Source: Gemmatimonadota bacterium (lineage in GTDB: Bacteria > Latescibacterota > UBA2968 > UBA8231). Taken from it: 64,000 bases of DNA. The stretch covers positions 621-64,620 of the forward strand of contig JABHFS010000116.1 in assembly GCA_018672475.1 (NCBI GenBank), read 5' to 3'. The notes under the pieces were generated by a model. The model was not told the DNA's origin. It worked only from the letters and a program-made list of their open reading frames with translations, and did no database searches. This document shows positions 1 to 64,000 of the stretch, one piece after another; position 1 is the stretch's first letter, and every line of letters starts with the position of its first letter. The translations under genes were made by a program, and so were the position numbers.

Positions 1-165
1 GTCGCCGTACTGGTCGAGCGGTTGAATGCGCTGGGTCTGGCGGCCGTTGAGTTGGTGCGCCAAGTCGCGAGCGATATCAGCCTGACAGCGCAAATCGGCG
101 AGCAGGGATGGCGGAATGATATTGCGGAAGATCTGGTAGCCATTGGCTAGGTATTCGTCGATCAT
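1..165 (-). CDS. Partial CDS (N-terminal 55 aa only; rest lies outside window): phytanoyl-CoA dioxygenase (PhyH) family protein
   Basis: Minus-strand translation from ATG at ~163-165 gives MIDEYLANGYQIFRNIIPPSLLADLRCQADIARDLAHQLNGRQTQRIQPLDQYGD. The 'dGYxVfrnvl..sl..Lr' N-terminal pattern is typical of the PhyH family. The ORF runs off the window edge. Not in the ORF track because it is <60 aa. Confidence 0.4.
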   Translation of the reverse strand, partial: MIDEYLANGYQIFRNIIPPSLLADLRCQADIARDLAHQLNGRQTQRIQPLDQYGD

Positions 166-187
166 AGTTTGCTGTTAATATTCTCTC

Positions 188-1177
188 TTAAGTGAGTTCG
201 GCGATGACTTGGCCGAGCAGTGTTTCGCCACATGCATAGCGGTTGAGGTTGTCGGCGGCGAATTGTGCTCTTTTGCGCGAAGTGCCGTCGGTCGAACCGG
301 CGGTGTGTGGCATGACAAATACATTGGGCAACTGGTAGACGGGCAGGTTCGGGTCGGGCGGTTCTTGCGCGAAAACGTCTAGACCGGCGCCGCCGATGTG
401 TTTATCGAGCAGGGCTTGGTAGAGGGCGGCTTCGTCGACGAGTTCGCCGCGGGCGACGTTGATCAGGCAGGCGGTATTTTTCATTAGGTCTATGCGTCGG
501 GCGTCAATCGTGTGGTGGGTCTCCGGCGTCAGGTGCAGGTGTAGCGACAAATAATCGCTCTCGCGAACTACGCGGTCGACATCGTCGGGGCCGCCGAGGA
601 ATTCGGGTTGAATTTGTGCGAGAATGTCTTCTTCTATGGGGCGCACGTCGATGGCGAGAATGCGCAGGCCAAAGGGCTTGGCCCGGCGTGCCAGTTCTTG
701 GCCGCTGGCGCCGAAACCGATTAAGCCGAGCGTCAGGCCTTCGAGCTCGGTGCCGGCGGGTGAGTAGAGCTGGCCGTCGGTGAAATTGTGGCGGGCTTCT
801 GCATAGCGGTGTGCGTGCATCAGTATAAAGAGCATCGCGCTCTGTGCCAGGGCTACGCTGCTGAGCTGGCCGGGACAATGCGCCAGCAGCAGGCCGGCGT
901 TGAGTATGCCGTCGACATTGACGTGGTCGAGCCCAGTGGTTTGCGCTTGCAGGAATTTGACGCCGGCTTCGGCGGCATAAGTTAATAGTTCGGGAGTGAT
1001 ATTACCGCCGAGGTCGACGATGGCCTCAATGCCCGCGAATTGCAGTGCGGCCGGTTGCTTGCGGTCGAAGATACTCAGCTGGTGGTGGATGTCGATGGCT
1101 TGCACGACGTCGTTGCTCCAGGGTGTGGCCAGTGCGGGGACCGGGTGTGGCAGGAAGAGCACATTGATTTTGCGCAT
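188..1177 (-). CDS. D-isomer-specific 2-hydroxyacid dehydrogenase (NAD-binding; glyoxylate/hydroxypyruvate reductase-like)
   Basis: 329 aa. Rossmann motif GLIGFGASGQELARRAKPFGLRILAID. Catalytic region 'INVARGELVDEAAL...H' is typical of the 2-Hacid_dh_C family. Confidence 0.8.
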   Translation of the reverse strand: MRKINVLFLPHPVPALATPWSNDVVQAIDIHHQLSIFDRKQPAALQFAGIEAIVDLGGNITPELLTYAAEAGVKFLQAQTTGLDHVNVDGILNAGLLLAHCPGQLSSVALAQSAMLFILMHAHRYAEARHNFTDGQLYSPAGTELEGLTLGLIGFGASGQELARRAKPFGLRILAIDVRPIEEDILAQIQPEFLGGPDDVDRVVRESDYLSLHLHLTPETHHTIDARRIDLMKNTACLINVARGELVDEAALYQALLDKHIGGAGLDVFAQEPPDPNLPVYQLPNVFVMPHTAGSTDGTSRKRAQFAADNLNRYACGETLLGQVIAELT

Positions 1178-1181
1178 GCGA

Positions 1182-2000
1182 TTAATACTCCAATCCGTCG
1201 CGAATTTGTGCGAGGTGTTGGCATCCGATCGTCAAAAAAGTCTCATCGCCACCAGCGAGAATTAAAGAGAAGCCGTCGTCTATGGCCCGTTGCAGCGATT
1301 GCGCTTCGAAGGCCGGGCGGTAGACGCCGATGCCGCCCGGTTTACCGGAACGCCGGGCGGCATCGGCGAGTTTGGCTTGGGCGTCCTGAAAGACCTGGCC
1401 TTCGTAGTCGAAGGGCACACCTAACGAGATCGATAGATCGACGGGGCCTATAATAAAACTATCGAAGCCTTCGACGGCGAGTATTTCGTCGATATTGTCG
1501 ACCGCTTCAGCCGTTTCGATTAGGCCGATAAATAAGACCTGGTCATTGATTGTCGAAAAGTATTCTTCGGTATTCAGACCGTATTGTGATGCGCGGTGTG
1601 GCCCGAAGCCGCGAATGCCTATTGGCGGATAACGACAGGCGCGGGCGCCCGCTTCGGCTTGCTCAGCGGTGTTGATGAAGGGAGCGAGGATGCCCATTGC
1701 GCCCATGTCGAGGTAGAGGCGGATTTGTTCTTCGTCAACGCGCGAGAGGCGGACGACAGGGGTGGCAGGGGTATTGCCTATGGCTTGTAGTTGCGCTTGG
1801 ATGCCGGGTGGGGTCTGTGGGGCGTGCTCGGTGTCGATGACGAGGTAGTCGAAACCGGAGTGACCGAAAAGTTCGGCGATGGCGGGGGAGGCGAAGCGGA
1901 GTTGCGCGCCAAAGGCGGGGGTGTTGGCGGCGAGTTTTTCTTTGATGCGATTTTGCATAGAGAAAATCCTTGGGAGAGGGCTGAATGCAAATATTATCAT
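1182..2000 (-). CDS. HpcH/HpaI aldolase family protein (2-keto-3-deoxy-acid aldolase-like)
   Basis: 272 aa. 'LVIDTEHAPQTP', 'RYPPIGIRGFGP' and 'VFQDAQAKLADAARRSGKP' are motifs of the HpcH/HpaI (class II aldolase/citrate-lyase beta-like) fold. 4-nt spacing to the upstream gene suggests an operon. Confidence 0.75.
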   Translation of the reverse strand: MIIFAFSPLPRIFSMQNRIKEKLAANTPAFGAQLRFASPAIAELFGHSGFDYLVIDTEHAPQTPPGIQAQLQAIGNTPATPVVRLSRVDEEQIRLYLDMGAMGILAPFINTAEQAEAGARACRYPPIGIRGFGPHRASQYGLNTEEYFSTINDQVLFIGLIETAEAVDNIDEILAVEGFDSFIIGPVDLSISLGVPFDYEGQVFQDAQAKLADAARRSGKPGGIGVYRPAFEAQSLQRAIDDGFSLILAGGDETFLTIGCQHLAQIRDGLEY

Positions 2001-2045
2001 TGAAAGTTCATATGATCCTTGGCCGTTTCAGGGCAGTATTGGACC

Positions 2046-3107
2046 TTATAAAATAGATTCTTGCACCACCGCCTCATCCACTCCCAAGTCTTTCGCCGAA
2101 TCGCACAAAGTCTGCCAGGTCGTATCGTCGATTTCGATACCATTGGCTTCACGGTCCTTGCGGTTTTTCTCCTCAATTTCGCCAGGCATCAGAATTTCGT
2201 CAAAACCAGGTGCTTTGCGCGCGCTTTTTACGAAGTCGATGAAGCGCTGGACCTCGGCAGCAAAGCCGAGTTCCTCGGGCAGGCGGTCGCAGTCGATGAT
2301 CAGCGAATACATGCCGTTGAGCAGGCGCTGGTCGTTGGCGGGGTTGGAGCAGGAGTTGCCGGTCAGCGCGCCGGCGAACATCTCGGCGATTATGCTGAGG
2401 CCGTAGCCTTTGTGCCCACCGAAGGGCAAGAGCACGCCGGGCGGGTCGGTGTAGAATTGCGCTGGGTCGGTGATGGCGTTGCCTGCGTTATCCATGATGC
2501 AGCCGGGTTCGACTTCGACGCCCTTGTTGAGCGCGACTTTCAATTTGCCTTCGGCGATGGCGCAGGTCGAGATATCGAGGATAATGGGTTTTTTGCCTTC
2601 GACGGGTACGCCAGCGGCGATGGGGTTGGCCGAAAGGCGGCGGTCGATGCCGCCGAAGGGGGCGACGAGTAGCCCATAGCCGCTGGTATTGACGAAGTGG
2701 AAGGATGCCATACCGGCGTCGGCGACCATCGTCGGCCAGTCGCCGATGCGGCCGAGGTGTGCGCTATTGCGCAGGGACACGGTGGCGATGCCGTGTTTTT
2801 TGGCCATGTCGATGCCCAATTGCATCGCTTGTTCGCCGATGACTTGGCCGAAGCCGAAGTTGCCGTCGACGATGGCCATCGAATCGGTCTGGAAGATTAC
2901 GCTCAATGACTGATTGGTACGGGTCTGATCATTTTTGACATAGTCGATATAATAGGGTGCGCGGATCACGCCGTGCGAATCGTGGCCGGTGAGGTTGGAT
3001 TGCACGAGGTAGAAGGCGATGCGTTCGGCTTCTTTAGATTCCGAGCCGACGCGTTCAAAGAGTTGTTGGATGAAGTCGCGCAGTTTGTTGGGATTGAGGT
3101 GTAGCAT
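2046..3107 (-). CDS. Ldh_2 family malate/L-lactate (L-sulfolactate/ureidoglycolate-type) dehydrogenase
   Basis: The ORF-track entry 2046..3395 has a 96-aa Arg-rich N-terminal artefact. The internal Met gives 'MLHLNPNKLRDFIQQLFERVGSESKEAERIAFYLVQSNLTGHDSHGVIRAPYYIDYV', a canonical Ldh_2 N-terminus. The ATG lies 1-2 nt after the stop of the upstream cyclase gene. Confidence 0.75.
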   Translation of the reverse strand: MLHLNPNKLRDFIQQLFERVGSESKEAERIAFYLVQSNLTGHDSHGVIRAPYYIDYVKNDQTRTNQSLSVIFQTDSMAIVDGNFGFGQVIGEQAMQLGIDMAKKHGIATVSLRNSAHLGRIGDWPTMVADAGMASFHFVNTSGYGLLVAPFGGIDRRLSANPIAAGVPVEGKKPIILDISTCAIAEGKLKVALNKGVEVEPGCIMDNAGNAITDPAQFYTDPPGVLLPFGGHKGYGLSIIAEMFAGALTGNSCSNPANDQRLLNGMYSLIIDCDRLPEELGFAAEVQRFIDFVKSARKAPGFDEILMPGEIEEKNRKDREANGIEIDDTTWQTLCDSAKDLGVDEAVVQESIL

Positions 3108-3109
3108 AG

Positions 3110-3754
3110 TCAGTCGTTTATCCTGGCGAAGGCGCGCACCGGCGAGCCGTCCCGGCCGACGATGGCCAAGGGTATGGCGCTGAAGTCGAAGGGGCGGGGG
3201 CCGATGGCGTCGAGGTTGGTGAGGTTTTCGACGATTAGCAGGTTGTTGCCGAGCAATACGAGATGGGCCTCGTGCGGTGAGCGGTCGACGGAGGGGAAGT
3301 CGACGCCTAGCAAAAGCACGCCGCAGTCGACGAGTAGCTGCGCGGCGGCGGCGGTGAGCACGGGGTGTTCGGTGAAGAAATGGTCTTCGCCCCATTGTCT
3401 GTACCAGCCGGTGTGCAGGATGGCGTGGCGGTGAGTGGTGAGTTGCTCGCGATGAGGCGACAGATGCTGTGCGTCTATTACGGGCAGGTCGAAGAGGTCG
3501 AGTAGAACGGCGGGGCCGGTGCAGTCTGTGAGCGGGATCTGGTCTATGGTGGGGCCGTTGGCGTAGAAGTGGTAGGGGGCGTCAATGTGGGTGGCGCAGT
3601 GGATGGGTAGGGTGAGTTGGCCGCAGTTTAGGCTTTGGCGTTCTTCGCGCCCGGTTTGTTCGGTACTGGCGAGGATTTTTATTTCTACGGATGGGTCGCC
3701 TGGGAAGGGTGGGGTGTTGTTGGATAGGGGGTAGCTTAGGTCAATTAGGGGCAT
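3110..3754 (-). CDS. Cyclase family protein (kynurenine formamidase-like metal-dependent hydrolase)
   Basis: 214 aa. Signature 'CATHIDAPYHFYANG' (HxGTHxDxPxH-like) of the cyclase family (PF04199). Confidence 0.7.
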   Translation of the reverse strand: MPLIDLSYPLSNNTPPFPGDPSVEIKILASTEQTGREERQSLNCGQLTLPIHCATHIDAPYHFYANGPTIDQIPLTDCTGPAVLLDLFDLPVIDAQHLSPHREQLTTHRHAILHTGWYRQWGEDHFFTEHPVLTAAAAQLLVDCGVLLLGVDFPSVDRSPHEAHLVLLGNNLLIVENLTNLDAIGPRPFDFSAIPLAIVGRDGSPVRAFARIND

Positions 3755-3765
3755 GGGATGCTCCG

Positions 3766-4488
3766 TTAGATCTCTTTGAGTTTGGATAAGAGATTTGTGC
3801 CCCGGTCGAAGAGCAGGTCGAGGTCTGATTTCATGGTGATGCCCTGGAAACCGGCGGCTTTTTGTGCGGCGAAATCGTCGGGAGAATAGGTATTGCAGCA
3901 GGGCATTTTGCCGGCGGCGAGGGTGGTGTCGACGATCTTTTTGAGTGCGGCTTGCTGTGCGGGCTCTTGCTCGTATTCGGCGCGGTGGCGCGAAAGGCCT
4001 AGTGATATCGCGAGGTCGACCGGTCCGACGAAGCAGCCGTCGACACCGGGTAGGGCCATGATTTCTTCGGCTTGGTTGACCGCGTCGATATGTTCCATTT
4101 GCACTAGCAGCAGGGTTTCTTCATTGGCGCGTTCGAAATAATCGGCGCCGTAGTGCAGGAAGTTGTCGCCGCCCAAGGAGCGGTCGCCGACGGGGGGGTA
4201 TTTGGCGGCGCGGGCGACGGCGGTGGCGGTTTCGAGCGAGTTGACCATTGGCACGACTACGCCGCTGGCGCCGAGGTCGAGCGCTTTTTCGACTTCGCCG
4301 GGATGGCCGACCGAGGTGCGGACGAGCGGGCGGGCGCCGGTCGCGAGGGCGGCGTGGATGCACTCATAGGCGGTTTCCCAATTCATTGCGCCGTGCTGTA
4401 GGTCGAGAATAATCCAATCCCAGCCCATCTGTCCCAGATAGCGGGATATCATCGGTTGCGGAATACTTTGCCAGATACCGACTGCCAT
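3766..4488 (-). CDS. HpcH/HpaI aldolase family protein (second copy)
   Basis: 240 aa. 'ILDLQHGAMNWETAYE', 'KYPPVGDRSLGG' and 'VGPVDLAISLG' match the HpcH/HpaI aldolase fold. Paralogous to 1182..2000. Confidence 0.7.
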   Translation of the reverse strand: MAVGIWQSIPQPMISRYLGQMGWDWIILDLQHGAMNWETAYECIHAALATGARPLVRTSVGHPGEVEKALDLGASGVVVPMVNSLETATAVARAAKYPPVGDRSLGGDNFLHYGADYFERANEETLLLVQMEHIDAVNQAEEIMALPGVDGCFVGPVDLAISLGLSRHRAEYEQEPAQQAALKKIVDTTLAAGKMPCCNTYSPDDFAAQKAAGFQGITMKSDLDLLFDRGTNLLSKLKEI

Positions 4489-4562
4489 TAGTTTTGCTCT
4501 TGTTTGTTATATAGGTGAAGGGCATGAGGTGCCGCGTTTCTTGCTCCTTGGGGCAAGGCGAA

Positions 4563-5459
4563 TCAACTCGAAAACCCCGGTGTTCCTCGGCCCCGGCCAG
4601 CCGCTTGGTTGAGTTCCATATCGCCTGAATTCACTTTCGCGTCTGTATGCGCGTCCCACAAGTCGAGCCCGAGTAGCTTGCGGCCCAATGGGGTCAACGC
4701 GGAAGTGGTGCCGTGCTGGCGTTCCCAGTTGCGCGGGTCGCCGGGGAAGGGATTGCCTTCCGGTGCCTTGCGATGCAGCCAGGCGTCAATGCGCCATTGG
4801 CGGGCGGCTTCGTTTTGCTCCTGCGCCGGCGACATCGACATATATTGCGCTAAGCGGGGTTGATCCGAAGTGTTGGGGCTGACGCCGTGTGCTAATTGAC
4901 TATTCCAAATAAGTAGGTCGCCGGCATTGATGGGCACGGTTTCTACGGTGAGACCGGTCAGATCGGGTTTGTGCGGGTCACGGTCTTTAGGTTGTGTCTT
5001 GATCCATTCGGGCAGGCGCTTGGGCATGCCAGGTACGCATTGGAAACCACCTTGGCTGGGTGCGGTGTCGGTCAGGCTTAAAATGCCTTGTACGTCGAAG
5101 GGCAGCGGGTCGAGCCGGGTGTCGATATCCCAATGGATAAACCCTGCGAATTCGAATCCTGGGCGATTCGGCGGGTTGAGATTGCAGCGGTCGATACTGG
5201 TCCACAGCTTTTCGGTGTTCCAGATATCGGCGAAGGCGCCGTGGATACGTGGCAGTTGGCGGATGGCCCACAGCGCGGGGTGGTGATACATCTCGACCAT
5301 ACCCGAACCGTTGAGTTCGATCATGCCATTTTTGCGCTCGGGGTGGCGATACCAAGTATCGGAATTGGCCGGGGCCATCTGCTGGAAGGCCCAGATGGCG
5401 TCGACGACCGCCTGGATCATCTCGGGTGGAGCGGCCTCGCGGACGATGACATAGCCCAT
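4563..5459 (-). CDS. Phytanoyl-CoA dioxygenase (PhyH) family Fe(II)/2-oxoglutarate oxygenase
   Basis: 298 aa. 'FIHWDID' (HxD) and a downstream 'LAHGVSPN' His. Overall size and pattern fit the PhyH family. Confidence 0.55.
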   Translation of the reverse strand: MGYVIVREAAPPEMIQAVVDAIWAFQQMAPANSDTWYRHPERKNGMIELNGSGMVEMYHHPALWAIRQLPRIHGAFADIWNTEKLWTSIDRCNLNPPNRPGFEFAGFIHWDIDTRLDPLPFDVQGILSLTDTAPSQGGFQCVPGMPKRLPEWIKTQPKDRDPHKPDLTGLTVETVPINAGDLLIWNSQLAHGVSPNTSDQPRLAQYMSMSPAQEQNEAARQWRIDAWLHRKAPEGNPFPGDPRNWERQHGTTSALTPLGRKLLGLDLWDAHTDAKVNSGDMELNQAAGRGRGTPGFSS

Positions 5460-5564
5460 GTCGTCGAAAAAGGTGCGGTCTTCGGAGTTTAGTACGTGGA
5501 TGATATTGGATTTCCCCCTGTTAAGGCGCTTGCGATTCAGTCATAGGATGTGTGCGTTCGAAGC

Positions 5565-6389
5565 TTAAGACCAGACGAATATCTCGTCGCGATCTGCGGA
5601 CATCGCAAAGAAGAAAGCCAAGACTACGCGAGGGGAAGTGCGCACGACGGGCGGTACCGTGTGGATATTTTCGGTGTAGAAGAAATAGAGATCGCCGGGT
5701 TCGAGTAATACTTGCGCGTGGGCGATTTTCTGTGCCTGCACATAGTCGTCGAATTCGCTGGAACTGATAACGGCGTTGACCTCGTCGTCGGCGTAACAGT
5801 CGTAGATAAAGGGCTCGCCGTCGGGTTCGGCACTTTGCAGGCACAGGACGCCGGCGAATTGGTGCGCGAAGTCGCCGACGGCGTATTCGGATTTTGAGCG
5901 CCGAGCTACCGAGTCGAAGTGCGGCCTGTGCCCCTCATCGCCGTGGTAAATGCGGAAGATGGCCGGGCCGTAGAGGCGGTCGTTGGGCTCGTGGGCGGTA
6001 AGCACCTTATTGTCGGGAGCTAGTTCAGCGAGGGCTTCGTACATGGTGCGTACGGGATCGTCGAAGCCGTCGAAGAGGTGGGAAAAGAGCGCGTGGGTGC
6101 GCTCGGCGTGCGCGAAAAAGGCTTCGGGGTCGGCACCGACCCGGCCGAGGCTGGTGCCGAGATCGAGGTAGGGGCCGCCGTTGAGTTGGCTTTCGACGCC
6201 GACGGTCTCCTGGTTGAAATACCCGCGTTCGGAAAAGCGCTGCATCAGACCGGTGCAATGCTCTGGGTTATAGGCGTTGCGCAGGACGAGGGCGGGGATT
6301 TGTCGATCGGCCAGGGCTTGCAGTGGCTGCGGGTATTTTTGCAGGATCTGCTCAGGGGTGGCGGCAAATGCTTGCCAATGTGGGTTCAT
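5565..6389 (-). CDS. Hypothetical protein, possible non-canonical Fe(II)/2OG oxygenase-like
   Basis: 274 aa in operon context. 'IFRIYHGDEGHRPHFDS' (HxD) and a later 'ENIHTVPPVVRTSPR' (His + Arg). Family assignment is weak. Confidence 0.3.
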   Translation of the reverse strand: MNPHWQAFAATPEQILQKYPQPLQALADRQIPALVLRNAYNPEHCTGLMQRFSERGYFNQETVGVESQLNGGPYLDLGTSLGRVGADPEAFFAHAERTHALFSHLFDGFDDPVRTMYEALAELAPDNKVLTAHEPNDRLYGPAIFRIYHGDEGHRPHFDSVARRSKSEYAVGDFAHQFAGVLCLQSAEPDGEPFIYDCYADDEVNAVISSSEFDDYVQAQKIAHAQVLLEPGDLYFFYTENIHTVPPVVRTSPRVVLAFFFAMSADRDEIFVWS

Positions 6390-6512
6390 AAGATCTGCTG
6401 GAAAAGGGATAAGGGTGATATCGTAGCGATGCCATTAGTATTAAGCGATTGCTACGCCTGGAGCAACTGGATTATTAGATCAGCGGCGTTTTATGCGTTA
6501 TGAGTCGGTCGT

Positions 6513-7961
6513 TTATTTGGCCAGCAGCATTTTGCGCGCTTCGATACGGTCGCCGGCGCGCAGGCGATAAAAATAGAGCCCGTTGGCCAAATCGACGGCG
6601 TCGAAGCGGATCTGGTGGGTGCCGGCCGGTTGCAGGCCGTCGACTAGTGTGGACAAGCGCTGGCCGGTGATATCGTAGATGCTGAGTTCGGTCTGCGCGG
6701 TGGCGGGCAGGGTATAGCGGATGGTGGTCTGCGGGTTGAAAGGGTTGGGATAGTTTTGTTCTAGGGCGAATAGGGTGGGCTGGCTGGTCTCTTCGAGGGC
6801 GACGGCGGTGGGTTCGGGATCGGCTTCGAAGGTGTAGATGCCGCCGTCGAAGGCCAGGATATAAAGTTCTCCGGCCTGATCTTCGCCAAAGCTGGCGATG
6901 CCGCCGGGCGCTTTAGCCAGCAGCGTGTTTTCAGTGACTTCGCCGTTTTGGTAATGCAGGCCCCAGACCAGACTGGTTTCGAAGTCGCCGTAGATATAGG
7001 CGCCGGTAAGCTGTGCGCTACGGTGGCCGCGGTAGACGTAGCCGCCGGTTACCGAGCGGCCCTCGTCGTGTGCGTATTCGACCACCGGCAGCGCCAGGCC
7101 TTCGGTTTCGCAGCCGGTGGTGGGGCGGAAGCACTGAAAGCCTTCCATGGTGTTCCAGCCGTAGTTACCCCCTTTTTCGATGAGGTCAATTTCCTCGCGA
7201 TTGCCCTGGCCAACGTCGCCCGTCCATAAGTCGCCGGTCAGGCGGTCGAAGCTAAAACGCCAGGGATTGCGCAGGCCCCAGGCCCAGATCTCTTCGCGCC
7301 AGCCGTCTGCGTTGCCAGTGAAGGGGTTGTCGGCGGGGATGCCATAGGCTAAGCCATCGTGTTGCGTGTTGACGTCGATGCGTAGGATGGTGCCTAGAAG
7401 GGTTGTCGGGTCCTGGCCGTTTTGGAAAAGGTCGTTGGCTGCGCCGCCGTCGCCGAGGCCAATATAGAGCATGCCGTCCGGACCGAAGGCGATCTGGCCG
7501 CCATTGTGGTTGCCGGCGGGTTGCTCGATGTCGAGCAGGGCGCGCTCGCTGTCCGGGTCGGCGCGCGCGGGATCGCTGGAGACGCGGAATTCGGCGATGC
7601 GCGAGAACAGGTTGCCGTGGTTGTAATAGACATAGAACAGGCCATTGCTCTCGTATTGCGGGTGGAAGGCCGTGCTGAGCAGACCGGCTTCGTTGGGGCC
7701 GTTGTTGACGCGCTGACTGATATCGAGAAAAAGGCCGGCAGTGGCGATGTCGTTGCGGTTGGGAAAGACGCTGATTACGCCGCGTTGCTCGGTGACGAAG
7801 ACGCGGTCGCTGCCGTCACTGGCGTGGTCGAGGAAGACCGGGCGGTTGAACGAGAGGTTGGGGAAGGCCCGGTGCAGAGCGACGGGTTGTAGGCTTTGAG
7901 CATAGGTGCTGGATAGGGTCAGGCTGCAAAAAGCTAAATGTATCAGGAGCGCGTGTTTCAT
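6513..7961 (-). CDS. PQQ-dependent sugar (glucose/sorbosone) dehydrogenase with C-terminal T9SS type-A sorting domain
   Basis: The ORF-track entry 6513..8648 has a 229-aa Arg-rich artefact; the real start is at the signal peptide MKHALLIHLAFCSLTLSSTYAQ. The GSDH beta-propeller carries 'AFHPQYESNGLFYVYY', 'GNHNGGQIAFGPDGMLYIGLGDGG' and 'GLRNPWRFSFD'. The C-terminus 'NYPNPFNPQTTIRYTLP...ELSIYDITGQRLSTLVDG...GLYFYRLRAG' is a Por_Secre_tail-like CTD. Confidence 0.8.
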   Translation of the reverse strand: MKHALLIHLAFCSLTLSSTYAQSLQPVALHRAFPNLSFNRPVFLDHASDGSDRVFVTEQRGVISVFPNRNDIATAGLFLDISQRVNNGPNEAGLLSTAFHPQYESNGLFYVYYNHGNLFSRIAEFRVSSDPARADPDSERALLDIEQPAGNHNGGQIAFGPDGMLYIGLGDGGAANDLFQNGQDPTTLLGTILRIDVNTQHDGLAYGIPADNPFTGNADGWREEIWAWGLRNPWRFSFDRLTGDLWTGDVGQGNREEIDLIEKGGNYGWNTMEGFQCFRPTTGCETEGLALPVVEYAHDEGRSVTGGYVYRGHRSAQLTGAYIYGDFETSLVWGLHYQNGEVTENTLLAKAPGGIASFGEDQAGELYILAFDGGIYTFEADPEPTAVALEETSQPTLFALEQNYPNPFNPQTTIRYTLPATAQTELSIYDITGQRLSTLVDGLQPAGTHQIRFDAVDLANGLYFYRLRAGDRIEARKMLLAK

Positions 7962-7972
7962 CGGTAGTCCTC

Positions 7973-10459
7973 TTAGTAGAATCGCTTGATTAAGCTTCGG
8001 GCCTGGTCGTGGTCTATTTGTTGTAGGTAGGTTTTTAGTTGGGTGCGGACGCGGCCATCGACGTTGAGTGTGGGCGAGGTAAGAAGCTGGGTATAGTGGT
8101 GGAGAGCTTTCTCGCTTTCTCCTTGTTCTTGGTACAGACGCCCGAGAAACAGATAGGCATAGGGATTTTTTGTACCTAGCTCGATGGCGGTGTTCAGGTT
8201 TTGTTGCGCAGCTTGTATTTGTTTCTGCTCCAAAGCCAAGCTGCCGAGCTTGTAGTGGTATTCTGAGTTGTCGGGTTTGAGTGCGACGGCGCGGGCAAGT
8301 GCCTCGGCGGCCTCGTCGGGGCGTTGTAGTGTGCGCAATACAACCGCCAAGTCGTGATGGGACGCGGCCTGTCCGGGGTCGAGATGGATGGCCTCTCGAT
8401 AGGCGGCTTCGGCTTCGGCGCGAGCACCGGTGCGGAAATATAGATTGCCAAGATCGGCGTAATCGTGCGTATCGGCTTGGCCGAGGGCGATGATTTTTTC
8501 GATGCTGGCAAAGGCGGTCTGGTAGTGCCCGGCCTGACCAGACAGACGCGCCAGGCCGCGGTGTGCGGGGGCGAAGTTCGCATCGAGGTCGAGGCTTTTT
8601 CGGTAGGCTGCGAGCGCGGGCTCGGTTTGCGCCGACTCTTCGTAACACTCCCCTAAGAGATTGTACAGATCGGCGCTAGGCTTTGCTGTCAGCGCCTTTT
8701 GGCAGGCCGTTATCGCGGCTGCGAATTGGTCGTCGAGCTGTAGGGCGAGGATGGTAGCGTAGGTGATGCCGCGGTCGTCGGTTGCAGCGCCTTGTGCTTG
8801 CTGTAGTAGCGCGACGGCTTCGCCGGCCTGGCCCTGTTTATAGCGAATCGCGCCGAGGCGTTTTAACGCTTTGACCTGGCCTGGAGCGAATTCGAGCGCG
8901 TACTGATAGGCGGTAATGGCGCGCTGCAAATCGTCTAGACTTTCGTAACCGAGCCCCAAATTAGTGTAGACTTGCGCGAGCGCGGCGCTGGCTTTGACGT
9001 GGTTTTTGAGCGCGTTGAGCCGGCCGTTTTCGGCAAAACCGGAATGCAGCGAATTGTAGGCGAGGTTGTAGACCTGTAGATAAGAATTTTGCGGAAAGTG
9101 CGCGAGCGCTTCTTTGAGCACTGCGGCTGTCTGATAGGGGTGGCGCATCAGCCCCATCGTCAGCCGGACATAGGCGTCCTCAAGGTTGATCCGATTGGGT
9201 GCGCGTTCGATAGCCTGGCGCAGCTGCGCGACGCCGGTGCGGTCGTCTTCGGCGGCGAGATAGGTCCGGCCCGAGTTGTAATAGGTGAGCGCTTCGGCCT
9301 GGTGGAGCCCGTGGTGGGAGCTGAAGATTAGGGCGACGGTTGTGCCGCCGAGTATTGCATGCCGCCATGCGGGTAAGGCAAGCGCTGTCCGGCGCAAGGC
9401 CCAGGCAATAATAAGTGCGGTGCCGGCGCTGGGCAGGTAGAGGTAACGCGATGGGCCTACGGGTAAATCGAGGATACTTTCTTCCGTCAGCAACACGAAG
9501 GGTAGCAGCATCAGCAAGGTCCAACCGGCCCAGAGTGCGGCTGGGCCTTGTTTTTTCCAGATAAGCCAAGCGAGGCCGACGAGCACCAGTGCGCCAACGG
9601 CGAATTCCCAGGTGTGGCGTTCGTGTGAAGCCAGGGGCAGCCAGTGGGCGGTGCTCAGCAGGCGACTGGCGAAGAAGAGCGTCGAACGTGCGATGCCGGC
9701 GACGAGATCCCAAAGCCCGGCGACGGAGAAGAAGTCCAGCGCTTCCCAGGTGCTGGTGCGTTTGGCGGTGAAGCGTAGGACCAGGGCCAGGACGGGGGCG
9801 AGCAAGAGGGCAAAAGGGGCCAGGTGGCGCGATGCGCGGCGTAGATCGTGGCCTTGTTGCCAGGCTAGAAACAGACAGAAGGGCCAGGCCATCAGGCTGG
9901 CCAGATGACTGAAGGCGCCCAATACTAGGCTGGCGTAACAGGCGGCGAGCCAGGGCGTGCGGCCGGTGGCGACAAAACGAAGATAGGCCAAGACGGTGGC
10001 CAGGGTCAGGACGAAGGCGAGCACGTAGTTAAAGCCGGAGAGCCAATGTACTGCGCGGAAGTGCGCGACATTGAGCAGAAAGAACAGCCCGGCGAGCATG
10101 CTCAGTTCAAGGTCGGCCCCGGCACGCATAAAGGTGCGGCACAATAATAGGCTGGCGGCGAAATGCAGCGCGACGACGAGCAGATGGAAGGCGGCCGGAT
10201 TTTGGCCCCAGGCGGCATGGGCCAGCCACATGGAAAATTCGTGTAATAGACGGCCGGAGGCTTGTTCTTTCTCAGCGGAAAAGAAATAGGCGAAGTCGGC
10301 GCTGACGTTGGCGTTGTCGCGAAAGGTTTCGAAGTCGTGTGTTTCGAGCAGGTGGAAACGCAGGTTGCCGAAACAAGCCCAGGTCAGGGCGCCCAATAAC
10401 AGGGTGTATAGTGCCCAGTTGCGGGGGGTGGAGGACAGGTTGGAAACGGAGGATGGCAT
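7973..10459 (-). CDS. Multi-pass membrane protein with C-terminal TPR repeats (TMTC/DUF1736-like putative GT-C glycosyltransferase)
   Basis: 828 aa. The N-terminal ~450 aa has ~10 hydrophobic helices and 'ETHDFETFRDN' near helix 1. The C-terminal half has repeated 34-residue 'A..Y..AL.LDP....A...LG' TPR units. Confidence 0.55.
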   Translation of the reverse strand: MPSSVSNLSSTPRNWALYTLLLGALTWACFGNLRFHLLETHDFETFRDNANVSADFAYFFSAEKEQASGRLLHEFSMWLAHAAWGQNPAAFHLLVVALHFAASLLLCRTFMRAGADLELSMLAGLFFLLNVAHFRAVHWLSGFNYVLAFVLTLATVLAYLRFVATGRTPWLAACYASLVLGAFSHLASLMAWPFCLFLAWQQGHDLRRASRHLAPFALLLAPVLALVLRFTAKRTSTWEALDFFSVAGLWDLVAGIARSTLFFASRLLSTAHWLPLASHERHTWEFAVGALVLVGLAWLIWKKQGPAALWAGWTLLMLLPFVLLTEESILDLPVGPSRYLYLPSAGTALIIAWALRRTALALPAWRHAILGGTTVALIFSSHHGLHQAEALTYYNSGRTYLAAEDDRTGVAQLRQAIERAPNRINLEDAYVRLTMGLMRHPYQTAAVLKEALAHFPQNSYLQVYNLAYNSLHSGFAENGRLNALKNHVKASAALAQVYTNLGLGYESLDDLQRAITAYQYALEFAPGQVKALKRLGAIRYKQGQAGEAVALLQQAQGAATDDRGITYATILALQLDDQFAAAITACQKALTAKPSADLYNLLGECYEESAQTEPALAAYRKSLDLDANFAPAHRGLARLSGQAGHYQTAFASIEKIIALGQADTHDYADLGNLYFRTGARAEAEAAYREAIHLDPGQAASHHDLAVVLRTLQRPDEAAEALARAVALKPDNSEYHYKLGSLALEQKQIQAAQQNLNTAIELGTKNPYAYLFLGRLYQEQGESEKALHHYTQLLTSPTLNVDGRVRTQLKTYLQQIDHDQARSLIKRFY

Positions 10460-10567
10460 AGGGTTATGCGGAGAGCCTTGCTGCGGTGCTTGGTTGGAAC
10501 GAGAGTGTTGAAAAAGATCGACCCGTGGACCGTTGTTCGCGAGAAGAGTTCGTGTGCCAGGTCTTGT

Positions 10568-11401
10568 TCAATCGAGGCCGACTTGTTCGTCGGGTGCATT
10601 GGGCATACCGGGGTGTGTGCCACCGGCATTTTTGGCAAGGTTGCCGCCGTCCAATGGAATCATCGCGCCGGTGATCCAGGACGAGGCGTCGGAGGCGAGA
10701 AAAATCGATACGCCCTTGATGTCGTTGGAGTCGCCGAGGCGACCCATGGGGATGCCGCGCAGGTAGGTGTCGCCCAGCGCGGGGTCGGCGGCGATACGTT
10801 CTTTTAGGCCTTCGTTCATCAGTTGTGCACAGACGATGGCGTTGACACGCACGCCTTTGGCCGCCCATTCGGTGCTCAGCTCGCGGGTCATTTGCGCGAC
10901 ACCGCCCATGCCGATGCTATAGGCGAGGTGGTTGCGGCCGAGTGCGTTGATACCGGCGATGGAGACGATATTGATGATACTGCCGCCATTGGGTGAGGCG
11001 ATCATGCGTTTGCCGGCTTCTTGGCAGCAGACCAGGCGGCCGGTTATGAGATTGTGCAAGGTGTAGGCGACCTCGTCCGGCGTGAGTTCGAGTGGGGTGT
11101 TACGCTTGGCGTCGCCGGCGACATTGCCGACGATGTCGATGCGGCCATATTCCTCGTCGATGAGTTCGAACATGGTGCGGATTTGCTCGGGTTGCGACAT
11201 GTCGCAGGTGACGGGCAGGGTGCGGCGGCCGGGAGCGGCTAACTCTTTGGCGGTGGTGGCGAGGCCGTCGGGGTTTATATCGGCTAGGACTAGGTCGGCG
11301 CCGGCTTCGGCTAGGCCCGTGGCCATGGCTTTGCCGAGGCCGCTGGCGGCGCCGGAGACTAGGGCTACTCGGTCGGTCAAGTCGAACAGGTCGTGGGACA
11401 T
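10568..11401 (-). CDS. SDR family NAD(P)-dependent oxidoreductase
   Basis: 277 aa. 'VALVSGAASGLGKAMATGLAEAGADLVLADIN' (TGxxxGxG) and an 'YSIGMGG' catalytic region. Confidence 0.85.
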   Translation of the reverse strand: MSHDLFDLTDRVALVSGAASGLGKAMATGLAEAGADLVLADINPDGLATTAKELAAPGRRTLPVTCDMSQPEQIRTMFELIDEEYGRIDIVGNVAGDAKRNTPLELTPDEVAYTLHNLITGRLVCCQEAGKRMIASPNGGSIINIVSIAGINALGRNHLAYSIGMGGVAQMTRELSTEWAAKGVRVNAIVCAQLMNEGLKERIAADPALGDTYLRGIPMGRLGDSNDIKGVSIFLASDASSWITGAMIPLDGGNLAKNAGGTHPGMPNAPDEQVGLD

Positions 11402-11778
11402 GAGGTGGCCTCTGGGCTACGGAGGTGGATGGCCTTTCGGAGGGTATGCCCTCGCTCATTCTCGCCCGACTCCTGTCGGGCTGCGAGGGGCGGTCTTTTC
11501 CGATTCCACAATCCTGTGAAATCGGGACCGCAATCCGCTGCGGGTATATCCTCGCAAAGGCCTCTGTGGCTACAGCGTATCTAATGGTTTATGAGTGTAT
11601 GAAAATAGGGTCTGGGGGGGAAGGGACCAAGTCCGAGTCTGGATTGTGGGTATGAGAAAGGTTTAGTCGTTAGTCCTTTTGGTTTCGCAATAAGTTAATT
11701 GATTGGGGTGTGGCTAGGGGGAAAGCCGATATATCTGATTGTGATGGTTCGGTCGATCAATGCGTGGGGCGGGAAAGC

Positions 11779-13125
11779 TCAGGGACTACCCGCTTGTGCC
11801 TCCGAGATGAGTTGGTCGCAGCGGACGCGCATGAGGTTGAGTTGATCTTCGTGCTCGGGATCGGCGGCTAAGTTGGTGGTTTCGTTAGGGTCGATTGGCA
11901 GGTTGTAGAGGCATTCGTATAGGGGGTCTTGTTCGTAGTAGCGGAAGTATTTCCAGTCTTGACTGCGCAGGCCTTCGCTTTTGGGGATGGTGGGGTGGGT
12001 GAAGTGGTGTTCACAGAGGAAGTCTTCGCGCCAGGCTACGGTTTGATTTTGTAAGAGCGGGGCGAGGCTGCGGCCTTGATATGTTGTGGGCGCCGGGATG
12101 CCGGCTAAATCCAATATGGTTGGGGCGATGTCGATGTTGAGGACCATTTCGTGGCGGGTAAGTCCGGAGTGTGCTGTGCGCGGGTCGTAGACCAGCAGGG
12201 GGACGCGGAGGGATTCCTCGTGCAGGAGCCAGCAATCGCACAGGCCGCGTTCGCCGTAGAACATGCCGTGGTCGGAGGTGAAGATGATAATGGTGTTGTC
12301 GGTGAGGTCCAAGCGTTCTAATTCGGCTAGGATGCGGCCGATATTGCGGTCGACGCCGCTGACCATGCGGTAGAGGCCCTGCATGCTGCGTTGGAATTTT
12401 TGTGGGGTGTCGTAGCGTTTAGACCAGCGTTTGCGGCTTTCGGAATGGCGGAGAAAATCGGGTAAGGAGGCGAAATAAGCCGGGTCGGAGTTGAGGGGTT
12501 CGGGGAAGGTGGTGTCTTGGTATAGTGCGTTTTCGTTTTCGGGCCAGATATACTGGCGTGGATCGTTGTCTTGGGCATGGGGGGCGTTGAAGCTTATGGA
12601 TAGGCAAAAGGGCGATTGGCAGGCGCGCAGAAAATCGATGGCCTTGTCGCCGGTGATATCGGTCAGGTGACGGGTTGAGCCGTCGGGTTGCGCGATCTCG
12701 TAGCCTTCTGGCCCCCAGTGCTCGTAGTTGTCGAGGAGGTCGAATAGGGCGGGCACGGTTGTCGCGGTGTCTTCTATATCGATGATATCACCGACCCCCT
12801 TTGACTCAATGCCGAGCTTGCCGATCAGACCGGTTTGGTAGCCGACGTCGTGCAGTAAGGCGGGGTAGCTGGTGCGGGCGCAGGCGGCGGCAAGCGGCGG
12901 GGTGAGGAAGGTGAAGCCATGGCGGCGTTCGTAGAGGCCGGTGAGAATACTGGCTCGGCTGGCGGCGCAAATGGGGGTGGTGGCGAAGGCGTGGGTGAAG
13001 CGGGTGCCGCGACGCGTTAGGTGGTCGAGGTGGGGAGTGTGGATGATGGGATTGTTGGCGGCACCTAATAGATCGTGGCGCTGGTTGTCGGTCAAGACGA
13101 AAAGGATATTGGGCGGTGTTGGCAT
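11779..13125 (-). CDS. Sulfatase (formylglycine-dependent arylsulfatase family)
   Basis: 448 aa. 'NILFVLTDNQRHD' and 'TPICAASRASILTGLY' (C-x-A-x-R FGly motif plus the downstream GLY/G signature). Confidence 0.85.
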   Translation of the reverse strand: MPTPPNILFVLTDNQRHDLLGAANNPIIHTPHLDHLTRRGTRFTHAFATTPICAASRASILTGLYERRHGFTFLTPPLAAACARTSYPALLHDVGYQTGLIGKLGIESKGVGDIIDIEDTATTVPALFDLLDNYEHWGPEGYEIAQPDGSTRHLTDITGDKAIDFLRACQSPFCLSISFNAPHAQDNDPRQYIWPENENALYQDTTFPEPLNSDPAYFASLPDFLRHSESRKRWSKRYDTPQKFQRSMQGLYRMVSGVDRNIGRILAELERLDLTDNTIIIFTSDHGMFYGERGLCDCWLLHEESLRVPLLVYDPRTAHSGLTRHEMVLNIDIAPTILDLAGIPAPTTYQGRSLAPLLQNQTVAWREDFLCEHHFTHPTIPKSEGLRSQDWKYFRYYEQDPLYECLYNLPIDPNETTNLAADPEHEDQLNLMRVRCDQLISEAQAGSP

Positions 13126-13128
13126 ATT

Positions 13129-13503
13129 CTAGAGCGGCGGGTGATCGGGGGCTTGCGCACGGTGGGTGCAGAGATATTCGTAGCGCAGGGTTTTTTCGTC
13201 GGTAGAAATGCGGATCAGGTCGGGATGGGTATAGCTTTGGCACTGCAGGTCGAAGCTGGGGTGGGCGAGGATTGCGCGGAGTTCGGAGCCGCAGTGGTCG
13301 AGGAGTTTGGCGACGATGAAGAAAGTCGCCGGGGTCTCTGTGCCCAGATGCGCCTCGGCGACGGCGCGGGCACCGGCGAGGAAGGTTTCCCGTGGTTCGC
13401 CTTCGTAGCTAAGATAAGCGTCGTAACCGGCGGCATCGGAGCGGGTGGGTTCCCACCAGGCAAAGACGGCTTCGGTATCGTAGGCGGCGACGTAGAAAGA
13501 CAT
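13129..13503 (-). CDS. Truncated polysaccharide-deacetylase (CE4/NodB)-like fragment, possible pseudogene
   Basis: 124 aa. 'TFFIVAKLLDHCGSELRAILAHPSFDLQCQSYTHPDL' resembles CE4 motifs 1-2 (H-S-x-T-H-P). The ORF stops before motif 3 and the sulfatase gene starts 3 nt later. Confidence 0.3.
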   Translation of the reverse strand: MSFYVAAYDTEAVFAWWEPTRSDAAGYDAYLSYEGEPRETFLAGARAVAEAHLGTETPATFFIVAKLLDHCGSELRAILAHPSFDLQCQSYTHPDLIRISTDEKTLRYEYLCTHRAQAPDHPPL

Positions 13504-13775
13504 AGGATCTAGTTCCCAATGGCAAGGGTGATTACGCGTTTAGTGTAGACACCCTGAACGGTGGTGTCCATGCTAAAATTGCGGAGTAAAAGCGGACGGC
13601 GGTGTGGCGCTTGACCTCATGGTCGCCACCGGCCTATTTTGCTGCTTGGATTTAGTGCGATTAATGTTGTGAGGATCGCTGATCAGCACGCATAGCGGGC
13701 TAGATGCTGGCAAGCGAAAGAGAGAGTGCAAAAGCGTTAAGGTTGTGCATTTTTCATGGCGAAAGAGAGTGATAG

Positions 13776-14588
13776 ATGCGTATAGGGATACATGCGAGTT
13801 CGAGCGATGCGGACGAAATTGCCGGCCAGTGCCGCGATGTGGGCGTGAATGATATTTTCCTGTATGTTGGCTCTGTGCCGGGTTTTGCCGAGCGCGGTCG
13901 TTTGACGGGTGACGATTGTAAGAGGTTCGCGGTGCAGTTGGCGCAGCGGGATATTGAGGTCGCCGGGATGATTATACCGGTGCCTTCGCGCGAGGTGGTG
14001 CTCGGCGAGGACGAGGAGGGGCGGGCGGGGCTTTGTCAAATGCTGCGCGCTGCGGGGGAAGCGGGGGTCGATACGGCACTGTTTTATCCGCTCGACCAGT
14101 TTCTCTACTTTGACGAACACCATCCGGGCAGATCCTTGATGGTGATGCCGGGCGAAGAAGGTTGGACGAGAATTGTCGAGTTTTTCAAAGAGGTGGTCGG
14201 TGTCGCCGACGAGGTCGACCTGCAATTGGCCAATCACTTGTGGGCGGTCAATGTCGTACATGCGATCTGGGAGGCGGTGGATAGTCCTAATAACGGAGTG
14301 ACCTATTGCCAGGGGATGTCGCTGATCGGCGAGGATCCGCATACGCCGGTCGAGACATGGGGTATGGAACGCATATTCTTCGCCCATGCCCGCAACCAAG
14401 CCCAGCACGGACCCTGTCTGATGGATCACGAGGAGGTTCCGCTGCAGCAAGGGGATGTGGATATGGCCCGTTGTGTGCAGGCCCTGGTGAAGGCCGAATA
14501 CGACGGGGTGATCGCCCCGGAACACCTCGGCCCGCAAAGTTTGGCCGATGCGGTAGACTATTTGAAAAAACTGACCGGGGCGGCTTAG
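13776..14588 (+). CDS. Xylose-isomerase-like TIM-barrel protein, mannonate dehydratase (UxuA)-like
   Basis: 270 aa. 'RIFFAHARNQ' and 'QQGDVDMARCVQALVKAEYDGVIAPEHL' parallel UxuA 'RIYFTHLRST...NGDVDMYEVVKAIV...RPDHG'. 'GEDPHTPVETWG' parallels 'HPDDPPRPILG'. Shorter than E. coli UxuA. Confidence 0.45.
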   Translation: MRIGIHASSSDADEIAGQCRDVGVNDIFLYVGSVPGFAERGRLTGDDCKRFAVQLAQRDIEVAGMIIPVPSREVVLGEDEEGRAGLCQMLRAAGEAGVDTALFYPLDQFLYFDEHHPGRSLMVMPGEEGWTRIVEFFKEVVGVADEVDLQLANHLWAVNVVHAIWEAVDSPNNGVTYCQGMSLIGEDPHTPVETWGMERIFFAHARNQAQHGPCLMDHEEVPLQQGDVDMARCVQALVKAEYDGVIAPEHLGPQSLADAVDYLKKLTGAA

Positions 14589-14657
14589 GCCGATCTCGAT
14601 CTATGGGGAATATTCGCGGGTCATTACAACGTCTGAAAAGCATCGAAAGGAAATCCG

Positions 14658-15758
14658 ATGGCAGGTGCTAAGCTGAAGGTCGGCGTGATCGGCGCCGGGA
14701 TGATCGCCAATGCGGGGCATATTCCCGGTTGGAAGAACGTCTCCGAGCACGTCGAGGTCGTGGCGGTGGCCAATCCGAATAAGGCCAAGGCGCAGTTGAC
14801 TGCTGACAGCGAAGGCATTGCGCAGGTCTATGATGATTGGCGGCAGATGTTAGCGGAGGTCGAACCGGATATCGTTTCGGTTTGTACGCCGAACGCCTTT
14901 CACCGCGAGCAGGCGATCGCTGCGTTCGAGGTGGGGGCACATGTCTTTTGCGAGAAGCCGATCGCGACCTGTTATGAGGACGCGGTGGCGATGTATGCGG
15001 CGGCGGAGGCGGCCGACCGGCGGCTCTTTGTTACGCAGACCGCGCGTTTTTCGTCCGCGTCGATGGCGGCGTGGGAGATTGCGCGGTCGGGGCAGTTGGG
15101 GGAGATGTACTATGCCGAGTGCTTTTTTATGCGACGGCGCGGAATTCCGACTTGGGGGCGCTTTCATATGAAGGAACATTCGGCGTCGGGGCCGCTCTAC
15201 GATTTGGGCGTGCACATGGTAGACAAGATCCTTTGGTTGATGGGCAGTCCGAAGGTAATTGCGGCGAGTGGCGCGACCTATACAAAATTTGGCAACCGCG
15301 ACGAGGGTTTGGCGACCTCGCTCGCTGAGAGCGGCGCGCCGGCCGGGGTCTTGGCACCGCGGCCGTATAGCCATGAGGAGTTTACGGTCGAGGACATGGC
15401 GGCGGGTTTTTTGCGGCTCGAAGGCGGTGCGACGATGGCGGTTAAGACTAGTTGGGCGGCGAATATTCCCGAGAATATGGGCGGCAATATGATCCTCGGG
15501 ACCGAAGGGGGGTTGAATTTTGATCCGCTAGTGCTGTCGAAGAACGTGGGTAGTTATCAGGCGAATGTGAATCCGCGGGTGCCACAGGATTTAGACGTGC
15601 CGTTTTATGGGCATTGGCTGGCGGCTGAGCATTTTGTGCGGATGTTGCAGGGGGAAGAGGAAGAGATCGTCAAGAAGGAGGAAGTGCTAAATGTAATGCG
15701 GGCGTTGGACGCGTTGCATCGCTCGGCGGAGGAGGGGTGCGAGGTGCGGGTAGACTAA
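14658..15758 (+). CDS. Gfo/Idh/MocA family oxidoreductase
   Basis: 366 aa. 'KVGVIGAGMIANAGHIPGW' Rossmann N-terminus and an 'EKPIA' motif. Confidence 0.85.
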   Translation: MAGAKLKVGVIGAGMIANAGHIPGWKNVSEHVEVVAVANPNKAKAQLTADSEGIAQVYDDWRQMLAEVEPDIVSVCTPNAFHREQAIAAFEVGAHVFCEKPIATCYEDAVAMYAAAEAADRRLFVTQTARFSSASMAAWEIARSGQLGEMYYAECFFMRRRGIPTWGRFHMKEHSASGPLYDLGVHMVDKILWLMGSPKVIAASGATYTKFGNRDEGLATSLAESGAPAGVLAPRPYSHEEFTVEDMAAGFLRLEGGATMAVKTSWAANIPENMGGNMILGTEGGLNFDPLVLSKNVGSYQANVNPRVPQDLDVPFYGHWLAAEHFVRMLQGEEEEIVKKEEVLNVMRALDALHRSAEEGCEVRVD

Positions 15759-16198
15759 GGTATGCGCCTTGCAGGCCTTTAGATCGATTCTTGCTATGGC
15801 TGGGCGGGCCTTGGTCGGTGGCAGACTGGTTGCGGATTCGCATTTTCGAACGGGCCAAGTTATATCGCTGGCGGGGTGTATTATGCTACCGTTGGTTGTT
15901 CGTCCGTAGCCCCTTTACGGCGCTCAATAAGTGGATTCACTTGCGCTCGAAAAAGGGTTTGTCGGAGTTGAGGCGTCAAATACATGAGGCGGAAATAGGG
16001 CGATTATATCGCTCTCAGTCTAACGTTGGCGCGGACTATTTTTTGCGCTTTTGAGAGATCATTCTTTTTCCATTTATCGCTGTGCAACCTGATTGGCAAT
16101 GTCTATCCGATCTGGCTGCAGCGTTATAATCGCATTCGGGTCGGTCGTGTGATGGGTCGCCTTACCCGCTTGCGACCGTCGTCGTAGGAGACGCTCTT

Positions 16199-17023
16199 AT
16201 GAACTTATCGCAGGAACAACACAATTTTTTTGACACTTTCGGTTATCTGGCCTTTGCCAAAATTTTCAGCGGCGATGAGATCGGTTGGATCGCCGAGGAA
16301 TTTGAAAAGGTACTGGACAATCACGGCAGTGGCAGAGCGCACGACGGTTCCAGTCGCACGATGATCGTGCCGACTATCGACCATAGTGAGCGCTTGTGCA
16401 CCTTGCTCGAGGATAGACGGATTATAGGCATTGCCGGGGATATTTTAGGCGCGGATTTTAATTATGCCTCGGGTGACGGCAATTATTATAGCGGCGATAC
16501 GGGATGGCACCCAGATGGCGGTTATCCCGAGTTGTTTGCGATTAAGATGGCGTTCTATCTCGATCCAGTCGGGCGGGATACGGGCTGTCTGCGGGTTTTG
16601 CCGGGCAGCCACAAAGCCGATTCGATGTGGCGGAACGGCACGGTCGATCCGCGCGAAGTGGAAAAATTGGGCATCGCGCCGTCGGAGCTACCGGGGAATG
16701 TGGCGCTGGAGACCGAACCGGGTGACTTGGTGGTCTTTGACCATAATACCTGGCATGCTTCGTTCGGCGGCAGTACGCGGCGGCGGATGTTTACGATGAA
16801 CTTGCACAAGCGCGGCAAGACCGACGAAGAGCTCGAACGGGTCGACGGTTATTTAAAGCATCATTGTCCAGTGGCGCACGGATACAAGATCGGGGGTATG
16901 TATACCGATCTGATGGTCGACACTGCTCCACCTGAACGACTCGTGCATTTGCAGCAGCTTTTTGAGCGCCATGCACTGGTGCATCCAGAAGGCACGCTGC
17001 CGCGGAATTTTCCGACCGGCTAG
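16199..17023 (+). CDS. Phytanoyl-CoA dioxygenase (PhyH) family protein
   Basis: 274 aa. 'FFDTFGYLAF' N-terminus, 'GWHPDGGY' (HxD) and 'HNTWHASFGG' distal His. Confidence 0.7.
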   Translation: MNLSQEQHNFFDTFGYLAFAKIFSGDEIGWIAEEFEKVLDNHGSGRAHDGSSRTMIVPTIDHSERLCTLLEDRRIIGIAGDILGADFNYASGDGNYYSGDTGWHPDGGYPELFAIKMAFYLDPVGRDTGCLRVLPGSHKADSMWRNGTVDPREVEKLGIAPSELPGNVALETEPGDLVVFDHNTWHASFGGSTRRRMFTMNLHKRGKTDEELERVDGYLKHHCPVAHGYKIGGMYTDLMVDTAPPERLVHLQQLFERHALVHPEGTLPRNFPTG

Positions 17024-17109
17024 CGGTGATTGATTGTGACCCCTTAAGCGATACTTTATATTTCCGACGGCTAAATATGAGTAGAAACTTATCGACGAGG
17101 AGAATTTCG

Positions 17110-17481
17110 ATGGTACAAAAAATTCACAAAATCGCGATCGTCACCGACGATATCGAAGGAGCAGTAGAGTTTTATACGCAGAAGATGGGTTTGACGGTCG
17201 TGGAGCGTTTCGAGAACGAGGACGACGAGGACTATGTCTTCCTCGACGCCGGCGGCATCTTGCTCGAATTGATGCCGCAGAAGGCGATGGGGGCCGATGT
17301 AGGCTTCCACCATATATCGTTTGACGTTGACAGCGTCGAAGGGAGCTCGCAGGAGTTGAAGGACAAAGGGGTCAACATCACCAAGGAGCCTTTCGACGTC
17401 GGCGGCGGCACCGGTATCACGCTGGGTTTTTTCGAGGGGCCGAACAATTTGAACCTGCAACTCTTCCACCGCGAGAAGTGA
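17110..17481 (+). CDS. VOC family protein (glyoxalase/bleomycin-resistance/dioxygenase fold)
   Basis: Internal start at M29 of ORF 17026..17481, preceded by a GAGGAG RBS. 'IHKIAIVTDDIEGAVEFYTQKMGL...LELM...GFHHISFDVD' is a typical VOC betaalphabetabetabeta module. Confidence 0.7.
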   Translation: MVQKIHKIAIVTDDIEGAVEFYTQKMGLTVVERFENEDDEDYVFLDAGGILLELMPQKAMGADVGFHHISFDVDSVEGSSQELKDKGVNITKEPFDVGGGTGITLGFFEGPNNLNLQLFHREK

Positions 17482-17488
17482 GGCTGCC

Positions 17489-18307
17489 ATGCGCGTAGCC
17501 AATGCCAAGCGCGAGGATATGCAGGAGTTGTCGGGGGTGCACGGTGGTGCGGGGACGATTCTCTTCAATCGCCTGTGGGAAAGGGATGATTTCGCGACAC
17601 CCTTCGCCTTCGTGCACTGTGCCGTCCTGCCACCGGGGGGCGGCATCGGCTATCACCGCCACGACGACAACGAGGAGATCTTCATCGCCGTCGACAACGC
17701 CTCGCAGTTTAGCCACAACGGACGCACGGCGGAGGTCGTCGGCGGTGCAGCGGTGCCTTTGCGCTCGGGTGAGGCGCATGCGATTTACAACCACACCGAC
17801 CAGGAGACGCGCTGGTTTAATGTCAACTGCGCGGTGCCTGGTGGCCAGCCGAAGTCTACCGACCTGGGCGACGACCGGGTCGGCGCGCAATTGGAATCGA
17901 CCGATCGGTTGCCGGTGGGGCGGTTGGATCGCGATGCTTTAAAATACGCCCCGTCGCATGGCGGTAAGGGAGAAGTCGGCAGCCGGAAGATCTGGCAGGC
18001 GGAGGACTTTCGCTCGAATTTTGGTTTGCTTGCCCATTATTTGTTGCCACCGGATACTTCGATCGGTTATCACAGCCATGAAGGTGTCGAAGAGTGTTAT
18101 ATCATTATCGGGGGCAGCGGGCGGATGACGGTCGACGGAGAGACGCAAGAGGTCTCACAATGGGACGCGATTCCCAACAAGTTGAGTGGCAGTCACGGGC
18201 TTTATAATCACACGCAAGAGAATCTGCAACTATTGCTCGTCGCCGTTTGTGCCGAGAAGGGTGTTTTCGATTGCACGGATCTGGGCGACGATTTGAGTCA
18301 ACGTTAA
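17489..18307 (+). CDS. Bicupin domain protein
   Basis: 272 aa. Two cupin motifs: 'LPPGGGIGYHRHDDNEEIFIAVDN' and 'LPPDTSIGYHSHEGVEECYIIIGG'. Confidence 0.7.
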   Translation: MRVANAKREDMQELSGVHGGAGTILFNRLWERDDFATPFAFVHCAVLPPGGGIGYHRHDDNEEIFIAVDNASQFSHNGRTAEVVGGAAVPLRSGEAHAIYNHTDQETRWFNVNCAVPGGQPKSTDLGDDRVGAQLESTDRLPVGRLDRDALKYAPSHGGKGEVGSRKIWQAEDFRSNFGLLAHYLLPPDTSIGYHSHEGVEECYIIIGGSGRMTVDGETQEVSQWDAIPNKLSGSHGLYNHTQENLQLLLVAVCAEKGVFDCTDLGDDLSQR

Positions 18308-18330
18308 TTATCTATTAGAAAGGACCTAAT

Positions 18331-19101
18331 ATGGCATCGGTGAAAATCACCTTTATCGGCCATGCTTCGTTCCGCTTCGAGTCCGAGAAGTCGGTTACCT
18401 ATTTCGATCCTTGGCTCGACAGCAATCCCACGGCTAAGATGACACTCGCGCAAGTCAAGAAGGCCGATATCGTGATCGCCAGCCACGGCCACCGCGACCA
18501 CATTGGCGATTCTTATGAAGTGTGCAAAAAGACCAAGGCCAAGTTCGTCGGCAACTATGAGTTGTGCGTGGTTGCCCAGGAAGTGCACAAGCTCAAAATG
18601 GGCTCGCGCGCGCTGTCGATGAACCCGGGCGGCACGGTCAAGGTCAAGGACGCGTCGATCACGATGGTGCAGGGCCACCACTCGCAGTCGCTATCGACGC
18701 ATGTGACGGGTGCCGACTTGCCTGCGGGGCTGCTGTTTCACCCGGATAGCGCGGTCAACGGCTTCTGTGTCGCCTATGACAATGGCATCACAATTTATGA
18801 CACGGCGGATACCTGTCTTTTCAGCGATATGCAGTTGATCGGCCAGATGTACGGGCCGCAGGTGGCGATTATGCCGGTGGGTGGGCAGTATACGATGGGT
18901 ATCCGCGAGGCGGCGCGGGCGGCGAGCCTGATCCGGCCGGATGTGGTGATCCCGTGCCATTATGGGCCGGTTATGGGGCAGACGGCCGATATTGGCGAGT
19001 TGAAGAAGGCGGTGAAATTTCTGTCGCCGAATACTGAGGTAGTGGAGTTGGAGGTGGGGCAGACGTTGACGTATACGGCGAGTAGTTATAGGGTGCGTTA
19101 G
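18331..19101 (+). CDS. UPF0173-type metal-dependent hydrolase (MBL fold)
   Basis: 256 aa. 'VKITFIGHASFRF...YFDPWL...ADIVIASHGHRDHIGD' followed by a 'PCHYG' region. Confidence 0.75.
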   Translation: MASVKITFIGHASFRFESEKSVTYFDPWLDSNPTAKMTLAQVKKADIVIASHGHRDHIGDSYEVCKKTKAKFVGNYELCVVAQEVHKLKMGSRALSMNPGGTVKVKDASITMVQGHHSQSLSTHVTGADLPAGLLFHPDSAVNGFCVAYDNGITIYDTADTCLFSDMQLIGQMYGPQVAIMPVGGQYTMGIREAARAASLIRPDVVIPCHYGPVMGQTADIGELKKAVKFLSPNTEVVELEVGQTLTYTASSYRVR

Positions 19102-19378
19102 GCTGGGGAGAGACGAGCTATTTGAGGATATATCTTTGCTCATGTCGCTGTACTTTTAGTGCGCGCTACGTGAGCTCGCCCGCCATCCGGAAGGCGGGAC
19201 CATAAGGGGTTTCATGGTGGCAGCGGCGATGGGATGGTGGCAGAGAGGGTAGTCGTTGGTCTATTAAAGTTGCGATCCCTCAGGGCTATGACTGTCTAAG
19301 ACTTAGAGAGTGATGAAAAAAAGGATCAGACTCTTTGTAGTACATTCAGAATAGTTCAAATCAAGACAAAGTCATGAG

Positions 19379-19804
19379 ATGATACTTCGTGCTCTAAGGC
19401 TCGCCGCTTTGCCGGTGTTGATTTCCCTATTTCTTACACCAGTCCGCTTTTTCCTCGAATTGGCGGGGATACCTGAGGTATACATTTTCCCCATAGGATT
19501 ACTCTGGTTGACATTGGGGTTTTCCGTCTTATGGGCAATCAGATTATCCGACGAAGAGCATCCGTACTGGATACTGTTATTGAGTCTTTTCTTTTTTGCA
19601 CCGCCTTCCAGAGTTCCGGTGTTTGTGCTCTGGTGGATTACCAAGACGTGGGGACTGGGTACTCACTACGACATCTTCGATAGCTGGGATCAAGCGCTAA
19701 TCGGGCAGATTGTGTACGGGTCCCTCGTTCAAATCATTCCCGGTAGCTTGCTGGGTTCACTGACGCTTGCCATCAGGAGACACCGCAAGTCTGTAATGGC
19801 TTGA
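19379..19804 (+). CDS. Hypothetical small membrane protein (about 4 TM helices) in a low-GC islet
   Basis: 141 aa with four hydrophobic segments. No recognisable family. Local GC is clearly lower than the flanks. Coding status is uncertain. Confidence 0.35.
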   Translation: MILRALRLAALPVLISLFLTPVRFFLELAGIPEVYIFPIGLLWLTLGFSVLWAIRLSDEEHPYWILLLSLFFFAPPSRVPVFVLWWITKTWGLGTHYDIFDSWDQALIGQIVYGSLVQIIPGSLLGSLTLAIRRHRKSVMA

Positions 19805-19861
19805 ACGGGTTGGGGAAAGATCGCCAGGATCTGTTATAGATAGACTCTAATCTCTATTATT

Positions 19862-22168
19862 TCAAAGCCTGACTAACCCTTGGTCTCCGATTGCAAAGCG
19901 CGTCTTTTCAATTAGCAGCTCCGCTACGATATCTGCGCCACCCCCGCCGAAGACCTTTAGTTCGGTCGATCCGATCTGTGCGACCTCCGTTGTGCCTTCC
20001 CGTCTTGTTTGTACTGCTGCCTTTTCCAGGTCTTTGTGTCCCGGACAGAGTATAACGCCTAGATTGCGTCGCTCGGTTAGACCCGAGGGCGTGTAGCGCA
20101 GGTGGTATTGCATGGCCCATTGGCCGCCGCCCTTGTCGGTCATCGGCGGCGGGTCCCATCCCTCGCTAAGTGAAAAGAAGCCGTTGCCGCCCCAGAGAAA
20201 ATGGCCGGTCAGCGAGGAATCTTCGCGTTCAAGCGAGAAGGCGCGTCGGTCCTCGTCGACGGTGAAGGGGTTCCAGGAGTGGATGTTCCATTGTAGGGAT
20301 GAGACGATATTTTCGCGGGCGACGAACTCGTCGACCATCGCAAAGCACTGTGGTTTTTTGAGATAAATGACGTGGCGGCGGCAGCGGGTGGCGCGGTCCT
20401 GATAACTCTGGTCGGCGATGCCGCAGAAATAGGTCAGGTGCTCATTCTCGTAAGCGTGGACGATGTGGCCGACAGATTCGGGCGAGCGCATGAGTTGCGA
20501 GGCGTCGGAAAGGGTTAGGCAGTTGTGGGATTTAGTGTGCCAGACCCAGTGCGCGTGGTGGTCCGAGCCGTAGCCGGCGTAATAACCCGAAGGCATGGCG
20601 AGCACTTTACCGCCGGCGTGCAGGATGAAGTCGTTGTTGTTGGCGTGCGAATGACTGATGGCGCCGTAGGGAGAAGAGCGGAAGATCAAGGCGATATCGC
20701 GCTCGGGGTTTGTGCGGTCGCTGCGCAGGGCGGCCCAGCCGGTGTCGGCGAAGACGTGCAGCAAACGGTCCTGTGCGGACGCGTCTATTTTTTTTGCCGA
20801 TGCTGGAGCTAATAACAATTGCGCGTTGACGCCGGACAGTTGTCGCTCAGGTGGGGTTGTCAGGGTTTCTGCGATGTGACGGAAGTCGGCGACATAGTCG
20901 TTGAATTCGCCGGTGCCGGTTTCGCGACCGATCAGATCGACGAGGTCGGCGTTGTTATTCCAACTCGACGCCCAGCGTTCGCTGTGGTCGCCGAAGCCCA
21001 TCCATTCGGCATAGGGCGGCAGGCACCATTGCCGCCAGCGCGCGTGGTTTTGCCAGAAAGGGCGGCGATAGAGGTCGATGCCGGTGCCGCGTTTGAGTGC
21101 GGATGTGAACATGGTCATGATGGTCACATAGGCCAAGCCATAGGAGGGGCCCTGGGCCCAGGCCCCGTCGTCACCGGCCCAACTCGGCCACAGCCCGCAG
21201 AGCACGGGTCGCAGCCATTCGAGCCATGCGCCCGCCTCTGGGATATGCTCGTGGAAGACCAGGGCGAGTTGCGCGAGAAAGACGATTTCGCGGCCGGAGT
21301 GCGAGTCGAAGCGGTCGATGCCGTAGTGGCCCAGGTCGTGCATGTGTTCGAAGGTGATCTGGCCACGTCGCCTGAATTGCTCGATGACTGCTGCGCGTTC
21401 GGATTCCGTAAAGAGGTCCCAGACCCAGTCGCAGACGTGCGAGCCGTGCCAGATGACCGACATATGTGCCTCGTCGTTGTGGTCGATGTGGCTCGAACCT
21501 TTGGCTTCGGGATCCCATTGCGCGATTGAGGCCATGCGTTGGCAGGCGGCGCGGCCAAAGCGCTCTTCGCCGCTCAGCAGCCAGGCGAGGGCCAGGGTTT
21601 CCGCTCCTTTGACGAAGCGGCGGGTGCCCCACATCGTCGGATACCAGATTTTCCAGAAGGCGGCGTAATTATTGTCGCGCGAAGGCAGAAATTCAGGTTC
21701 GGCGATTTCGTGCGATTGCAGCATCTGAGCTTCGGCCTCGGTGCGCAGTGCTGGCCATTGCGGTGGGGGATCGGCGCGCAGGGCAGCGCTCTGGTCGGGT
21801 TGAAGGTAGATACGCGGATGGTTTTTTGGTAGGCGCGCGAGCCATTCGGCGGCGGGCGGAATTTCTACGATGGTAGCGTCTGTATCGATCGTCAGGCTGA
21901 AGACTTGTGATTGTTCTCCATCGGCCGACCAGTGCCACCAATAGGTGCCCGGCGGCAAGGCCCGCTCGGGCAGGTGCAACGGGTCGGTTAAGTCACCGAG
22001 TTCGATGACCGGGTTGGTGAAGTCCGGGTCGCGGGCGACTTGCAGGGCGAATCGTCGTTGGCCTTGGCGTGGTTTCCAGGCAAAAACTGGTGGGTTGGTA
22101 CGCGGTATTTGGCCGTTCTGCGGTTGTCTGGGGTCAAGATGCGGGTGGGGGTGTCGAGTGTCTTTCAT
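19862..22168 (-). CDS. Heparinase II/III-like polysaccharide lyase family protein (DUF4962 + heparinase II/III domains)
   Basis: 768 aa. N-terminal 'PVFAWKP...FALQVARDPDFT' is DUF4962-like. The central alpha/alpha toroid region carries 'WHGSHVCDWVWDLF' and 'FRSSPYGAISHSHANNNDFILHAGG' (Hepar_II_III). Confidence 0.7.
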   Translation of the reverse strand: MKDTRHPHPHLDPRQPQNGQIPRTNPPVFAWKPRQGQRRFALQVARDPDFTNPVIELGDLTDPLHLPERALPPGTYWWHWSADGEQSQVFSLTIDTDATIVEIPPAAEWLARLPKNHPRIYLQPDQSAALRADPPPQWPALRTEAEAQMLQSHEIAEPEFLPSRDNNYAAFWKIWYPTMWGTRRFVKGAETLALAWLLSGEERFGRAACQRMASIAQWDPEAKGSSHIDHNDEAHMSVIWHGSHVCDWVWDLFTESERAAVIEQFRRRGQITFEHMHDLGHYGIDRFDSHSGREIVFLAQLALVFHEHIPEAGAWLEWLRPVLCGLWPSWAGDDGAWAQGPSYGLAYVTIMTMFTSALKRGTGIDLYRRPFWQNHARWRQWCLPPYAEWMGFGDHSERWASSWNNNADLVDLIGRETGTGEFNDYVADFRHIAETLTTPPERQLSGVNAQLLLAPASAKKIDASAQDRLLHVFADTGWAALRSDRTNPERDIALIFRSSPYGAISHSHANNNDFILHAGGKVLAMPSGYYAGYGSDHHAHWVWHTKSHNCLTLSDASQLMRSPESVGHIVHAYENEHLTYFCGIADQSYQDRATRCRRHVIYLKKPQCFAMVDEFVARENIVSSLQWNIHSWNPFTVDEDRRAFSLEREDSSLTGHFLWGGNGFFSLSEGWDPPPMTDKGGGQWAMQYHLRYTPSGLTERRNLGVILCPGHKDLEKAAVQTRREGTTEVAQIGSTELKVFGGGGADIVAELLIEKTRFAIGDQGLVRL

Positions 22169-23184
22169 TGCATCACCTGTTCGAGTAAGCCGGTTCGGGT
22201 AAAATATTGGTAAAGGATGAGCGCGATGACTTTGTGCCCTTCCCCTGTTAGATGGATTCCGTCGGTTTCGAAGTAGTTATCTTTAACCTCTTGCTGAGGT
22301 AGCCGGTCGAAGGCGGCGAGCAGATCTATAATATGGACTTCTTCGTCGCTGGCGACCTGGCGGACAATCTCGGCGTAGCGTCGGTGTAGGGGTACTAACT
22401 CGTCGAGGTTATTGAGCCAACGTTCAGCCAGATATTCGGGCTCGTCGCCCACCGTATGTGCGGTGGGCGCGGTGATCAGGACCGGCTGGATATTGTTGGA
22501 CCGGGCTATGCGGACGATCTCGTGCAGATTGGCAGCGAAGTCTGTGGGGGCGACGCGCTCCGGTCGGCGCTGCTGTTTTTCGTCCTGGTATAGCTTGATG
22601 GCGAAAAAGTTGAAAAGCTGTATCAGGCGCAATTCACCCAGCGCGATAGCTGATTGCGAACGGTCCTTATTGAATTGGCCGACGGCCTTGTCCTCGACGC
22701 CAAAGCTCGCCCAGTGGTCGTTCCAGCCGAAATAGATCGTGATGACTTCTGGAGCGAGGGGGAGGATATCGCGTTCAAATTGCCGCAAACCCTGGTATGT
22801 GCTCCAACCGGCGACCGCGGTATTGATATAGCTCAATTCACGACCCGGGTTGCGGCCGCTTATCAGTTGGCCGAAGAGTTTGTCGTAGAGACCCCAAGCG
22901 GTGCAGGAATCACCCATAAAAACCAGTTTGGGGCGAGTGTCACGCAATTGCTTAATTGAAGCGTAGTAGGTCTCGGGTACCCAGAGCAGATCCTGGTCCG
23001 CCTGATAATCGTTTTCGAGGGTGACAGGGTCCGGCCAGCCGAATTCTATTCGCGTGGGAAAGAGGCGGAATTCGAAATTGATCGCCCGCAAGCCAATTTC
23101 GCCTATGGCCAGGGCTAGGGCGAAACTGGCCAAGGCCAATAGTATGGTGTAGAAGGTATTGCGGTTTTTAGGTGGGTCAGTCAT
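22165..23184 (-). CDS. SGNH/GDSL hydrolase family protein, membrane-anchored
   Basis: 339 aa. N-terminal TM helix; 'LVFMGDSCTAWG' (GDS block I) and 'ITIYFGWNDHW' (block III). Overlaps the heparinase start by 4 nt. Confidence 0.75.
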   Translation of the reverse strand: MTDPPKNRNTFYTILLALASFALALAIGEIGLRAINFEFRLFPTRIEFGWPDPVTLENDYQADQDLLWVPETYYASIKQLRDTRPKLVFMGDSCTAWGLYDKLFGQLISGRNPGRELSYINTAVAGWSTYQGLRQFERDILPLAPEVITIYFGWNDHWASFGVEDKAVGQFNKDRSQSAIALGELRLIQLFNFFAIKLYQDEKQQRRPERVAPTDFAANLHEIVRIARSNNIQPVLITAPTAHTVGDEPEYLAERWLNNLDELVPLHRRYAEIVRQVASDEEVHIIDLLAAFDRLPQQEVKDNYFETDGIHLTGEGHKVIALILYQYFTRTGLLEQVMQ

Positions 23185-23333
23185 GGTATTCCGTTTTGAC
23201 GATGTAGTTTTTCATTTCATCCTTCCGGGTCCGATACCCCGCTGCTTGCAGCGCAATTTGCGTGTAGCCGACCCGCTACCCCGTGGCTTGCCGCGGGGGA
23301 GTTCATTGCATGGCTTTTGTTTTAGCGATGGTA

Positions 23334-25289
23334 TTATCGACCGCTATTCCAGTATTCGCTTAGAGCCGCTCCGGCTGCGGCATCCTCGATATGTCGCGCG
23401 GCGAGCCGGTAGGCTTGCTGCGCGGCTTGCCCGTTACCAGCTTTTCTGTAGAGCCAGATCAAGGCGCGATAGGTTTCCGCGGTCTTTGAACCTCGTTCGG
23501 CGGCTTGTTGAAAGGCGGCTACGGCCTGGTCCTTCGCGTCCTTCGCGATGAAGACCGCGCCGAGGTTGTGGTAGGCGGAGGGTTCTTCGGGGCGGCGGCG
23601 GACGGCCTCCTGGTAGGCGGCTTCAGCCCGGTCATACTGTCGGCGGGCGAAGTAGAGATTGCCGGCTTCGAGCGCACGGGAATCGATGTCGGGCGGAAGT
23701 TTTATCGGCGGCGAGAGGCGGGCCTGGGAAAGATCTTTTTCTTCTTCGCTCGGCTCGCGGTAGGCCGCGTGCTCGATCAATGAATCGTAGTACCCGGTAT
23801 TGAGTCGCCATATTTCTAACCAACGATCTACTGTCCAGAGTGGACCGCTGATCACCGTGCGCAATTTGTCGTAATAGGCGGCGAGGCCCTCGTCTGCAAT
23901 GAGATTATAGCCGTAGAGATGGCTTTCGATATATCCTTCCGGCATGATGCGCGCGTAGTGGCCCGGTGCCCAATCGGCATCGACGTAAGCCGGCAACCGC
24001 GCGAGCAAAGGGTCGGTGATACCCAAAGCGTCGAGGTGGTGGATATGGGGGCCGGCGTAAAAACCGAGAATGCCGAGGTTGGTGTAGGTGGTGACGGCCA
24101 GCTCTGTGGCATTGGCTTTTTCCGCGATTGTATGGCCGAGGTCGACCCACTGATGCTGCGGATAGTGGGCGTCGGTGATAAGGGCGGACAACAGGCCGGT
24201 ACTGGTGCGATAGTTGGCGAATTCGTCGACGATATGGTGGTTTCCCGGCGCGCTTTGGTAATCTAATCCGCTGCGCAGTGGGGAATAGGGCGTGACCAGC
24301 CCGATGACTAGGATAGCGCCGAGGGCAATATACAAATGCTGGCGGGCGGCGAAACGGAGATTGTGTAAGATCAGTAGCACGGCAGCGAAAAAGGGCGTGC
24401 TGAGGAAGCGACCGCTCATATAGTCGCCGCCGACTTTGACGGTATAGGCGAGGTATAGAATCGGGCCGAGCAGCAGGGGGAGTTGCCGCCATTTTTTTGT
24501 GTAGCATAGTCCTGCCGTGCAGCAAGCAATTGTAGTGAGCGTGATCGGGTCTACTTGTAGAGAATTGTACAGATAATACAGGCCCTGTTGCGCTAAGGAG
24601 AGAGCCGGGATGCCGGTATTGAGTTTGCCGTAGGCGGTATTGGGAACGAGAAAGCCGTAGTAGCAGAGGGAGAAGATTTCCCAAACAGCGAAAGGGGCAA
24701 AACCAACGGCCACTGCGCGGAAGGCTTGTAGACTGCGAAGGTGCCAATAACCCGTCACCAGCGCGGGCAGGTATATCAGCAGGGTGTCCATGCGGTTTAA
24801 GGTGGCCAGACCGGCGACAAGTGAGAGGATGGTTAGTGATTGTAGCGTAGGTTGCGAGCGGAAAAAGATGGCGATGAAAAGGGCGAGCAATAAATGCGAA
24901 AGCGGATTTTCCAGTCCCGAGGTCGAAAAGTCGATAAAGGCCTTGGATGCACAGAGCAGTGCAATGCCAACTAGCGCGTTGCCAAGCGATGGCGCGATGC
25001 GCAAAGCCATGATAAGAACGGCGGCGACGGCGACGGCCCAGCAAAGTAAAATATTCGTGTAGTATATTTCGCCGGTTAGGAGATAGGCGGTGCTGACGAC
25101 GAAAAACCAGAGGGGATGCGTATAGGTCTGGACTCGCTCGCTGATATTCCAGGTCGGCCCGTAGCCATTGATAAGATTGTCGACGCTGCGGTAGGTGATA
25201 AAGGCGTCTTCGTGCAGCCAGGCGTTTTGTAAGACGACGAGGGCGTAGAGCGCGATAAAACCGGGCAGAGCCAGGCGTCTAAGCGGCAT
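23334..25289 (-). CDS. GT-C-fold polytopic membrane protein with C-terminal TPR repeats (putative glycosyltransferase)
   Basis: 651 aa. About 12 hydrophobic helices with 'EDAFITYRSVDNL' in the first loop. The last ~150 aa hold TPR-like 'AEAAYQEAVRRRPEEPSAYHNLG' repeats. Overlaps the downstream PhyH gene by 11 nt. Confidence 0.5.
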   Translation of the reverse strand: MPLRRLALPGFIALYALVVLQNAWLHEDAFITYRSVDNLINGYGPTWNISERVQTYTHPLWFFVVSTAYLLTGEIYYTNILLCWAVAVAAVLIMALRIAPSLGNALVGIALLCASKAFIDFSTSGLENPLSHLLLALFIAIFFRSQPTLQSLTILSLVAGLATLNRMDTLLIYLPALVTGYWHLRSLQAFRAVAVGFAPFAVWEIFSLCYYGFLVPNTAYGKLNTGIPALSLAQQGLYYLYNSLQVDPITLTTIACCTAGLCYTKKWRQLPLLLGPILYLAYTVKVGGDYMSGRFLSTPFFAAVLLILHNLRFAARQHLYIALGAILVIGLVTPYSPLRSGLDYQSAPGNHHIVDEFANYRTSTGLLSALITDAHYPQHQWVDLGHTIAEKANATELAVTTYTNLGILGFYAGPHIHHLDALGITDPLLARLPAYVDADWAPGHYARIMPEGYIESHLYGYNLIADEGLAAYYDKLRTVISGPLWTVDRWLEIWRLNTGYYDSLIEHAAYREPSEEEKDLSQARLSPPIKLPPDIDSRALEAGNLYFARRQYDRAEAAYQEAVRRRPEEPSAYHNLGAVFIAKDAKDQAVAAFQQAAERGSKTAETYRALIWLYRKAGNGQAAQQAYRLAARHIEDAAAGAALSEYWNSGR

Positions 25290-26094
25290 TGGCAGCTAGG
25301 TCGCGGAGGAGTCGGTCGACTACTTTTTTGCGTTGGCCGGGCACGGCGGCCTGTTCCAAATCGTAGATTTCTTCGGGAATGAGGTTGCGCTGGTCTTCGA
25401 TGGGCAAGCTGCCGTGCGAGCCCTCGCCGATATAGCGGTTGAATACGGTCATGCGCGGATATTTCTCGGTCCAGGCTTTGGCGCCGTGGTAGAGTGCCTC
25501 GGTAAAAATAACGCAGTCGCCCGCTTGCACTGGCACATTGACGACGGTGGGTGGTCCGTCGTGGATCGAGACGCTGTCGGGTAATTCGAAATTGCGTTTG
25601 TGGCTGCCGGGCAGACAGACGAAGCCGGTTCCGGCGGGCACGTCGACCAATGAGATTGCAGCGTTGAGAAAGCCGGCGTAGGGCGCGCCATCTTCAACCT
25701 GGTAATCGCGGCCGGCGGCGTGAAAATTGATCTCGTCGGATGTGCGATAGTTTTTGGTCAGTGCGGTATCGACCAGGCAGGGGTTTTGCCGGGTGAAGGC
25801 GAGGATAACGCGCATGATCTGGCGGTTGAGGACCAGGCGTTGGAATGTTTCGTCGGCGTAGTGCACGTGGTTGATCCAGCGCGCCAGGGTTGGTGAGGCC
25901 TTAGGGTTGCTCAGTGCGGTCGAAGTCAGCGGCGGTGGCAGCTCTTCCAGTGTCATTTCATGCCACCGGTCGCCGAGTTCAATCATCCGGCTAATGTCTT
26001 CTTTGACTACGACGTCTTTTAGGATGATATAACCGTGGTGGTCAAAGAACCACTTTTCTTTTTCGCTCAGCATAGCCCCTCTATTGGCCATCAC
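25279..26094 (-). CDS. Phytanoyl-CoA dioxygenase (PhyH) family protein
   Basis: 271 aa. 'WFFDHHGYIILKDVV' and 'CLPGSHKRNF', plus a 'VIFTEALYHG' distal His. Confidence 0.75.
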   Translation of the reverse strand: MMANRGAMLSEKEKWFFDHHGYIILKDVVVKEDISRMIELGDRWHEMTLEELPPPLTSTALSNPKASPTLARWINHVHYADETFQRLVLNRQIMRVILAFTRQNPCLVDTALTKNYRTSDEINFHAAGRDYQVEDGAPYAGFLNAAISLVDVPAGTGFVCLPGSHKRNFELPDSVSIHDGPPTVVNVPVQAGDCVIFTEALYHGAKAWTEKYPRMTVFNRYIGEGSHGSLPIEDQRNLIPEEIYDLEQAAVPGQRKKVVDRLLRDLAANAA

Positions 26095-26881
26095 CGAAGC
26101 CCGGCAAGGTCGAGGTGCTGAGCAGGCCGCCGTCTACATCGAGCGCGACTCCGGTTAAAAAGGACGATTCTTCGGCGAGAAAAAAGAGGATGGCGTTAAC
26201 GATATCCCCTTGTGTGGGGTTGCGACCGAGCGGGATGTCCGCCGCCGTCGCGTTGAGGATCGCTTCATTGTTGGCGCCCGTCGTCTGGTGTTTGTAGGCG
26301 AGTACGTCTTGGCCCATACCGGTCGTTGAGACGCCGATCGGGCAGACGCAGTTGACGGTGACGCCGTCGGGGGCCAATTCGCCGGCCAGTGCCTTAGTTA
26401 GGCCGACGACGCCGAATTTTGCGGCGCAGTAGGAGGCGATCAGCGCGCAGCCGATTTTTGAAACATCAGAGCCGATATTGACGATGCGGCCGCGCTGACC
26501 GCTTTGGCGCAGCAGCGGTGCGGCGGCTTGGCAGCAGAGGAAGACGCCCTTGAGGTCGATATCGATGACCCGGTCCCAATCGGCCTCGGTGGTTTCTTCG
26601 AGCGGGCCGAAGTGGATGACCCCGGCGGAGTTGACCAGCGCGTCCAGGCCTCCGAAGCGCTCGTCGCAGGCGGCTACAGTCTGCTGTACGGAGGCTGGTG
26701 AAGTGACGTCGAGCTTTAACGGCAGGATCTGGTCGTTGTTCAGTTCCTCCGCAGCCGCATGCAGTTTTTCTTCGTCGATATCGGCGATGGCCACTTGCGC
26801 GCCTTGCGCGAGTAGGGCCTTGGCAGTGCTCAGGCCGAAACCGCTGGCCCCGCCGGTAATCAGCGCGCGTCTAGGCTTCAA
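26081..26881 (-). CDS. SDR family oxidoreductase
   Basis: 266 aa. 'ALITGGASGFGLSTAKALLAQGAQVAIADI' and 'YCAAKFG' (YxxxK). Confidence 0.85.
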   Translation of the reverse strand: MKPRRALITGGASGFGLSTAKALLAQGAQVAIADIDEEKLHAAAEELNNDQILPLKLDVTSPASVQQTVAACDERFGGLDALVNSAGVIHFGPLEETTEADWDRVIDIDLKGVFLCCQAAAPLLRQSGQRGRIVNIGSDVSKIGCALIASYCAAKFGVVGLTKALAGELAPDGVTVNCVCPIGVSTTGMGQDVLAYKHQTTGANNEAILNATAADIPLGRNPTQGDIVNAILFFLAEESSFLTGVALDVDGGLLSTSTLPGFGDGQ

Positions 26882-28001
26882 AATGATATTTCTCCACGAT
26901 ATCTTCGTTGACTTCGACCCCTAGCCCCGGCTGGTCGCGCACGGCGAGATAACCGGCTTGCTGTATCCAGGGGTCGGTGACCAGTTCGTGCTGCATCGGC
27001 GATTCGTGTGGTTTGAAGTCCATAGCGACCCCGTGCGTCGAGTTGGCCATCAGGTGCACGCTGGCGGCGGTATTGAGCGCGCTGGACCAGGTGTGCGCGC
27101 TCCACTGCAGATTCTCGGCCTCGATTAGTTTGATATACTGGCGGCAACCGGTGATGCCGTGGCAGCGGCCCGGGTCCATCTGTATCACGTCGACTCCGCC
27201 GGAGTGGATCAGGCGGCGATAGCTGTCGAGGTCCCACTCATCTTCACCGGTGCCGATCGGGGTCGCGGTGGCGTCGCGCAGCCGGGCGTGCGCGTCGAGG
27301 TCGGAGGGCAAGAGCGGTTGCTCGATCCAGCGCAGGCGGTAGGGTTCGAGGTCACGGAAGCGCTGGATGGCGGTGTTGAGGTCCCAGATATTGCGCGCGC
27401 CGGGCGTGTCGACGATAAGTTCGAGTTCGTCGCCGATCGTTTCGCGGACCTGGCGCACGATGTCGATGTCTTTATTGCGGTCGAGGCCAAAGACGGCTTC
27501 GGGTCGCATGCCCCAACCGGCTTTGACCACGTGGTAGCCCTGTTCTTTGAGCCAGCGAAATTCGCCGAGGGTCCAGTCGAAGTCTTCCATATCGAAGATA
27601 AACGAGGCCATGGCGACGACCTTGTCGTGCAGTTGCCCGCCGAGCAGCCGACAGACGGGCTGGCCGAGCGTTTTGCCCGCTAGGTCCCATAGGGCCATGT
27701 CGATAGCGCTGACGGCAAAGGCCGCGATGCCTTCGGGGCCGTACCACCAGACGTGGTCGAGCATGCGGCGCCAGTGGCGTTCGACGTCGAGCGCGTTTTC
27801 GTTGATTAGCAGCGGGGCCAGCCCCTGTTCGACGATGATTTTGGTGGCGAGGGTCGCCTCGCGGAATTGCGAGATGCACTCGCCCCAGCCGACTTGGCCG
27901 TCTTCGCCTTCAATGCGGACGAGGGTGATATAGCGCTCGATGCCCTTGTAGTGGGGTTCGGGATAGGCCATGGGAAAAGCCTGGATTTTGTTGATTTTCA
28001 C
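26871..28001 (-). CDS. Mandelate racemase/muconate lactonizing enzyme family (enolase superfamily) sugar-acid dehydratase
   Basis: Start moved to GTG (V35 of ORF 26871..28103), 7 nt after an AGGA RBS, giving 'VKINKIQAFPMAYPEPHYKGIERYITLVRIEGEDGQVGWGEC'. Metal ligands lie in a 'VDTPGARNIWD...IEQPL' region. Confidence 0.8.
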   Translation of the reverse strand: MKINKIQAFPMAYPEPHYKGIERYITLVRIEGEDGQVGWGECISQFREATLATKIIVEQGLAPLLINENALDVERHWRRMLDHVWWYGPEGIAAFAVSAIDMALWDLAGKTLGQPVCRLLGGQLHDKVVAMASFIFDMEDFDWTLGEFRWLKEQGYHVVKAGWGMRPEAVFGLDRNKDIDIVRQVRETIGDELELIVDTPGARNIWDLNTAIQRFRDLEPYRLRWIEQPLLPSDLDAHARLRDATATPIGTGEDEWDLDSYRRLIHSGGVDVIQMDPGRCHGITGCRQYIKLIEAENLQWSAHTWSSALNTAASVHLMANSTHGVAMDFKPHESPMQHELVTDPWIQQAGYLAVRDQPGLGVEVNEDIVEKYHFEA

Positions 28002-28196
28002 GGTAAGCGTCCTGGTTGGCGGTGGATTGCTGAAGGGACTGTAGTGTTCTGTTGCGCGTTTTGATATGGGCGGAAAGATAGTACCGCAGGCGATTGTGGG
28101 CAATACGCGGAGATTCGTGGTTTGACGGAGCCGGGACGTCGGTTGTAGCTTACGCGCGGAAGGTGCACATGTTGCGTATAGCGGGAGACTTGTACA

Positions 28197-28961
28197 ATGA
28201 GCGAAACACTCAATCTCGATCTAAACTATTACGAACACCCACGCGGAACCGGTATCCGCGAGGCCGATTGCCGGCGCAGTATTTTGCATTGGCAATTGCC
28301 GGTTGAGCAGGTGGCGTTGGTCTGTGTGGATGTGTGGTCCGAGCACTATATACAGACTCATGTCGATCGCACGACGAAGATCACGCTGGAACGGATCGTG
28401 CCGGTGCAAGAGGCCTTTCGTCAAATGGGGGCGTTGGTGGTGCACGGACCGAGTCCGGATTGTGCGCGCAAGTATCCCGAGTGGTTGGAAGAGGAGGTGG
28501 ACGAGCGGCAGCGACCTGAGGGCGATTGGCCGCCGGCGGACTTTCGCGGTAAAGCAGGGGAGTATGCCGGTTTTGCCCGACCCCATACGGAGCGGACCGA
28601 GGAATTCGACCGCATCATCCGCGATAGGCGTATTGTGCCCGAGGCGGCGCCCAGGGGCGATGACCGGGTGGTGGCCAATGGCGAGGCGCTGCATCGGTTG
28701 TTGCGGCGTCGGGGTGTGTTATTCTTGTTTTATATGGGTTTTGCCGCCAATATGTGCGTGCCCTTCCGCGACTACGGGATGCGGGCGATGAAGGACCGGG
28801 GTTACGAGGTTGTTTTGCTCGAGGATTGCACGACGGCGATCGAGGTCGAGGATACGGCGGACGATCTGCTATTGTCGCAGGCCTGTAAGATCGACGCGGC
28901 GTTGACGATCGGTTATACGCTGCAGTCGGCGGATCTGTTGACGGCCTGTAGCGAGGTATAA
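28197..28961 (+). CDS. Isochorismatase-like cysteine hydrolase family protein
   Basis: 254 aa. 'VALVCVDVWSEHY' parallels the 'aLlviDmQndf' block. 'VLFLFYMGFAANMCV' carries the catalytic Cys as in 'vcGvatniCV'. Confidence 0.5.
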   Translation: MSETLNLDLNYYEHPRGTGIREADCRRSILHWQLPVEQVALVCVDVWSEHYIQTHVDRTTKITLERIVPVQEAFRQMGALVVHGPSPDCARKYPEWLEEEVDERQRPEGDWPPADFRGKAGEYAGFARPHTERTEEFDRIIRDRRIVPEAAPRGDDRVVANGEALHRLLRRRGVLFLFYMGFAANMCVPFRDYGMRAMKDRGYEVVLLEDCTTAIEVEDTADDLLLSQACKIDAALTIGYTLQSADLLTACSEV

Positions 28962-29026
28962 CAGAGGGGTGATTTTACTGCGTTATTCGTACGGTACTGA
29001 CGACTTCATAGATAGGGAGACTTCAT

Positions 29027-29851
29027 ATGATGACGGTTGAAGAACGCTATCTCTTCGATCTACAGGGTTATATGGTGCTCGAAGATGTGCTCAAAGCAGA
29101 CGAGTTGCGCGATCTCAATCAGGTGCTCGACGAGTACGACCTGTGGAATGAATCCCCTGGGCAGGGTGGATTCTTCGATTCTTGGCGGAACGGCGACCAC
29201 CAGGTTTCGGCCGGGCCCGTACACCGTTTTGCCAAGCCATTCCGCCAATTGCTTGGCCACACCCGCATTGTCCCCTACCTCACAGACCTACTCGGCAAAC
29301 AGTTCCGTTTCGACCACGGCCACGCGATGCTTATGAAAAAAGGTGGAGAGGCACTCGCGCTGCACGGTGGCGGAGCGCCGAAGGAGCCCGGGATCCGCTA
29401 TGAGGTCGCCGACGGACAGATCCGCTCCGAACTGTTGGTCGTCGAATACGCGTTGTGCGATGTGGCCGAGGGGGACGGAGGTCTTTGCGTGGTGCCGGGC
29501 AGTCATAAGAGCAATTTCGCCTGCCCGTCGAGCCTTGCGTCCCTTGAGAAGCCGGGGGCATGGCTGCGGAATGTGCCGCAGAAAGCCGGTTCGGTGGTTA
29601 TTTTCACCGAAGCGCTCACGCATGGTACACTGCCTTGGACGGCGGATCATGAACGTCGGGCGCTTTTTTATCGCTATACCCCGGGGTATATGGCGTTTGT
29701 GGGGCGTTACCGGGAGGATGGTCTTGAGGCATCCGATGGCGGTTACCCTCAGCCCTCACACAGCGAAGAAGGCGATTGGAGTCCCGAGGAACGGCGCATC
29801 CTCGAAGCCCCGTATTTTTGGCAACGCGACGACACTTTTCCGGAAAGCTGA
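29027..29851 (+). CDS. Phytanoyl-CoA dioxygenase (PhyH) family protein
   Basis: 274 aa. 'YLFDLQGYMVLEDVL', 'CVVPGSHKSNF' and 'VIFTEALTHG'. Closest in style to 25279..26094. Confidence 0.75.
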   Translation: MMTVEERYLFDLQGYMVLEDVLKADELRDLNQVLDEYDLWNESPGQGGFFDSWRNGDHQVSAGPVHRFAKPFRQLLGHTRIVPYLTDLLGKQFRFDHGHAMLMKKGGEALALHGGGAPKEPGIRYEVADGQIRSELLVVEYALCDVAEGDGGLCVVPGSHKSNFACPSSLASLEKPGAWLRNVPQKAGSVVIFTEALTHGTLPWTADHERRALFYRYTPGYMAFVGRYREDGLEASDGGYPQPSHSEEGDWSPEERRILEAPYFWQRDDTFPES

Positions 29852-29953
29852 AATGAGCGTGCTGTATTTGCACGCCGCAGATACAGCTACGCTCATTCGG
29901 TAGACGATCAATGTCGGTATCGCAACGCTAACGCGCTCGCTTTTTTCGTTTGC

Positions 29954-31672
29954 TCAACGATAATGCGGCGTCTCTTTCAGGCGATATTCCAGCAAATGCC
30001 CGCGCGCCCCGATGTAGAAGACGCCCGGTTCGCCCTCGATGATCTGGTAGAGGTCGGAGATTGGCGGCTGGTCGAGGTAGTGGATGCGGTCGGTGCTGAC
30101 GTCGAGTTTGAAGACATCGCGCCGGGTGACGCCGTAGATGTCGCCGTCGGAGCCGGCGGTCAAATGGATGACGCCGTAGGTTTCGGGCACGCCCATCAGT
30201 GGGGTGCCCGGGTTGCGCATATCCCAGCGCCGGATGATTTGGCGCTCGTCAACGTCAAAGGCGAAGAGTTGGCCATTACTGGCCGAGCCGTAGACCAGGC
30301 CGGAGGCGCTGCTGACGGCGAGCGAGGTGATGGCGACGGCTTCGGGCACGGGTATGCACTCGAAGACGCGGCGTTGGCTGCTGACGTCGAATAAGTAGAG
30401 TTTGCCCTCGGTGGTGGTTTCGATACAGCCGCGGCCGCCGGAGATGCTGGTGCCGCCGTAGACGAAGCGGTGGTCGGCGGTGATAGACTGGATCGATTGT
30501 TCTTCGTCGCGGAAGACGTGCATGTCTTCGCTTTCGGGATCGAAACGGGCCATGCCGCCGCCGGGGATGCCGTAGTTGGCACGGCAGGCGATATAGATGC
30601 GCTCGTCGGGGCCGATGGCGTATTCGAAAGGCCGGTTCATATCCTGGCCGAGCTGACCGAAATTGCGCGGGTTGGCCGTGGGGGAGATGCCCTCGGCTTC
30701 GGGGTGCGGGTCCCAGGGTTTCTGCGGGTCGTAGACGGCCCAGTAGCCGCCGCCGTAGCTGCCCATATAGACTTTGTCTTTGTAGCCGATGACGTCGTAT
30801 ATTTCGCCGCCGTCCCAGCCGACGCGGCCCAAGTCGGCGAGCTGGCGGGTGGCGGGATCGAAGCTGAAGATGTGCATCGAGATGATGGTGCAGCCGTAGA
30901 CCTTGCCGTCGGTGCCTTTGTTTAGGCCGCAGATATCGCTGGCGACGCGGGGCTGGTAGCGGCTCGGTTTTTCTTCGCCGTCGACGGCATAGTTGGCGTC
31001 GAGGCGGAAGCGGGCCTGGATGTCGCGGCTGGGCGGCGTGCCCATTTGGGTTTTGACTGGGGGTGTTTCGCTGAGTACGCGGGTCTGGCCGGTTTCGGGG
31101 TTGAAGGCGATCTGGGACCCGGGGTCGCGGTTGATGCCGCAGAGAATTTCGCCGGTCTCGGTCTCGCTGCTCGGATAGCACCAGATGTGCTGGCCGGGGA
31201 TGATGGGATCGGGCGCTTGGCAGCCGCAGTCGCGCCAACGGTCGTCGGCCGGGTCAAAAGAGAACAGGTGACCGTGCGGGTGCGAGCCGAGGTAGACGCG
31301 GCCGTCGCTGGCGATAAAGGGCGTGCCGGCGAAGCGCTGGTCGCTGATGGGCGGGAAACCGTGCGAGGTGAGCGCGCGCGTTTGCGGGTCCCACGAGAGC
31401 AGTAGGTGGCCGGGTTGGTAGAGGCCGTGGTTGGTGGCGACCCAGAGCTTGCCGGTCGCGTGCTCGGGGGTGGCGTTGAACTCGCGGCAGCCGATCGGGT
31501 GCTCCTCAACGATCTGTCCGCTGTCGACGTCGATGGCGAAGAGCCAGGCGCCCTCCTGGCCCAACTCGGCGCCCCAGAGCAGATCGAGGTCGCGTATGGG
31601 ATCATGTAATACCCAGCCGCCGCCGAGCCAGCCGCCGACGACCGGACGGCCCAAATCAAAGTAGACGCCCAT
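29954..31672 (-). CDS. Hypothetical beta-propeller-like protein (no signal peptide)
   Basis: 572 aa. Recurrent 'G..YG.T / IYGVT / VYGSASNGQLFAFD' blade-like repeats. No recognisable catalytic motifs. Confidence 0.4.
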   Translation of the reverse strand: MGVYFDLGRPVVGGWLGGGWVLHDPIRDLDLLWGAELGQEGAWLFAIDVDSGQIVEEHPIGCREFNATPEHATGKLWVATNHGLYQPGHLLLSWDPQTRALTSHGFPPISDQRFAGTPFIASDGRVYLGSHPHGHLFSFDPADDRWRDCGCQAPDPIIPGQHIWCYPSSETETGEILCGINRDPGSQIAFNPETGQTRVLSETPPVKTQMGTPPSRDIQARFRLDANYAVDGEEKPSRYQPRVASDICGLNKGTDGKVYGCTIISMHIFSFDPATRQLADLGRVGWDGGEIYDVIGYKDKVYMGSYGGGYWAVYDPQKPWDPHPEAEGISPTANPRNFGQLGQDMNRPFEYAIGPDERIYIACRANYGIPGGGMARFDPESEDMHVFRDEEQSIQSITADHRFVYGGTSISGGRGCIETTTEGKLYLFDVSSQRRVFECIPVPEAVAITSLAVSSASGLVYGSASNGQLFAFDVDERQIIRRWDMRNPGTPLMGVPETYGVIHLTAGSDGDIYGVTRRDVFKLDVSTDRIHYLDQPPISDLYQIIEGEPGVFYIGARGHLLEYRLKETPHYR

Positions 31673-31740
31673 GTGTGTCTCCTAATTGTATGGTGGACTT
31701 TAGGCGGTTAAAATAGATGTAGCGGTGCTCGCGGGCAATC

Positions 31741-31790
31741 GGGTGGTATGGGGTGGGGTGGTTAGGGGGTGGGGTGGGGTGGTTATGGGC
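31741..31790. repeat. G-rich direct repeat (GGGGTGGGGTGGTTA x2 plus a partial copy) in a divergent intergenic region
   Basis: Read directly: 'gggtggtatggggtggggtggttagggggtggggtggggtggttatgggc'. It lies between divergently oriented genes 29954..31672 (-) and 31924..33900 (+). Confidence 0.6.
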
Positions 31791-31923
31791 GCGATCTTGA
31801 CTTAAGTGATCACGCGGGTATAAATTGCTATTAGATAAATGTGGTCGTTGTTAGCATAATTCTTATAATATAAATTTCGATATACGTTGAGGCCGCTTTT
31901 TCCCCCAACCTCGCTAAGGCATC

Positions 31924-33900
31924 ATGGCTCGAAGCCTCATTGCAGCAAGAGTATTGCTGATAGCATTGGCATTGGCCCCACAAGTCGATGGCTCAGAGAT
32001 TTTTACCGTGGGTGGGGACGAGAGGGGGTGGTCCAGTTGGGGCGAAACCCCAGGAGGTGTCATCGCCTTCGTCGATCGCCTCGGCGACGTGCAAAATGCC
32101 GCGGGCAATCAGGTCTTTGTAGGTGTCGCCGATTCGTTGAGCGGCTGGATCATGCCCTTGCGGCTCAATCCCGATTTCAATATTTCGCTCGATGTGTTTG
32201 AACGCGGCGGCGATATCGACGTGCCGAACCTAGCCCGCAGCGATAAAGACCCCGAAGAACTGGCAGGAGTGCTCAACGGCGATCATCGGGTGGCATACGA
32301 CCGCAAATTCGTCGCCGGGCGCATCGTGCGCAATAATGGCGTCGCGATTCGCATTGATCTAGGCGCTCGCTTCGGCATGGATCGCATCGTCTTCTATCCC
32401 AGGATGACGGATCTATTTCCCTTCGGCAATGAGTTTATGCGCGGCTACGAGCTCTTCCTCAACGACGGCTTGCCGCACAATTTATTTGCCAGCGGCCAGC
32501 CCATTTTCACCTCGCCCGTGCTGCGCGAGCCGGATAATCGCGAGGTTATGGTTGATATGCAGATCGAGCCCCAGTTCGTGCGCTTCGTCGAGCTCAAATC
32601 TATATCGACGCTGGGTTTTGAGGTCGATGAAATAGAGATCTACGGCCGGGGTTTTGTGCCGACGGCCCGCTATGTGTCCAATGTGCTGGACCTGGGGCAA
32701 GAGGGGGTATGGGGGGCGATCAACTGGACCGAGGCGCTGACCGGCGGAGCGGAGAACTCGAAGCTTGAAGTCCGGGTGCGCAGCGGGATGGACGAAACGC
32801 CCGATGTCTATTATCGCTCTGTAGCCGTGAACGGGGTTAGGGAATTGCTGCCGACCGATAGCAATGGCGATACGCTGACGCAGGCAACCTACGAAAAAAG
32901 GCTGTCGGAAACCGAGCGCGGGCCGATCAGGGGGGACGCGGCCCATTGGAGCCAATGGCAACTTGTTAGCAATGGCTCCAAGCTGAATTTGCCGGCGCCG
33001 CGCCGCTATTTTCAGTTTAGCATTGATTTCGCCAACCGGACCCTCGATGCGAGCAGAGCTATTGCTGATTTGGGCTTTGAGTTTGAGAGTCCCCCAGTCG
33101 ACCGGATCGTAGCCGAAATCGATCCTCCTCGTACTATAGTCGGCGAGCAGACGGCTTTTACTTACGCGGCCCGCACTGTTAACGCCACCGGGCGCTCGGG
33201 TTTTGTGCGTTTTGAGATCGAGACGCCGGCTCGGGTTTCAGCGGTCCGAACGGTGGAGATCCTGGATGCGGACAACAACCGTCTCGACGGAGCTGAGTTT
33301 ACCGGCGACATGTTGGAAGGGAATTTACCCGCGCAGGTCGGGGCTTTTGCGATCGAAGAGGTGGCGGACGACCACTTCACCTTGAGCCTTCCGCAGATTA
33401 GCGCCGACGGCACCTTGTTGAAGATTGAATTTGATGCGGCGGTGTTTCGCTACGGAACCCGCTTTCAAGGCCGTGCCTTCGCCGATGCCAATACACTGAT
33501 TCCCTTGCAAACCGAAGGGGGAGATGCGACCTCCGAACTGGATACCGACGAGCTTTTGGTGCGGGTCACAGTGGGGTCGCAGGTGGCCGGCCCTTTGCAG
33601 ATCGAGCCCGCAGTTTTTACGCCAAATGGGGACGGGATCAACGACGAGACGGCCATCAGCTATACGGTGTTGCACCTGCTCGAGCCCTCATTGGCCGAGG
33701 TTGACGTCTACGATCTGGCCGGTCGATGTGTGCGCCGACTCAGCGCGGCGATGGTCCAGAACGGCCGCGTGCCGCTCGACTGGGATGGGCGCGGCGCTGA
33801 CGGAAATCTGGTGGTTCCAGGGGTGTACTTGCTGCAAGTCGAAATTCATTCGGATCGCGGTATCGAGCGGCGTGTGGGTAGCGTCGCCGTTGTGTACTGA
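31924..33900 (+). CDS. Secreted multidomain protein, paralog P1: signal peptide, discoidin/F5-8-type-C-like module(s), C-terminal FlgD-Ig-like/T9SS-like domain
   Basis: 658 aa. Signal peptide 'MARSLIAARVLLIALALAPQVDG'. 'VRFVELKSISTLGFEVDEIEIYGRGF' matches a discoidin domain C-terminus ('aRyvRl....lRlElyG'). 'HWSQWQ' and 'RRYFQFSIDF' follow. The C-terminus is 'VFTPNGDGINDETAISYTV...VDVYDLAGRCVRRL...PGVYLLQV...VAVVY'. Confidence 0.7.
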   Translation: MARSLIAARVLLIALALAPQVDGSEIFTVGGDERGWSSWGETPGGVIAFVDRLGDVQNAAGNQVFVGVADSLSGWIMPLRLNPDFNISLDVFERGGDIDVPNLARSDKDPEELAGVLNGDHRVAYDRKFVAGRIVRNNGVAIRIDLGARFGMDRIVFYPRMTDLFPFGNEFMRGYELFLNDGLPHNLFASGQPIFTSPVLREPDNREVMVDMQIEPQFVRFVELKSISTLGFEVDEIEIYGRGFVPTARYVSNVLDLGQEGVWGAINWTEALTGGAENSKLEVRVRSGMDETPDVYYRSVAVNGVRELLPTDSNGDTLTQATYEKRLSETERGPIRGDAAHWSQWQLVSNGSKLNLPAPRRYFQFSIDFANRTLDASRAIADLGFEFESPPVDRIVAEIDPPRTIVGEQTAFTYAARTVNATGRSGFVRFEIETPARVSAVRTVEILDADNNRLDGAEFTGDMLEGNLPAQVGAFAIEEVADDHFTLSLPQISADGTLLKIEFDAAVFRYGTRFQGRAFADANTLIPLQTEGGDATSELDTDELLVRVTVGSQVAGPLQIEPAVFTPNGDGINDETAISYTVLHLLEPSLAEVDVYDLAGRCVRRLSAAMVQNGRVPLDWDGRGADGNLVVPGVYLLQVEIHSDRGIERRVGSVAVVY

Positions 33901-33921
33901 GCACAAGCAGGGAGGGAAGAA

Positions 33922-36594
33922 TTGAACACGCGATACGTGATTTATTATGTAGTGGCCGCCTGGTGTGTGGTGGCGGGGGCGAGTTTGTTGAATGCGCAGG
34001 AGGACCTGGGGACTCGTGTTGGTACGGTGAAGCGGGGCGGTGAGGTGGATTTCGCGCCTCGCGGTCCGGGGGTCCTCTTCGATGCGCTGGATCCTTCGAT
34101 GCGCAAATGGTATGTACCTCAGGAACTTTTCAATGAATATCGCTGGTCGCAATGGCAGTATACCAACTACGCCCGGAACCAGTACCAGCGCTATGTCAAT
34201 ACCACCCAAGAAGGCGATTATTTCTACGATATCTACGGAAACTTCGTCACCCGTGGTTGGCTGATTTACGACTGGCAGGAGGACCGGCCACAGCAATTCG
34301 GCAGTAGTATCCTCAAGACCAACCGTTTCAGCTCGTGGTTCAACAAGGTCGTTGTCGCCTCGGACAACCGTGGTCAGTTTCACTATAGTCTGACGATCGG
34401 CGACGAAATTCGTACCACCCTGACGCCCATGACCTTCTCAAAGCCGGGTTTTAACGGTATCCAGTGGGACTTTGCCGCCGACAAGTACGAGGGGACGATG
34501 CTGTTGGCCCGCCCCAGTCGGCCGGCGGCGGCCACCTCGCTCGACATACCCGACCAGAAGACCAGTGTCACTAACTTGCTGGCCGGTCGTGCTATTACCC
34601 ATGTTGGTGACTTCGTTAAGGTCGGGGCGACCTATGTTACGGCCTTTCAAGCCCAGACCCTACTCGACGATTTCAGCGGCAACCCCTTTGCCGGCGGTGC
34701 ACTGACGACCGACCAGAATGCGCTGCCGATTTCGCGCATCATCATCCGCCTATCGGATGATTCACCCGAAGACGGGAGTGGTGGCGCGGCGCTTTTCGAC
34801 GACGAAATCGTTATCCGGGACGTAGATGGCAATGTGACTAGGGGCAGCGCGGTCGGTTTCGAACCGATCCGCGAAGGTGGATTTCAGCGCGTGGGTTTTC
34901 TCGCCGCCGATGGTGACGAGCGTATCGTGCTGACCTACGATTTTACGGATCCTGGCTATCTGGGACCGGATCCTTCGGTGATCGAAGAGGTTGCATTTGA
35001 ACTCGTGGTGTCGAATGACTACAAGGTAGAGATTACATCGGATCGGCAGACCAATAGCGATGCGCAGCCGGTTTTCTTGCTAGTGGAGCGGGCCGAGGGC
35101 AATATCCGCGACAACTCCAATCAGCGTCTGCTTAAATTCGATTACGGTCTGCCCACTGCCAATGTCATCTTCGGCTTCACCTTCGAAGCGAATAAGATTA
35201 TGGGCTTCGATTTCTACGGCGAATACGACTTTAATAGGCAATATCGCCAGTACCCGAATACGAACTTGCGAGACCACAGTAAGGCGGTCAAAAAAGCGGA
35301 CGCTTGGATGATGAATCTGTCGCGGGTCGCATTTCCCTACTTCGCCTTCTTGGAAGGCTACGGTATGGACGACGCCTATTCGACACGCACGTTTCTGGCG
35401 GGCACTTTGCGCCAGGACGAGATCGATTACGAGAACGAACTATCTTATGTCTATGAGTTCGTTGACGACAACGACGACCAGGATCGACGACCTGACTGGA
35501 ACCGCTTCGGGCAGCCGTTGGTAGACAACGCTGTATTTCCGGGTTTTGACGAGAACAACGATTTCATCTCGGACTTCAACCAGAATGACACGGAGGATCG
35601 GCAGAACTTTGTGCCGGACTACGAAGAGCCTTTCTTGCGCTACCACGTCGACCGGCCGGAGTTCCTTTTTGGCATCGATATGAACAACAATGGTTGGGTC
35701 GACCGCTTCGAAAACGACGAGGAACCCGACTATCCCTATCGGCGTGATCACCGCGGCTATAACGCTTACGGCGGAGTGTTTATCACGCCAGAAGCCAGAT
35801 TGACGGTGGGGCGATTGAGTGAGGTGTTGATCGACGGGGACGGCGAGAATCGCAGCACGTATCTGCTGCTGACCTATGACCGCGATTTGGCTGGTTTTGG
35901 CCGGCTGCGCTTTTACGAGAATTTCCGCCTGGTCAAGGACAATATCGCCAACAATCTCTTTCAGTGGGTGCAGCCGGCCAATTCCCGCGGCACCCAGCAA
36001 CGGATTTTCGATCCACTACCTGCGCGCGACACCTGGGTAAATACTAGCTATTTGCAATTGGATTTTCGCCGGGTGTCCCGTCTGAACGTGATAAATAAAC
36101 TCAAGGTCGATGTGTATAACCAACGCGGGCAACAGGGTGAATTGCGCGGGGTGTCGAGCTTCGTCGGTTTGATAAATAAAGCCGATTACATCTTTGATGT
36201 AGGGCGTTTTGAGATCGAACCACGCATCAAGAGCGAATTTGTCCGCGAGCGCCCTTTCCGGCAACGCGACCCGGCCCGCCGCGAGTTGACAGAGACTCTG
36301 TTTCTGATCGCCCGTTTCCCGATGTTGCGCCAGACGATTATCGAATTGGGGCTAGAACTGTCCCACTTCGAGCAATTTCGCGATGATGCGGAGGGCGTGC
36401 CATTGCACCGCAATATAGCGCCGGATTCAAATAGCCGGATTTTAGCGATCCAATTTGCCAATGCCTCTGATTTCTTGGGGTACAAGCTGCATGTGCAGAC
36501 CGGTTTCCGGCTACAACGGGAAACCTTTAAAAACTTGCCTACGAGTACTACCAGCACGATTTTTATGACGGCATATGCCGGATTAGAGAGATGA
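33922..36594 (+). CDS. Large secreted aromatic- and Asp-rich hypothetical protein (putative outer-membrane/cell-surface component)
   Basis: 890 aa, 21 nt downstream of P1. Signal peptide 'MNTRYVIYYVVAAWCVVAGASLLNAQ'. Dense alternating aromatic residues throughout. Asp-rich loops 'DDNDDQDRRPDWN' and 'DMNNNGWVDRFENDEEPDY' resemble DxNxNGxxD Ca-binding loops. No known family recognised. Confidence 0.5.
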   Translation: MNTRYVIYYVVAAWCVVAGASLLNAQEDLGTRVGTVKRGGEVDFAPRGPGVLFDALDPSMRKWYVPQELFNEYRWSQWQYTNYARNQYQRYVNTTQEGDYFYDIYGNFVTRGWLIYDWQEDRPQQFGSSILKTNRFSSWFNKVVVASDNRGQFHYSLTIGDEIRTTLTPMTFSKPGFNGIQWDFAADKYEGTMLLARPSRPAAATSLDIPDQKTSVTNLLAGRAITHVGDFVKVGATYVTAFQAQTLLDDFSGNPFAGGALTTDQNALPISRIIIRLSDDSPEDGSGGAALFDDEIVIRDVDGNVTRGSAVGFEPIREGGFQRVGFLAADGDERIVLTYDFTDPGYLGPDPSVIEEVAFELVVSNDYKVEITSDRQTNSDAQPVFLLVERAEGNIRDNSNQRLLKFDYGLPTANVIFGFTFEANKIMGFDFYGEYDFNRQYRQYPNTNLRDHSKAVKKADAWMMNLSRVAFPYFAFLEGYGMDDAYSTRTFLAGTLRQDEIDYENELSYVYEFVDDNDDQDRRPDWNRFGQPLVDNAVFPGFDENNDFISDFNQNDTEDRQNFVPDYEEPFLRYHVDRPEFLFGIDMNNNGWVDRFENDEEPDYPYRRDHRGYNAYGGVFITPEARLTVGRLSEVLIDGDGENRSTYLLLTYDRDLAGFGRLRFYENFRLVKDNIANNLFQWVQPANSRGTQQRIFDPLPARDTWVNTSYLQLDFRRVSRLNVINKLKVDVYNQRGQQGELRGVSSFVGLINKADYIFDVGRFEIEPRIKSEFVRERPFRQRDPARRELTETLFLIARFPMLRQTIIELGLELSHFEQFRDDAEGVPLHRNIAPDSNSRILAIQFANASDFLGYKLHVQTGFRLQRETFKNLPTSTTSTIFMTAYAGLER

Positions 36595-36780
36595 AATCAG
36601 TTCGAGTAGCTCGATTGAAAATATCTGAAGTTGTAAGTAATAGATCGTTTTTTGTATACTACTAAATCGTCTCGTCGTAGTGTTCTCGGATTGAACGAAA
36701 GGAGGTCGAAAAGCCATAATTTAAGATCGGCGATTGTCCGATTGCATCACATTCGTTCATTTGAATTTAAGGAGAAAATA

Positions 36781-37641
36781 ATGAAGAAGTTTCAAGCTAT
36801 TATAGCTGCTGTGTTGATTTCTATGGTGGCTATTGGCAGCGCTTTTGCCCACCAGGGCCAGACGAAGTTCATGTTTCAGTTTCCCGATGGCTTGACCCCT
36901 GAATTGGATGGCGACATGTCGGACTGGGATATTGTCGGAGATGTCTACAAAATTCAGGGCGAAAACATGTTTAATCAGTTCGGGGCGCCGATGGACTTGG
37001 GCGATTTCAACGCCTCGCTGATATGGGCGTATAACATCACGGAGAATAAGGCGTATTTCGGAGCCTGGATTGCCGATGACGCGATCAACGATACCGAGAA
37101 GTGGTCGACGACCACCGACTGGGATCACAGCGGTGGCATATTCCGCGGCTTCGACCAGGGCGACGAGTTTGAAACCCGTTGGGCTAGCTCCCATGCACAG
37201 CGTTACGATATAGCTGGTCCGGTATTCAGTTCCTCTGGTTATTACACCCGCATCATCGATGGTTCCAAAGCTTGGGCCGGGCAGCCACCTTTTCTTGAAT
37301 GGGGTGGTGCATTCTTGCGCGGCGATGTCAATACTTTCGAGCCGGCCGAGATGTTCACCGAAATCGCTCTCACCCCTTACGACGACATCCATCCCGACGG
37401 GGCAGACGCGAGTATCGAGCATCAGTTCGTCGAAGGCCAGATCGTCGGTATCGAGGTCAACTGGGGTGATAAGGATGCCGACCCGGGCTCGTATGACGAT
37501 GCTTATTGGTCGGGTTTTGGTGGCGTTGGCGCCTCGAAGGACGCCGATCAGTTTGGCGATTATCTGCTGGCACCGGTCGAGTCCGACTTGCCGACGGCGG
37601 TCGAGACTAGCACCTGGGGTCAGATCAAGTCCAGTTTCTAA
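36781..37641 (+). CDS. Secreted hypothetical protein, possible carbohydrate-binding (CBM9/DOMON-like) module
   Basis: Start at M44 of ORF 36652..37641, preceded by an AAGGAG RBS. Signal peptide 'MKKFQAIIAAVLISMVAIGSAFA'. Trp/Asp/Gly-rich ('PELDGDMSDWDIVGD...'). Family assignment is weak. Confidence 0.45.
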   Translation: MKKFQAIIAAVLISMVAIGSAFAHQGQTKFMFQFPDGLTPELDGDMSDWDIVGDVYKIQGENMFNQFGAPMDLGDFNASLIWAYNITENKAYFGAWIADDAINDTEKWSTTTDWDHSGGIFRGFDQGDEFETRWASSHAQRYDIAGPVFSSSGYYTRIIDGSKAWAGQPPFLEWGGAFLRGDVNTFEPAEMFTEIALTPYDDIHPDGADASIEHQFVEGQIVGIEVNWGDKDADPGSYDDAYWSGFGGVGASKDADQFGDYLLAPVESDLPTAVETSTWGQIKSSF

Positions 37642-37747
37642 ATCATACCAAGTGCCGGCTTGGCACGAGTCTTGATCTGGGCAACAAGGGGCGGGGTTCG
37701 CGGGCGACCGTGAATCCCGCCGTTTTTTCGCTCGAAGGAGACATGCG

Positions 37748-39601
37748 GTGAAAAAGGTTCAGATATGGGTAGTGGGGTTGGCTGTGATCTTGTTTGGTGA
37801 GAGCGGGGCACGCGAGATCTATCAGTTGGGGGGAACTGGGGGCGTCGCGTGGAACGAGGTCGGTACAGCAACTTTTCTCGACGTCGATAAGTTGCCCGGC
37901 GGGATCCAGCCGCTCGAGACTGAGATCGGCGACAACCTGATCACCACGATGCAAAGTCGCGGCGGAGATCTGACTAGCCTGGTGAGTATTTACACCCTAC
38001 CGGGAGACTGGCAAGAGCAGCGCGTTTTGTTAGTAGATGGGGATTCGACAACGGCCTTCGTGCATCCGCCGCGCATCAATTTTTTTGCCACTTATTCCGG
38101 TATTCCCTTTTACACTGTGCCGATGTTCTTCGACTTGGGTGCGCCATTCCAGGTCGAACGGATCCGCTTTGGCGTAAGGAGCGATCAGCCAGGGCGCAAG
38201 ATTCGCCAGTTTCGCTTCTATGTCAACGACGGGCGCGAAGAAAGTAAGAACGACAAGGGCGATTTGATCTGGACTTTGTTGCGCGACGAAAAGGACAATT
38301 TGAAAACCTTGGTCGAATTTGAGATCGAACCGCAAGTGGTGCGTCATCTCTACCTGCACCCGCACGAATCGGGAGAGATTTGGGAGGTTGCCGAGTTTGA
38401 AGCATACGGACGCGGTTTTGTGCCGAGCGCATCCTTTGTCTCCGACCCGATCGACCTGGGGCAAGTTTCGAGTTTGGGGCGCATTTGGTGGAATGGCAAC
38501 CTCGATCCGCAGGCCAAAATTCTGATTCAGACCCGCAGCGGCGACGACGAGCAACCCGAGATTTACTGGCGCAAGACCGGCGTCGGCGAAGAAGAAGTGC
38601 CCCTGGGCCAGAACGGCCAACCGATGACCCGCCAAGAGTATTTGGCGATGCCGCAAAATGTGCAGGGCAAGGTCACCCAGGATCTGAAAAACTGGAGCGT
38701 CTGGCAGACATATGAATACGCGGACGGGCTCGCGGGTACTCGAATACTCTCGCCCGGTCCTCGGCAATTCATGCAATTGCGCGTTGACTTTTTTTCTACC
38801 GGTCAACAGGGCGGGCAGGTCGATTCCCTCTATTTTGAGTATTCCCAGCCGCCCGTGGTCAGGGAGGTAGTAGGCGAGATTCACCCGGCCTCGGTGAATT
38901 CGTTCGAGCCGGTTCGTTTTACCTATGCGATAAGGACGCGTTTGGATGCGGACCAGTCGGGTTTTAACGCGCTGGAGATTCGCACGCCCGCTCAGTTAGA
39001 AATAGTGCATAGCGTGCGCATCGACCGTGAAGTCGTGGCATTCGAACAGGAATCAGCTATAGATGATCCGCACAGCTTTAAGATCAGCTTCCCGCGAATC
39101 GCAACTGACCAGACTCTGTTGGAGGTGGAATTTGATGCGCGTGTATTCGTCTACGGCACGACATTTAGTGGGTCGGTGACAGACACGGCCGTCGACGAAG
39201 TCGCGCAAGAGGTGACTCCGGGAGATGCAGTGGCCGAGTTGCTCAACGACGGGTTGGGCGTACGGACCTCACTGCAAGGAGATTTACTTGGTGTGGTGGA
39301 GGCTGTGCCAAATCCGTTTTCGCCGAATGGCGACGGCATTAATGATCAGGTGGAGATCTCCTATACTCTCCAGCGCTTGACCGACGCGGTGCCCCTGTTA
39401 GCGGAAATCTACGATCTGGCCGGTCAGCGCGTGCGGCAATTGCGTGGTGCGCCGGGAGCGAGCGCGTTTTACCGGCTTGTTTGGGACGGACGGAACGAGC
39501 AGGGAGAGTTGGCCTTACCGGGGCTTTATATCGTACGTATCGTGGTCGAAGCTGATAGCGGTGACGAAGAAAAACTAAAACAGATTGGGTTGGTATACTA
39601 A
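37748..39601 (+). CDS. Secreted multidomain protein, paralog P2 (discoidin-like + FlgD-Ig/T9SS-like CTD)
   Basis: 617 aa. Signal peptide 'MKKVQIWVVGLAVILFGESGA'. 'VRHLYLHPHESGEIWEVAEFEAYGRGFVPSASFVSDPIDLGQ' is collinear with the P1 discoidin end. 'NWSVWQ' and 'PRQFMQLRVDFFS' follow. C-terminal domain 'PNPFSPNGDGINDQVEISYTL...AEIYDLAGQRVRQL...PGLYIVRI...GLVY'. Confidence 0.7.
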   Translation: MKKVQIWVVGLAVILFGESGAREIYQLGGTGGVAWNEVGTATFLDVDKLPGGIQPLETEIGDNLITTMQSRGGDLTSLVSIYTLPGDWQEQRVLLVDGDSTTAFVHPPRINFFATYSGIPFYTVPMFFDLGAPFQVERIRFGVRSDQPGRKIRQFRFYVNDGREESKNDKGDLIWTLLRDEKDNLKTLVEFEIEPQVVRHLYLHPHESGEIWEVAEFEAYGRGFVPSASFVSDPIDLGQVSSLGRIWWNGNLDPQAKILIQTRSGDDEQPEIYWRKTGVGEEEVPLGQNGQPMTRQEYLAMPQNVQGKVTQDLKNWSVWQTYEYADGLAGTRILSPGPRQFMQLRVDFFSTGQQGGQVDSLYFEYSQPPVVREVVGEIHPASVNSFEPVRFTYAIRTRLDADQSGFNALEIRTPAQLEIVHSVRIDREVVAFEQESAIDDPHSFKISFPRIATDQTLLEVEFDARVFVYGTTFSGSVTDTAVDEVAQEVTPGDAVAELLNDGLGVRTSLQGDLLGVVEAVPNPFSPNGDGINDQVEISYTLQRLTDAVPLLAEIYDLAGQRVRQLRGAPGASAFYRLVWDGRNEQGELALPGLYIVRIVVEADSGDEEKLKQIGLVY

Positions 39602-39602
39602 T

Positions 39603-41330
39603 ATGATATGGAGCGGTGGTTGGCGGGCGGTGCTTTGTTGGGCATTGGCGTGTGGCTGTGTCGCACAAGTGGAGCAAATCGCACCAGGAGGTAACCCTGG
39701 GGTGGTGGCCAGGGTAGATTCGACGGAGATATTTGCTGCCGAGTTGCATGCCTTTGTTGAGCAGATGCCCGCGGGCCTGCGTGCGCGAACCTCGAACGAG
39801 GGGGCGCGCATGTCCTATTTGCGCAGTCTGCTGGCCAAGCACTTGCTCGAACTGGAGGCGCGCGCGCAGGGCCTGGACATATCGTTCGAAGTCCAGGCGG
39901 ACCTTATGGCACGCTGGCGCGAGCATATCCTCAAAGTTTATCGAAACGAGGTGCTAGCCTCTCAGGTGCAGATTTCCGAAGCGGACATTCGCGCTTATTT
40001 CACACAGAAGGGGTTGGACCGTCGGCGGCAGGTCGCGGGTATTTTGCTCGACGAAGAGGCTTTAGCGCATGAGATCCACGCCAGGCTGGCAGCCGGAGAA
40101 GACTTCGCCGAGTTGGCTGAGCAATACACAATCGACGAACGCTCGGCGACCCAGGGCGGTCTGCTCGGGTTTGTCGATTTAGAACGGGCGCAGCGGTTGC
40201 GGATTCCCGCGGCGGTTTTTCGCGAGTTGCAGGCTGGACAGTTTTCACCCGTGTTGCCGATGGGCAAACGCTACCAGATCGTGCGTTTCTTTCAGGATCA
40301 GCCGGTGCCCTTCGCGGAGCGGCGCCAGCAGATTTATGATTTGCTCTATGAGCGCGAGCTGGTAGTGGCAGAGCAGCGTGAAATTCGCCATTTGGAGCGA
40401 AAATTAAAACTACAGCTGGTCTCGGAAGGGGTAAAGCTGCTACAGGACAAAGCGGAGCTTTATACCCGTGTACGGCGATCTCATCTTTCCGCCGCGGAGA
40501 GTGCACAACCGTTATTTACCTATAGGGGCGGGTCCGTCACGCTGGGCGACTATGTCGATATCCTCGGCCGGGATTTGCGCAGCCTGTCGGGTTGGGGGGT
40601 GCAGGACGGAGAAGAGGTGGTGGCGGCGGCCGGCGAGTTGGTCTTGGGGCAATGGTTGATTTTTGAGGCGGCGCGGCGGGCGGCGATAACTGATGGCCGG
40701 AATCAACAGCGCTGGCTGGAGGCGAATCGCAAGGAACTAATGATTAAAAAGCTAAGAAAGCTGGAAATTATCGACAAAGTTCAGCCGGACCGCGAAGACG
40801 CCAGGGATTTTTACGAGGACAACGAGAAATTGTTCCAAACCAACGGTGAATATATCCTCGTCGAGGTGTTGTTGGAGACGGAGGTAGAAGCTGTAGAGCT
40901 GCGGCGGCAAATCGCTCGGGGAGAGCAGACCCTAGCCTCCCTCGCGCAGCAGTATCCTCTGCGGGCCGAAATGCGTGATGAGGTGGGCATGATGCACATG
41001 GGGGATTACGAGCGGCTGACCCTGCCCCGACTCTATAAGGCGGTACAGGAGGCTGAGCTGAACGCGATCGTCGGTCCGGTGGAGGTCGAGGACGGGTTCA
41101 GTCTCTTCAAAGTCCTCGATCGCGAAGAACGTAAAGTGCAACCGTTCTCTGAAGTGGAATCGAAGGCGCGCGCCCTGTTGCGCGGCCAGCAGCGGGAGCA
41201 GCGCTTTGAGGAATGGATCGACTCGCTAATGGACAAGTACGACGATCGCATCGCCATTTCCGAGCGGGCTTTGGCGGCTGCCCTTCCAGATACTTTCCTG
41301 CAACGGCTAACACGAGACGGCCAAGAGTGA
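39603..41330 (+). CDS. SurA/PrsA-like peptidyl-prolyl cis-trans isomerase (PpiC-type) periplasmic chaperone
   Basis: ATG 2 nt after the P2 stop. Lipoprotein-like N-terminus 'MIWSGGWRAVLCWALACGC'. SurA_N-like 'VARVDSTEIFAAELHAFVEQ'. Parvulin domain 'QVAGILLDEEALAHEIHARLAAGEDFAELAEQYTIDERSATQGGLLGFVD'. A second degenerate parvulin-like region lies near the C-terminus. Confidence 0.7.
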   Translation: MIWSGGWRAVLCWALACGCVAQVEQIAPGGNPGVVARVDSTEIFAAELHAFVEQMPAGLRARTSNEGARMSYLRSLLAKHLLELEARAQGLDISFEVQADLMARWREHILKVYRNEVLASQVQISEADIRAYFTQKGLDRRRQVAGILLDEEALAHEIHARLAAGEDFAELAEQYTIDERSATQGGLLGFVDLERAQRLRIPAAVFRELQAGQFSPVLPMGKRYQIVRFFQDQPVPFAERRQQIYDLLYERELVVAEQREIRHLERKLKLQLVSEGVKLLQDKAELYTRVRRSHLSAAESAQPLFTYRGGSVTLGDYVDILGRDLRSLSGWGVQDGEEVVAAAGELVLGQWLIFEAARRAAITDGRNQQRWLEANRKELMIKKLRKLEIIDKVQPDREDARDFYEDNEKLFQTNGEYILVEVLLETEVEAVELRRQIARGEQTLASLAQQYPLRAEMRDEVGMMHMGDYERLTLPRLYKAVQEAELNAIVGPVEVEDGFSLFKVLDREERKVQPFSEVESKARALLRGQQREQRFEEWIDSLMDKYDDRIAISERALAAALPDTFLQRLTRDGQE

Positions 41331-41359
41331 ACTCGCACAATTCTACCGGGGTAAGCGCG

Positions 41360-43999
41360 ATGGAACGCATGCTGAAGTACGGATCTTTGTATTTGGCCTT
41401 GTTATTGGCCGCGGGGGGCACGGTTTGCGCACAAGGGCATCGCCTGCGGGCGAACCGAGTCGAAGTGCAATCCGGCAGCCATTGGCGGGCTTGGCAGTTC
41501 CCGGCGGATATGGTGGAGATCTCACCGGCGGGTACGGTGAAGTCGAGATTTATCCAGGCGCCGCATAACGCGGTATCGGACGTCGCGGATTTCACCTATG
41601 AAATCAATGCCTCTCACAAGGATCATTACGACAATTACTTTGACGCCGAGGGGGTGGCCCTCGCGCGCGGCGGGATCAAGAAGGCCCTATCGAACGTGGG
41701 GTTGGCGGGTCGGGTATTGGACGGCGACGAGGGCAGTTTCTGGGAGCCGGATCCAGCCGACCCGTTGGCGGATTGGGTGCTCGAAATAGATTTGGGACGG
41801 CTGGTTTCGGCAACTACGCTGGTCTTGCGTTTTGCCGAAAAAGCAGATCCCTTCCTGCAGTTCAGGGTCCATTCGGCGGGCGGGCAGAATCCGTTCGGCA
41901 CATCGGACAGGAGCGGGGCGCTGGATTATGTGCTGGTCGGCGGCACGACTCAGCCCAATCGCGACCAACGTCTCTTCGAATTCGATCTCGAGCCGGTGGG
42001 GGAGCATTCCGAAGGGTGGACGGGACGCATGGTCCAGTATTTACGCGTCGCGGTTACGGCTTCGAACGGCGACCGGGCGGAATCGATAAGCGAAACAGAC
42101 TATCGCGCATTGGCCGCAGCCGATCGCGGCGCGGTCGAATATGTCTGGGAAATCGCCGGCGAGCAGCGCATAGTGTCGGAGACCCGGTATCAGGAGCTGC
42201 CGTCTGAGCAGCAAGGCGGGGTGCGCTACTTTCGCCGTGAGCGGCCCCGGCTCGCCGAGGTGGAAGTGTGGACCGTCGGGCAAAATATCGCGCAGGGGCT
42301 GATCGGGCGCGGCGGCAGCGTGCATGATGTCAATCCCAATTCCTCTCCGGAGCTGGCCTTTGACGGCAATATGCGCACGGAGTGGGCCGGTTTGGTCTAC
42401 GATGTCACCGGCGAAACGGCCGAATGGGGGTTGCTCAATATCGACCTAGGAGCGCATTTTCGCGTCGAGGCCGTGCGCTTAATCACTCGCGTTCTGCGCC
42501 GCAACGGCAATGTGCTCTATGGTTATCTGCTGCGTGGTTCGGATGGTTCACGGGCGCCTGATGGCAGCTTTATCTGGGATCAACTCAGTGGCAAAGACCG
42601 TCAGATAAATCAGAGTACTAGGCTTTTCGAGGATCGTTTCACCCCGGAGAATATGCGTTTTTTGGAGTTTCGCAACATGGATGTCGCCCGGCGGACCAAG
42701 GCGTATCTGGGGCATCGGGTGCCGAGCGTGGTCACCGAGATCCAGGTTTACGCCACCGGCTATTTGCCGATCCTCGAAATAAGTTCCGACCTGATCGATC
42801 TGGGCAGCGCTAAAAATTTGACGACGATCGATTGGCAGGCTGATACGCCTGCGGGTACGGCCGTGGAAGTCCGCACCCGGACGGGCAACGACTTGCGCGA
42901 GGTCTTTCGCTATTTCAAGCAGGACGGTACGGAGGTCGCCACGGAGGAAGAATACAACGAACTGCCGAGTTTTTTTAAAGGCGAGATGCTCACCGAGGTC
43001 CTGCCGGGCCCAGGGTGGAGCAATTGGAGCCAGGCTTATGTTTCGCCGGGAGAGGCTATACGTTCCCCGAGTCCGCGGCGTTATATGATGATCCAGACGC
43101 GTCTGCTGACCGATGATACGCAGGTGGCCCCCAGTATAGAAGGCATCCAGGTGAATTTTACGGCCCCCTTCGCAGAAAGCATTATCGGGGAGATCGCGCC
43201 GAATCGACAGGTTCCGGTCGGAGAACCGGTGGATTTCGATCTATTTGTGCGTCCGTCTTTCGCTGCGCAGGATCCGGGTTTTGACAGGCTTCGTCTCGTC
43301 GCCCCCTCCCGGGCGGAGTTGACCTTGAGGCAGGTGCGCCTGGGGTCGGAAGCGGAGTTGCTGACGGGGGGTGGGGAAGAATTTGTTCGGCAGGCGGATG
43401 GGGAGGTTGCCAACTCGTCGGGTTTGCTCTTGCAGGTCGTCGGAGAGCACACCGATTCGCTGAGCATCGAGTTGCCCGAAATTCTGCGTAGGGGGGGAGC
43501 CGATCTGATGGAGGTTGCCTTTACCTCGCGGATTTTTCAGAGCGGATCTACCTTTCAAGTCGAAGTGGGTAATTCAGATCAGGCAGGTAACTGGCAGGAG
43601 GTCGATCCAGGCCAGGGTGTAGGGGATGAATTGGGTGCGGGTGAGGGACTGACCGTATTGACGCCGCTCGGGGGGCGCACGGTCAAGGTAATAAGTGCGC
43701 CCGGGGTATTTACCCCGAACGGGGACGGGGCAAACGATCAGGCCATCTTTGAGTTCGCAGTGCTCAAAATTAATACCGAGCGTCCGGTCGAGGTTGAACT
43801 CTTTGATTTGGGCGGGCGCGGAGTGCGGCGCTTAGGGGAAGAGCGCGGTCAGGCCAATGGCCTTTACCGCATAGTTTGGGATGGCCGGGACGAAGCCGGC
43901 GCTCTAGTGCCGCCGGGGTTGTATCTCGCACGCATCGCTGTTGCTAGCGACAAAGGGGCGGACGACGCGATCCAACAGGTTGTGGGCGTTGCCTATTGA
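41360..43999 (+). CDS. Secreted multidomain protein, paralog P3, with an extra N-terminal discoidin domain (two F5/8-type-C-like modules + FlgD-Ig/T9SS-like CTD)
   Basis: Start at M50 of ORF 41213..43999, with signal peptide 'MERMLKYGSLYLALLLAAGGTVCAQ'. 'VLDGDEGSFWEP' and 'AFDGNMRTEWAG' are classic discoidin 'fDGd..t.W' blocks. 'MRFLEFRNMDVARRTK...VTEIQVYATGY' and 'RRYMMIQTRLL' follow. C-terminal domain 'VFTPNGDGANDQAIFEFAV...VELFDLGGRGVRRL...PGLYLARI...VGVAY'. Confidence 0.7.
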   Translation: MERMLKYGSLYLALLLAAGGTVCAQGHRLRANRVEVQSGSHWRAWQFPADMVEISPAGTVKSRFIQAPHNAVSDVADFTYEINASHKDHYDNYFDAEGVALARGGIKKALSNVGLAGRVLDGDEGSFWEPDPADPLADWVLEIDLGRLVSATTLVLRFAEKADPFLQFRVHSAGGQNPFGTSDRSGALDYVLVGGTTQPNRDQRLFEFDLEPVGEHSEGWTGRMVQYLRVAVTASNGDRAESISETDYRALAAADRGAVEYVWEIAGEQRIVSETRYQELPSEQQGGVRYFRRERPRLAEVEVWTVGQNIAQGLIGRGGSVHDVNPNSSPELAFDGNMRTEWAGLVYDVTGETAEWGLLNIDLGAHFRVEAVRLITRVLRRNGNVLYGYLLRGSDGSRAPDGSFIWDQLSGKDRQINQSTRLFEDRFTPENMRFLEFRNMDVARRTKAYLGHRVPSVVTEIQVYATGYLPILEISSDLIDLGSAKNLTTIDWQADTPAGTAVEVRTRTGNDLREVFRYFKQDGTEVATEEEYNELPSFFKGEMLTEVLPGPGWSNWSQAYVSPGEAIRSPSPRRYMMIQTRLLTDDTQVAPSIEGIQVNFTAPFAESIIGEIAPNRQVPVGEPVDFDLFVRPSFAAQDPGFDRLRLVAPSRAELTLRQVRLGSEAELLTGGGEEFVRQADGEVANSSGLLLQVVGEHTDSLSIELPEILRRGGADLMEVAFTSRIFQSGSTFQVEVGNSDQAGNWQEVDPGQGVGDELGAGEGLTVLTPLGGRTVKVISAPGVFTPNGDGANDQAIFEFAVLKINTERPVEVELFDLGGRGVRRLGEERGQANGLYRIVWDGRDEAGALVPPGLYLARIAVASDKGADDAIQQVVGVAY

Positions 44000-44025
44000 C
44001 GGCGGACGGATGAAGTACGATATAG

Positions 44026-44054
44026 AGCGGCCGCTTTTGCGGTCGCTTTTTTTG
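44026..44054 (+). terminator. Rho-independent terminator downstream of P3
   Basis: 'agcggccgcttttgcggtcgcttttttt': a GC-rich imperfect hairpin followed by a 7-T run, in the convergent gap between P3 (+) and the phosphoesterase (-). Confidence 0.5.
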
Positions 44055-44070
44055 TGCTAGGCGGGCAGGT

Positions 44071-45651
44071 TTAAGGTGAAGAACTCAGGGTAATGATATC
44101 GTTGTAGAGCCGGCGTTCGTTGCCGAGAAACGTTCCATCCGCTGAAAAGAGCGGGAAGATATAAACGGGTTTGAGTATGGCCAGCCAGCCCGTCTTGCCG
44201 GGCAGGACATCGACCTCAAGGTGGCCATAGTGTTTGCCGCCGTCGACGAGGACGCCGTCGTGCCAGATTTCGCGCGCGTCGATATGGGCGATAAATTTCT
44301 GATATTTGTTTTTTAACCCTGCTTCGGGGGCGCGGAGTCCGTCGCCGCCGGTACCGATATCGTAAAAGTGGATGGTGTGGGGTATTTGTTTTCCGTCGGT
44401 GGTTTTCATGCCCACGATCTCCGAACGCTCCCATATTTCGTCGTGCCCGGCCAGGACCGCGTCGACCCCGTAGCGCATAAAGAGCGGGGTCAGAACGCGC
44501 ACCGGCACGCCCGATTGATTATCGTGCTCGTCGTCCCGCGGGCCGGGGGATTTGCCGTGCGGCCCCACCGAGTAGGGGACGTGGTGGAAGAATACGAAGG
44601 TGAATTTGCTTTTGTGTTGGGCGTCAGCGAGCTGTTTTTCGAGCCATGCATACTGGCGTGAACCCGGGCCGAAGGCGGGTGCCCGGCCGCCTTCGGGGTC
44701 TTTTTCCCCCACTAACATAAAGTTGGTGTCGCGCTTCGATTGGTTTGGACTGTTGTTGGCGACATCGAGGGCGATAAGAGTGATGGGGCCGTAATCGACG
44801 CGATAGTAGCGGCCCTTTTGCCGCGCATCGTCGGCCTGGTTGTCGGGAAATTCGAAATAGGTTCGGAAGCGGGTGATGGCTCTTTCGGAGTCGGGCTGGT
44901 TGTAGCCTTTGCCCGGCCCTGCGTAGTATTCGTGGTTGCCGGGTGTTGCGAGGATGGGTATCTGACCGGCGATGCTTTGCCTGCCGTCGGCATTGGTATT
45001 GTGCAGCCAAAATTCATCCCAGTCGCGTTGCTCTCCTCCCGATTCGACGAGATCGCCGGCGATGGCGATGAAATCGGGTCGGCGGGCAGCGATCACCGCC
45101 AGGTTCTCGCCGTAGCCCATGGTCTGATCAAGGAAATAGGTACTATCGAGTACGCTGCTCGGCCGTAGGTCGCTAACCCACTTAACGTGCTTGCCCGTGG
45201 ATTCCGGCTCGGTCTCGCAGTCGGCATAGGCGATAAAGCGAATGGGCTGCTTGGCTGTCGGGGCGGTGGTGAAGGTCGCTGCGAAATGGCTGGCGCCTTG
45301 CGTGACCTCGTAGGCATAGGCGGTCGCAGGAATCAGGTCGTTGAGACGAACTCTGTGCCGGAATGGTGATGGCGGGGCTTGGCCGCCGAAGTGGGTTTCG
45401 TTTTCTGAGGCCAGATAGGCTAGGGCGTCGGTGCGGATAGGGGTGGAGACTATGGTCGTATCGTTGCTGGTACCTTTTTTTCGATAGGTCAATCGACCGG
45501 GGGTATCGTCGTTGGAAAACCAGAGGATGCTCATACTGGCGGTCGTTGGGTTCTGAATATAGGGGAAGACGCGGAAATCGGCGCTGAAAGCCGGCCAGAC
45601 AAAGACCGCTATCGAGAATATTGCAATCAGGCATTGGGCATTCGGGCGCAT
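44071..45651 (-). CDS. Secreted metallophosphoesterase, purple-acid-phosphatase-like (N-terminal fn3-like domain + calcineurin-like phosphoesterase)
   Basis: 526 aa with a signal peptide. 'FIAYADCE', 'GDLVESGGEQRDWDEFW', 'TPGNHEY' and 'VFFHHVPYSVGPHG' are metallophos motifs. Confidence 0.7.
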   Translation of the reverse strand: MRPNAQCLIAIFSIAVFVWPAFSADFRVFPYIQNPTTASMSILWFSNDDTPGRLTYRKKGTSNDTTIVSTPIRTDALAYLASENETHFGGQAPPSPFRHRVRLNDLIPATAYAYEVTQGASHFAATFTTAPTAKQPIRFIAYADCETEPESTGKHVKWVSDLRPSSVLDSTYFLDQTMGYGENLAVIAARRPDFIAIAGDLVESGGEQRDWDEFWLHNTNADGRQSIAGQIPILATPGNHEYYAGPGKGYNQPDSERAITRFRTYFEFPDNQADDARQKGRYYRVDYGPITLIALDVANNSPNQSKRDTNFMLVGEKDPEGGRAPAFGPGSRQYAWLEKQLADAQHKSKFTFVFFHHVPYSVGPHGKSPGPRDDEHDNQSGVPVRVLTPLFMRYGVDAVLAGHDEIWERSEIVGMKTTDGKQIPHTIHFYDIGTGGDGLRAPEAGLKNKYQKFIAHIDAREIWHDGVLVDGGKHYGHLEVDVLPGKTGWLAILKPVYIFPLFSADGTFLGNERRLYNDIITLSSSP

Positions 45652-45669
45652 AAATTAGATCCTATGGCT

Positions 45670-47724
45670 TCAATAAGTCAGCGAGAAGAAACCTATGTTG
45701 TGTTGGTCGGCGATGGCGTCGACGGATAGCCTGTAGATATAGGTCCCCGGTGGCAGCAGCTGACCGTCGGGGCCGCGGCCGGCCCAATGGCGGGTGAACT
45801 CGCCGCTTTGTGAACGCAAAGGATCGAGCGTGGCGACCTGCGCGCCGGCGAGGTTGAATATGTGCACGGTAATCGGCCGCGGTTGTGTAACTTCGCGCAA
45901 TTTATAGGCCACTGTCAAGACATCGTTAATGCCGTCGCCGTTGGGTGTGAATACTTTGGGATCGACGCGGACGGCGGCAAAGAGGGCGCCGCCGATCGGG
46001 GTCTGTACGGCGAGGGCGTCGCCGGAGAAGCGGAATGTCGCGTTGCCGGGCCGGACGTTCTGCTTGATCTGGTCGGGATCGGCGCTGTCGTAGATCCAGC
46101 TGTTGAAAGGCGCTCCGAAGCGCAGTACCGAGGTGTCGAAGACGACCTCTATCTGTTTGAACGAATCGTCAGTGCCGATCAGTTTTGGAAAGCTGACGAC
46201 GATGCGGTCGTCGAGGATCTGGGCGGGAAAGTCGCCGTCGCCGTCGAGGGTGAAGGGGATTTCGACGGCGTCGACGACGACGGATCTCAGGGTGGTGGCG
46301 CGGGTATGGGTGAGGATTTCCAGGCGGTCGAAACCGAGATCGCTTTCGTTGAGCGTCGGCCGAACCACATAAGTGAAGGTCTGCGGTGCAAAGGAGTTGA
46401 CCTCGGTGGGCCAGATTTCACCGACGACCTCGCTGGCGGCAGGAGCTTCACTAAAATGCAGGCTCAACTGGTCGAGGCGGGGGGCGGAGTTGAGGGTGCT
46501 GAATAGGCGGACGGCGATCTGTATATAGCGGCTGGGGCTGGGGGAGGTCAGGGGAGTCCCGTCGCGCCAGGCGGCGGCGGTTATGGTTTCATCGCGCCAG
46601 CCGGCTGCAAAATCGTAGGGCGGTGACCAGAAGCTCCAGTTATCGGTGTCGTAGATGGTCGGGCGGCGGCCTCTGGGGTCGATTTTCTCGTATTGTTCTA
46701 GGGTGATGGGGACGATGTCCCCGTTGGTGTTTTTGTCGAAATAGAGGCTGGGGTCCGGGGTCTGGCCGGTGCGGGTGCGGATTTCGATGCGGGTGCCCGC
46801 CGGCAGTTCGCCGCTCCAGCGGATCTTGTCCCAACTGACGGTCTGGCCGAAATCGAGAATCTGGGAGAGGTAAACGGTTTTGGCGACATACCCTTCGCCA
46901 TAGACCTCGAATTCGGCGATCTCCCAGTTGCTCAACGGGAAAGTGCGCAGGGTGAGCCAGCGGATCGAGCGGGTGTTAAAACGGTAATCGACGACGATAT
47001 CGAGGTTTTCGCGGGTCGACTGGATAATGTCGAGGTTGGCCCCTTGGGGGGCTTGGGCGCTGTCGGCGACTCGTATCTCGTACCACTTGACGTAATTGTC
47101 GGCGAAACTGGTTTCGGGAAAGCGTGCGAATGGAATTTGCGGGGCGCTAAGCCCCTCGATCAGCGTCCGGTCGTCCTCCGGGCCGAGTCGGGGATAAAAG
47201 CGCACGCGGTTTACGGGCACGTCGGCGCCGAAATCGAAGGGACAGCCGCAGGCCCAACCCTCGCCGATCCCCGGTCGGCTGTTGGGGTCTTGGGTAAAGC
47301 GACGGAAGTGGGCGGTTTTGGGGTCGCCATCGAGCATTTTGAACAAGTTGAAGTTCTGGCCTTGGCCGCCGTGCGAGGTGCCGCCGGTATAGGGCAATGG
47401 GATAGGGGTCGAGCCGGCTCCCAGGTTGGTCTCGGGGTCGGCTCCCACTAAGTTGACCGTGGGGTCGATAAAACGGGGCTGGATCGAATTGGCGGAGAAA
47501 TCGATCAGCGTATCGGTGCCGGCGCCGTGCGGCGTGATACCGACGGGCATCGAGCGCAAGAGTTGGCCGTCCTGGTCGAAGACCTGGTAGGAGCCGGCGT
47601 TCTCCTCTCCTAACGCGTCCTGCCAGGCATTGCCATCAGGGCCGCCAAGGTGGTATTCGGTACGGCCCAAAGCCGGTGTCGCTGTGAGCAGGGCGCAATG
47701 CAGCAAAAGGTAGATACGGCGCAT
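45670..47724 (-). CDS. Secreted multidomain protein, paralog P4 (discoidin-like + FlgD-Ig/T9SS-like CTD)
   Basis: 684 aa. Signal peptide 'MRRIYLLLHCALLTATPALG'. 'FKMLDGDPKTAHF' is a discoidin block. 'IRWLTLRTFPLSNWEIAEFEVYGEGYVAKTVYLSQILDFGQ' is collinear with P1-P3. 'SRYIQIAVRLFS' follows. C-terminal domain 'VFTPNGDGINDVLTVAYKL...VHIFNLAGAQVATL...PGTYIYRL...FSLTY'. Confidence 0.7.
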   Translation of the reverse strand: MRRIYLLLHCALLTATPALGRTEYHLGGPDGNAWQDALGEENAGSYQVFDQDGQLLRSMPVGITPHGAGTDTLIDFSANSIQPRFIDPTVNLVGADPETNLGAGSTPIPLPYTGGTSHGGQGQNFNLFKMLDGDPKTAHFRRFTQDPNSRPGIGEGWACGCPFDFGADVPVNRVRFYPRLGPEDDRTLIEGLSAPQIPFARFPETSFADNYVKWYEIRVADSAQAPQGANLDIIQSTRENLDIVVDYRFNTRSIRWLTLRTFPLSNWEIAEFEVYGEGYVAKTVYLSQILDFGQTVSWDKIRWSGELPAGTRIEIRTRTGQTPDPSLYFDKNTNGDIVPITLEQYEKIDPRGRRPTIYDTDNWSFWSPPYDFAAGWRDETITAAAWRDGTPLTSPSPSRYIQIAVRLFSTLNSAPRLDQLSLHFSEAPAASEVVGEIWPTEVNSFAPQTFTYVVRPTLNESDLGFDRLEILTHTRATTLRSVVVDAVEIPFTLDGDGDFPAQILDDRIVVSFPKLIGTDDSFKQIEVVFDTSVLRFGAPFNSWIYDSADPDQIKQNVRPGNATFRFSGDALAVQTPIGGALFAAVRVDPKVFTPNGDGINDVLTVAYKLREVTQPRPITVHIFNLAGAQVATLDPLRSQSGEFTRHWAGRGPDGQLLPPGTYIYRLSVDAIADQHNIGFFSLTY

Positions 47725-47743
47725 GGGTGTTCCCTCGTCGGGG

Positions 47744-48748
47744 CTATATTTTAATCGTCCGCTGGCCTTTACCTGCTTTGAGCACGGCGGTCGCGATTTC
47801 GAGCGCGGCGATGCCGTCGGTGCCAGTGACTAGGGGTTGCTCGTTGCGGGCAAAGCATTTGACCACGTGCTTGGCCTGCTCGGTGAACATGTCCTTGAGT
47901 GGGTAGGTGTGCACTTTTTCGCGCCCCTTACTCGTTTTGACGGTGAAGGCCCCGTGTTTTTTGTGGTCGAATGAGGCGGGGGCCTTTTGCGCGGTCATGC
48001 CGAATTGCAGGCTGCCTTTGGGCCCGATGATATCGTTGAGCCGGTCGACGGCGGTGCCCTCGGCCATGCCCCAGGACCAGATCAGGGTATGTTGGTCGCC
48101 GCTGGCAAAATTTATGATCGCACTGGCGGTGTCGGCGCCGACGCTAGTCGGGTCGAATTGCAGTGAGGAGGCCTGTGCCGAAGCGGCAGGTCCGAAGATC
48201 TGCAGGGCGAAGTCGTAGTTGTGCACGGCGCCGTCGATCAGTGGGCCGCCGCCCTTGTTGACGTCGCGGAACCAGGCGGGGCCGGGACGGCCGCCGGAGG
48301 CGAAGCGCCAGATGACGGGGCGGCCTAGGGCGCCGGACTGGACGATCTGCTTGAGCTTGCCCCATTGGCTGTCGAAGCGGCGCACAAAACCGATGGTGAG
48401 CCGGACATTCGCCTGTTCGCAGGCGCGCAGCATGCGCCGGGCGTCGGGCAGGTTGAGCGCCATCGGCTTTTCGCAGAAGACGTGTTTGCCTGCCTTGGCG
48501 GCGGCGATGACCGGGGCGGGGTGTTGGAAGGTGGGGGTGCAGACCCAGACGGCGTCTAAGTCGGGCAAGTCGAGCATTCGGCGATAGTCGGTCGTGTGGT
48601 ACTCGGCGCCAAAATCGCTGGCAAAACTGTTGGCCGCGGCGGCGATGACGTCGGAGACGGCGAGGATTCGCGCGCCTTTTATCTGAGTTAAACGTGCGGC
48701 ATGATGGCGGGCGATACCGCCACCGCCGATAAAACCGATATTGAGCAT
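47744..48748 (-). CDS. Gfo/Idh/MocA family oxidoreductase
   Basis: 334 aa. 'MLNIGFIGGGGIARHHAARL' and 'EKPMA'. 20 nt upstream of P4 on the same strand. Confidence 0.8.
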   Translation of the reverse strand: MLNIGFIGGGGIARHHAARLTQIKGARILAVSDVIAAAANSFASDFGAEYHTTDYRRMLDLPDLDAVWVCTPTFQHPAPVIAAAKAGKHVFCEKPMALNLPDARRMLRACEQANVRLTIGFVRRFDSQWGKLKQIVQSGALGRPVIWRFASGGRPGPAWFRDVNKGGGPLIDGAVHNYDFALQIFGPAASAQASSLQFDPTSVGADTASAIINFASGDQHTLIWSWGMAEGTAVDRLNDIIGPKGSLQFGMTAQKAPASFDHKKHGAFTVKTSKGREKVHTYPLKDMFTEQAKHVVKCFARNEQPLVTGTDGIAALEIATAVLKAGKGQRTIKI

Positions 48749-49086
48749 GAGAATCTCCTGTTGTGCGTGTAGGGCGGGATAATGCAGATTTTAACTGGTT
48801 TAGGCAAGATCCTTTTCTTATTATAGGCGCTCGGTTATTAACGGAAATAACGGAAAGCGATCTCGAAAATACCAGTGCACCGCAAATGCGGACTGTCAGC
48901 ACAGCACACGGAGATTGCTTTTAAGGACAAGGCAATGGAACCGTGCATTCTGGTATCTGAGACGACAATATAACGGGCCTCTCATTATTCCTACATTGCA
49001 GAAGGGCGGTTATCGGGTGTCGTGGGCGGTAGACGGGGAGCAGTGTTTGGAATTGGTGCGTGCCATCACTACATAAGGAAGAGCCA

Positions 49087-50019
49087 ATGACAGCTACCAC
49101 CGCGATGCCTGCCGAAACGGCGATTTTTCATCCCGAACAGCGCGCCGACCACGGTTACTTTCGCTTATGGGGTACTAGGGGGTCAATCCCGGTCTCGGGG
49201 CCCAACTACGCCCGGCACGGTGGGAATACCTCCTGTATGGAGATCGGTTGTGGAGCCGACCGCATCATCTTTGACGCGGGCTCCGGGATCCGCGAGTTAG
49301 GGCTCTCGGTGATGGCCGAGCCGCCGCACAAGGTCCATCTCTTCATAACCCACACGCATTGGGACCATATTCAGGGTTTCCCTTTTTTCCTCCCATCTTT
49401 CGTGCCGGGATTCGCAATAGACGTCTACGCGCCACCGAATATAGACACGGACATCGAGTCTATTTTTCGTGGCCAATTGGATCGCGCCTATTTCCCGGTC
49501 CAAATGGAGGATATGCAGGCCAAATTCGAGTTCAAGGTCCTCGGCGAGGAAACGGTGCAGATCGGGGACGTGAAGATTGACTGGGAGTATACTCTACATC
49601 CGGGGGCGACCGTCGGCTATAGGATCGACATCAAGGGAAAGACTCTGGCTTATATTCCAGACAACGAGTTCCTCAAGGGCTATCTCGGGCCGCCGGACGA
49701 GGCGCCGAAGCAGGACATCGATACGGTGCACGCGAAGTTGCTCGAATTACTCAACGGGGTCGATGTGCTGATCCACGAAGCTCAGTATACCGCCGAGGAA
49801 TACGCCGACAAAATCGGCTGGGGGCACTCATCGGTTCCCAATACCTGCATTTTGGCGAAGATAGCCGAGGTCGGGCGGTGGATCGCAATTCACCACGATC
49901 CCACGCATTCGGATGAATTCCTGCAGGACAAGCTCAATCTCACGCGGCAGGTGCTGCGCGAGATTGAGTGTCCGATCGAAGTCGTGCACGGCTATGACGG
50001 GATGATGGACTATTTATAG
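49087..50019 (+). CDS. MBL-fold metallo-hydrolase (PhnP/RNase-Z-like)
   Basis: Start moved to M10 of ORF 49060..50019, preceded by an AAGGAAGAG RBS. 'FRLWGTRGSIP' N-terminus. 'LFITHTHWDHIQGFPFF' is the HxHxDH motif. Confidence 0.7.
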   Translation: MTATTAMPAETAIFHPEQRADHGYFRLWGTRGSIPVSGPNYARHGGNTSCMEIGCGADRIIFDAGSGIRELGLSVMAEPPHKVHLFITHTHWDHIQGFPFFLPSFVPGFAIDVYAPPNIDTDIESIFRGQLDRAYFPVQMEDMQAKFEFKVLGEETVQIGDVKIDWEYTLHPGATVGYRIDIKGKTLAYIPDNEFLKGYLGPPDEAPKQDIDTVHAKLLELLNGVDVLIHEAQYTAEEYADKIGWGHSSVPNTCILAKIAEVGRWIAIHHDPTHSDEFLQDKLNLTRQVLREIECPIEVVHGYDGMMDYL

Positions 50020-50330
50020 CTAAGTCGGTTCGTTGAGGATCTGGCGTAGGATGCGGATGAAATGTTCTTGTTTGATCGGTTTGACCAGCACCGCGTCGGC
50101 TTTCTTAGCGATATCATTATCTGCTCAGTGCCCGCTACGAGAGTATCATCTTAAGCTCGAGGTGGCGGTGCGCAGTTGTTGCAGGGCTTCGTCGCCTGAC
50201 ATGGCGCGGCATCGACATGTCCAACACGACTAGGTCTTTCTTGTTGCCGCAGTGTTCATTCATGGCTTGGGGCAACTCGCTGGCGGCGGTGCAAGGTCCT
50301 TCTTAGTTAAAAAAACCTTTTGCGGGACAA
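50020..50330 (-). pseudogene. Response-regulator receiver (REC) domain pseudogene: N-terminally truncated, with at least one frameshift
   Basis: Minus-strand frames give '...TAASELPQAMNEHCGNKKDLVVLDMSMP' then, after a frame change, 'MSGDEALQQLRTATSS', and after another break 'DIAKKADAVLVKPIKQEHFIRILRQILNEPT*'. Together these cover REC blocks from alpha3 to the C-terminus. No intact start or first ~50 aa remains. Abuts the MazG stop and the MBL stop. Confidence 0.55.
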
Positions 50331-50357
50331 AATCGCATTTCCCCCCCCAGTATATTT

Positions 50358-51164
50358 TCAACTGGCCCCTTCCATTTTTTCGCGTGCTTTAATCTCGTCC
50401 CAGATCGCATCCAGCTCTTGTAGTGACAACGCGCTGATTTCTCTCCCGCTCGTTCGCACGGCCTCCTCGAGTGCACGGAAACGGCGCTCGAATTTGTCGG
50501 TCGATTGTCTGAGGGCTTGCTCGGAATCGACATTGAGGAAGCGGCCGGTATTGACCAGGGCAAAGAGCAAATCGCCGAACTCGTCTTCGATGGCTGGTGT
50601 TTCACCCGATGCCCAGGCTTGGCGTAGCTCGGCGAATTCTTCCTCGACCTTGTCGAGGGGACCCGCGATTTGGTCCCAGTCGAAACCCTGGCGCGAAACG
50701 CGGGCTTGCATTCGCTGGGCGCGCATTAGGGCGGGCAGTTGTTTGGGGATGCCGTCGAGAAGTGATGGCGTTGCATCTCCCAGTTCTTGTCGTTCTTGCT
50801 TTTTGATCTGTTCCCAATTCTGCAAGACCTGCTCGGACCCGTCCACCTCCACATCGGCAAAAACGTGGGGGTGGCGACGGATGAGCTTGTCGACGATAGC
50901 GCGAGCTACTTCCTCGATGCCGAAGCGATTTTCCTCGGCGGCGATCTGGGCGTGAAAGACGACTTGCAGCAGTACATCGCCCAGTTCCTTGCAGAGTTCG
51001 TCATCGTCGCCGATATCAATCGCTTCGAGCGCCTCATACGTCTCTTCTAGCAAATAGGGTTTGAGCGTGGCGTGGGTCTGTTCGCGGTCCCAGGGGCAAC
51101 CGTTCGGGGCCCGTAGACGCGCCATGACCTCGACTAATTCGGTGAAACTCGATTCACTGTTCAT
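50358..51164 (-). CDS. mazG: Nucleoside triphosphate pyrophosphohydrolase MazG (tandem MazG domains)
   Basis: Start at M44 of ORF 50358..51293. 'NGCPWDREQTHATLKPYLLEETYEALEAI' and a second EExxE/D region 'FALVNTGRFLNVDSEQALR'. Confidence 0.8.
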   Translation of the reverse strand: MNSESSFTELVEVMARLRAPNGCPWDREQTHATLKPYLLEETYEALEAIDIGDDDELCKELGDVLLQVVFHAQIAAEENRFGIEEVARAIVDKLIRRHPHVFADVEVDGSEQVLQNWEQIKKQERQELGDATPSLLDGIPKQLPALMRAQRMQARVSRQGFDWDQIAGPLDKVEEEFAELRQAWASGETPAIEDEFGDLLFALVNTGRFLNVDSEQALRQSTDKFERRFRALEEAVRTSGREISALSLQELDAIWDEIKAREKMEGAS

Positions 51165-51547
51165 TCCCGCTCCTGCTCCAGTTCGGTGTATTTGAGATTT
51201 TTGCCGCGCGCTTCGGCAATCGGGTAGCGCGCGGCGGATATTTTGAGCTTTTCCTCGAAAGTGGAAGCGGTGTCGAGACCGAAGCGATCGCACATCAATA
51301 AAACAAAATACAGGATATCTGCTAGTTCGTGGCCGATATCCTTTAATGAGGCCTCGTCTTTCAGTCGCGCTTCGGTATCGGCCTCGCTCTGGAAGCGGAA
51401 ATGTTCGAGCAACTCGGCCGCTTCGACGGACAGGCCGATCGCCAGGTCCTTGGGGGTATGGAATTGCTCCCAGTCGCGCTCTTTGACGAAGTTGCGAATT
51501 TGCTCTTTGAGTTGGGCGATTGTGCAGGTTTGGTCAGTGGTGTTCAC
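51161..51547 (-). CDS. Small MazG-like nucleotide pyrophosphohydrolase
   Basis: 128 aa. 'RDWEQFHTPKDLAIGLSVEAAELLEHF' and 'IGHELADILYFVLLMC'. Overlaps the downstream mazG start by 4 nt (ATGA). Confidence 0.7.
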   Translation of the reverse strand: MNTTDQTCTIAQLKEQIRNFVKERDWEQFHTPKDLAIGLSVEAAELLEHFRFQSEADTEARLKDEASLKDIGHELADILYFVLLMCDRFGLDTASTFEEKLKISAARYPIAEARGKNLKYTELEQERE

Positions 51548-52040
51548 GATACCTCACTCCTCGAGTGGTAGGGATTTGGGTGAAGAGAATATAGGGTGAA
51601 TCCAGGAGGCGCGCGTGGGCCTGTTTGGCGGGGTCAAGGGCTTGTGAGGCGTCGAAGGTGGCGAAGAGGGATCGGTAGGAAAAGTCCGGGTCGACTTCGA
51701 TCACCACTTGCAGGGAGTGGGATGGGGGCGGTTGTGGGCTGGGAAAATCGAAGATCCATGTGCCGCCGGCGGGAAAGTGTGTCGTAGGTCACAGTATCGG
51801 CGGTGACTGTGTCCGATATAGTTGGGGCTGGATACGCAGATTGAGGGCAAAAGCCGCTTCATCGGCTACTGTGGTGGCCGTCAGCAGCAAGCCGCACCAC
51901 AAATGGTCGGTGTCGGACGAACAGCATGGGGCCTCAATCCGCGCGCTGTGAACAGGGCGGTCAATGTGCTAAAAATGCGGGAACTTATTTTTTGTCGAGA
52001 TGTTTGAAATAGATAGCGTTCGACTAGCAGGAGGTAGCGT

Positions 52041-52919
52041 GTGGCGACCAAAAAAGTGGCTAAGACAACGATCAAAAGAAAGCTTCGATCCGGAGAGGGC
52101 GACCCGGTATTGGCCAGTTACTTGGACGATATTTCCGATTCGACGCCTTTGGCGGCTGCCGAGGAGGCCGAGTTGGCAGCCCGGATTCGCGCTGGCGATG
52201 AATCTGCTCGCAATGAGTTAGTAGAAGCGAATCTCCGTTTCGTAGTTTCGGTCGCCAAGGAATATCAAAACCGCGGACTCTCGCTAGTCGAGTTAATCAG
52301 CGCCGGCAATGTGGGGCTGATCACGGCATCGGAGCGTTTCGATGAGACTCGGGGGTTCAAGTTTATCTCCTATGCCGTATGGTGGGTGCGCCAATCTATT
52401 CTGCAGGCGCTAATGGAGCAGTCCACGGTGCGAATACCGGTCAATCGCCTGGATATGCTATCTAAGATATCCCGCACCTATGAGGCTTTGCAGCAAGATG
52501 GCAGTGTGCCCAGTATGGAGAAGGTTGCGGATACGTTGGGGTTTTCGCAGGATAAAGTCGAACAGACGTTGGTCGACAACCAGCCGATTCGCTCGCTTGA
52601 CGCGCCCTTTGAAGACGGCGAAGAACGTTGCTTGCTCGATTATCTGAGTCTCGAGGGGCAACTCACCCCCGAAGACGAGGTATTGGTTTTCACGCTCAGG
52701 GAAGACATCGACAATGTGCTCGGTGGTCTCAACGAACGCGAGGCCGAGGTTTTGCGGCTTTATTTTGGTTTGCTCAACGAGCCCTCGTTGACGCTCAATC
52801 AGATCGGAGGGCGTTTTCAGTTAACCCGTGAGCGGGTGCGCCAAATTAAAGAAATTGCGCTCAGCAAGTTGCGCCATCCCCGTTTTCACGCCAGACTGCG
52901 AGCCCACGCAGGCGCATAA
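52041..52919 (+). CDS. rpoD: RNA polymerase sigma-70 family primary-like sigma factor (FCB-group short sigmaA/RpoD type)
   Basis: 292 aa. Near-collinear with the Bacteroidetes sigmaA: 'ANLRFVVSVAKEYQNRGLSLVELISAGNVGLITASERFDETRGFKFISYAVWWVRQSILQAL', 'EAEVLRLYFGL' and 'LTRERVRQIKEIALSKLRH'. Confidence 0.8.
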   Translation: MATKKVAKTTIKRKLRSGEGDPVLASYLDDISDSTPLAAAEEAELAARIRAGDESARNELVEANLRFVVSVAKEYQNRGLSLVELISAGNVGLITASERFDETRGFKFISYAVWWVRQSILQALMEQSTVRIPVNRLDMLSKISRTYEALQQDGSVPSMEKVADTLGFSQDKVEQTLVDNQPIRSLDAPFEDGEERCLLDYLSLEGQLTPEDEVLVFTLREDIDNVLGGLNEREAEVLRLYFGLLNEPSLTLNQIGGRFQLTRERVRQIKEIALSKLRHPRFHARLRAHAGA

Positions 52920-52953
52920 GTTTAGACCTAGACCAATAAGAATAACATTGTAA

Positions 52954-52990
52954 AGCGGTGCACTCCCTGTCGAGTGCACCGCTTTTTTTT
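52954..52990 (+). terminator. Rho-independent terminator after the sigma factor gene
   Basis: Perfect 12-bp stem 'agcggtgcactc'/'gagtgcaccgct' with a 6-nt loop 'cctgtc', followed by eight T, ~35 nt after the stop. Confidence 0.7.
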
Positions 52991-53153
52991 GGGCGGTACG
53001 CATTTTGCGATGTATAGCACTAGGTGCCTTTGCGAGCAGTTCTGCTGCTTATCTTTCCGCCTATGCGAGACAAGTGGAAAAAATGACCAATTTACCTATC
53101 TCATTCTGCTGCCGATATATAGAAGAATAGAAGGAAAAGGAAAGGAGCTATAC

Positions 53154-53267
53154 ATGGATTCGACCGATTCGATACGCTCGTCGCGCCGGGTGGGCATTGG
53201 GGCTTTCCTCTTTGTTGCTACAAGTCTTTCACTGGGCGCTTTGTTGGCCATTTTATCTAATGGATAA
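53154..53267 (+). CDS. Candidate small hydrophobic protein (37 aa, single TM)
   Basis: 'MDSTDSIRSSRRVGIGAFLFVATSLSLGALLAILSNG' is preceded by 'ggaaaggag' 7 nt upstream of the ATG. It sits in an AT-rich 640-bp spacer. Coding status is unproven. Confidence 0.3.
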   Translation: MDSTDSIRSSRRVGIGAFLFVATSLSLGALLAILSNG

Positions 53268-53558
53268 GTTGTTGTTATATATTGATTTGTAGTAATTTAT
53301 CTATCTATATTTTACCTAATTGCAACAATCTCTTGACGGGCTCTGAGGGCCGCCTTATATTGATTTCTGAGGCGGTGATTAGGGCCTTCTGTATCTTCTC
53401 TTTGTACAGAATCCGGTATTATTTCCATCCCCTTGGAGATTCCGGGCGGCCCGCTTAACCTGTTGCTTAGCAATGTGTACGAGTCTGTTTTTTTAGCACT
53501 GATTCGTACGTTTCTGGTTAAGTCTGAATGAGAGACTTAACTTGGGCAAAGTGTAGGT

Positions 53559-54317
53559 ATGGGAAAAATCATCGCTATCGCTAATCAAAAAGGCGGAGTA
53601 GGCAAGACAACAACGGCTATTAATTTAGCTGCTTGTTTGGCCCTATCCGGCCATCGCACCTTGCTTATCGACCTAGATCCACAGGCCAATGCTACATCTG
53701 GTTGCGGCACCGGGATCGGCAGTAAGCAGGCTTCGACCTATGAAGTCTTGCTGGGGCAGGTAAGTGTTCGCGCAGCAGCAGCTTCCACTGATATAGAAAA
53801 CCTTTTTATGGTCCCCGGGCATATTCGCTTGGCCGGTGCCGAAGTCGAGATGGCTTCGATGATCGGTCGCGACAAGCGTTTGGCCGAGGCACTGCGTCCG
53901 GTGGCTGATAGTTACGAATATGTACTTATTGATTGCCCGCCGTCGTTGGGATTGCTTACGGTCAATGCGCTGACTGCGGCCAATTCAGTACTCATTCCCC
54001 TACAGTGTGAATACTACGCTTTAGAAGGGGTGAGCAAACTCGATGCTTCGATTCGTCTTGTGCAGCGCTATCTCAATCCCAACCTGGAGATTGAAGGCGT
54101 CTTGTTGACGCTCTATGACGACCGCTTGCAACTTTGCCGTCGAGTTGCCGAAGAGGCGCGTAAATATTTTGGTGAAAAAGTCTACGAGACTATTATTCGC
54201 CGAAGTATCAGCCTAGCTGAAGCCCCGGGTTTTGGTCAACCCATCGCGCTATATGATCCAGGTTCAAGAGGTACGGATAATTACAATAGCTTGGCCTCTG
54301 AGGTTTCTGCGGGTTAG
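53559..54317 (+). CDS. ParA/Soj family ATPase (no adjacent parB)
   Basis: 252 aa. '[26 protein letters not shown]' is the deviant Walker A. An '[13 protein letters not shown]' block follows. Confidence 0.8.
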
Positions 54318-54375
54318 TTGTTTGGTCCAATGATCGCCTTTCCTACGCCCAATTATTCAAAAGAGCATATTTAGC

Positions 54376-54404
54376 TTGACGCGGCCCTTTTTTTGCTATA
54401 GTAT
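54376..54404 (+). promoter_or_regulatory. Putative sigma-70-like promoter (TTGACG ... TATAGT) upstream of the sigma-54 activator gene
   Basis: 'cttgacgcggccctttttttgctatagtatatgc' is ~50 nt upstream of ATG 54452 in an AT-rich spacer. Spacing is 15-17 nt depending on which -10 hexamer is taken. Confidence 0.25.
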
Positions 54405-54451
54405 ATGCATTATTGTATATTTAGATGCATAAATTGCGATTTTGAGAAAGG

Positions 54452-55513
54452 TTGCTCATGAATTCTTATCAGCAGGTTAATTCCGATGATTCTATTGATC
54501 GAGTTGCATTAAAGGGGCAAGTGATTCAGTCCTCTGGCAAAGTCGATTCTTGTGAATTTATCACTCAAAATGCCCAAGTCCGCCATTTGTTGTCTCAGGC
54601 TGATCGCGTGGCAAAAGCACCTGCCACTGTGCTTATCACCGGAGAGAGCGGTACGGGCAAAGAGGTGTTAGCTAAGCGTTTGCACGAACACAGTCCACGG
54701 CGTCGGGCGGCGTTTATACGGCTCAATTGCGCTTCGTTATCTGAAGGTGTGCTCGAGAGCGAGCTTTTTGGACATGAAAAAGGGGCCTTTACCGGCGCAA
54801 TCCGTCAACGTCTGGGTCGCTTCGAGCAGGCGGATCGGGGGACTTTATTTCTCGACGAGATCGGAGCAGCAGATTTGCGGGTGCAATTGCGTCTTTTACG
54901 CGTGCTGCAAGAACGCGAGTTCGAACGGGTCGGGGGGACGGAAACGCTACGGGTCGATGTGCGGGTCATCGCCGCGACCAATGTGGATTTGCAGGAGGAG
55001 GTCCGCAGGGGGAATTTTCGCGAAGATCTCTTTTATCGCCTCAATGTCATACAGCTCAAGCTCCCACCTTTGCGCCAGCGCAAAGGCGATATCCCGCTTT
55101 TGGTCGAATATTTTATTCGCAAGCTGGATACAGGCAAAGGCGGGCGGATTCGCACGGTCGATGCGGCGGCGCTGGATCACTTATCGGCGTATCCGTGGCC
55201 GGGCAATGTGCGGCAATTGGAGAATGCGGTTGAACGCATGGTTGTGCTCGCAGGTGGGGCGGTGTTGCAGCGGACGGATGTGCCTGAAGAAGTGTTGAAT
55301 TGGCGGGCGGATGATGCGGAACTTGTGGTGGACGGGGAAGGGTTCAGGGAGGCGCGATGTTCTTTTGAGCGGCATTTCCTCTGTTCGGCATTGCACCGGT
55401 ATCACGGGGTAATCTCACAGGTTGCCGAGGCTGTGGGGCTATCGCGCAAGAGTTTGTACGCAAAACTGGAGTATCTCGAGATCGATTACGAACGATACCG
55501 TCTACGATCATAA
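54452..55513 (+). CDS. Sigma-54-dependent transcriptional activator (bEBP) lacking an N-terminal receiver domain
   Basis: 353 aa. 'VLITGESGTGKEVLAKRLH' (Walker A), 'GAFTG' (GAFTGA), 'LFLDEIG' (Walker B) and a C-terminal Fis-type HTH 'ISQVAEAVGLSRKSLYAKL'. Only ~60 aa precede the AAA+ core. Confidence 0.8.
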   Translation: MLMNSYQQVNSDDSIDRVALKGQVIQSSGKVDSCEFITQNAQVRHLLSQADRVAKAPATVLITGESGTGKEVLAKRLHEHSPRRRAAFIRLNCASLSEGVLESELFGHEKGAFTGAIRQRLGRFEQADRGTLFLDEIGAADLRVQLRLLRVLQEREFERVGGTETLRVDVRVIAATNVDLQEEVRRGNFREDLFYRLNVIQLKLPPLRQRKGDIPLLVEYFIRKLDTGKGGRIRTVDAAALDHLSAYPWPGNVRQLENAVERMVVLAGGAVLQRTDVPEEVLNWRADDAELVVDGEGFREARCSFERHFLCSALHRYHGVISQVAEAVGLSRKSLYAKLEYLEIDYERYRLRS

Positions 55514-56560
55514 GTTTTCTCTGAGTGCCTGGCGGAACTTTGTCCTTTGTCCTTTTAGGTAGGTGCGGTGTTCGCCGTCCGGTGCTTCATTGGCGAGGGC
55601 CTGGCCCATAATGGCGGCGGCTTGAGCGTGTCGGCCGAGGAGGTGGAGTAACTCGGCGTAGGTATCTAGGTAGATCGGGCTTGTAGCTTCGAGCTTGACG
55701 GCCTGCATTGAGAGGCCCAGGGCATAATGCAGGCGTAGGCCTTCCTCGGCGTAGGTCCAGGCCAAGTTGTTGAGAATCATCGCATCGTTTGGTGCGCGGG
55801 CTAGGCCCCGTTCGTAGTATTCGATGGCGCGGTCGGGTTGCCGGTGTTCAGAATAGATCCGGGCGATGTCGACGGCGTCGATTACCTGGCTCGCGAATGC
55901 TTTGTGAAAAGTGCTGTCGGCTTGTGGATAGCGTTTTTGCCGCAGTTGGCAATCGCCTAAGATGAGCAATAGTTGCGGGGCATCGGGTTGAATAAGGAGA
56001 GCCTCGACAAGTATGTTTTCAGCTTCGGCGAAATGCTCCCTTGAAATGAGAATGCGACTGAGTTCGCTGCGGGCGAAGAGGTGATTGTAGTCGAGCTCGA
56101 TCGCCTGTCGAAAGGCCGTCATAGCTTCGTCGGCACGATCCTGCTGGCCGTGTAGCCATCCCTGCATCGCCGATAACCAGGCGCTCTGCGGGTGGGCGGT
56201 AGCCAGGCGCGTGAGGATCTGCGTTGTCTGCTCGAAACGTTCATAGCGCAAGCAGATATCGCGGAGGACGGCGTAGAGCTCGCCATTGTCCGGTTCCAAG
56301 TCGATCGCCCGGCGGAGGAAGTCCAACGCCGGGTCCAGTTGATCCAGTCCCATATGGGCCAGGGTGGAGATGACGAGCAAGTGGGCGGTGTCGCCCTCTT
56401 CGCGCAGGGCTCGCCGGGTTTCGGTCAGGGCTTGCTCGTAGAGACTGTCGCGCAGGTAGATTTGTGCCAATTGCGTATGGGTGCGGTAGGCCCCGCATTG
56501 CGGGTTGTCGATGACGAAGACACCGAGCAGAGCGGCGCAGCAGAACAGATACCGGGTCAT
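55508..56560 (-). CDS. TPR repeat protein with an N-terminal signal/anchor
   Basis: Start at M274 of ORF 55508..57379; upstream is an Arg-rich artefact overlapping rodA. 'MTRYLFCCAALLGVFV'. Multiple TPRs ('AIELDYNHLFARSELSRI', 'AIEYYERGLARAPNDAMILNNLAWTY'). The ATG overlaps the rodA stop (tgATGa). Confidence 0.6.
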   Translation of the reverse strand: MTRYLFCCAALLGVFVIDNPQCGAYRTHTQLAQIYLRDSLYEQALTETRRALREEGDTAHLLVISTLAHMGLDQLDPALDFLRRAIDLEPDNGELYAVLRDICLRYERFEQTTQILTRLATAHPQSAWLSAMQGWLHGQQDRADEAMTAFRQAIELDYNHLFARSELSRILISREHFAEAENILVEALLIQPDAPQLLLILGDCQLRQKRYPQADSTFHKAFASQVIDAVDIARIYSEHRQPDRAIEYYERGLARAPNDAMILNNLAWTYAEEGLRLHYALGLSMQAVKLEATSPIYLDTYAELLHLLGRHAQAAAIMGQALANEAPDGEHRTYLKGQRTKFRQALRENL

Positions 56561-57801
56561 CAGTACTCGTGACGGTAGGTGTAGATGTGGAGGAGCAAGC
56601 CAATGGCGACGAGATTGGAAAGCAAAGATGATCCCCCAGAACTTAAGAAGGGCAAGGGCAATCCGGTAACGGGCATGACGCCAATGGTCATACCGATATT
56701 GACGAAGACGTGAAAGGTCAACATCGAGGCCAGGCCGATGGCGATCAGGCTGTAGAAACGGTTCTTGACCATTGCCCCGATTTGTAAGGCGCGGGTGATA
56801 ATGAAGAAGAACAGGGCCAATACCACCAAGGCACCGACAAAACCCAATTCTTCGCCGATGACGGAAAAGATAAAGTCGGTATGGGCCGCAGGAAGGAACT
56901 CGTATTTGGTTTGCGTACCGCCGAGAAAGCCCTTGCCGGTCAAGCCGCCGGAACCAATGGCGATTTTGGACTGGATGATATTCCAACCGGAACCGAGCCG
57001 GTCGCTCTCGGGATCGAGAAAGGTCATAATTCGGTCTTTTTGGTACTGGCGCAGGAAATGGTCCCACAGGTATACGGTGATCAGACCCGCTGAGAGGTTG
57101 ACGGCGATCATGGTGATGGTCACCCAGAGCCGGCCTAAGAGCAGGTGGATGAAAGCGGTGCTGCCGATAATGAAAGTGGCGAAAATATAGGGTGCGGCTC
57201 CTTGCCACAACGGTTCGAAAGAACAGATGACGCTGATGATCGGCGAGACGACGAGAAAGATGAAGAGTTTGCGCATACCGGCCCAGTAGAGCATCGGAAA
57301 GAGTGGTGCGCCAAAGGAAATTGCGGTGCCGAGGTCGGGTTGGCGCACGATCAGGGCCATGGGCACGAGGCTGATGCACAGGGCGCCGAGGAAGCCGCGA
57401 GGTTTGTTGATCCTCTCGGTTGTGCAGTCGCTCAGGTAGCGCGCGAGGGCGATGATCGTCGTGATTTTAGCTAGCTCGGAGGGTTGCAGGCGCAGGGGCC
57501 CCAAACGCAGCCAGCGGGCAGCGTCGTCGCCAGTGCCCCAGGCCAATACCGCTAGGAGGCTCAATAGGCCGAAGAGATAGAGGGGGTGGGCAATACTGTA
57601 GATGACTTTGTCGGGAATATAGACGATAGCCAAGCTCACCGCTAAGGCAAAGAAGGCGAATTTGGCTTGTTTGTCCCAGGCGTTCTGGACTGCGGTCGAG
57701 TCGCTGTGGAAGGCGGCGCTGTAGATCATCGTCACGCCCAGCAACACCGTTACCAAGGTGGCGGCCAGGAGTAGGAAATCGAGTTCGCGAAACAGGCGCA
57801 T
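56560..57801 (-). CDS. rodA: SEDS-family peptidoglycan glycosyltransferase RodA/FtsW
   Basis: 413 aa. About 10 TM helices. 'PSELAKITTIIALARYL', 'QPDLGTAI' and 'HTDFIFSVIGEELGFVGA'. Immediately downstream of the PBP2 gene. Confidence 0.8.
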   Translation of the reverse strand: MRLFRELDFLLLAATLVTVLLGVTMIYSAAFHSDSTAVQNAWDKQAKFAFFALAVSLAIVYIPDKVIYSIAHPLYLFGLLSLLAVLAWGTGDDAARWLRLGPLRLQPSELAKITTIIALARYLSDCTTERINKPRGFLGALCISLVPMALIVRQPDLGTAISFGAPLFPMLYWAGMRKLFIFLVVSPIISVICSFEPLWQGAAPYIFATFIIGSTAFIHLLLGRLWVTITMIAVNLSAGLITVYLWDHFLRQYQKDRIMTFLDPESDRLGSGWNIIQSKIAIGSGGLTGKGFLGGTQTKYEFLPAAHTDFIFSVIGEELGFVGALVVLALFFFIITRALQIGAMVKNRFYSLIAIGLASMLTFHVFVNIGMTIGVMPVTGLPLPFLSSGGSSLLSNLVAIGLLLHIYTYRHEY

Positions 57802-57811
57802 GGGCGGACTT

Positions 57812-59572
57812 TCAGTGTGCGGTTAGCAGCGTGTCGGTGGCCGCCTGGTCGGCGGTGCCGCTTTGCTTGAAGTAGGCCTCGATGACTTGGCGCACGATTG
57901 GGCCGGCTACCGCGCCGCCGCCGCCGCCGCCTTCTATCACGGCGGCAATGGCGATCGTCGGGTTCTCATAAGGCGCAAAGGCTACGAACCACGCGTCGTT
58001 GTTGCGGTTGGGTACTTGCGCGGTGCCGGTCTTGGCGGCGATTGCTATGCCATCGATCTGGACTCTGCGTCCGGTGCCACGGTTTCCGTATACAACTTGG
58101 TACATGGCTTTGCGCACGATTTTCAATGTTGCCGGGGTGATTCCTTCGATGGGTTGACGCTCGGGTGGTTCGCCGCTCAGATAAGGCGTGACCAGGTAGC
58201 CGCCATTGGCGATCGCGGCGGTGTAGCGGGCCATTTGGATTGGGGTGACCAGCATCGCGCCTTGCCCGATGATGAGGTTGAGCAGGTGGCCAAAGGTCCA
58301 ACCTTCGCGTTCCTGATAGTATTGGCGCGACGGCAGCAGGCCTTCGGCTTCGCTGGGGTCGAGGGCGATACCCGTCGGATGGCCGAAACCGAATTTGTCC
58401 GCGTATTCTCGCCAGGTTTTAAACCCGAGGATTTGTGCTAGATGGTGGAAATAGATATTGCAGGAGGTTTCGATCGCCTCTAAGAGGTTCATCTCGCCGT
58501 GGCCGTCGAGTTTATTGCAGTGAAAGACGACGTCACCGACCGCCAGAGAACCGGCGCAGGCTTCGAAAGTGCTCAAGGTGTCGGTGATACCCGTTTCAAG
58601 GGCGGCGATGGCACCGATCATCTTCAGTGTGGATCCCGGGGGGTAGCGTCCCCTGATGGCCCTGTTGAGCAAGGTCGTCTTGCTTTGCAGCACCTTCTGG
58701 CGTTCTTCCTGGGCTTGGAAGGATACGAATATATTGGCGTCGAAAGTCGGTTTGTTGACCAGGGCTAGCACGGCGCCGGTTTGCGGGTTTATCGCGACGA
58801 TCGATCCGGCAAGCGTATCGGGCAAGGCGCGTTCGGCGGCGAGCTGGACTTCGAGGTCGATGGTCAGGTGCAGTTCGTTGCCTGATACGGCCCACTGGTC
58901 GAGCTCGGGAAGCTCGCGTCCGGTGCGTCCTGCGGCGTCGACTTCGAGGTAGTGGACGCCGTCTAGGCCGCGCAGGTTATTCTCGTAAATCTTCTCGATT
59001 CCGGTTTTACCGATGAAATCCCCGGGCATGTAAGTTTTCCCCGGCGCGTTTATCAGGCTCTGGTCCTGAATAATGCCCATATAACCGAGCAGGTGGGCAG
59101 TCGAGTGGCTATAGGGGTAATGGCGTTGGGTCTCGATCTCGATGTCGAGTAGCGGCCAGTCGGCTTTGAGCAACTCTTCGACGATCGACACGGTGCGGAA
59201 ATCGACATCGCGCTTGAGGCGGATAGTGCGGTGGCGTCGGCTGTAGTTGTCGTTGATTTCGTGATCACCGATGGCCTCCTTGAAGGCGGTCGCGGTCGCG
59301 TCGAAATCCTTGCGCGTCGTGCGTTCCAACGAGACGGAGTAGAAGGCGCGGTTGCGGGCCAGAACCCGTCCGTCGCGGTCGTATATCAGGCCGCGAGGGG
59401 CTTTGATCCGCTTCTGGGCTATGCGATTTTCGTCCGATTCGCGGGCGTAGTCGTCCGATGTGGTGACTTGCAGGTACAACAAGCGTAGGACCAGCACGGC
59501 GAAAAGCAGGGTGACGACTCGGAGGAGGCCGTTGATCTGCGGGCGTTGGTCCTGTTGCGGCAGATGTTCCAC
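57812..59572 (-). CDS. mrdA: Penicillin-binding protein 2 (peptidoglycan D,D-transpeptidase MrdA)
   Basis: 586 aa. N-terminal TM anchor and a PBP dimerisation domain. Transpeptidase motifs: 'STLK' in 'YPPGSTLKMIGAIAAL', 'SCN' in 'SCNIYFHH' and 'KTGTA'. Confidence 0.85.
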   Translation of the reverse strand: MEHLPQQDQRPQINGLLRVVTLLFAVLVLRLLYLQVTTSDDYARESDENRIAQKRIKAPRGLIYDRDGRVLARNRAFYSVSLERTTRKDFDATATAFKEAIGDHEINDNYSRRHRTIRLKRDVDFRTVSIVEELLKADWPLLDIEIETQRHYPYSHSTAHLLGYMGIIQDQSLINAPGKTYMPGDFIGKTGIEKIYENNLRGLDGVHYLEVDAAGRTGRELPELDQWAVSGNELHLTIDLEVQLAAERALPDTLAGSIVAINPQTGAVLALVNKPTFDANIFVSFQAQEERQKVLQSKTTLLNRAIRGRYPPGSTLKMIGAIAALETGITDTLSTFEACAGSLAVGDVVFHCNKLDGHGEMNLLEAIETSCNIYFHHLAQILGFKTWREYADKFGFGHPTGIALDPSEAEGLLPSRQYYQEREGWTFGHLLNLIIGQGAMLVTPIQMARYTAAIANGGYLVTPYLSGEPPERQPIEGITPATLKIVRKAMYQVVYGNRGTGRRVQIDGIAIAAKTGTAQVPNRNNDAWFVAFAPYENPTIAIAAVIEGGGGGGAVAGPIVRQVIEAYFKQSGTADQAATDTLLTAH

Positions 59573-59579
59573 GTTGGAT

Positions 59580-60062
59580 TCAGATGGGAAACAGGTAACG
59601 CCTAAGATTCAGGCCGGCGGAGAAGAGGGTGCCGAGCAGGGCCGTGTAGACTGCGCGGCCCAAACCGTAGCGCAACCAGAAATAGGGCACGTCCAGCAAG
59701 CCTATGGCGCTGGTGCCGAGATAGTAGATCAGGTCGTGGCAGAGCACGGCGCCGAAGAGCAGGCCGATCTGGACTTGGATATTGTCGGCGACGATGCGCG
59801 AGCGGCCGTAGCCGACGGCAAAGCCGATGAGCGATTTGCTCAGGGCGTTGAGCCCTAGGTCGGCGGGGTGGTAGATGTCCTGCATAAAGCCAATACCGAA
59901 ACCCATGCAGATGGCGACGAGCGGCCCTTCGCGCAAGGCTATATAGGTCAGGGCCAGGAGGATCAAGTCCGGTTTGAGCGAAGAGATCTCGAAAAAATCG
60001 ATCCAGGTGGTTTGCAGCGCGAAGGCTAATACCAGCAGGAAAATATAACGAATCGAGTCCAT
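59580..60062 (-). CDS. mreD: Rod shape-determining protein MreD
   Basis: Start at M53 of ORF 59580..60218. 'MDSIRYIFLLVLAFALQTTWIDFFEISSLKPDLILLALTYIALREGP' with 4-5 hydrophobic helices. Positioned upstream of mrdA. Confidence 0.7.
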   Translation of the reverse strand: MDSIRYIFLLVLAFALQTTWIDFFEISSLKPDLILLALTYIALREGPLVAICMGFGIGFMQDIYHPADLGLNALSKSLIGFAVGYGRSRIVADNIQVQIGLLFGAVLCHDLIYYLGTSAIGLLDVPYFWLRYGLGRAVYTALLGTLFSAGLNLRRYLFPI

Positions 60063-60063
60063 A

Positions 60064-61986
60064 TCACTTGGGAATCTGTAGGGTTGTGCCCGCCAGCAGC
60101 GTCGAAGAAGGGCTGATATTGTTCTGGCGAGCGATTTCGTTGGGTTCGCGGCCGAATTTGCGGGCGATGCTATAGAGGGTGTCGCCCTGGACCACGGTGT
60201 AGACGCTCTTGTCGACAATGGCCAGTTGTTGCCCCGGTTTGATGATTGCGTTGTTCAAACCGTTCGACGCCTGTAGGTCATTCACGCTGATCTTAAAACG
60301 CCGGGCCAGGTCCCAGAGCGTGTCGCCTGGTTGCACCGTATAGATTTTGCGGCCCTTGCCATCGGAGACCGTAGGCGCTGGACGTCGAGGTTGCAGTTTC
60401 CACAAGACGAGTTTCTGTCCGGGTCTAATCAGTGTTTTATCAAGTTTGTTCCAGCGCATCAGGTCGCGTAGGCGGACCCCGTTTTGGTGGGCGATGCGGT
60501 CGAGCGAGTCGCCGGGGCGCACGGTATAGGTCCGTTTTGTTTGGTCTCTACCCTTACTGGCGCTGAGTTCAATGCCCGGAGCGGCGGGAATGTAGAGAAT
60601 CTGTTTCGGCCGGATGAGATTGGGGTTCTTGAGGCTGTTGGCCGCGGCGATCGTCCGGGTGTTGATGCCGAAGGCCTTGGCGATGCTCGAGATATTGTCG
60701 CCGTATTGTACCTCGTACTGGTAGACGGCGGCTTTTTGTGCCGAGGGCAGGCGGGCGTATTTTTCGAGAAAGAGCGCGCCCTTGTCCGGCGGCACCCGCA
60801 GGCGATAGGGGGGGGCGCCGGGCGGGGTAATGGCCTGGCGCAGTTCCGGGTTAAGGTCGCGCAGGGCCGCGTATTTGATGTCTAGGATTTTGGCAGCGGC
60901 AACTAAGTCGACGTAGGGCCACTTCTTGGGGAGGGTGACTTCTTCGTAAGCGAAGGCCGCTTCGAACTCCTCGAGTTCGAAGCCAAAGAGCTGCGGTTCC
61001 TTAGCGATGATCGCCGCGGCCATAAAGAGCGGCACGTAATTTTTCGTTTCGCGCGGTAGTTCGAGTTGCCAGAAGTCGCGGGTGCCTGCTTTGGCGATGG
61101 CCCGGGTGACTCGTCCCGTTCCTGAGTTATAAGCGGCCAGGGCCAAACGCCAGTCAGAAAAATGGCGGAAGAGGTCTTGTAAGTGTCGCGCCGCACCGAC
61201 AGTGGATTTGATCGGATCGCGGCGCTCGTCGACCCAATGCGTGCGGTCGAGGCCGACCATCTGGCCGGTATGTGCCATAAACTGCCATAAGCCGACCGCC
61301 CGGGCCCGCGAATAGGCCTTGGGATTGAAACCACTTTCGATCATTGCCAGGTAGAAGAGGTCGGTGGGTAGATTTTCGCGGCGCAAGATGTCGTTGATCA
61401 GTGAGTTGAAACGTCCCGAACGGCGCATCCAGGTGGAGAAGGTCTGGCGGCCCCTGGTTTGGAAAAAGTGGATGCTGGCGGCGACTCGGGCATTGGCGTC
61501 GATGGGGATGTCGCATCGGCGGCTGAGTTGGTGGATGCGGACCAGTGGTGCGGCGTCGGGGGGCAGGTCCTCGATGGTCTCTTCGGACAGGCCTTCGAGC
61601 AGGAGAACTAAGGGGCTGTCGTCCGAAAAATGTTCCAGATGAGGTAGAAGGTCCAGGTAGGCTTTTTCGATCGCTACACCCAGACTTGCGGCTTCAGTGG
61701 TATCGGTGGGGGTGTCGTGTTCGTCGAGGTCGGCTAGGATCCGGAAGGCGCGGTCTAAGTCTTCCTGTGATCGTTGGGCTTGGTCTAGGGTCTGGCCCTC
61801 GATCGCCCGAAGCAAGTGCCAACGCGCGGCGCGGAGATCGGAAATGTCGGTGGGTATATCGGTGGGTATGTCGGTGGGTATGTCGGTGGGCACCGTCTCG
61901 TCGAAGACCGTGCTTTCTCCCCTTTGCCAAGGCGCACAGGCCAGTAATGTCAAGGAGAGACCGAAACTAAAAAGCAGCGAACGCAC
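60064..61986 (-). CDS. Membrane-bound lytic murein transglycosylase D-like (SLT domain + three LysM repeats)
   Basis: 640 aa. Lipoprotein-like 'LTLLACAP'. SLT domain 'DLFYLAMIESGFNPKAYSRARAVGLWQFMAHTG'. LysM repeats: 'YTVRPGDSLDRIA', 'YTVQPGDTLWDLA' and 'YTVVQGDTLYSIA'. Confidence 0.8.
   Translation of the reverse strand: MRSLLFSFGLSLTLLACAPWQRGESTVFDETVPTDIPTDIPTDIPTDISDLRAARWHLLRAIEGQTLDQAQRSQEDLDRAFRILADLDEHDTPTDTTEAASLGVAIEKAYLDLLPHLEHFSDDSPLVLLLEGLSEETIEDLPPDAAPLVRIHQLSRRCDIPIDANARVAASIHFFQTRGRQTFSTWMRRSGRFNSLINDILRRENLPTDLFYLAMIESGFNPKAYSRARAVGLWQFMAHTGQMVGLDRTHWVDERRDPIKSTVGAARHLQDLFRHFSDWRLALAAYNSGTGRVTRAIAKAGTRDFWQLELPRETKNYVPLFMAAAIIAKEPQLFGFELEEFEAAFAYEEVTLPKKWPYVDLVAAAKILDIKYAALRDLNPELRQAITPPGAPPYRLRVPPDKGALFLEKYARLPSAQKAAVYQYEVQYGDNISSIAKAFGINTRTIAAANSLKNPNLIRPKQILYIPAAPGIELSASKGRDQTKRTYTVRPGDSLDRIAHQNGVRLRDLMRWNKLDKTLIRPGQKLVLWKLQPRRPAPTVSDGKGRKIYTVQPGDTLWDLARRFKISVNDLQASNGLNNAIIKPGQQLAIVDKSVYTVVQGDTLYSIARKFGREPNEIARQNNISPSSTLLAGTTLQIPK
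61846..61895. repeat. Tandem 12-nt repeat (x4) encoding (PTDI)4 in the lytic transglycosylase N-terminus
   Basis: 'gtcggtgggtat' units read directly; in-frame on the minus strand. Confidence 0.6.
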
Positions 61987-61992
61987 TGGGGA

Positions 61993-62874
61993 TTAATCCT
62001 CTCGGGGGACGAGGATTTGGGAGCGGACTTTCAGGGCGTTGGGGTAATAGGCTTCGATTTTCTCGGTAGCCGCCTGGGCTTGGGGGTCGGTGCGGTAGTG
62101 GCCGACTTCGACTTTGTACCAGGGTGCCTTGAAGGTTACGTCAATGTCCGGGCGGCGCAGGCGCTTTATGGCGCGGCCTTTGAGGCGGTTGGCTTCGTCG
62201 TGGGAGAGGAACTGGTCAATTAATACCCGCCAGCCGAAGGTGCGCACCATTTCAGTGGTTTTTTCCGCTTCTGCGGGGCGCGGTGTTTCAACTGCGGTGG
62301 CGCTCGGGTTGCTCAGCGGTGTTTCGATCGTGGCGCTGATGACATAGGCGTCGGCGTAATCGGGGCCGAGGGCGGCAACGCGACTTTTGAGCTTTTGCGC
62401 TTCTTGGCGGGTTTCGTATTGTCCGGCTTGCAGCAGGAAATGTTCGTCCCGGGTGATTAGATGGACCGTCGTGCCGAGCATCTGTTCCAATTCGGCTTGG
62501 CGCCTGCGGGCCACGGCCCCATTGCTTAAAGTTACCAACTGCAGTCGGAAGACGTTGACCGGTCCGTATTCGACGGGCAAGTCGGCGTCGATCTCGCTTG
62601 TGGGGTTGACGGTGGGTTCGCTGGTGAATTCGACGGTGGGTTCGCTGGTGAATTCGACGATGGGTTCGTGCAGACTTGCGCGTTGGAAGACCGGCTGGAT
62701 TAGCAAGAGGTCTTCGCCGAGGGAGCGGACGTCGAAAGTCTCGCGGACACTCTGCGCCGCGTCGACTGGCCCGGCGAGCAAGTTCGGCGTGTTCGACGGA
62801 CCGGCGCAACTGACGGCGCCGAGTAAAACTAGGAGCAGGAGCGGGGAGCGTTTCACGTTTCGACCCAAGTGCAT
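61993..62874 (-). CDS. SPOR domain-containing protein (two SPOR peptidoglycan-binding domains)
   Basis: 293 aa with a signal peptide. 'FRLQLVTLSNGAVARRRQAELEQ...LLQAGQYETRQEAQKLKSRV' and 'WRVLIDQFLSHDEANRLKGRAIKRL...YKVEVGHYRTDPQAQAATEKI' match the SPOR betaalphabetabeta pattern. Contains tandem 'EPTVEFTS' repeats. Confidence 0.65.
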   Translation of the reverse strand: MHLGRNVKRSPLLLLVLLGAVSCAGPSNTPNLLAGPVDAAQSVRETFDVRSLGEDLLLIQPVFQRASLHEPIVEFTSEPTVEFTSEPTVNPTSEIDADLPVEYGPVNVFRLQLVTLSNGAVARRRQAELEQMLGTTVHLITRDEHFLLQAGQYETRQEAQKLKSRVAALGPDYADAYVISATIETPLSNPSATAVETPRPAEAEKTTEMVRTFGWRVLIDQFLSHDEANRLKGRAIKRLRRPDIDVTFKAPWYKVEVGHYRTDPQAQAATEKIEAYYPNALKVRSQILVPRED

Positions 62875-63893
62875 AGAGCGGGCTCGAATGGGGCGCGAGC
62901 AATGCCTTTTTCCGAAATGATCGCTGTGACTAGCCGGTTGGGGGTTATGTCGAAGGCCGGGTTGTAGACCGGAACGTCGTCTGGGGCGGTGACTTTGCCC
63001 ATGCCGGCGCGAATCTCCGCGGGGTCCCGCTCTTCGATGGGGATTTCCTCGCCTGAAGCGAGGGAAATATCGAGGGTGGAGATCGGGGCCGCTACGTAGA
63101 AGGGCACGCCGTGTTCACGGGCTAGGATGGCCAGCCCGTAGGTGCCGATCTTATTGGCTACGTCGCCGTTGCGGGCGATGCGGTCGGCGCCGACGATACA
63201 GCAGTCGATGGTTTCACTACGCAGGACCGAGGCGGCCATATTGTCGCAGATGACTTTGACGTCGACACCGCTTTGCATTAATTCCCATGCGGTTAGCCTC
63301 GACCCTTGCAAAAGCGGTCGGGTTTCGTCGGCGAAGACGGCGACATTTTTCCCAGCCTCCTGGGCTGCGTAAATGACCCCGAGGGCGGTGCCGTAATCGG
63401 CGGTGGCTAGGCCCCCGGCGTTGCAGTGGGTGATGACTTGGCTGCCGTCGCGCAGCAATTCGGCGCCGTTGCGGCCCATTTGGCGACAGATGCGGCGGTC
63501 TTCTTCGAATAGGTGGTCGGCCGTCGCGAGGAGCGCGTCGCGGATGGTCTGGTTACCGGAATCCGGGTGGGTCGACAGAAGCGCGCGCATCTGGTCGAGG
63601 GCCCAGAACAGGTTGACCGCGGTGGGACGGGTGCGGGCGAGCCGGTCGATAGAGGCTTCGACCCGACGGCGGAATTCTGCCGGATCGCAGTCGATGGCCT
63701 CTTGCGCGCCGACGACGACCCCGTAGGCGGCAGCCAAACCGATGGCCGGAGCGCCGCGTACCATTAGCACTTCAATGGCTTGCGCGATGGTCTCGACATC
63801 GGAGCAAGTCTCGTAGATCACTTCTTCGGGCAAGCGGGTTTGGTCGAGCAGGACCAGCGCGTTGTCCTGCCATTTGAGTGTTTGTACCGGCAT
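62853..63893 (-). CDS. mtnA: S-methyl-5-thioribose-1-phosphate isomerase (eIF-2B alpha/beta/delta family, MtnA)
   Basis: Start at M36 of ORF 62853..63998. 'MPVQTLKWQDNALVLLDQTRLPEEVIYETC...VRGAPAIGLAAAYGVV' and 'CNAGGLATADYGTALGVI...VFADETRPLLQGSRLTAWEL'. Confidence 0.8.
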   Translation of the reverse strand: MPVQTLKWQDNALVLLDQTRLPEEVIYETCSDVETIAQAIEVLMVRGAPAIGLAAAYGVVVGAQEAIDCDPAEFRRRVEASIDRLARTRPTAVNLFWALDQMRALLSTHPDSGNQTIRDALLATADHLFEEDRRICRQMGRNGAELLRDGSQVITHCNAGGLATADYGTALGVIYAAQEAGKNVAVFADETRPLLQGSRLTAWELMQSGVDVKVICDNMAASVLRSETIDCCIVGADRIARNGDVANKIGTYGLAILAREHGVPFYVAAPISTLDISLASGEEIPIEERDPAEIRAGMGKVTAPDDVPVYNPAFDITPNRLVTAIISEKGIARAPFEPALCTWVET

Positions 63894-64000
63894 TAGAATT
63901 GCGAAAATTCGAAGCTGGTTTCTTCTTTCGTTTCTTCTTTCGTGTCTTCTTCCGTTTCCCACCGATCTTCGAACTCGGTGCGCTCGGCATCGCCCCAAAG

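Follow-up and report, generated by a model that had tools for sequence, protein, structure and literature searches.

Positions 1–29,851 of the window, by which we mean the whole 64,000-nucleotide stretch analyzed, pack five or six Fe(II)/2-oxoglutarate (2OG) oxygenase genes into operons for the breakdown of acidic or sulfated sugars. The source organism is an uncultured, pelagic marine member of the Latescibacterota. The same arrangement is found in 20 or more assemblies obtained independently, and the identical proteins and gene order across many of them indicate that the layout is not an assembly artifact. Conservation of the complete island does not extend beyond the species level. The PhyH cluster is real and non-random, and it offers a testable case for the role of the unexplained PhyH expansions among relatives of this bacterium. 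The oxygenases probably serve in the catabolism of sugar-derived substrates; the fuller form of this reading, which we hold with somewhat better than even confidence, is a mosaic of cytoplasmic catabolic operons whose interleaved oxygenases would be accessory catabolic enzymes acting on such substrates.

A sequence-only reading had reported at least six PhyH-family genes here. All of its coordinates are correct, and most of its family calls hold. Within positions 1–29,851, four genes exceed the 22-bit cutoff of Pfam PhyH (PF05721), confirming their PhyH/2OG identity: 4563..5459 (minus strand, 48.9 bits), 16199..17023 (plus, 54.2 bits), 25279..26094 (minus, 48.9 bits; also delimited as 25279..26073), and 29027..29851 (plus, 52.2 bits). 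The fifth, 5565..6389 (minus), suspected of being a divergent oxygenase, is a solid Fe/2OG oxygenase but belongs to the WelO5 family (PF22814, 81.3 bits versus a cutoff of 27 bits). The sixth is borderline. Positions 1..165 (minus) hold the first 55 codons of a divergent PhyH-like protein that continues beyond the window start; the whole 263-aa protein, recovered from a sibling contig (L007:11013-11804, 10 mismatches over 11 kb), carries GWHRDG (aligned motif HRD..H..R) and scores just below threshold (21.4 bits, E = 3.5e-4). The strict count is thus four PhyH, one WelO5-family, and one borderline gene. A 502-aa tandem PhyH protein (67 bits) is encoded 2.7 kb upstream of the window start, and no PhyH gene was found at 32–64 kb of the window.

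The paralogs share 22–30% mutual identity, bearing out the divergence noted earlier; the window oxygenases diverged anciently. Finding at least four PhyH genes among 28 has a chance of about 1e-9 at ordinary bacterial frequencies. The density is unusual relative to bacteria generally, as had been proposed, yet a PhyH expansion had been described before in a related phylum: in Poribacteria, PhyH exceeds 1.9% of genes, and its unexplained function has been on record since 2014 (PMC3909097). Such abundance lends some weight to a chance co-location, in which the very numerous PhyH enzymes of the lineage have varied small-molecule substrates from dissolved organic matter (such as osmolytes, phosphonates, or amino-acid derivatives) and share no pathway with the equally abundant sugar-acid genes around them. 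We consider this possible but rather unlikely, as P is 0.002 for at least four of 28 genes even at the poribacterial frequency of 1.9%.

All window paralogs retain the full set of His, carboxylate, and Arg motifs, and they fall into two active-site types. The canonical H-x-D...H site is present in 4563 (H-W-D...H...R), 16199 (H-P-D...H), 5565, and the 263-aa protein. In 25279 (H118-A-A...E192-x3-H196...R) and 29027 (H113-G-G...E195-x3-H199...R210), the iron-binding carboxylate is relocated, giving an H-x-G/A...E-x3-H site that, to our knowledge, is otherwise known only from HygX. HygX oxidizes an anomeric sugar carbon and is not a halogenase. Across ~130 PhyH ORFs, carboxylate co-variation is strict, with Asp at 115 or Glu at 195 and essentially never both, and H-x-G/A/S...E-x3-H...R is kept in about 118 of 146 representatives of the 25279/29027 subfamily. 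HygX is the top match to 29027 in both sequence and fold (AF2 model pLDDT 85; Foldseek E = 8.6e-19, TM 0.69–0.74), although the two share only about 22% identity and HygX Lys137 is Val in 29027.

It is very doubtful that some paralogs are Fe/2OG halogenases. The H-x-A/G of 25279 and 29027, the placement of 5565 in the WelO5 halogenase Pfam family, the presence of SyrB2 among the fold matches, and the H-S-G without a relocated Glu in the C-terminal domain of the upstream 502-aa protein would all fit this idea. However, a compensating Glu (E-x3-H) is present in both 25279 and 29027, just as in the non-halogenase HygX, and 5565 is of the hydroxylase type, with H-F-D (HF--D in the alignment) where WelO5 has H-V-G (HVGND). 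Only the 502-aa protein, outside the window, lacks both carboxylates.

No oxygenase paralog reaches an NCBIfam functional model, resembles the FJS/PHYHD1 demethylases with which we compared them, or matches a characterized function. Signal peptides are absent from all of the oxygenases, and the paralogs are predicted to be cytoplasmic. Phytanoyl-CoA or branched-lipid α-oxidation, or ectoine hydroxylation, would agree with the Pfam family name and with weak matches to EctD (16199, E = 7e-7) and human PhyH (E = 0.05–0.1). Such roles are highly unlikely, as EctD NCBIfam scores reach 21–27 bits against a cutoff of 336 and the 64-kb window contains no ectABC, acyl-CoA ligase, or 2-hydroxyacyl-CoA lyase genes. 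The nearest solved relatives are biosynthetic (HygX, AviO1/EvdO2, SnoK/N, WelO5), and poribacterial PhyH genes carry a generic "mitomycin/fumonisin biosynthesis" COG label (PMC5087111), so that the oxygenases might tailor a glycosylated natural product, like HygX, EvdO, SnoK/SnoN, and WelO5. We regard a cluster of this kind as improbable: the oxygenases share no more than some 20–25% identity with those enzymes, the island lacks glycosyltransferase, aminotransferase, PKS/NRPS, NDP-sugar, and resistance genes, and the neighbors are degradative (lyase, sulfatase, esterase, aldolases, dehydratases).

The proposed embedding of the oxygenases in sugar-acid and glycan catabolic operons holds, and Pfam searches confirmed nearly all of the neighboring families named. 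On the minus strand lie a glyoxylate/hydroxypyruvate reductase-like D-2-hydroxyacid dehydrogenase (188..1177; 2-Hacid_dh_C 172 bits, below every NCBIfam equivalog cutoff), two HpcH/HpaI class II aldolases (1182..1958, PF03328 114.5 bits, with best NCBIfam matches to HpaI/GarL/KDR aldolases, all below cutoff; and 3766..4488, 101.9 bits), an Ldh_2 family dehydrogenase (2046..3107; PF02615 345 bits) that passes the malate/lactate/ureidoglycolate dehydrogenase model NF007504 (374.9 bits, cutoff 336), and a PF04199 "cyclase" metal-dependent hydrolase (3110..3754; 103.9 bits). The same strand encodes a secreted glucose/sorbosone dehydrogenase of the PQQ type that carries a T9SS sorting domain at its C-terminus (6513..7961, called as 482 aa; GSDH 150.7 bits plus Por_Secre_tail), a TPR protein assigned by Pfam (7973..10459), a gluconate-5-dehydrogenase/KduD-like SDR oxidoreductase (10568..11401), and an S1 sulfatase (11779..13125) that is cytoplasmic, contains an SGSH_C domain, and shows the motif C-A-A-S-R.

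The plus strand then carries a xylose-isomerase-like/UxuA-like TIM barrel (13776..14588; UxuA 54.3 bits, AP_endonuc_2 51.3 bits, weak PDB matches) and a Gfo/Idh/MocA oxidoreductase (14658..15758; Pfam and PDB) closest to glycoside 3-oxidase DgpA (PDB 7XR9, E = 1.6e-57 over the full length; next unrelated match 1e-26). Two Gfo/Idh/MocA genes had been expected in positions 1–29,851; this is the one inside, and others lie at 47,744–48,748 and upstream of the window. After the 16199 gene come a VOC/glyoxalase-fold protein (17026..17481), a bicupin (17489..18307; Cupin_2 in two stretches), and a metallo-β-lactamase (MBL)-fold hydrolase and candidate lactonase (18331..19101; Lactamase_B_3; NF001911 184 bits, cutoff 144), all on the plus strand. 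A PL15-like exo-oligouronate lyase (19862..22168, minus; DUF4962 plus Hepar_II_III_C) matches the oligo-alginate lyase Atu3025 (PDB 3A0O) over nearly its full length (E = 1.7e-60), and inspection of its N-terminus revealed no signal peptide. Also on the minus strand are a GDSL/SGNH esterase bearing either a membrane anchor or a signal (22165..23184) and a TPR protein (23334..25289), both variably deleted in sibling contigs, a second SDR oxidoreductase (26081..26881), and an MR/MLE (enolase superfamily) acid-sugar dehydratase (26871..28001) whose best NCBIfam match, galactonate dehydratase, falls below cutoff (174 versus 311 bits). An isochorismatase-like hydrolase (28197..28961, plus) precedes 29027, a pairing also seen in locus L096.

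The oxygenase genes are packed with these neighbors as in operons. Both ends of 25279 overlap adjoining genes, within a row (MR_MLE, SDR, 25279, TPR, GDSL, PL15) whose coding regions abut or overlap; 16199 is first in a row with the VOC, bicupin, and MBL genes (gaps of 2–23 bp), and gaps of 22 and 38 bp separate the gene for the 263-aa protein from those next to it. Such overlap with catabolic genes argues against chance co-location. Two related contigs (L103 and L104), however, carry a homologous operon that differs in having no 25279, which is dispensable there; the gene is an optional insert in an MR dehydratase–SDR–PL15 lyase operon.

We gathered ~80 loci, many related by descent, around the 25279/29027 subfamily with a 29027-led alignment. 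Of 80 loci, 27 have an MR_MLE gene no more than 10 kb away, often directly adjoining; these belong to Poribacteria, Latescibacterota, Gemmatimonadota, Chloroflexota, and Acidimicrobiia. In several phyla, the subfamily thus has sugar-acid dehydratases of the MR family, and also Gfo/Idh/MocA oxidoreductases, as direct neighbors. When 79 loci were collapsed to 25 clusters, MR_MLE genes were 3–4-fold more frequent within 2.5 kb than further out (4.1 versus 0.3–1.5 per 100 kb); Gfo (3.8 versus 0–2.2) and other PhyH genes (6.1 versus 1.3–2.6) were likewise denser. This distance-dependent enrichment of MR_MLE and Gfo across five phyla, together with independent compact operons, weighs against chance. 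Locus L080 has a compact row of PhyH, PhyH, MR_MLE, DHDPS aldolase, and sulfatase; L095 has sulfatase, PhyH, and PhyH amid ABC-transporter genes with GH78 adjoining; and in L101 an orthologue of 16199 (70% identity) stands in the same TIM-barrel/sulfatase/PhyH triad, in unchanged order. A further locus, L031, holds five PhyH genes amid SDR, ThuA, Gfo, Amidohydro_2, and MR_MLE.

Other neighborhoods favor chance. Orthologues of 4563 (61–71% identity, across phyla) have unrelated contexts and no conserved neighborhood, the whole island is kept at the species level only, and in the 25 clusters the density of sulfatase genes does not fall off with distance from the subfamily. PhyH, MR_MLE, and sulfatase genes all abound in the genomes of Poribacteria and Latescibacterota, and a certain amount of adjacency is therefore to be expected by chance. 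No PhyH gene lies close to MR_MLE relatives that share 65% identity. Neighborhood conservation links three paralogs (16199 and the 25279/29027 subfamily) to catabolic genes elsewhere but not 4563. Orthologues of 16199 and 29027 adjoin sulfatases, that of 29027 (67%) within a sulfatase/GH78/ABC-transporter operon.

In the accessory catabolic role that we favor, the operons would process oligosaccharides and sugar acids from acidic or sulfated glycans. The catabolic enzymes encoded are the PL15-like exolyase, sulfatase, and GDSL esterase, the DgpA-like glycoside 3-oxidase with its adjoining TIM-barrel protein, and the MR-family dehydratase, SDRs, HpcH aldolases, Ldh_2 and 2-hydroxyacid dehydrogenases, and candidate lactonases. 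The oxygenases would use O2 and 2OG on a C–H beside an oxygen of a sugar, sugar acid, or decoration, and the product (a carbonyl, lactone, or freed hydroxyl) could then be passed to the dehydratase, reductase, and aldolase reactions for which the neighboring genes code. By analogy with HygX, we place first an oxidation at or beside the anomeric carbon, which would provide the MR dehydratase with an aldonolactone or an aldonate; O-demethylation, with PHYHD1/FJS as precedent, may come second, and oxidative desulfation or deamination third. Finally, the conserved N-terminal 14 residues of 4563 are encoded 5′ of its ATG, with ATC occupying the start position there.

We called open reading frames (ORFs) across the 64-kb window and scanned every plausible gene against Pfam. 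Four genes exceed the curated gathering cut-off of 22 bits for PhyH (PF05721): 4563-5459 (− strand, 48.9 bits), 16199-17023 (+, 54.2 bits), 25279-26094 (−, 48.9 bits), and 29027-29851 (+, 52.2 bits); each is called below by its start coordinate. The gene at 5565-6389 (−), previously listed as a possible oxygenase, is clearly an Fe/2OG oxygenase, with an end-to-end match to the WelO5-family model PF22814 (81.3 bits vs a cut-off of 27). Positions 1-165 (−) encode the first 55 residues of a 263-aa PhyH-like protein, whose complete sequence comes from a sibling contig in this population, with 10 mismatches across 11 kb; it contains GWHRDG and scores 21.4 bits for PF05721, just under the cut-off. 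The sequence-only reading had counted at least six, possibly seven, PhyH paralogs; four stand above the cut-off, 5565 belongs to the WelO5 family, and the 263-aa protein falls slightly short. A seventh oxygenase, a 502-aa PhyH protein (67 bits), is encoded 2.7 kb upstream of the window start on a related contig (L007:13901-15409, − strand in window orientation). The seven are 22–30% identical in pairs or lack detectable similarity and are therefore old paralogs, as had been proposed in arguing against recent duplication.

The Pfam scan found no PhyH gene in the remaining 34 kb of the window, which carries T9SS-secreted proteins and housekeeping genes (RodA, PBP2, sigma factor, ParA, MtnA). The chance of at least four PhyH genes among 28 is P = 0.002 at a frequency of 1.9%, the poribacterial figure, a generous background from which the host's own frequency may differ; at ordinary frequencies, P is about 1e-9. 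Dozens of contigs assembled independently, among them two NCBI MAGs and others from Station ALOHA, Saanich Inlet, and elsewhere, carry the island proteins with identical sequence and unchanged order, which shows that the layout is not a chimera. The closest species-representative genome, a Candidatus Latescibacterota MAG, has the same gene order and 95% protein identity.

None of the oxygenases carries a signal peptide, and no PhyH paralog reaches an NCBIfam functional model, PhnY-like models scoring approximately 22 against a cut-off of 500. Ectoine hydroxylase EctD was rejected as an assignment: TIGR02408 gave 27.3 bits for 16199 and 21.1 bits for 29027, with at least 336.5 required, and ectABC genes were not found in the 64-kb window. 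Exact look-up of 25279 from its GTG start returned no match, as gene callers place the start later, while look-ups of 29027 and of the 2-hydroxyacid dehydrogenase did find matches. For 4563, an in-frame stretch ahead of the listed ATG (window 5460-5501, −) encodes the 14 N-terminal residues conserved in its orthologues (HVLxSEDRTFFDD). The orthologues' Met position is ATC there, and ATG, GTG, and TTG are absent; either a non-canonical start is used or an N-terminally shortened protein may be made.

When about 130 PhyH-family ORFs of the window and of related loci were aligned to the profile, two mutually exclusive iron sites emerged. ORFs with the classic H-x-D motif (n = 46) never have Glu four positions ahead of the distal His; in those where H-x-G/S/A/N takes its place (n = 84), the residue there is Glu or Asp. 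The canonical site is found in 4563 (HWD), 16199 (HPD), the 263-aa protein (HRD), and 5565 (HFD). The carboxylate is relocated in 29027 (H113-G-G115 ... E195-x3-H199) and 25279 (H118-A-A120 ... E192-x3-H196). The 2OG-binding Arg aligns in every paralog except 16199, which has Met in the profile alignment and Arg residues adjoining it. For 29027, the paralog whose fold was tested, the AF2 model is a double-stranded beta-helix (pLDDT 85, pTM 0.88), and its top Foldseek matches are all Fe/2OG oxygenases.

A relocated carboxylate of this kind is described for a single enzyme, HygX, which turns hygromycin C into hygromycin B through oxidation of an anomeric sugar carbon, forming an orthoester (review PMC13374393, from which the motif definition is taken). 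HygX (PDB 4XC9, 4XCA, 4XCB, and 4ZPI) and the orthosomycin oxygenases AviO1, EvdO1, and EvdO2 are the nearest known systems. Both 25279 and 29027 have HygX as their best sequence match in the PDB, and it is the best fold match of the 29027 AlphaFold model by four orders of magnitude (Foldseek E 8.6e-19, TM 0.69–0.74). The three proteins share the PhyH-type double-stranded beta-helix, the H-x-G/A ... E-x3-H iron site, and the 2OG-binding Arg. In contrast, sequence identity is only about 22%, and HygX Lys137, the proposed activator of the iron center, aligns with Val in 29027 (phmmer alignment). HygX also sits in an aminoglycoside biosynthetic cluster, whereas the neighbors of 25279 and 29027 are catabolic, with no oligosaccharide-antibiotic cluster, glycosyltransferase, or aminocyclitol gene around them. 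Because of the low identity, the Lys137-to-Val difference in 29027, and the catabolic context, we do not claim membership in the HygX functional class. Unlike HygX, the subfamily of 25279 and 29027 (hereafter HygX-type, for its iron site) is hosted by uncultured marine and sponge-associated phyla. Its profile retrieves 382 cluster representatives at E ≤ 1e-30 and 1,852 at E ≤ 1e-10 among 1.84 billion, and about 118 of the 146 top representatives keep the motif.

A halogenase reading of 25279 and 29027 was rejected, since the compensating Glu is present. It was also rejected for 5565, which keeps the distal His and Arg of the WelO5 family but aligns H-F-D with the H-V-G-N-D of WelO5 and lacks an indole-alkaloid context; with H-x-D in place of H-x-G, 5565 is a predicted hydroxylase. 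The 502-aa protein consists of two PhyH folds in tandem. Both iron-binding His residues are gone from its N-terminal copy, and the C-terminal copy has H-S-G plus Ser at the relocated-Glu position, leaving no carboxylate ligand at either site; this copy may resemble a halogenase or be otherwise non-canonical. Among the HygX-type representatives, comparable tandem proteins of about 500 aa appear repeatedly. A further variant occurs at locus L080 (10806-11555) and at L083 and L087, where the PhyH gene paired with a HygX-type gene upstream of MR_MLE has H-S-H as its first motif and Thr at the relocated position, suggestive of a possible 3-His iron site.

The oxygenase genes are packed among genes of sugar-acid and oligosaccharide catabolism. 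On the − strand, an operon running from 28,001 down to 19,862 encodes an MR-family acid-sugar dehydratase, an SDR, PhyH 25279, a TPR protein, a GDSL esterase, and a DUF4962-Hepar_II_III protein, all overlapping or abutting. The last of these (19862-22168) is a putative PL15-type lyase, resembling the cytoplasmic PL15 exo-oligoalginate lyase Atu3025 along almost its whole length (3A0O; E 1.7e-60, residues 15-701 to 27-729). A second row (13,776-19,101, +) comprises a UxuA/xylose-isomerase-like TIM barrel and a Gfo/Idh/MocA oxidoreductase, followed by PhyH 16199, a VOC protein, a bicupin, and an MBL-fold hydrolase, these four spaced by 2–23 bp. A third, co-directional row (13,503 down to 1 and beyond, −) contains a cytoplasmic SGSH-type sulfatase, an SDR, a TPR protein, a secreted PQQ-type sugar dehydrogenase, 5565, PhyH 4563, and an aldolase block. 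This block is tight, with gaps of 2–87 bp (HpcH aldolase, PF04199 hydrolase, Ldh_2, HpcH aldolase, 2-hydroxyacid dehydrogenase, the 263-aa PhyH-like protein, and a PEP-utiliser-domain protein, all −). An SSF symporter lies at the upstream edge of the island, within which we found no glycoside hydrolase or transporter. Pfam confirmed the sugar-acid and glycan families listed earlier, save that one Gfo/Idh/MocA gene, not two, lies within the 30 kb. Against NCBIfam equivalog cut-offs, only Ldh_2 and the MBL hydrolase pass; MR_MLE, the aldolases, and the SDRs all score below. The common thread is the handling, in the cytoplasm and mostly by non-hydrolytic means, of sugar acids and of oligosaccharides that carry uronate or sulfate. 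The sulfatase itself (11779-13125, −) lacks a signal peptide and reads C-A-A-S-R where the formylglycine motif is usually C-x-P-x-R, and the window yielded neither an FGE nor an anSME gene.

The Gfo/Idh/MocA protein (gene start 14658) has as its best solved relative the C-glycoside 3''-oxidase DgpA (7XR9), matched over its full length with E 1.6e-57; the next unrelated match is at 1e-26. The gene directly follows that of the TIM barrel (window 13776-15758, +), a pairing that resembles the oxidation/beta-elimination systems DgpABC, LgdA/B, and ThuA/B. The likeness to DgpA-DgpB/C, LgdA-LgdB, and ThuA/B points to a second non-hydrolytic redox route for glycosides in the island; the TIM barrel is UxuA/AP_endonuc_2-like only, and homology to DgpB/C is not implied. 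We know of no involvement of a 2OG oxygenase in these systems.

To compare neighborhoods, 185,579 species genomes were scanned with a 24-sequence alignment of the HygX-type subfamily (29027 first, 25279 included), yielding 80 loci. Most are from Poribacteria, Latescibacterota, Caldilineaceae, Gemmatimonadota, and Acidimicrobiia, many in sponge-derived MAGs, with some in cyanobacteria and Streptomyces. At least two PhyH genes lie within 20 kb at 33 of the 80 loci, and some poribacterial loci have five or six. MR_MLE occurs within 10 kb at 27 loci, frequently adjoining PhyH, and Gfo/Idh/MocA, sulfatase, and SDR genes are found at 23, 16, and 15 loci, respectively. As many loci are related by descent, anchors were collapsed to 25 clusters (70% identity) before densities were measured against distance. 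Per 100 kb, MR_MLE reaches 4.1 within 2.5 kb of the anchor vs 0.3–1.5 further out, Gfo/Idh/MocA 3.8 vs 0–2.2, and other PhyH genes 6.1 vs 1.3–2.6. Sulfatase density showed no decay with distance in these clusters; with adjacency limited to individual loci, we do not claim statistical enrichment.

Compact arrangements include L080 (Latescibacterota), ordered PhyH, PhyH, MR_MLE, DHDPS-type aldolase, sulfatase, and DUF6785, and L095, with a 67% orthologue of 29027, where ABC permeases, PhyH, a sulfatase, and a deacetylase-GH78 rhamnosidase precede sulfatase, PhyH, PhyH, and MalK. L096, with a 75% orthologue of 29027, shows PhyH next to a sulfatase and isochorismatase next to PhyH and PhyH. Five IS transposase genes (Transposase_mut, IS66, DDE_Tnp_1) surround PhyH in L096:2080-13296, one of them splitting the adjoining sulfatase gene. 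The poribacterial locus L031 combines five PhyH genes with SDR, 2-hydroxyacid dehydrogenase, ThuA, BNR, Gfo, Amidohydro_2, and MR_MLE. For 16199, locus L101 (70% orthologue) has a TIM barrel, an SGSH sulfatase, and PhyH, a triad as in the window at 11.8–17 kb. In other phyla, MR dehydratases, Gfo oxidoreductases, TIM-barrel proteins, and sulfatases recur in association with the HygX-type subfamily and 16199.

Two paralogs behave differently. Proteins 61–71% identical to 4563 occur in Bryobacteraceae, Alphaproteobacteria, Cyclobacteriaceae, and Rhodothermales. Conservation of 4563 with the aldolase/Ldh_2 operon was rejected, because its neighborhoods in three other phyla are unrelated and non-conserved; a conserved stand-alone role is probable for 4563, whose position in the island may be incidental. 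For 25279, a metagenome comparison with the MR dehydratase as query showed a constant MR/SDR/PL15 core among close relatives, with PhyH 25279, TPR, and GDSL variably present. 25279 is found in the window and in the related contigs L015, L102, L105, and L120; it is absent from L103 and L104, where GDSL survives only as frameshifted fragments. L015, L102, and L120 (95–99% identity) lack approximately 2.8 kb within window 22165-25289, the joint fusing TPR residues 1-67 to GDSL residues 267-339 (the last 73 codons); this is a population-level deletion polymorphism, and both genes are intact in the window. More distant MR relatives (65% identity) show 2-hydroxyacid dehydrogenase, MR, Gfo, and SDR without PhyH. 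Given its variable presence beside a constant core, 25279 behaves as an accessory gene, not a core pathway step. Such behavior is typical of enzymes for optional substrate decorations. The neighborhood conservation thus holds for the HygX-type subfamily and 16199 and fails for 4563 and, in L103 and L104, for 25279.

The island oxygenases are intact Fe(II)/2OG enzymes of two site types, cytoplasmic and packed operon-like with catabolic genes. We propose that they would oxidize C–H bonds next to oxygen on a sugar-derived substrate and that neighboring enzymes would then carry on with the oxidized product. In this general form, catabolic oxidation of sugar-derived substrates, we lean slightly in favor of the proposal; any single reaction is unlikely. 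The suggestion of an oxidative step on carbohydrate-derived or sulfated substrates is plausible, partly supported, and unproven: recurrent MR_MLE and Gfo adjacency speaks for it, and the flat sulfatase distance control against. Anomeric-carbon oxidation would be the first choice for the HygX-type genes, because HygX, the sole enzyme characterized with this site, takes an anomeric carbon up to the oxidation level of an acid and because the lactone/aldonate product class is used by MR dehydratases and nearby candidate lactonases. Spelled out, 25279, 29027, and their several hundred to few thousand relatives might be cytoplasmic 2OG-dependent oxygenases acting on the anomeric carbon of a glycoside or decorated sugar, moving C1 from aldehyde to acid oxidation level as HygX does in forming its orthoester, cleaving or activating linkages that hydrolases cannot handle and passing aldonolactone or aldonate to the adjoining MR dehydratases. 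We regard this version as a long shot. If true, it would constitute a new non-hydrolytic route of glycan catabolism and explain the PhyH expansions of Poribacteria, Latescibacterota, and other sponge-associated and deep-sea lineages.

Other reactions may be considered beside anomeric oxidation. Oxidative desulfation or deamination would follow AtsK, a 2OG-dependent alkylsulfatase, and KanJ, a PhyH-type aminosugar deaminating dioxygenase, both Fe/2OG enzymes that hydroxylate the carbon carrying a heteroatom substituent, whereupon the substituent is removed. In the kanamycin pathway, a separate reductase, KanK, reduces the keto product of KanJ. AtsK belongs to the TauD family, not PhyH, and neither enzyme appears among the sequence and fold matches of any window paralog, so these potential precedents are out-of-family or unmatched. 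O-Demethylation would have an in-family precedent on a sugar: the PHYHD1/FJS 2'-O-methyl-nucleoside demethylases are PF05721 proteins that oxidize an O-methyl group on ribose, one active enzyme coming from Poribacteria (PMC12709175). With a best BLASTP E of 0.004 against the Poribacteria and Sphingomonas enzymes (PMC12709175 supplement), the window paralogs have no meaningful similarity to FJS/PHYHD1, and direct transfer of function was rejected. The closer relatives of these demethylases are other PhyH genes of the Poribacteria loci, not the window genes.

The nearest parallel to the island as a whole is the PhyH expansion of Poribacteria, where >1.9% of genes carry PhyH, compared with <0.049% across all other genomes available at the time (Kamke et al. 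2014, PMC3909097) and is highly transcribed (Jahn et al. 2016, PMC5087111). There too, many mutually divergent paralogs occur in a sulfatase-rich, glycan-degrading lineage, with up to five to six PhyH genes per 20 kb, abundant homologues of the 29027/25279 subfamily, and an annotated 16199 orthologue. Poribacteria are sponge symbionts, whereas the window host is a free-living pelagic member of Latescibacterota, and neither the link to sugar-acid operons nor the split into two site types is reported in PMC3909097 or PMC5087111. The poribacterial expansion is established, and its function has stayed unexplained since 2014 in the open-access literature, where our searches turned up no study connecting bacterial PhyH genes with sulfatases, fucoidan, ulvan, PULs, or sugar-acid operons. 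The original observation of an unusual oxygenase density was essentially right. What appears to be new is the occurrence of this phenomenon in pelagic Latescibacterota, the large share of PhyH genes with the HygX relocated-carboxylate site and strict covariation of both carboxylate positions, and an association with MR-family dehydratases and Gfo oxidoreductases that weakens with distance.

The window offers a compact, assembly-verified test bed with both active-site types side by side, and the operon partners constrain the possible substrates to uronate oligosaccharides, sugar acids, lactones, and sulfated sugars. If real, an oxygen-dependent step in the breakdown of marine glycans or sugar acids would add a new enzyme class for polysaccharide degradation, and part of the carbon turnover in the sea would come to depend on O2 and 2-oxoglutarate. 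Even if the catabolic link is spurious, the "exceptional" HygX site proves to be characteristic of a large subfamily of environmental proteins.

Finally, T9SS C-terminal sorting domains (Por_Secre_tail, CHU_C, FlgD_ig), consistent with an FCB-group phylum, are concentrated at window 6513-7961 and 31924-47724. They occur on the PQQ-type sugar dehydrogenase inside the island and on four large proteins at 31.9–47.7 kb without other recognizable domains. GC skew is positive in all 2-kb bins of window 1-64000 (0.03–0.32, mostly 0.1–0.23) whatever the gene strand, which is unusually strong for a bacterial chromosome.

Follow-up and report, generated by a model that had tools for sequence, protein, structure and literature searches.

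What do four divergent secreted proteins, interleaved with a large putative outer-membrane protein, a parvulin-type chaperone and a phosphoesterase, do for a Latescibacterota cell, and which of these genes belong together? We addressed this question in a 64,000-nucleotide stretch of contig JABHFS010000116.1 (the window). The four secreted proteins are genuine paralogs and belong to an undescribed cassette, of which Latescibacterota genomes carry several copies and which combines lectin-like surface proteins with a novel predicted barrel of ~900 residues; no literature on this cassette system was found. All nine open reading frames that the earlier note had placed here were recovered at the same coordinates, and they are listed below together with two hairpins.

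P1: 31924..33900, plus strand, 658-aa secreted protein of the P family (from open reading frame and paralogy)
G890: 33922..36594, plus strand, 890-aa predicted outer-membrane beta-barrel
G329: 36781..37641, plus strand, 286-aa secreted protein starting MKKF
Hairpin in the G329/P2 gap: 37690..37721, plus strand, terminator-like, 14-bp stem with 10 G-C pairs, then a T run
P2: 37748..39601, plus strand, 617-aa protein of the P family
PPI: 39585..41330, plus strand, periplasmic chaperone-like protein of ~575 aa with two parvulin PPIase domains
P3: 41360..43999, plus strand, 879-aa long-form protein of the P family (from open reading frame and paralogy)
Hairpin in the convergent P3/MPE gap: 44024..44049, plus strand, terminator-like, 11-bp stem, then a T run; a pattern match only
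MPE: 44071..45651, minus strand, 526-aa secreted, purple-acid-phosphatase-like metallophosphoesterase
P4: 45670..47724, minus strand, 684-aa protein of the P family (from open reading frame and paralogy)
GFO: 47744..48748, minus strand, 334-aa Gfo/Idh/MocA oxidoreductase, first gene of the convergent unit

A family of four secreted paralogs

All-against-all BLASTP confirmed the proposed homology of the four secreted proteins. All six pairs reached E-values of 6e-39 or lower: P1-P2 (34% over 620 aa, E 4e-87), P2-P4 (31%, E 3e-73), P1-P4 (28%, E 1e-58), P2-P3 (29%, E 2e-50), P3-P4 (29%, E 2e-44) and P1-P3 (28%, E 6e-39). Because these values are so low and no other gene of the region matched the family (E > 0.3), the paralogy is far above chance; the description of the family as old and maintained was likewise supported. 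Each P protein starts with a Sec leader, contains a CBM32/discoidin-fold module and two beta-sandwich domains, and ends in a T9SS type-B-like C-terminal domain (CTD). P1 shows this arrangement, with a CTD of the FlgD-Ig/CHU_C type bearing 'VFTPNGDGIND'. In P3, the common architecture follows an additional N-terminal stretch of ~355 aa without relation to the other paralogs, and the match to Pfam F5_F8_type_C (25.0 bits) lies under the cut-off of 28.2. Such long-form members (850-1100 aa) occur in nearly all cassettes.

Among the domains of the family, conservation is most even in the CTD, at 32-41% across all pairs. Its earlier assignment to the FlgD-Ig/T9SS type held at the Pfam level, where the domain is of the type-B kind. 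In the C-terminal ~100 aa, the FlgD_ig cut-off of 27 was reached by P1 (39.9 bits) and P4 (33.0 bits) and narrowly missed by P2 (25.6 bits) and P3 (24.3 bits). CHU_C, the T9SS type B signal domain, matched P4 (41.6 bits) and P2 (27.4 bits) at or above its cut-off of 27, and P1 (25.1 bits) and P3 (20.9 bits) under it. However, the assignment did not extend to the NCBIfam T9SS sorting-domain models TIGR04131 and TIGR04183, for which all four paralogs scored under the curated cut-offs. If Latescibacterota lack the T9SS core genes, the route of the P proteins across the outer membrane would be left unexplained. In public annotation, the 'FTPNGDGIND' type-B-like CTD carries the name 'gliding motility-associated C-terminal domain'.

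The large predicted barrel and its conserved neighbours

G890 lies directly downstream of P1 after a gap of 21 nt. Structure prediction supports the view of this 890-aa product as an outer-membrane protein and depicts a novel beta-barrel of ~24 long strands; no family in Pfam, NCBIfam or the PDB was matched. An inserted beta domain (~272-400) would be extracellular because it is placed after an odd-numbered strand, as judged from turn lengths, and a conserved Asp-rich loop (515-605) is probably extracellular and Ca-binding. The N-terminal segment (~27-76) is conserved and confined to copies of the satellite type discussed below; together with the acidic loop it would offer interaction surfaces, modelled with low confidence.

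For G329, a start at 36781 (MKKFQAII..., 286 aa, in agreement with homologs) is most likely, instead of 36652. The window protein has no Pfam match, and its fold is probably CBM9/DOMON-like: CBM9_1 was matched by 3 of 25 family members (best E 4e-5), and in the PDB the family profile picked out the CBM9 of a xylanase at E 0.2. A C-terminal motif, 'TAVE..sWGqIKssF', is kept across ~55 paralogs. PPI, whose reading frame shares 17 nt with the end of P2, matched Rotamase_2 (63.8 bits), Rotamase (59.1 bits) and Rotamase_3 (37.1 bits) in Pfam. Like SurA/PrsA-type chaperones, it is exported and combines two parvulin domains with a helical N-terminal region, which is weakly SurA_N-like (SurA_N_3, 17.5 bits against a cut-off of 27.2); unlike them, it is duplicated with each cassette and is not a single housekeeping gene. 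Orthology to SurA itself was rejected (NCBIfam equivalog, 23.6 bits against a cut-off of 394). The strong hairpin at 37690-37721 may divide the plus-strand cluster into P1-G890-G329 and P2-PPI-P3. This hairpin is possibly a terminator or attenuator, although both hairpins are pattern matches only and the region's total of such sites is not above shuffled expectation.

Across Latescibacterota, the cassette comprises 2-4 P paralogs, one or two G890 barrels of ~900 aa, a G329 of ~290 aa and a double-parvulin PPIase. Of the 60 related loci that span 20 kb or more, every one has at least two P genes, 53 have a G329-like (CBM9-like) gene and 54 have the double-parvulin PPIase. The complete set beside the barrel (at least two P genes, G329-like gene and PPIase) was found in 52/60 full-length related loci, and the proposed functional linkage of the neighbours thus strongly passed the synteny test. 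A P-family gene stands directly upstream of 73 of the 97 G890-family genes (median gap 27 nt), and single Latescibacterota chromosomes hold at least 3-6 cassettes (e.g., six in OZ220690.1). The supposed attachment to the neighbouring catabolic island was not supported, because the flanks vary among both orthologous and paralogous loci and the catabolic genes of the window were found again in only 0-6 of 85 loci.

Other FCB phyla also retain the core pair of P and barrel genes: Ignavibacteria, KSB1 and Marinimicrobia have 'master' loci in which a PorV/PorP-like small barrel sits between the P gene and G890, accompanied by a ~1040-aa TPR protein, ExbB/ExbD and DUF4159. Among Latescibacterota-type MAGs, the PorV-like barrel, TPR protein, ExbB/ExbD and DUF4159 are all retained in L090. 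In L094 and L095, P genes are accompanied by three tandem G890 barrels, the TPR protein and DUF4159; the PorV/PorP-like barrel and ExbB/ExbD were not seen in the stretch retrieved for them. MAG JAYPJE01 holds the master-type locus L090 plus the satellite loci L070 and L077. In the window, the cassette lacks a PorP/PorV-like gene, and ExbB/ExbD are absent throughout.

Possible roles of the cassette

Our best explanation, which we advance tentatively, is that the window carries a 'satellite' copy of a surface-display module, in which lectin-like P proteins are docked on a dedicated barrel via their T9SS type-B-like CTD. These proteins probably capture glycans. Of two readings offered earlier, the one that sees a family of T9SS cargo provided with a chaperone and an outer-membrane partner of its own is the better, given the PorV/PorP-like barrel in distant loci. 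There is precedent for type-B CTD cargo binding to a cognate small barrel whose gene is adjacent (PMC9143113, PMC12618676). All components would be exported via Sec; the parvulin chaperone would escort the barrel, the large beta-rich P proteins or both across the periplasm, and G890 would insert into the outer membrane. The P proteins would reach the cell surface and be held there by the CTD, with the barrel or, in loci that encode one, a PorP-like shuttle as docking partner, by analogy with the type-B cargo SprB and PG1035 binding SprF and PorP, and G329 may dock via its conserved, strand-like C-terminal motif. The exposed CBM32-like and CBM9-like modules would bind glycans or particles, and diversification of the P proteins among cassettes could lead to different specificities. 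An ExbBD/TPR master locus elsewhere in such genomes may cooperate with the complex or supply it with energy in trans.

The closest parallels are SprB-SprF of Flavobacterium johnsoniae and PG1035-PorP-PorE of Porphyromonas gingivalis. Shared with them are a secreted cargo with a ~100-aa C-terminal Ig-like domain matching CHU_C and, below cut-off, TIGR04131 ('FTPNGDGIND'), a cargo gene adjoining an outer-membrane barrel gene in multi-copy pairs, and, in distant loci, a true PorV/PorP-like barrel encoded between P and G890. In contrast, the barrel of the window belongs to a novel family of ~900 aa instead of ~300 aa, a parvulin chaperone and a CBM9-like protein are added, master loci have ExbB/ExbD instead of GldL/M (PorL/M), and the organism belongs to Latescibacterota, a phylum not known to have a T9SS. 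Because G890 is about three times the size of PorP/SprF and unrelated to them in sequence, the role of an anchor may understate its function.

Alternatively, G890 could be a channel for transport across the outer membrane, functionally comparable to SusC/TonB-dependent transporters and powered by the ExbB/ExbD-TPR master locus, with P proteins and G329 capturing substrate at the surface like SusD/E/F and one glycan per cassette. We consider this PUL-like import unlikely, although the many diverged copies per genome resemble PULs, G890 homologs of four lineages have ExbB/ExbD linked to them, in two gene orders, and the N-terminal segment shared by all satellite barrels might serve as a coupling box. 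Some satellites also adjoin a sugar-type ABC importer (SBP_bac_1 and two permeases), a DUF6785 membrane protein and catabolic enzymes; the window cassette adjoins sulfatase, heparinase-like and sugar-acid genes, and a published Latescibacteria genome analysis assumed uptake through non-specific porins only (PMC4454575). However, G890 has no Plug domain, TonB_dep_Rec or TonB-box signature, and the master loci yielded no TonB homolog, a 264-aa ORF there having no match. Unlike the SusC/SusD utilisomes of Bacteroidota, the cassettes have no SusD-like protein, their surface proteins bear a CTD in place of a lipid anchor, and neither a CAZyme nor a regulator gene is consistently present, the adjoining catabolic genes varying among loci. 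The single-copy locus of other phyla, with only one lectin-like protein, also appears more housekeeping-like.

A role in adhesion or gliding, with the P proteins as SprB-like adhesins on G890 platforms, with or without the PorP-like barrel, is distinctly improbable. An ExbBD proton-motive-force motor and TPR scaffolds would then move or hold the adhesins, as in Bacteroidota gliding or Myxococcus Agl-Glt. The CTD motif with its gliding-associated name, and the PorV/PorP-like barrel, giant TPR protein and ExbB/ExbD of the master loci, are consistent with this, and the TPR protein has sub-threshold similarity to PorW/SprE (E 1e-35 to 1e-41). That similarity is generic, however, with YbgF/CpoB and BamD as best matches; the P proteins are globular, lectin-like and 600-900 aa long, whereas SprB forms repeat filaments of several thousand residues, and GldJ/K/N homologs were seen in none of the examined loci.

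Still more doubtful is a structural role, in which G890 would be an SlpA-like giant barrel or porin serving as surface-layer base or outer-membrane tether, decorated by P proteins and G329. Deinococcus-Thermus SlpA (SlpA_C, PF21620), also a large outer-membrane barrel with long extracellular insertions, is the best fold-level match of G890 and the sole Pfam family touched by any family member, sub-threshold in KSB1 and Ignavibacteria (E 3.7e-8, 32.7 bits against a cut-off of 35); moreover, the three tandem paralogs of L094 and L095 recall a trimeric assembly. Nevertheless, TM-scores are only 0.19-0.25, G890 probably has ~24 strands against 30, and an SLH or coiled-coil tether is absent. G890 of the window has no SlpA_C match, a PDB search with the family profile recovers no SlpA sequence, and several diverged copies per genome would be unusual for a structural layer. 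Finally, a chaperone-usher-like system, in which PPIase as periplasmic chaperone and G890 as usher would thread and polymerise the P paralogs into a surface fibre, is very improbable: G890 is usher-sized (~24 strands) and accompanied by multiple paralogous Ig-rich subunits and a dedicated chaperone, but its inserted domain would be extracellular and not a periplasmic plug, Pfam signatures of usher and PapD-type chaperone are absent, and the P proteins have complete domains and their own CTD instead of incomplete Ig folds needing donor strands.

The convergent minus-strand unit

GFO, P4 and MPE make up a separate unit of three minus-strand genes, convergent to P1-P3, with gaps of 18-19 nt and MPE last. 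Co-transcription of P1-P3 with the phosphoesterase, as the earlier note had it, does not apply, because the phosphoesterase is on the opposite strand. Nor does P4 belong with P1-P3: in the orthologous loci L008-L018 (~65% identity; 10 kb of flank each, with the short or incomplete L010 and L012 excluded), no P4 or phosphoesterase neighbour was found. P4 is an orphan member of the family outside the P1-P3 unit, and its nearest relatives (51-53% identity, frequently in tandem pairs) lie in another cassette type (L056, L060, L063, L083, L084).

MPE matched Metallophos (52.3 bits) and Pur_ac_phosph_N (31.8 bits) in Pfam, both above cut-off. It is a loosely associated neighbour, found beside the orthologous cassette in seven loci and two distinct arrangements; in the two closest loci, L006 and L025, it is kept after P3, at which point the contigs end. 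In L001, the phosphoesterase bears a FlgD_ig CTD. GFO, which has no signal peptide and is probably cytoplasmic, matched Pfam GFO_IDH_MocA (104 bits) and an iolG-like NCBIfam model at 183.6 bits, under the cut-off of 355. A Gfo gene also comes after two P-family genes in L005.

Gene organisation and the paralogous secreted proteins

Nine long ORFs were found in the 31.9–48.7 kb region of the window, together with two terminator-like hairpins:

P1, 31924–33900, plus strand: lectin-like secreted protein
G890, 33922–36594, plus strand: predicted outer-membrane barrel of 890 aa
G329, 36781–37641 (most likely start), plus strand: CBM9-like secreted protein
Hairpin, 37690–37721: terminator-like, in the intergenic gap after G329
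P2, 37748–39601, plus strand: paralog of P1
PPIase, 39585–41330, plus strand: double-parvulin protein
P3, 41360–43999, plus strand: paralog of P1
Hairpin, 44024–44049: terminator-like, in the gap after P3, facing the convergent MPE gene
MPE, 45651–44071, minus strand: metallophosphoesterase, convergent with the plus-strand genes
P4, 47724–45670, minus strand: paralog of P1, convergent with the plus-strand genes
Gfo/Idh/MocA oxidoreductase gene, 48748–47744, minus strand: convergent with the plus-strand genes

The two strong hairpins, called as pattern matches, lie exactly in intergenic gaps, which suggests that the plus-strand genes are transcribed as two units and not as a single one. A leader-like hydrophobic stretch was recognised by eye at the N-terminus of every secreted component; the assignment of signal peptides and of barrel topology was based solely on sequence and secondary structure.

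The proposed common origin of P1–P4 was borne out by all-against-all BLASTP, which aligned them across almost the whole of their shared length (28%–34% identity, E 6e-39 to 4e-87) and found no relatives of theirs among the other genes of the region. According to BLAST, P3 does not repeat the common module in its additional N-terminal region. The C-terminal domain (CTD) is the most evenly conserved part of the family (32%–41% between paralogs) and carries the motif 'F(T/S)PNGDG(I/A)ND' in all four proteins. The earlier note had assigned this domain to the FlgD-Ig/T9SS type, and the assignment stood in part, with Pfam scores lying around the gathering thresholds. The FlgD_ig cut-off (PF13860, 27 bits) was exceeded by P1 (39.9) and P4 (33.0) and narrowly missed by P2 (25.6) and P3 (24.3), and that of CHU_C (PF13585, 27 bits) was exceeded by P4 (41.6) and P2 (27.4), with P1 (25.1) and P3 (20.9) below. 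In contrast, no CTD of a P protein reached the cut-off of any T9SS sorting-domain model in NCBIfam, and all four proteins remained below that of TIGR04131 (35 bits; best P4, 29.0). The discoidin module described for the same proteins survives as a fold, namely a beta-sandwich jelly-roll superimposable on CBM32 modules; against F5_F8_type_C (PF00754), P3 scored 25.0 bits versus a cut-off of 28.2, and P1, P2 and P4 had no match. Unmarked matches to this model (E at most 1e-5) were found in the P-family homologs of three related loci from other phyla (L088, L092 and L093).

The predicted barrel and its partner proteins

G890 represents a barrel family without annotation that comprises more than 1000 clusters at 50% identity (1044 with the family profile). 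Its homologs, numbering > 1160 and all named 'hypothetical', and the P2 orthologs (50%–99% identity) both came from Latescibacterota MAGs. No sequence relative of G890 was found in Pfam, NCBIfam or the PDB, the last searched with two family profiles. The AF2 model (pLDDT 74, pTM 0.72) contains ca. 24 long antiparallel strands, which fits a large outer-membrane beta-barrel. At ca. 272–400 it includes an inserted beta domain that was modelled with confidence and that, from the succession of short and long turns, probably lies on the extracellular side. An Asp-rich loop (515–605) is highly conserved and poorly modelled. The N-terminal segment (ca. 27–76; 'RGGxVSFEPTGPGVLFDALDPAVRKWYVPQELY'), modelled with an AF2 confidence below 50, is strongly conserved among the barrels of satellite loci, i.e., those with a P/G890/G329/PPIase cassette as in the window. 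Homologs in a second locus type, termed master, lack the N-terminal ca. 50 residues found in all satellite barrels, and their matches begin at profile position ca. 75–80. Possibly, this segment is a box recognised in trans by a common partner. Another motif, 'W(S/K)QW(Q/E)Y', is located at residues 341–349 of P1 ('HWSQWQ' in the P family) and 74–82 of G890 ('RWSQWQY'). Both families conserve this motif, and its joint occurrence may reflect chance or a shared interaction motif.

Membership of G890 in the TonB-dependent transporter, LptD, usher or SlpA families was in each case rejected or found no firm support. Neither G890 nor G329 matched the PorP/SprF and PorV/PorQ models (PF11751, TIGR03519 and NF033709). 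Matches of G890 to usher folds were generic, and Pfam signatures of ushers and PapD-like chaperones were absent; these results speak against a chaperone-usher pathway, as does the model of P2, which shows complete domains in contrast to the incomplete Ig fold of pilin subunits.

G329 had no match in Pfam or NCBIfam, including the CBM9 model (PF06452). Within its family, this model was matched by three of 25 members (best E 4.3e-5), the homolog in L090 (a Latescibacterota-type master locus) had a weak CBM9_1 flag, and the family profile reached the xylanase CBM9 chain 7nwn in the PDB at E 0.2, which points to weak CBM9-like signals. The last ca. 15 residues of ca. 55 paralogs in the loci L003–L087 contain a conserved 'TAVE..(S/T)WG(R/Q)IK(A/S)(S/T)F', followed by 0–4 residues and no transmembrane helix. 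In appearance this motif is a strand for docking or sorting, and we know of no C-terminal signal that it matches. One Latescibacterota locus on a 5.7-Mb contig (L086:1-6805) carries six tandem G329 paralogs (277–338 aa), after which come a prepilin peptidase (Peptidase_A24), a P-family gene and G890.

The earlier description of the PPIase as SurA-like holds for its two parvulin domains (Pfam Rotamase_2, 63.8 bits; Rotamase, 59.1 bits) but not for the remainder, since SurA_N_3 scored 17.5 bits versus a cut-off of 27.2 and the NCBIfam SurA model 23.6 versus 394; judged from these scores, the protein is not a SurA ortholog. MPE was indeed purple-acid-phosphatase-like (Metallophos, 52.3 bits, cut-off 21.5; Pur_ac_phosph_N, 31.8 bits, cut-off 30). 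Its ortholog in a related locus (L001:1328-3208, 626 aa) ends in an FlgD_ig domain that the window protein (44071–45651, 526 aa) lacks; the same enzyme thus occurs with and without a CTD.

Conserved cassettes and related loci in other phyla

When GTDB species genomes were scanned with the profile of G890, 540 loci were confirmed, the best 80 of which were retrieved. Among these 80, single complete chromosomes carried at least 3–6 separate loci (e.g., at least six on OZ220690.1), and these counts per genome are minimum values, as they come from the best 80 of 540 loci. In a relative with ca. 50% (P2) to ca. 70% (G890) identity, the order P1-G890-G329-P2-PPIase-P3 was exactly retained and the flanking genes were all different. 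Synteny was counted by mapping the window proteins onto the ORFs of the fetched loci. Retention of the neighbouring genes was evident in the 60 loci of ≥ 20 kb, where at least two P genes were present in all 60 (at least three in 52), a G329-like gene in 53 and a parvulin PPIase in 54. A P-family gene was located directly upstream of 73/97 G890 genes on the same strand (median gap 27 nt), and 11 loci contained two tandem G890 genes. These synteny statistics ruled out chance clustering, and the differing gene order between cassette classes argues for selection on co-location. MPE was found beside the orthologous cassette in seven loci, and orthologous loci with ca. 65% identity had no P4 or phosphoesterase neighbour; the nearest relatives of P4 are located in another cassette class.

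Divergent G890 members were found in Ignavibacteriales, KSB1 and Marinimicrobia. The loci of these phyla, which are of the master type, have the following gene content in common:

P-family protein with F5_F8_type_C and a CHU_C-type CTD
PorV/PorQ/PorP-like barrel of 310–329 aa (NF033709, E 1e-14 to 1e-18; Pfam PorP_SprF in KSB1)
G890 homolog
TPR protein of ca. 1040 aa, its repeats YbgF/CpoB and BamD-like, its similarity to PorW/SprE below threshold
ExbB and ExbD
Two DUF4159 proteins

The position of ExbB/ExbD differs, being upstream in L088 and downstream in the other two loci, L092 and L093. The PorV/PorQ-family model was matched in L088 and L093, and L092 was matched by this model and by Pfam PorP_SprF. 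A PorP/SprF-like barrel gene also adjoins the cargo gene in L090 and L043, and PorV/PorQ-like small barrels occur in Latescibacterota-type loci; no PorP/PorV-like gene was detected beside the cargo gene in the window cassette with Pfam and NCBIfam. Latescibacterota-type MAGs with the master form encode two or three tandem G890 paralogs, the TPR protein and DUF4159, and ExbB/ExbD and a PPIase were found only in L090. One MAG holds the master form together with satellite cassettes. Three tandem G890 paralogs precede the giant TPR protein and DUF4159 in L094:7320-15594 (894, 920 and 944 aa) and L095:2361-11018 (898, 921 and 1041 aa), which hints at a hetero-oligomeric barrel assembly. ExbBD, the TPR protein and DUF4159 are linked to G890 by conserved neighbourhood.

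Proposed surface display and alternative roles

The individual domains are already known, and the cassette may be a module of T9SS type-B cargo and an outer-membrane partner. It is best explained as a putative surface-display module. The lectin-like P proteins would be exported by Sec and kept at the cell surface by their type-B-like CTD, held on a dedicated barrel; CTD cargo on a cognate barrel has precedents in SprB-SprF and PG1035-PorP (PMC9143113, PMC12618676). G329 could be a second subunit for binding, and the role of dedicated chaperone could fall to the parvulin protein. That the cassettes have diversified suggests that their ligands differ; these are most plausibly glycans.

A broader, tentative reading, with a modest but real chance of being right, is that the P-then-G890 pair forms the outer-membrane end of an unrecognised FCB-wide, PMF-driven trans-envelope machine distinct from SusCD/TonB and the canonical T9SS, and that Latescibacterota multiplied this outer-membrane module into at least 3–6 satellites per genome as a PUL equivalent. 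With the same reserve, its parts might be the lectin-like CTD protein, the PorV/PorP-like barrel, the ca. 900-aa barrel, the ca. 1040-aa TPR protein, ExbB/ExbD and DUF4159. No ExbB/ExbD or TonB genes were found in the window. Any energetic coupling to ExbBD is hypothetical.

PUL-like import of substrate by the barrel, in addition to display, seems rather unlikely. The 24 kb upstream (7973–31672) encode a sulfatase, three PhyH dioxygenases, a DUF4962/heparinase II-III-like protein, a GDSL esterase, an SDR, an enolase-superfamily dehydratase, an isochorismatase, TPR proteins and a 572-aa PQQ-like beta-propeller, along with a UxuA-like TIM barrel, Gfo, glyoxalase, cupin and MBL (UxuA-like, Gfo, PhyH, glyoxalase, cupin and MBL genes at 13.7–19.8 kb), a content consistent with the use of sulfated or acidic glycans. 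The earlier note had attached the cassette to this catabolic island, which was rejected as a conserved property because each of the 11 flanking catabolic proteins was found by BLAST in only 0–6 of 85 related loci. Features of SusC/TonB-dependent transporters (an N-terminal Plug and a TonB box ahead of a 22-strand barrel) were not found in G890. A barrel serving adhesion or motility is improbable. The name of the P proteins in public annotation is 'gliding motility-associated C-terminal domain-containing protein'. An SlpA-like structural element is likewise improbable. Deinococcus SlpA ranked first for the G890 model in Foldseek (E 2–5e-9) with TM-scores of 0.2–0.25, SlpA_C (PF21620, cut-off 35 bits) did not match the window G890 and gave a few distant family members 20–33 bits, and the model contains no SLH domain or coiled coil.

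In sediments and oceans, Latescibacterota, KSB1, Marinimicrobia and Ignavibacteria are abundant polymer degraders, most of them uncultured. An analysis of Latescibacteria genomes assumed non-specific porins for uptake (PMC4454575). The conserved multicopy cassette is a concrete candidate for the missing surface machinery of substrate capture and uptake in these phyla. Our literature search found no paper describing the G890 family, the cassette, its multicopy state in Latescibacterota or the FCB-wide master locus, nothing on T9SS, type IX secretion or FlgD in Latescibacteria, nothing useful on T9SS distribution across FCB phyla and, for DUF4159, the Pfam database paper only. That T9SS-type CTDs and PorV/PorP-like shuttles are tied to ExbBD motors beyond the canonical T9SS of Bacteroidota bears on the evolution of T9SS-like systems. 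The cassette could also be a genomic marker, analogous to SusC/D pairs, that predicts substrate-acquisition loci in these phyla.

Some source MAGs of P2 and G890 homologs are labelled Gemmatimonadota or Planctomycetota. Five contigs with near-identical cassettes (L006, L007, L016, L022 and L028) bear the record labels Planctomycetota, Gemmatimonadota or Gemmatimonas phototrophica; they are most closely related to chromosomes of Latescibacterota, and these MAGs were therefore probably mis-binned or mis-classified. Genes for PhyH, MR_MLE and isochorismatase were also found in the vicinity of certain other cassettes. A ca. 660-aa DUF6785/DUF6784 protein often follows satellite cassettes (26 paralogous loci, e.g., L064:14466-16481 and L087:17888-19873), and the flanks of the L087 cassette additionally encode a sugar-type ABC importer (SBP_bac_1 and two permeases), an isochorismatase and an MR_MLE dehydratase.

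Follow-up and report, generated by a model that had tools for sequence, protein, structure and literature searches.

In this study, we asked what is made by the gene that directly follows P1 in a 64,000-nucleotide stretch of Latescibacterota DNA (hereafter the window), and how its product relates to the secreted proteins of the P family (P1 to P4) encoded around it. The Latescibacterota, which belong to the FCB superphylum, are widespread and uncultured. To our knowledge, the phylum has no genetic system and its cell surface is essentially unknown. A first-pass annotation of the window had described the gene product as a secreted, aromatic- and Asp-rich protein of no recognisable family, possibly a large beta-barrel that serves the P proteins in the outer membrane. 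Our analyses indicate that it is such a barrel and that, with a probability of roughly 0.55, it forms the outer-membrane core of a module dedicated to the export or display of the P-family surface proteins encoded with it.

The barrel gene and its predicted product

The gene and the segments of its product are as follows.

33910–33916, plus strand: Shine-Dalgarno-like GGGAGGG in the 21-nt spacer between P1 and the barrel gene, read from the sequence
33922–36594, plus strand: barrel gene, the subject of this study, 890 aa with a TTG start (open reading frame, AlphaFold2 models, Foldseek, family)
33922–33996, plus strand: signal peptide, residues 1–25, cleavage predicted after LNA (sequence; helix in both models)
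33997–34377, plus strand: N-terminal periplasmic or plug-like region, residues 26–152 (pLDDT, strands of model 2, conservation)
34378–34662, plus strand: predicted barrel strands 1–5, residues 153–247 (DSSP of model 2, connection lengths)
34663–35148, plus strand: predicted beta-sandwich-like domain inserted in outer loop L3, residues 248–409 (models)
35149–35367, plus strand: predicted barrel strands 6–9, residues 410–482 (model 2, connection lengths)
35368–35748, plus strand: Asp/Asn-rich loop L5, residues 483–609 (conservation; pLDDT partly low)
35677–35712, plus strand: EF-hand-like 12-residue loop DMNNNGWVDRFE, residues 586–597 (motif pattern, conservation)
35749–36591, plus strand: predicted barrel strands 10–22, residues 610–890 (model 2, connection lengths)

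With the P1 stop codon ending at 33900 and the barrel gene beginning at 33922, the spacing is the 21 nt reported earlier. Within that spacer the GGGAGGG sits five bases 5' of the start codon, an arrangement consistent with co-transcription of the two genes and possibly with translational coupling. An identical 890-aa protein (P0001) was called on nine metagenome contigs, and its family, clustered at 50% identity, spans about 1,044 clusters, a conservation that excludes a chance open reading frame. The family is multi-copy, with at least six members per chromosome.

The N-terminus, MNTRYVIYYVVAAWCVVAGASLLNA followed by QE across the predicted cleavage site, has the tripartite n-, h- and c-region layout of a Sec signal peptide, as had been proposed, and the protein is Sec-exported. 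This segment is the least conserved of the barrel and was modelled as a helix over residues 3–20/24 in both AlphaFold models, while 'AQ' at the predicted cleavage site is kept in the family consensus. The unusually high density of Tyr, Phe and Trp emphasised in the first-pass annotation proved to be real but mild, with F+W+Y at 13.8% of residues versus 7.9–11.6% in ten other large proteins of the window (D+N, 14.9% versus 6.8–12.2%). The sole compositional match to the barrel was its 286/329-aa neighbour (F+W+Y 13.7%, D+N 12.5%).

Profile searches bore out the absence of a recognisable family. Pfam and NCBIfam were blank at E ≤ 0.1 apart from a spurious TraX match. In the PDB, the barrel family profile found no chain at E ≤ 10, and the profile of the distant family found nothing meaningful. 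The family is without a Pfam or NCBIfam model and we found no publication on it in the literature searched. HMM scans of the barrel also confirmed that TonB-receptor, Plug, POTRA and PorP/SprF signatures are absent. Specifically, Plug (PF07715) and TonB_dep_Rec (PF00593) had no match in the barrel at E ≤ 0.1, in 50 close relatives at E ≤ 1 or in 52 distant relatives at E ≤ 0.01, no TonB-box-like consensus was seen in residues 26–45, and the barrel matched neither PF11751 / TIGR03519 (PorP/SprF) nor any SprA signature of NCBIfam or Pfam. The barrel is likewise not of the Omp85 or TpsB type, with no POTRA or bacterial surface antigen match and ~22 predicted strands versus 16. The SlpA barrel model SlpA_C (PF21620) had no match in the window barrel or in the 50 close relatives. 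Among the 52 distant relatives, 13 matched it below threshold (best 2e-7, about 20 bits versus a cutoff of 35), and one distant relative carries a recorded match at E ≤ 1e-5. The region of strands 6–9 aligns with those sub-threshold matches. Being sub-threshold and absent in close relatives, SlpA_C was rejected as the family identity and kept only as a resemblance at the level of the fold.

Structure prediction gave a transmembrane beta-barrel rather than a soluble enzyme fold. The two AlphaFold models (pLDDT 80 and pTM 0.79 at best) have ~22 long antiparallel strands, give or take two, of mean length 14.3 (DSSP of model 2), whose predicted connections alternate between periplasmic turns of 2–6 residues and outer loops of 3–162 residues. 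For both models, all of the 33–34 Foldseek matches at E ≤ 1e-3 were outer-membrane barrels, the top match being Deinococcus SlpA (E about 3e-8; TM-scores 0.18–0.27), and the TM-scores of all significant matches were below 0.3. The earlier suggestion of a large outer-membrane beta-barrel thus stands, with the signal peptide, the modelled turn/loop pattern and the likeness to solved barrels together placing the protein in that class. The even/odd alternation of strand hydropathy gave no separation of barrel strands from insert strands and was consequently left out of the evidence.

Three parts of the model lie outside the barrel wall. In the N-terminal region, where many residues are at least 90% conserved, residues 26–94 are conserved yet unmodelled (pLDDT < 50 for residues 23–94 in both models), and residues 95–152 are predicted to form a small beta domain (strands 99–102, 108–112, 116–120, 128–132 and 143–150 in model 2). 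The L3 insert was modelled with about 10 short strands at a pLDDT around 90, and the alternation of turns and loops would place it outside the cell. Loop L5 is the most conserved segment of the barrel, with 35% of its columns at least 95% identical among 100 paralogs versus 10–16% elsewhere. Both of the Asp/Asn motifs singled out previously are present in it (DDNDDQDRRPDWN at residues 515–527 and DMNNNGWVDRFENDEE at residues 586–601). The loop DMNNNGWVDRFE fits D-x-N-x-N-G-x-V-D-x-x-E and thereby the pattern of EF-hand, dockerin and TSP3-type loops, D-x-[DN]-x-[DN]-G-x-[ILV]-[DE]-x-x-[DE], and its residues D586, N588, N590, D594 and E597 are invariant across 121 barrel family members. The Pfam EF-hand, Dockerin and TSP_3 models had zero matches in the protein, so the likeness is one of motif only, and we regard residues 586–597 as a putative calcium-binding loop.

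Gene neighbourhood and conservation of the P–barrel pair

Around the barrel gene, the window encodes the following.

31924–33900, plus strand: P1, 658-aa secreted protein and cognate upstream partner of the barrel, with a C-terminal CHU_C/FlgD_ig domain
36781–37641, plus strand: s286, 286-aa secreted protein with the invariant C-terminal motif AVExxTWGxIKxxF
37690–37721, plus strand: intrinsic-terminator-like hairpin ending the P1–barrel–s286 unit (14-bp stem, 10 G-C pairs, T tail)
37748–39601, plus strand: P2, 617-aa P-family paralog (Pfam scan, blastp)
39702–41330, plus strand: SurA-like periplasmic PPIase with two parvulin domains (Pfam Rotamase, Rotamase_2 and SurA_N; gene call)
41360–43999, plus strand: P3, long P-family paralog with a discoidin (F5/8 type C) region (Pfam, blastp, gene call)
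44024–44049, plus strand: terminator-like hairpin ending the P2–PPIase–P3 unit (sequence)
45670–47724, minus strand: P4, 684-aa P-family paralog (CHU_C 41.6 bits, FlgD_ig 33 bits; blastp)

The longest open reading frames of the PPIase and P3 begin further upstream, at 39585 and 41213, respectively. That P1 to P4 form one paralogous family, as annotated, is clear from blastp (E 1e-38 to 1e-86). Ig-like CHU_C/FlgD_ig domains belong to the domain class used as a sorting signal in type IX secretion (T9SS). In P1 (FlgD_ig 39.9 bits, CHU_C 25.1 bits), the most conserved columns are those of its C-terminal domain. Scored against the curated T9SS models, the C-terminal domains of the P proteins are borderline (TIGR04131 17–23 bits, cutoff 35; CHU_C 21–42 bits, cutoff 27), and the organism has a T9SS-type cargo in a GSDH enzyme with a Por_Secre_tail of 34.6 bits versus a cutoff of 27. 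A G-rich repeat upstream of P1 was not conserved among 12 orthologous loci and is therefore not counted as a part of the system.

A survey of 105 barrels in 88 loci showed that the linkage to P1-like genes is very well conserved: in 87 of the 105 cases, the barrel gene has a same-strand P gene no more than 300 nt upstream. The pairing is also specific to subtype: type-1 barrels were preceded by a P1-type gene in 59 cases, and type-2 barrels elsewhere were always preceded by P3-type genes. Over the 88 loci, the cassette comprised a P gene in 87, s286 in 71 and the SurA-like PPIase in 65, and a polytopic inner-membrane protein (DUF6785/6784) comes after it in 28. Literature searches on Latescibacter* with T9SS or type IX secretion, and on DUF6785, DUF6784 and DUF4159, found nothing relevant.

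Distant relatives of the barrel occur in Ignavibacteria and others. The P–barrel pair persists in an Ignavibacteria relative at 27% barrel identity, and the P homolog there carries the same FTPNGDG-ND C-terminal domain. The distant loci hold further genes: an orthologous ~1,050-aa TPR protein in five of five, ExbB-ExbD-ExbD adjoining the barrel relatives in four of five, and a small PorV/PorP-like barrel directly upstream of the big barrel in three (L089, L093 and L094). BLAST found no homolog of ExbB, ExbD, the TPR protein or the PorV-like barrel in the window or among the 88 close loci. The TPR protein resembles PorW/SprE below threshold, and its generic YbgF/BamD TPR matches are stronger. 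In L093 the gene after exbD-exbD, where tonB usually lies, encodes a lipoprotein of a ~260-aa DUF4159-related family without a TonB signature. With ExbB-ExbD-ExbD and PorV/PorP-like genes beside the distant relatives, a reading of the barrel as an energised transporter has to be kept in view.

Known systems and alternative explanations

As the barrel is encoded right after the gene of a secreted P protein, it is most likely the docking or export partner of that protein in a T9SS-like module. The conservation peaks in the P1 C-terminal domain and in L5, as well as the T9SS-type cargo of the organism, speak for this reading; the borderline scores of the P C-terminal domains speak against it. The proposal of a dedicated outer-membrane partner for the P1–P4 family, be it a channel or an anchor, was upheld by the barrel fold and the adjacency in 87 of 105 cases. 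The nearest precedent for an anchor is PorP/SprF, a group of about 300-aa, 14-strand FadL-type barrels that anchor type-B cargo (PMC9143113) and whose genes lie directly downstream of the gene for a type-B (CHU_C) CTD protein (PMC12618676). The barrel gene likewise directly follows a CHU_C/type-B-like CTD gene, with a 21-nt gap and P CTDs that are borderline, and both groups form cognate, subtype-specific pairs that are many per genome (PMC12618676, PMC9143113). Unlike PorP/SprF, our barrel has 890 residues, ~22 predicted strands, large inserts and no HMM similarity to that group. Moreover, distant relatives have a true PorV/PorP-like gene alongside that of the big barrel, so the big barrel and PorP are not equivalent, and where both occur the former cannot simply be a PorP substitute.

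The precedent for a channel is the T9SS translocon, in which a large barrel is accompanied by a PPIase, PorV, the TPR protein SprE and a chaperone on the barrel N-terminus (PMC10994853). As with SprA/Sov (PDB 8gl8), genes for a PPIase, a PorV-family carrier, a large TPR protein and CTD cargo accompany the barrel family, its relatives are linked to a proton-driven motor of the MotA/ExbB class, as in the extended translocon, and the N-terminal extension of the barrel is conserved and may require a chaperone (PMC10994853). Unlike the barrel (~22 strands, 890 aa), SprA has 36 strands in about 2,400 residues. The two share no sequence similarity, the Foldseek matches of the barrel to SprA reached E-values of 1e-4 to 1e-3 at TM-scores of 0.17–0.23 (8gl8_A, E 1.7e-4, TM 0.17), the PPIase of the cassette is a parvulin resembling SurA, the motor is of the ExbB/ExbD type rather than GldLM, and the window's own cassette is without motor, TPR protein and carrier.

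The main rival, which we consider unlikely though well short of negligible, is that the barrel is a nutrient importer resembling TonB-dependent transporters (TBDTs) such as SusC, in which the N-terminal domain would shut the barrel and an ExbBD-driven system would open it. Surface binding of substrate would then fall to the P proteins, through discoidin regions, and to s286, through a CBM9-like character, in analogy to SusD/E/F, and the multi-copy cassettes would be the transport cores of PUL-like loci. The predicted 22 strands after a ~130-aa (~128-aa) N-terminal domain, together with the ExbBD linkage in four of the five distant loci, would be exactly the architecture of a TonB-dependent importer. 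Like SusC, the barrel is multi-copy (at least six per chromosome) and adjacent to surface-protein genes. The F5/8 type C regions of P3-type proteins are of a carbohydrate-binding type, one s286 relative has a weak CBM9_1 match, the inner-membrane DUF6785/6784 protein follows the cassette in 28 loci, genes for heparinase II/III-like, sulfatase, GDSL and sugar-acid enzymes lie in the flanks of the window, and TBDTs are among the Foldseek matches (E around 1e-4). Against an importer speak the lack of a Plug or TonB_dep_Rec match in the barrel and in both sets of relatives, the lack of a recognisable TonB box and, beside ExbBD, an unrelated lipoprotein in the position where a TonB gene was sought. 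In addition, neither the window nor any of the 88 close loci has ExbBD, and the partners that do occur, namely a SurA-like PPIase, CTD proteins, PorP-like carriers and a giant TPR protein, are foreign to known TBDT or Sus loci. Finally, conservation in the barrel peaks in an outer loop, an unusual place for a TBDT.

It is improbable that the barrel is a general structural outer-membrane protein or porin, that is, an SlpA/OmpM-type scaffold without SLH tether whose adjacency to P genes reflects co-regulation. The barrel domain of Deinococcus/Thermus SlpA (PDB 8ae1) is the best structural match for both models and also a very large barrel with Asp-rich, metal-site-like insertions; in SlpA, insertions in the pore are stabilised by Asp-coordinated metal sites, and a role as scaffold or anchor rather than open pore has been proposed (PMC9388160). 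The SlpA_C matches in distant relatives point the same way. However, SlpA has 28–30 strands and is tethered to peptidoglycan by an N-terminal SLH domain and coiled coil, none of which the barrel has (no Pfam SLH match in the barrel, and no long helix after the signal peptide in the model), the TM-scores to SlpA are just 0.18–0.27, and none of the 50 close members matches SlpA_C. A scaffold without functional link to the P proteins would hardly explain subtype-specific pairing and conservation of the pair across phyla, and at least six diverged copies per genome are atypical of a housekeeping protein.

The reading that fares worst, and for which we see very little chance, is an usher-like assembly platform with the SurA-like PPIase as chaperone, the Ig-like P proteins as polymerising subunits and the beta-sandwich as plug: FimD and PapC are among the Foldseek matches (E about 2e-5 to 5e-5), the modelled insert follows the first 5–6 strands as in ushers and the cassette holds a dedicated periplasmic chaperone-like gene, but the barrel has no match to the Usher (PF00577) or PapD HMMs, the neighbouring chaperone is SurA-like and not PapD-like, the predicted turn/loop alternation puts the insert outside the cell and not on a periplasmic turn, the P proteins offer no tested missing-strand or donor-strand signature, and the TM-scores are about 0.2. 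A 24-strand, usher-like topology was set aside because the strand needed for it is just six residues long.

A proposed route for the P proteins and its implications

In the proposed module, P1 and the barrel would be made together from one transcript and the C-terminal domain of the P protein would engage the barrel. As a dock, contact would be on the outer face, where L3 and a calcium-loaded L5 may hold the C-terminal domain, much as PorP/SprF holds type-B cargo and as has been proposed for SlpA, whose metal-stabilised insertions would scaffold a surface layer. If it is a small translocon, the barrel would instead let that domain pass through it. In either case, the SurA-like PPIase may act as a periplasmic chaperone of barrel or cargo and might do so by binding the conserved, unmodelled barrel N-terminus. 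The distant loci could represent an ancestral or 'master' version in which the PorV/PorP-like carrier, the large TPR protein and the ExbB-ExbD-ExbD motor provide carrier, scaffold and energy, in parallel to PorV, SprE and GldLM of the T9SS extended translocon.

A tentative extension of this proposal is that the barrel family could be the outer-membrane conduit of an unrecognised, ExbBD-energised, T9SS-like system for protein export and display in Latescibacterota, Ignavibacteria and related FCB-group bacteria. A master locus in such a system would supply the motor, the ~1,050-aa TPR scaffold, a PorV/PorP-like carrier, lipoproteins and one to three barrels, and many satellite cassettes of P proteins, barrel, s286 and SurA-like PPIase, as in the window, would diversify the surface proteins on display.

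Our analyses define a large barrel family, an addition due in domain databases, and a recurring gene cassette built around it. If the barrel docks or exports P proteins, it would explain how variable sets of surface proteins with Ig-like and discoidin domains are displayed, and would carry type IX logic (CTD cargo, cognate barrel, PPIase, TPR scaffold and proton-driven motor) over to a barrel of far smaller size with another kind of motor. Were it an importer, it would represent a class of TonB-dependent-like transporters that is invisible to current HMMs and is probably the Latescibacterota counterpart of SusC/D. Either way, the family provides a concrete, testable handle on the envelope biology of Latescibacterota.

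Sequence, predicted fold and conservation of the barrel

The protein under study is a Sec-exported, barrel-folded outer-membrane protein, hereafter the barrel. As the first-pass annotation had read directly from the sequence, its gene begins 21 nt past the stop codon of P1, the adjacent member of the secreted paralogs P1–P4, and the signal peptide claimed for its product is present and of typical Sec form (MNTRYVIYYVVAAWCVVAGASLLNA, followed by QE).

33922-36594, + strand: barrel ORF, TTG start, 890 aa
five bases before the barrel start: GGGAGGG ribosome-binding motif

Nine metagenome contigs carry a called gene for an identical protein. Aromatic residues (13.8%) and Asp+Asn (14.9%) exceed those of most other large proteins of the window (7.9–11.6% and 6.8–12.2%, respectively), so the aromatic- and acid-rich composition noted earlier stands, although the excess is moderate. 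Both Asp/Asn motifs quoted with it were located (aa 515–527 and 586–601), and the statement that the protein has no recognisable family held in searches of Pfam and NCBIfam, which gave no credible match, and of PDB chains, none of which was matched by the barrel-family profile even with E ≤ 10.

An AlphaFold2 model built on an alignment of 50 homologs had a mean pLDDT of 70.7 and a pTM of 0.71; a second model, for which 71 sequences of a paralog group (~38% identical) from a second homolog search were added, reached 80.1 and 0.79. Both predict the same 22 (± 2) long antiparallel strands, with a mean length of 14 residues. Counted back from the C-terminus, the connections alternate cleanly between short and long, with predicted periplasmic turns of 3, 3, 2, 2, 2, 3, 5, 6, 2 and 2 residues and outer loops of 3, 16, 162, 10, 127, 5, 29, 9, 8, 17 and 5 residues. 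This predicted alternation is a hallmark of outer-membrane protein topology, and by it two large segments are assigned to outer loops L3 and L5.

128 residues before strand 1: N-terminal region
aa 153-247, 410-482 and 610-887: barrel strands in both models
aa 248-409: beta-sandwich-like insert in L3, well modelled (pLDDT about 90)
aa 483-609: Asp/Asn-rich segment in L5

Within the N-terminal region, the second model folds aa 95–152 into a small beta domain, and aa 26–94 have a pLDDT below 50 in both models yet are strongly conserved. Foldseek comparison with the PDB (E ≤ 1e-3) returned outer-membrane barrels only, headed by Deinococcus SlpA (E about 3e-8) and followed by LptD, MtrB, the FimD and PapC ushers, TonB-dependent receptors, porins and SprA, all with TM-scores of 0.13–0.27. 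From these matches the predicted fold class is clear and the nearest solved family is distant, none being a close match. The strand topology and the barrel-only matches bear out the outer-membrane beta-barrel reading of the first-pass annotation.

A word-indexed search found >1,160 relatives, annotated throughout as hypothetical and with no Pfam domains among them; those named are from MAGs of Latescibacterota or labelled Gemmatimonadetes. An exhaustive profile search gave 1,044 clusters at 50% identity, 356 with E ≤ 1e-30, and also reached a distant tier of full-length relatives, some from MAGs labelled Ignavibacteria and Bacteroidota. Species-representative genomes contain at least 540 barrel loci, and among the 80 best matches single complete chromosomes carry at least 5–6 copies. 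The most conserved region is L5, in which 35% of columns are ≥95% identical among 100 family members, versus 10–16% elsewhere. Within L5, DMNNNGWVDRFE conforms to the canonical EF-hand loop of 12 residues; all its liganding positions are invariant in 121 sequences and, judged by this motif, it may bind calcium. Pfam SlpA_C had sub-threshold matches in 13 of 52 distant members, a recorded match in one and none among 50 close members; this agrees with the Foldseek ranking and is not enough for SlpA family membership. The barrel fails the defining sequence tests of TBDT, PorP/SprF, SprA, SlpA_C, usher and Omp85 proteins alike; its recognisable attributes are those of outer-membrane barrels in general, the genomic position of PorP/SprF genes and the motif-level EF-hand loop, and no others.

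The cassette of barrel, P genes and SurA-like chaperone

In the window, P1, the barrel and s286 (a 286-aa secreted protein) are followed by a terminator, P2, a SurA-like PPIase, P3 and a second terminator, with P4 on the opposite strand.

31733-31789, + strand: G-rich tandem repeat (21 nt x 2, G4-like runs) upstream of P1
36781-37641, + strand: s286
37690-37721: strong terminator after s286
44024-44049: second terminator after P3

The G-rich repeat lies 8 nt before a -35-like TTGACT; in 12 related loci the P1 ortholog has no such repeat upstream, and the repeat is therefore lineage-specific. The longest ORFs of the PPIase (39585-41330, + strand) and P3 (41213-43999, + strand) overlap genes upstream. 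On identical contigs the two genes are called from 39702 and 41360, which leaves their true starts uncertain.

The genetic coupling of the barrel to P proteins is tight, ancient and subtype-specific. In 88 loci, whose barrel relatives are 37–100% identical, every ORF was compared with the window proteins. Of 105 barrels, 87 are preceded on the same strand, within 300 nt, by a P-family gene, confirming conserved adjacency; eight others stand behind another barrel, six have no contig room and only four have a different gene upstream. Barrels of the window's type (type 1) follow P1-type genes (59 cases), and the gene upstream of type-2 barrels (~38% identical) is always a long, discoidin-bearing P3-type gene; the pairing is subtype-specific. 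Of the 88 loci, 87 contain P genes, 71 contain s286 and 65 contain the PPIase; the cassette to which the barrel belongs includes this SurA-like chaperone of the periplasm.

A polytopic inner-membrane protein with DUF6785/DUF6784 (at least eight hydrophobic segments; e.g., L027 17781-19790) is encoded in 28 loci directly after the last P gene, in 92% of cases on the same strand; the window contains none. Recurrent neighbours also include a ~260-aa lipoprotein family and, in 38 loci, ~740-aa membrane-anchored TPR proteins with a PMT_2 (glycosyltransferase family 39-like) region (e.g., L007 9898-12126). The window has three large TPR proteins (e.g., 7973-10459, - strand).

An Ig-like domain with an FTPNGDG-ND motif forms the C-terminus of the P proteins and holds the most conserved columns of P1-type proteins. 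Its scores are near or over the Pfam thresholds for FlgD_ig and CHU_C, the latter being the T9SS type-B signal domain, and under the NCBIfam T9SS cutoffs. The invariant C-terminal motif of s286, AVExxTWGxIKxxF, is present in 70 of 77 members and in none of about 3,500 unrelated ORFs, and one s286 relative has a weak CBM9_1 match. Two loci, L004 (1-6805) and L005, have tandem arrays of at least six near-identical ~311-aa s286-family copies, adjoined by a prepilin-peptidase-type (Peptidase_A24) gene.

The cassette is flanked by genes for a sulfatase, a heparinase II/III-like protein with DUF4962, a GDSL esterase, a mandelate racemase-type dehydratase, SDRs and GFO/IDH/MocA oxidoreductases, and its neighbourhood looks PUL-like.

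11779-13125, 19862-22168, 22165-23184 and 26871-28103, - strand: glycan/sugar-acid catabolism genes
6513-8648, - strand: glucose/sorbosone dehydrogenase with C-terminal Por_Secre_tail (34.6 bits, above the Pfam threshold)
4563-5459 (-), 5565-6389 (-), 16199-17023 (+), 25279-26094 (-) and 29027-29851 (+): PhyH-type/WelO5-like genes

The Por_Secre_tail indicates that the organism makes T9SS type-A-style cargo. PhyH-type Fe(II)/2-oxoglutarate dioxygenase paralogs are unusually many (four plus one WelO5-like), and PhyH genes adjoin barrels in L004, L006 and L091 as well. GC skew is positive in all 2-kb bins of 1-64000 despite genes on both strands, which suggests that the + strand is leading across the window.

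Loci of distant relatives

An Ignavibacteria MAG encodes a 1,007-aa barrel, 27% identical to that of the window over 976 aa (E 5e-63), in the order ExbB, ExbD, ExbD, P homolog, 310-aa small barrel, big barrel and 1,045-aa TPR protein. The small barrel has sub-threshold matches to PorV_fam (E 2.8e-15), to PorQ, and to PorP_SprF over its full length. In five distant loci, this one and four others (L089 5579-19187, L091, L092, L093 and L094), P homologs and an orthologous ~1,050-aa TPR protein are always present, ExbB-ExbD-ExbD in four, and a PorV/PorP-like small barrel immediately 5' of the big barrel in three; one small barrel has a recorded PorP_SprF match and another was truncated by the gene caller. 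Further genes there encode one to three tandem barrels, s286-type proteins, SurA-like PPIase, DUF6785, DUF4159 and ~260-aa lipoproteins. Motor (ExbB/ExbD), TPR protein and PorV-like genes were found neither in the window nor in the 88 close loci. These 'master' loci may represent an undescribed envelope machine. Because L092 is from a MAG lineage in which an ortholog 71% identical to the window barrel also occurs, a master locus probably coexists with satellite cassettes of the window type in close relatives of the window organism.

Proposed role of the barrel

The 'candidate dedicated outer-membrane partner' of the first-pass annotation is the best-supported reading: the barrel would be dedicated to the P proteins and engage their Ig-like C-terminal domain (probability roughly 0.55). 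It might act as a dock or anchor. Genes for T9SS type-B cargo and PorP/SprF carriers follow a positional rule (PMC12618676, PMC9143113) that the barrel gene fits. The barrel also has a conserved acidic insertion similar to those that metals stabilise in SlpA, a protein proposed to be a scaffold and not an open pore (PMC9388160). Alternatively, the barrel might be a small translocon. In the T9SS extended translocon, SprA binds PPIase, PorV and SprE, plus a chaperone holding its N-terminus (PMC10994853); the wider system described here likewise comprises a big barrel, PorV-family carrier, PPIase, TPR protein, CTD cargo and ExbB-class motor. By analogy with the SprA chaperone, the conserved, unmodelled barrel N-terminus may fold on the cassette PPIase. 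That a true PorP-like gene co-occurs with the big barrel speaks for a role of the latter beyond replacing PorP. That the big barrel is the conduit of an ExbBD-energised, T9SS-like export and display system is a tentative proposal.

The main rival reading, which we consider unlikely, casts the barrel as a TonB-dependent-like importer, in which case P and s286 would be its binding proteins at the surface. The predicted architecture of 22 strands plus an N-domain, the ExbBD linkage and a distribution that is multi-copy and PUL-like would suit this reading, as would the carbohydrate-binding-type domains of the partners, the inner-membrane protein encoded nearby and the glycan catabolism genes around the cassette. 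Against it, Plug, receptor and TonB-box signatures and an identifiable TonB gene are absent, and known TBDT loci lack partner genes of this kind. A generic SlpA-like scaffold, recalling the top Foldseek match, is improbable, and an usher-like platform, recalling FimD and PapC, is very improbable.

Our literature search found no paper linking Latescibacter* with T9SS and no description of DUF6785, DUF6784 or DUF4159 in such a context. The barrel represents an undescribed protein family, one of outer-membrane barrels that have CTD-type surface proteins as partners. Its surrounding gene system may turn out to be a machine in its own right, and an ExbBD-energised, T9SS-like system with the barrel as conduit would, if true, be of high interest.
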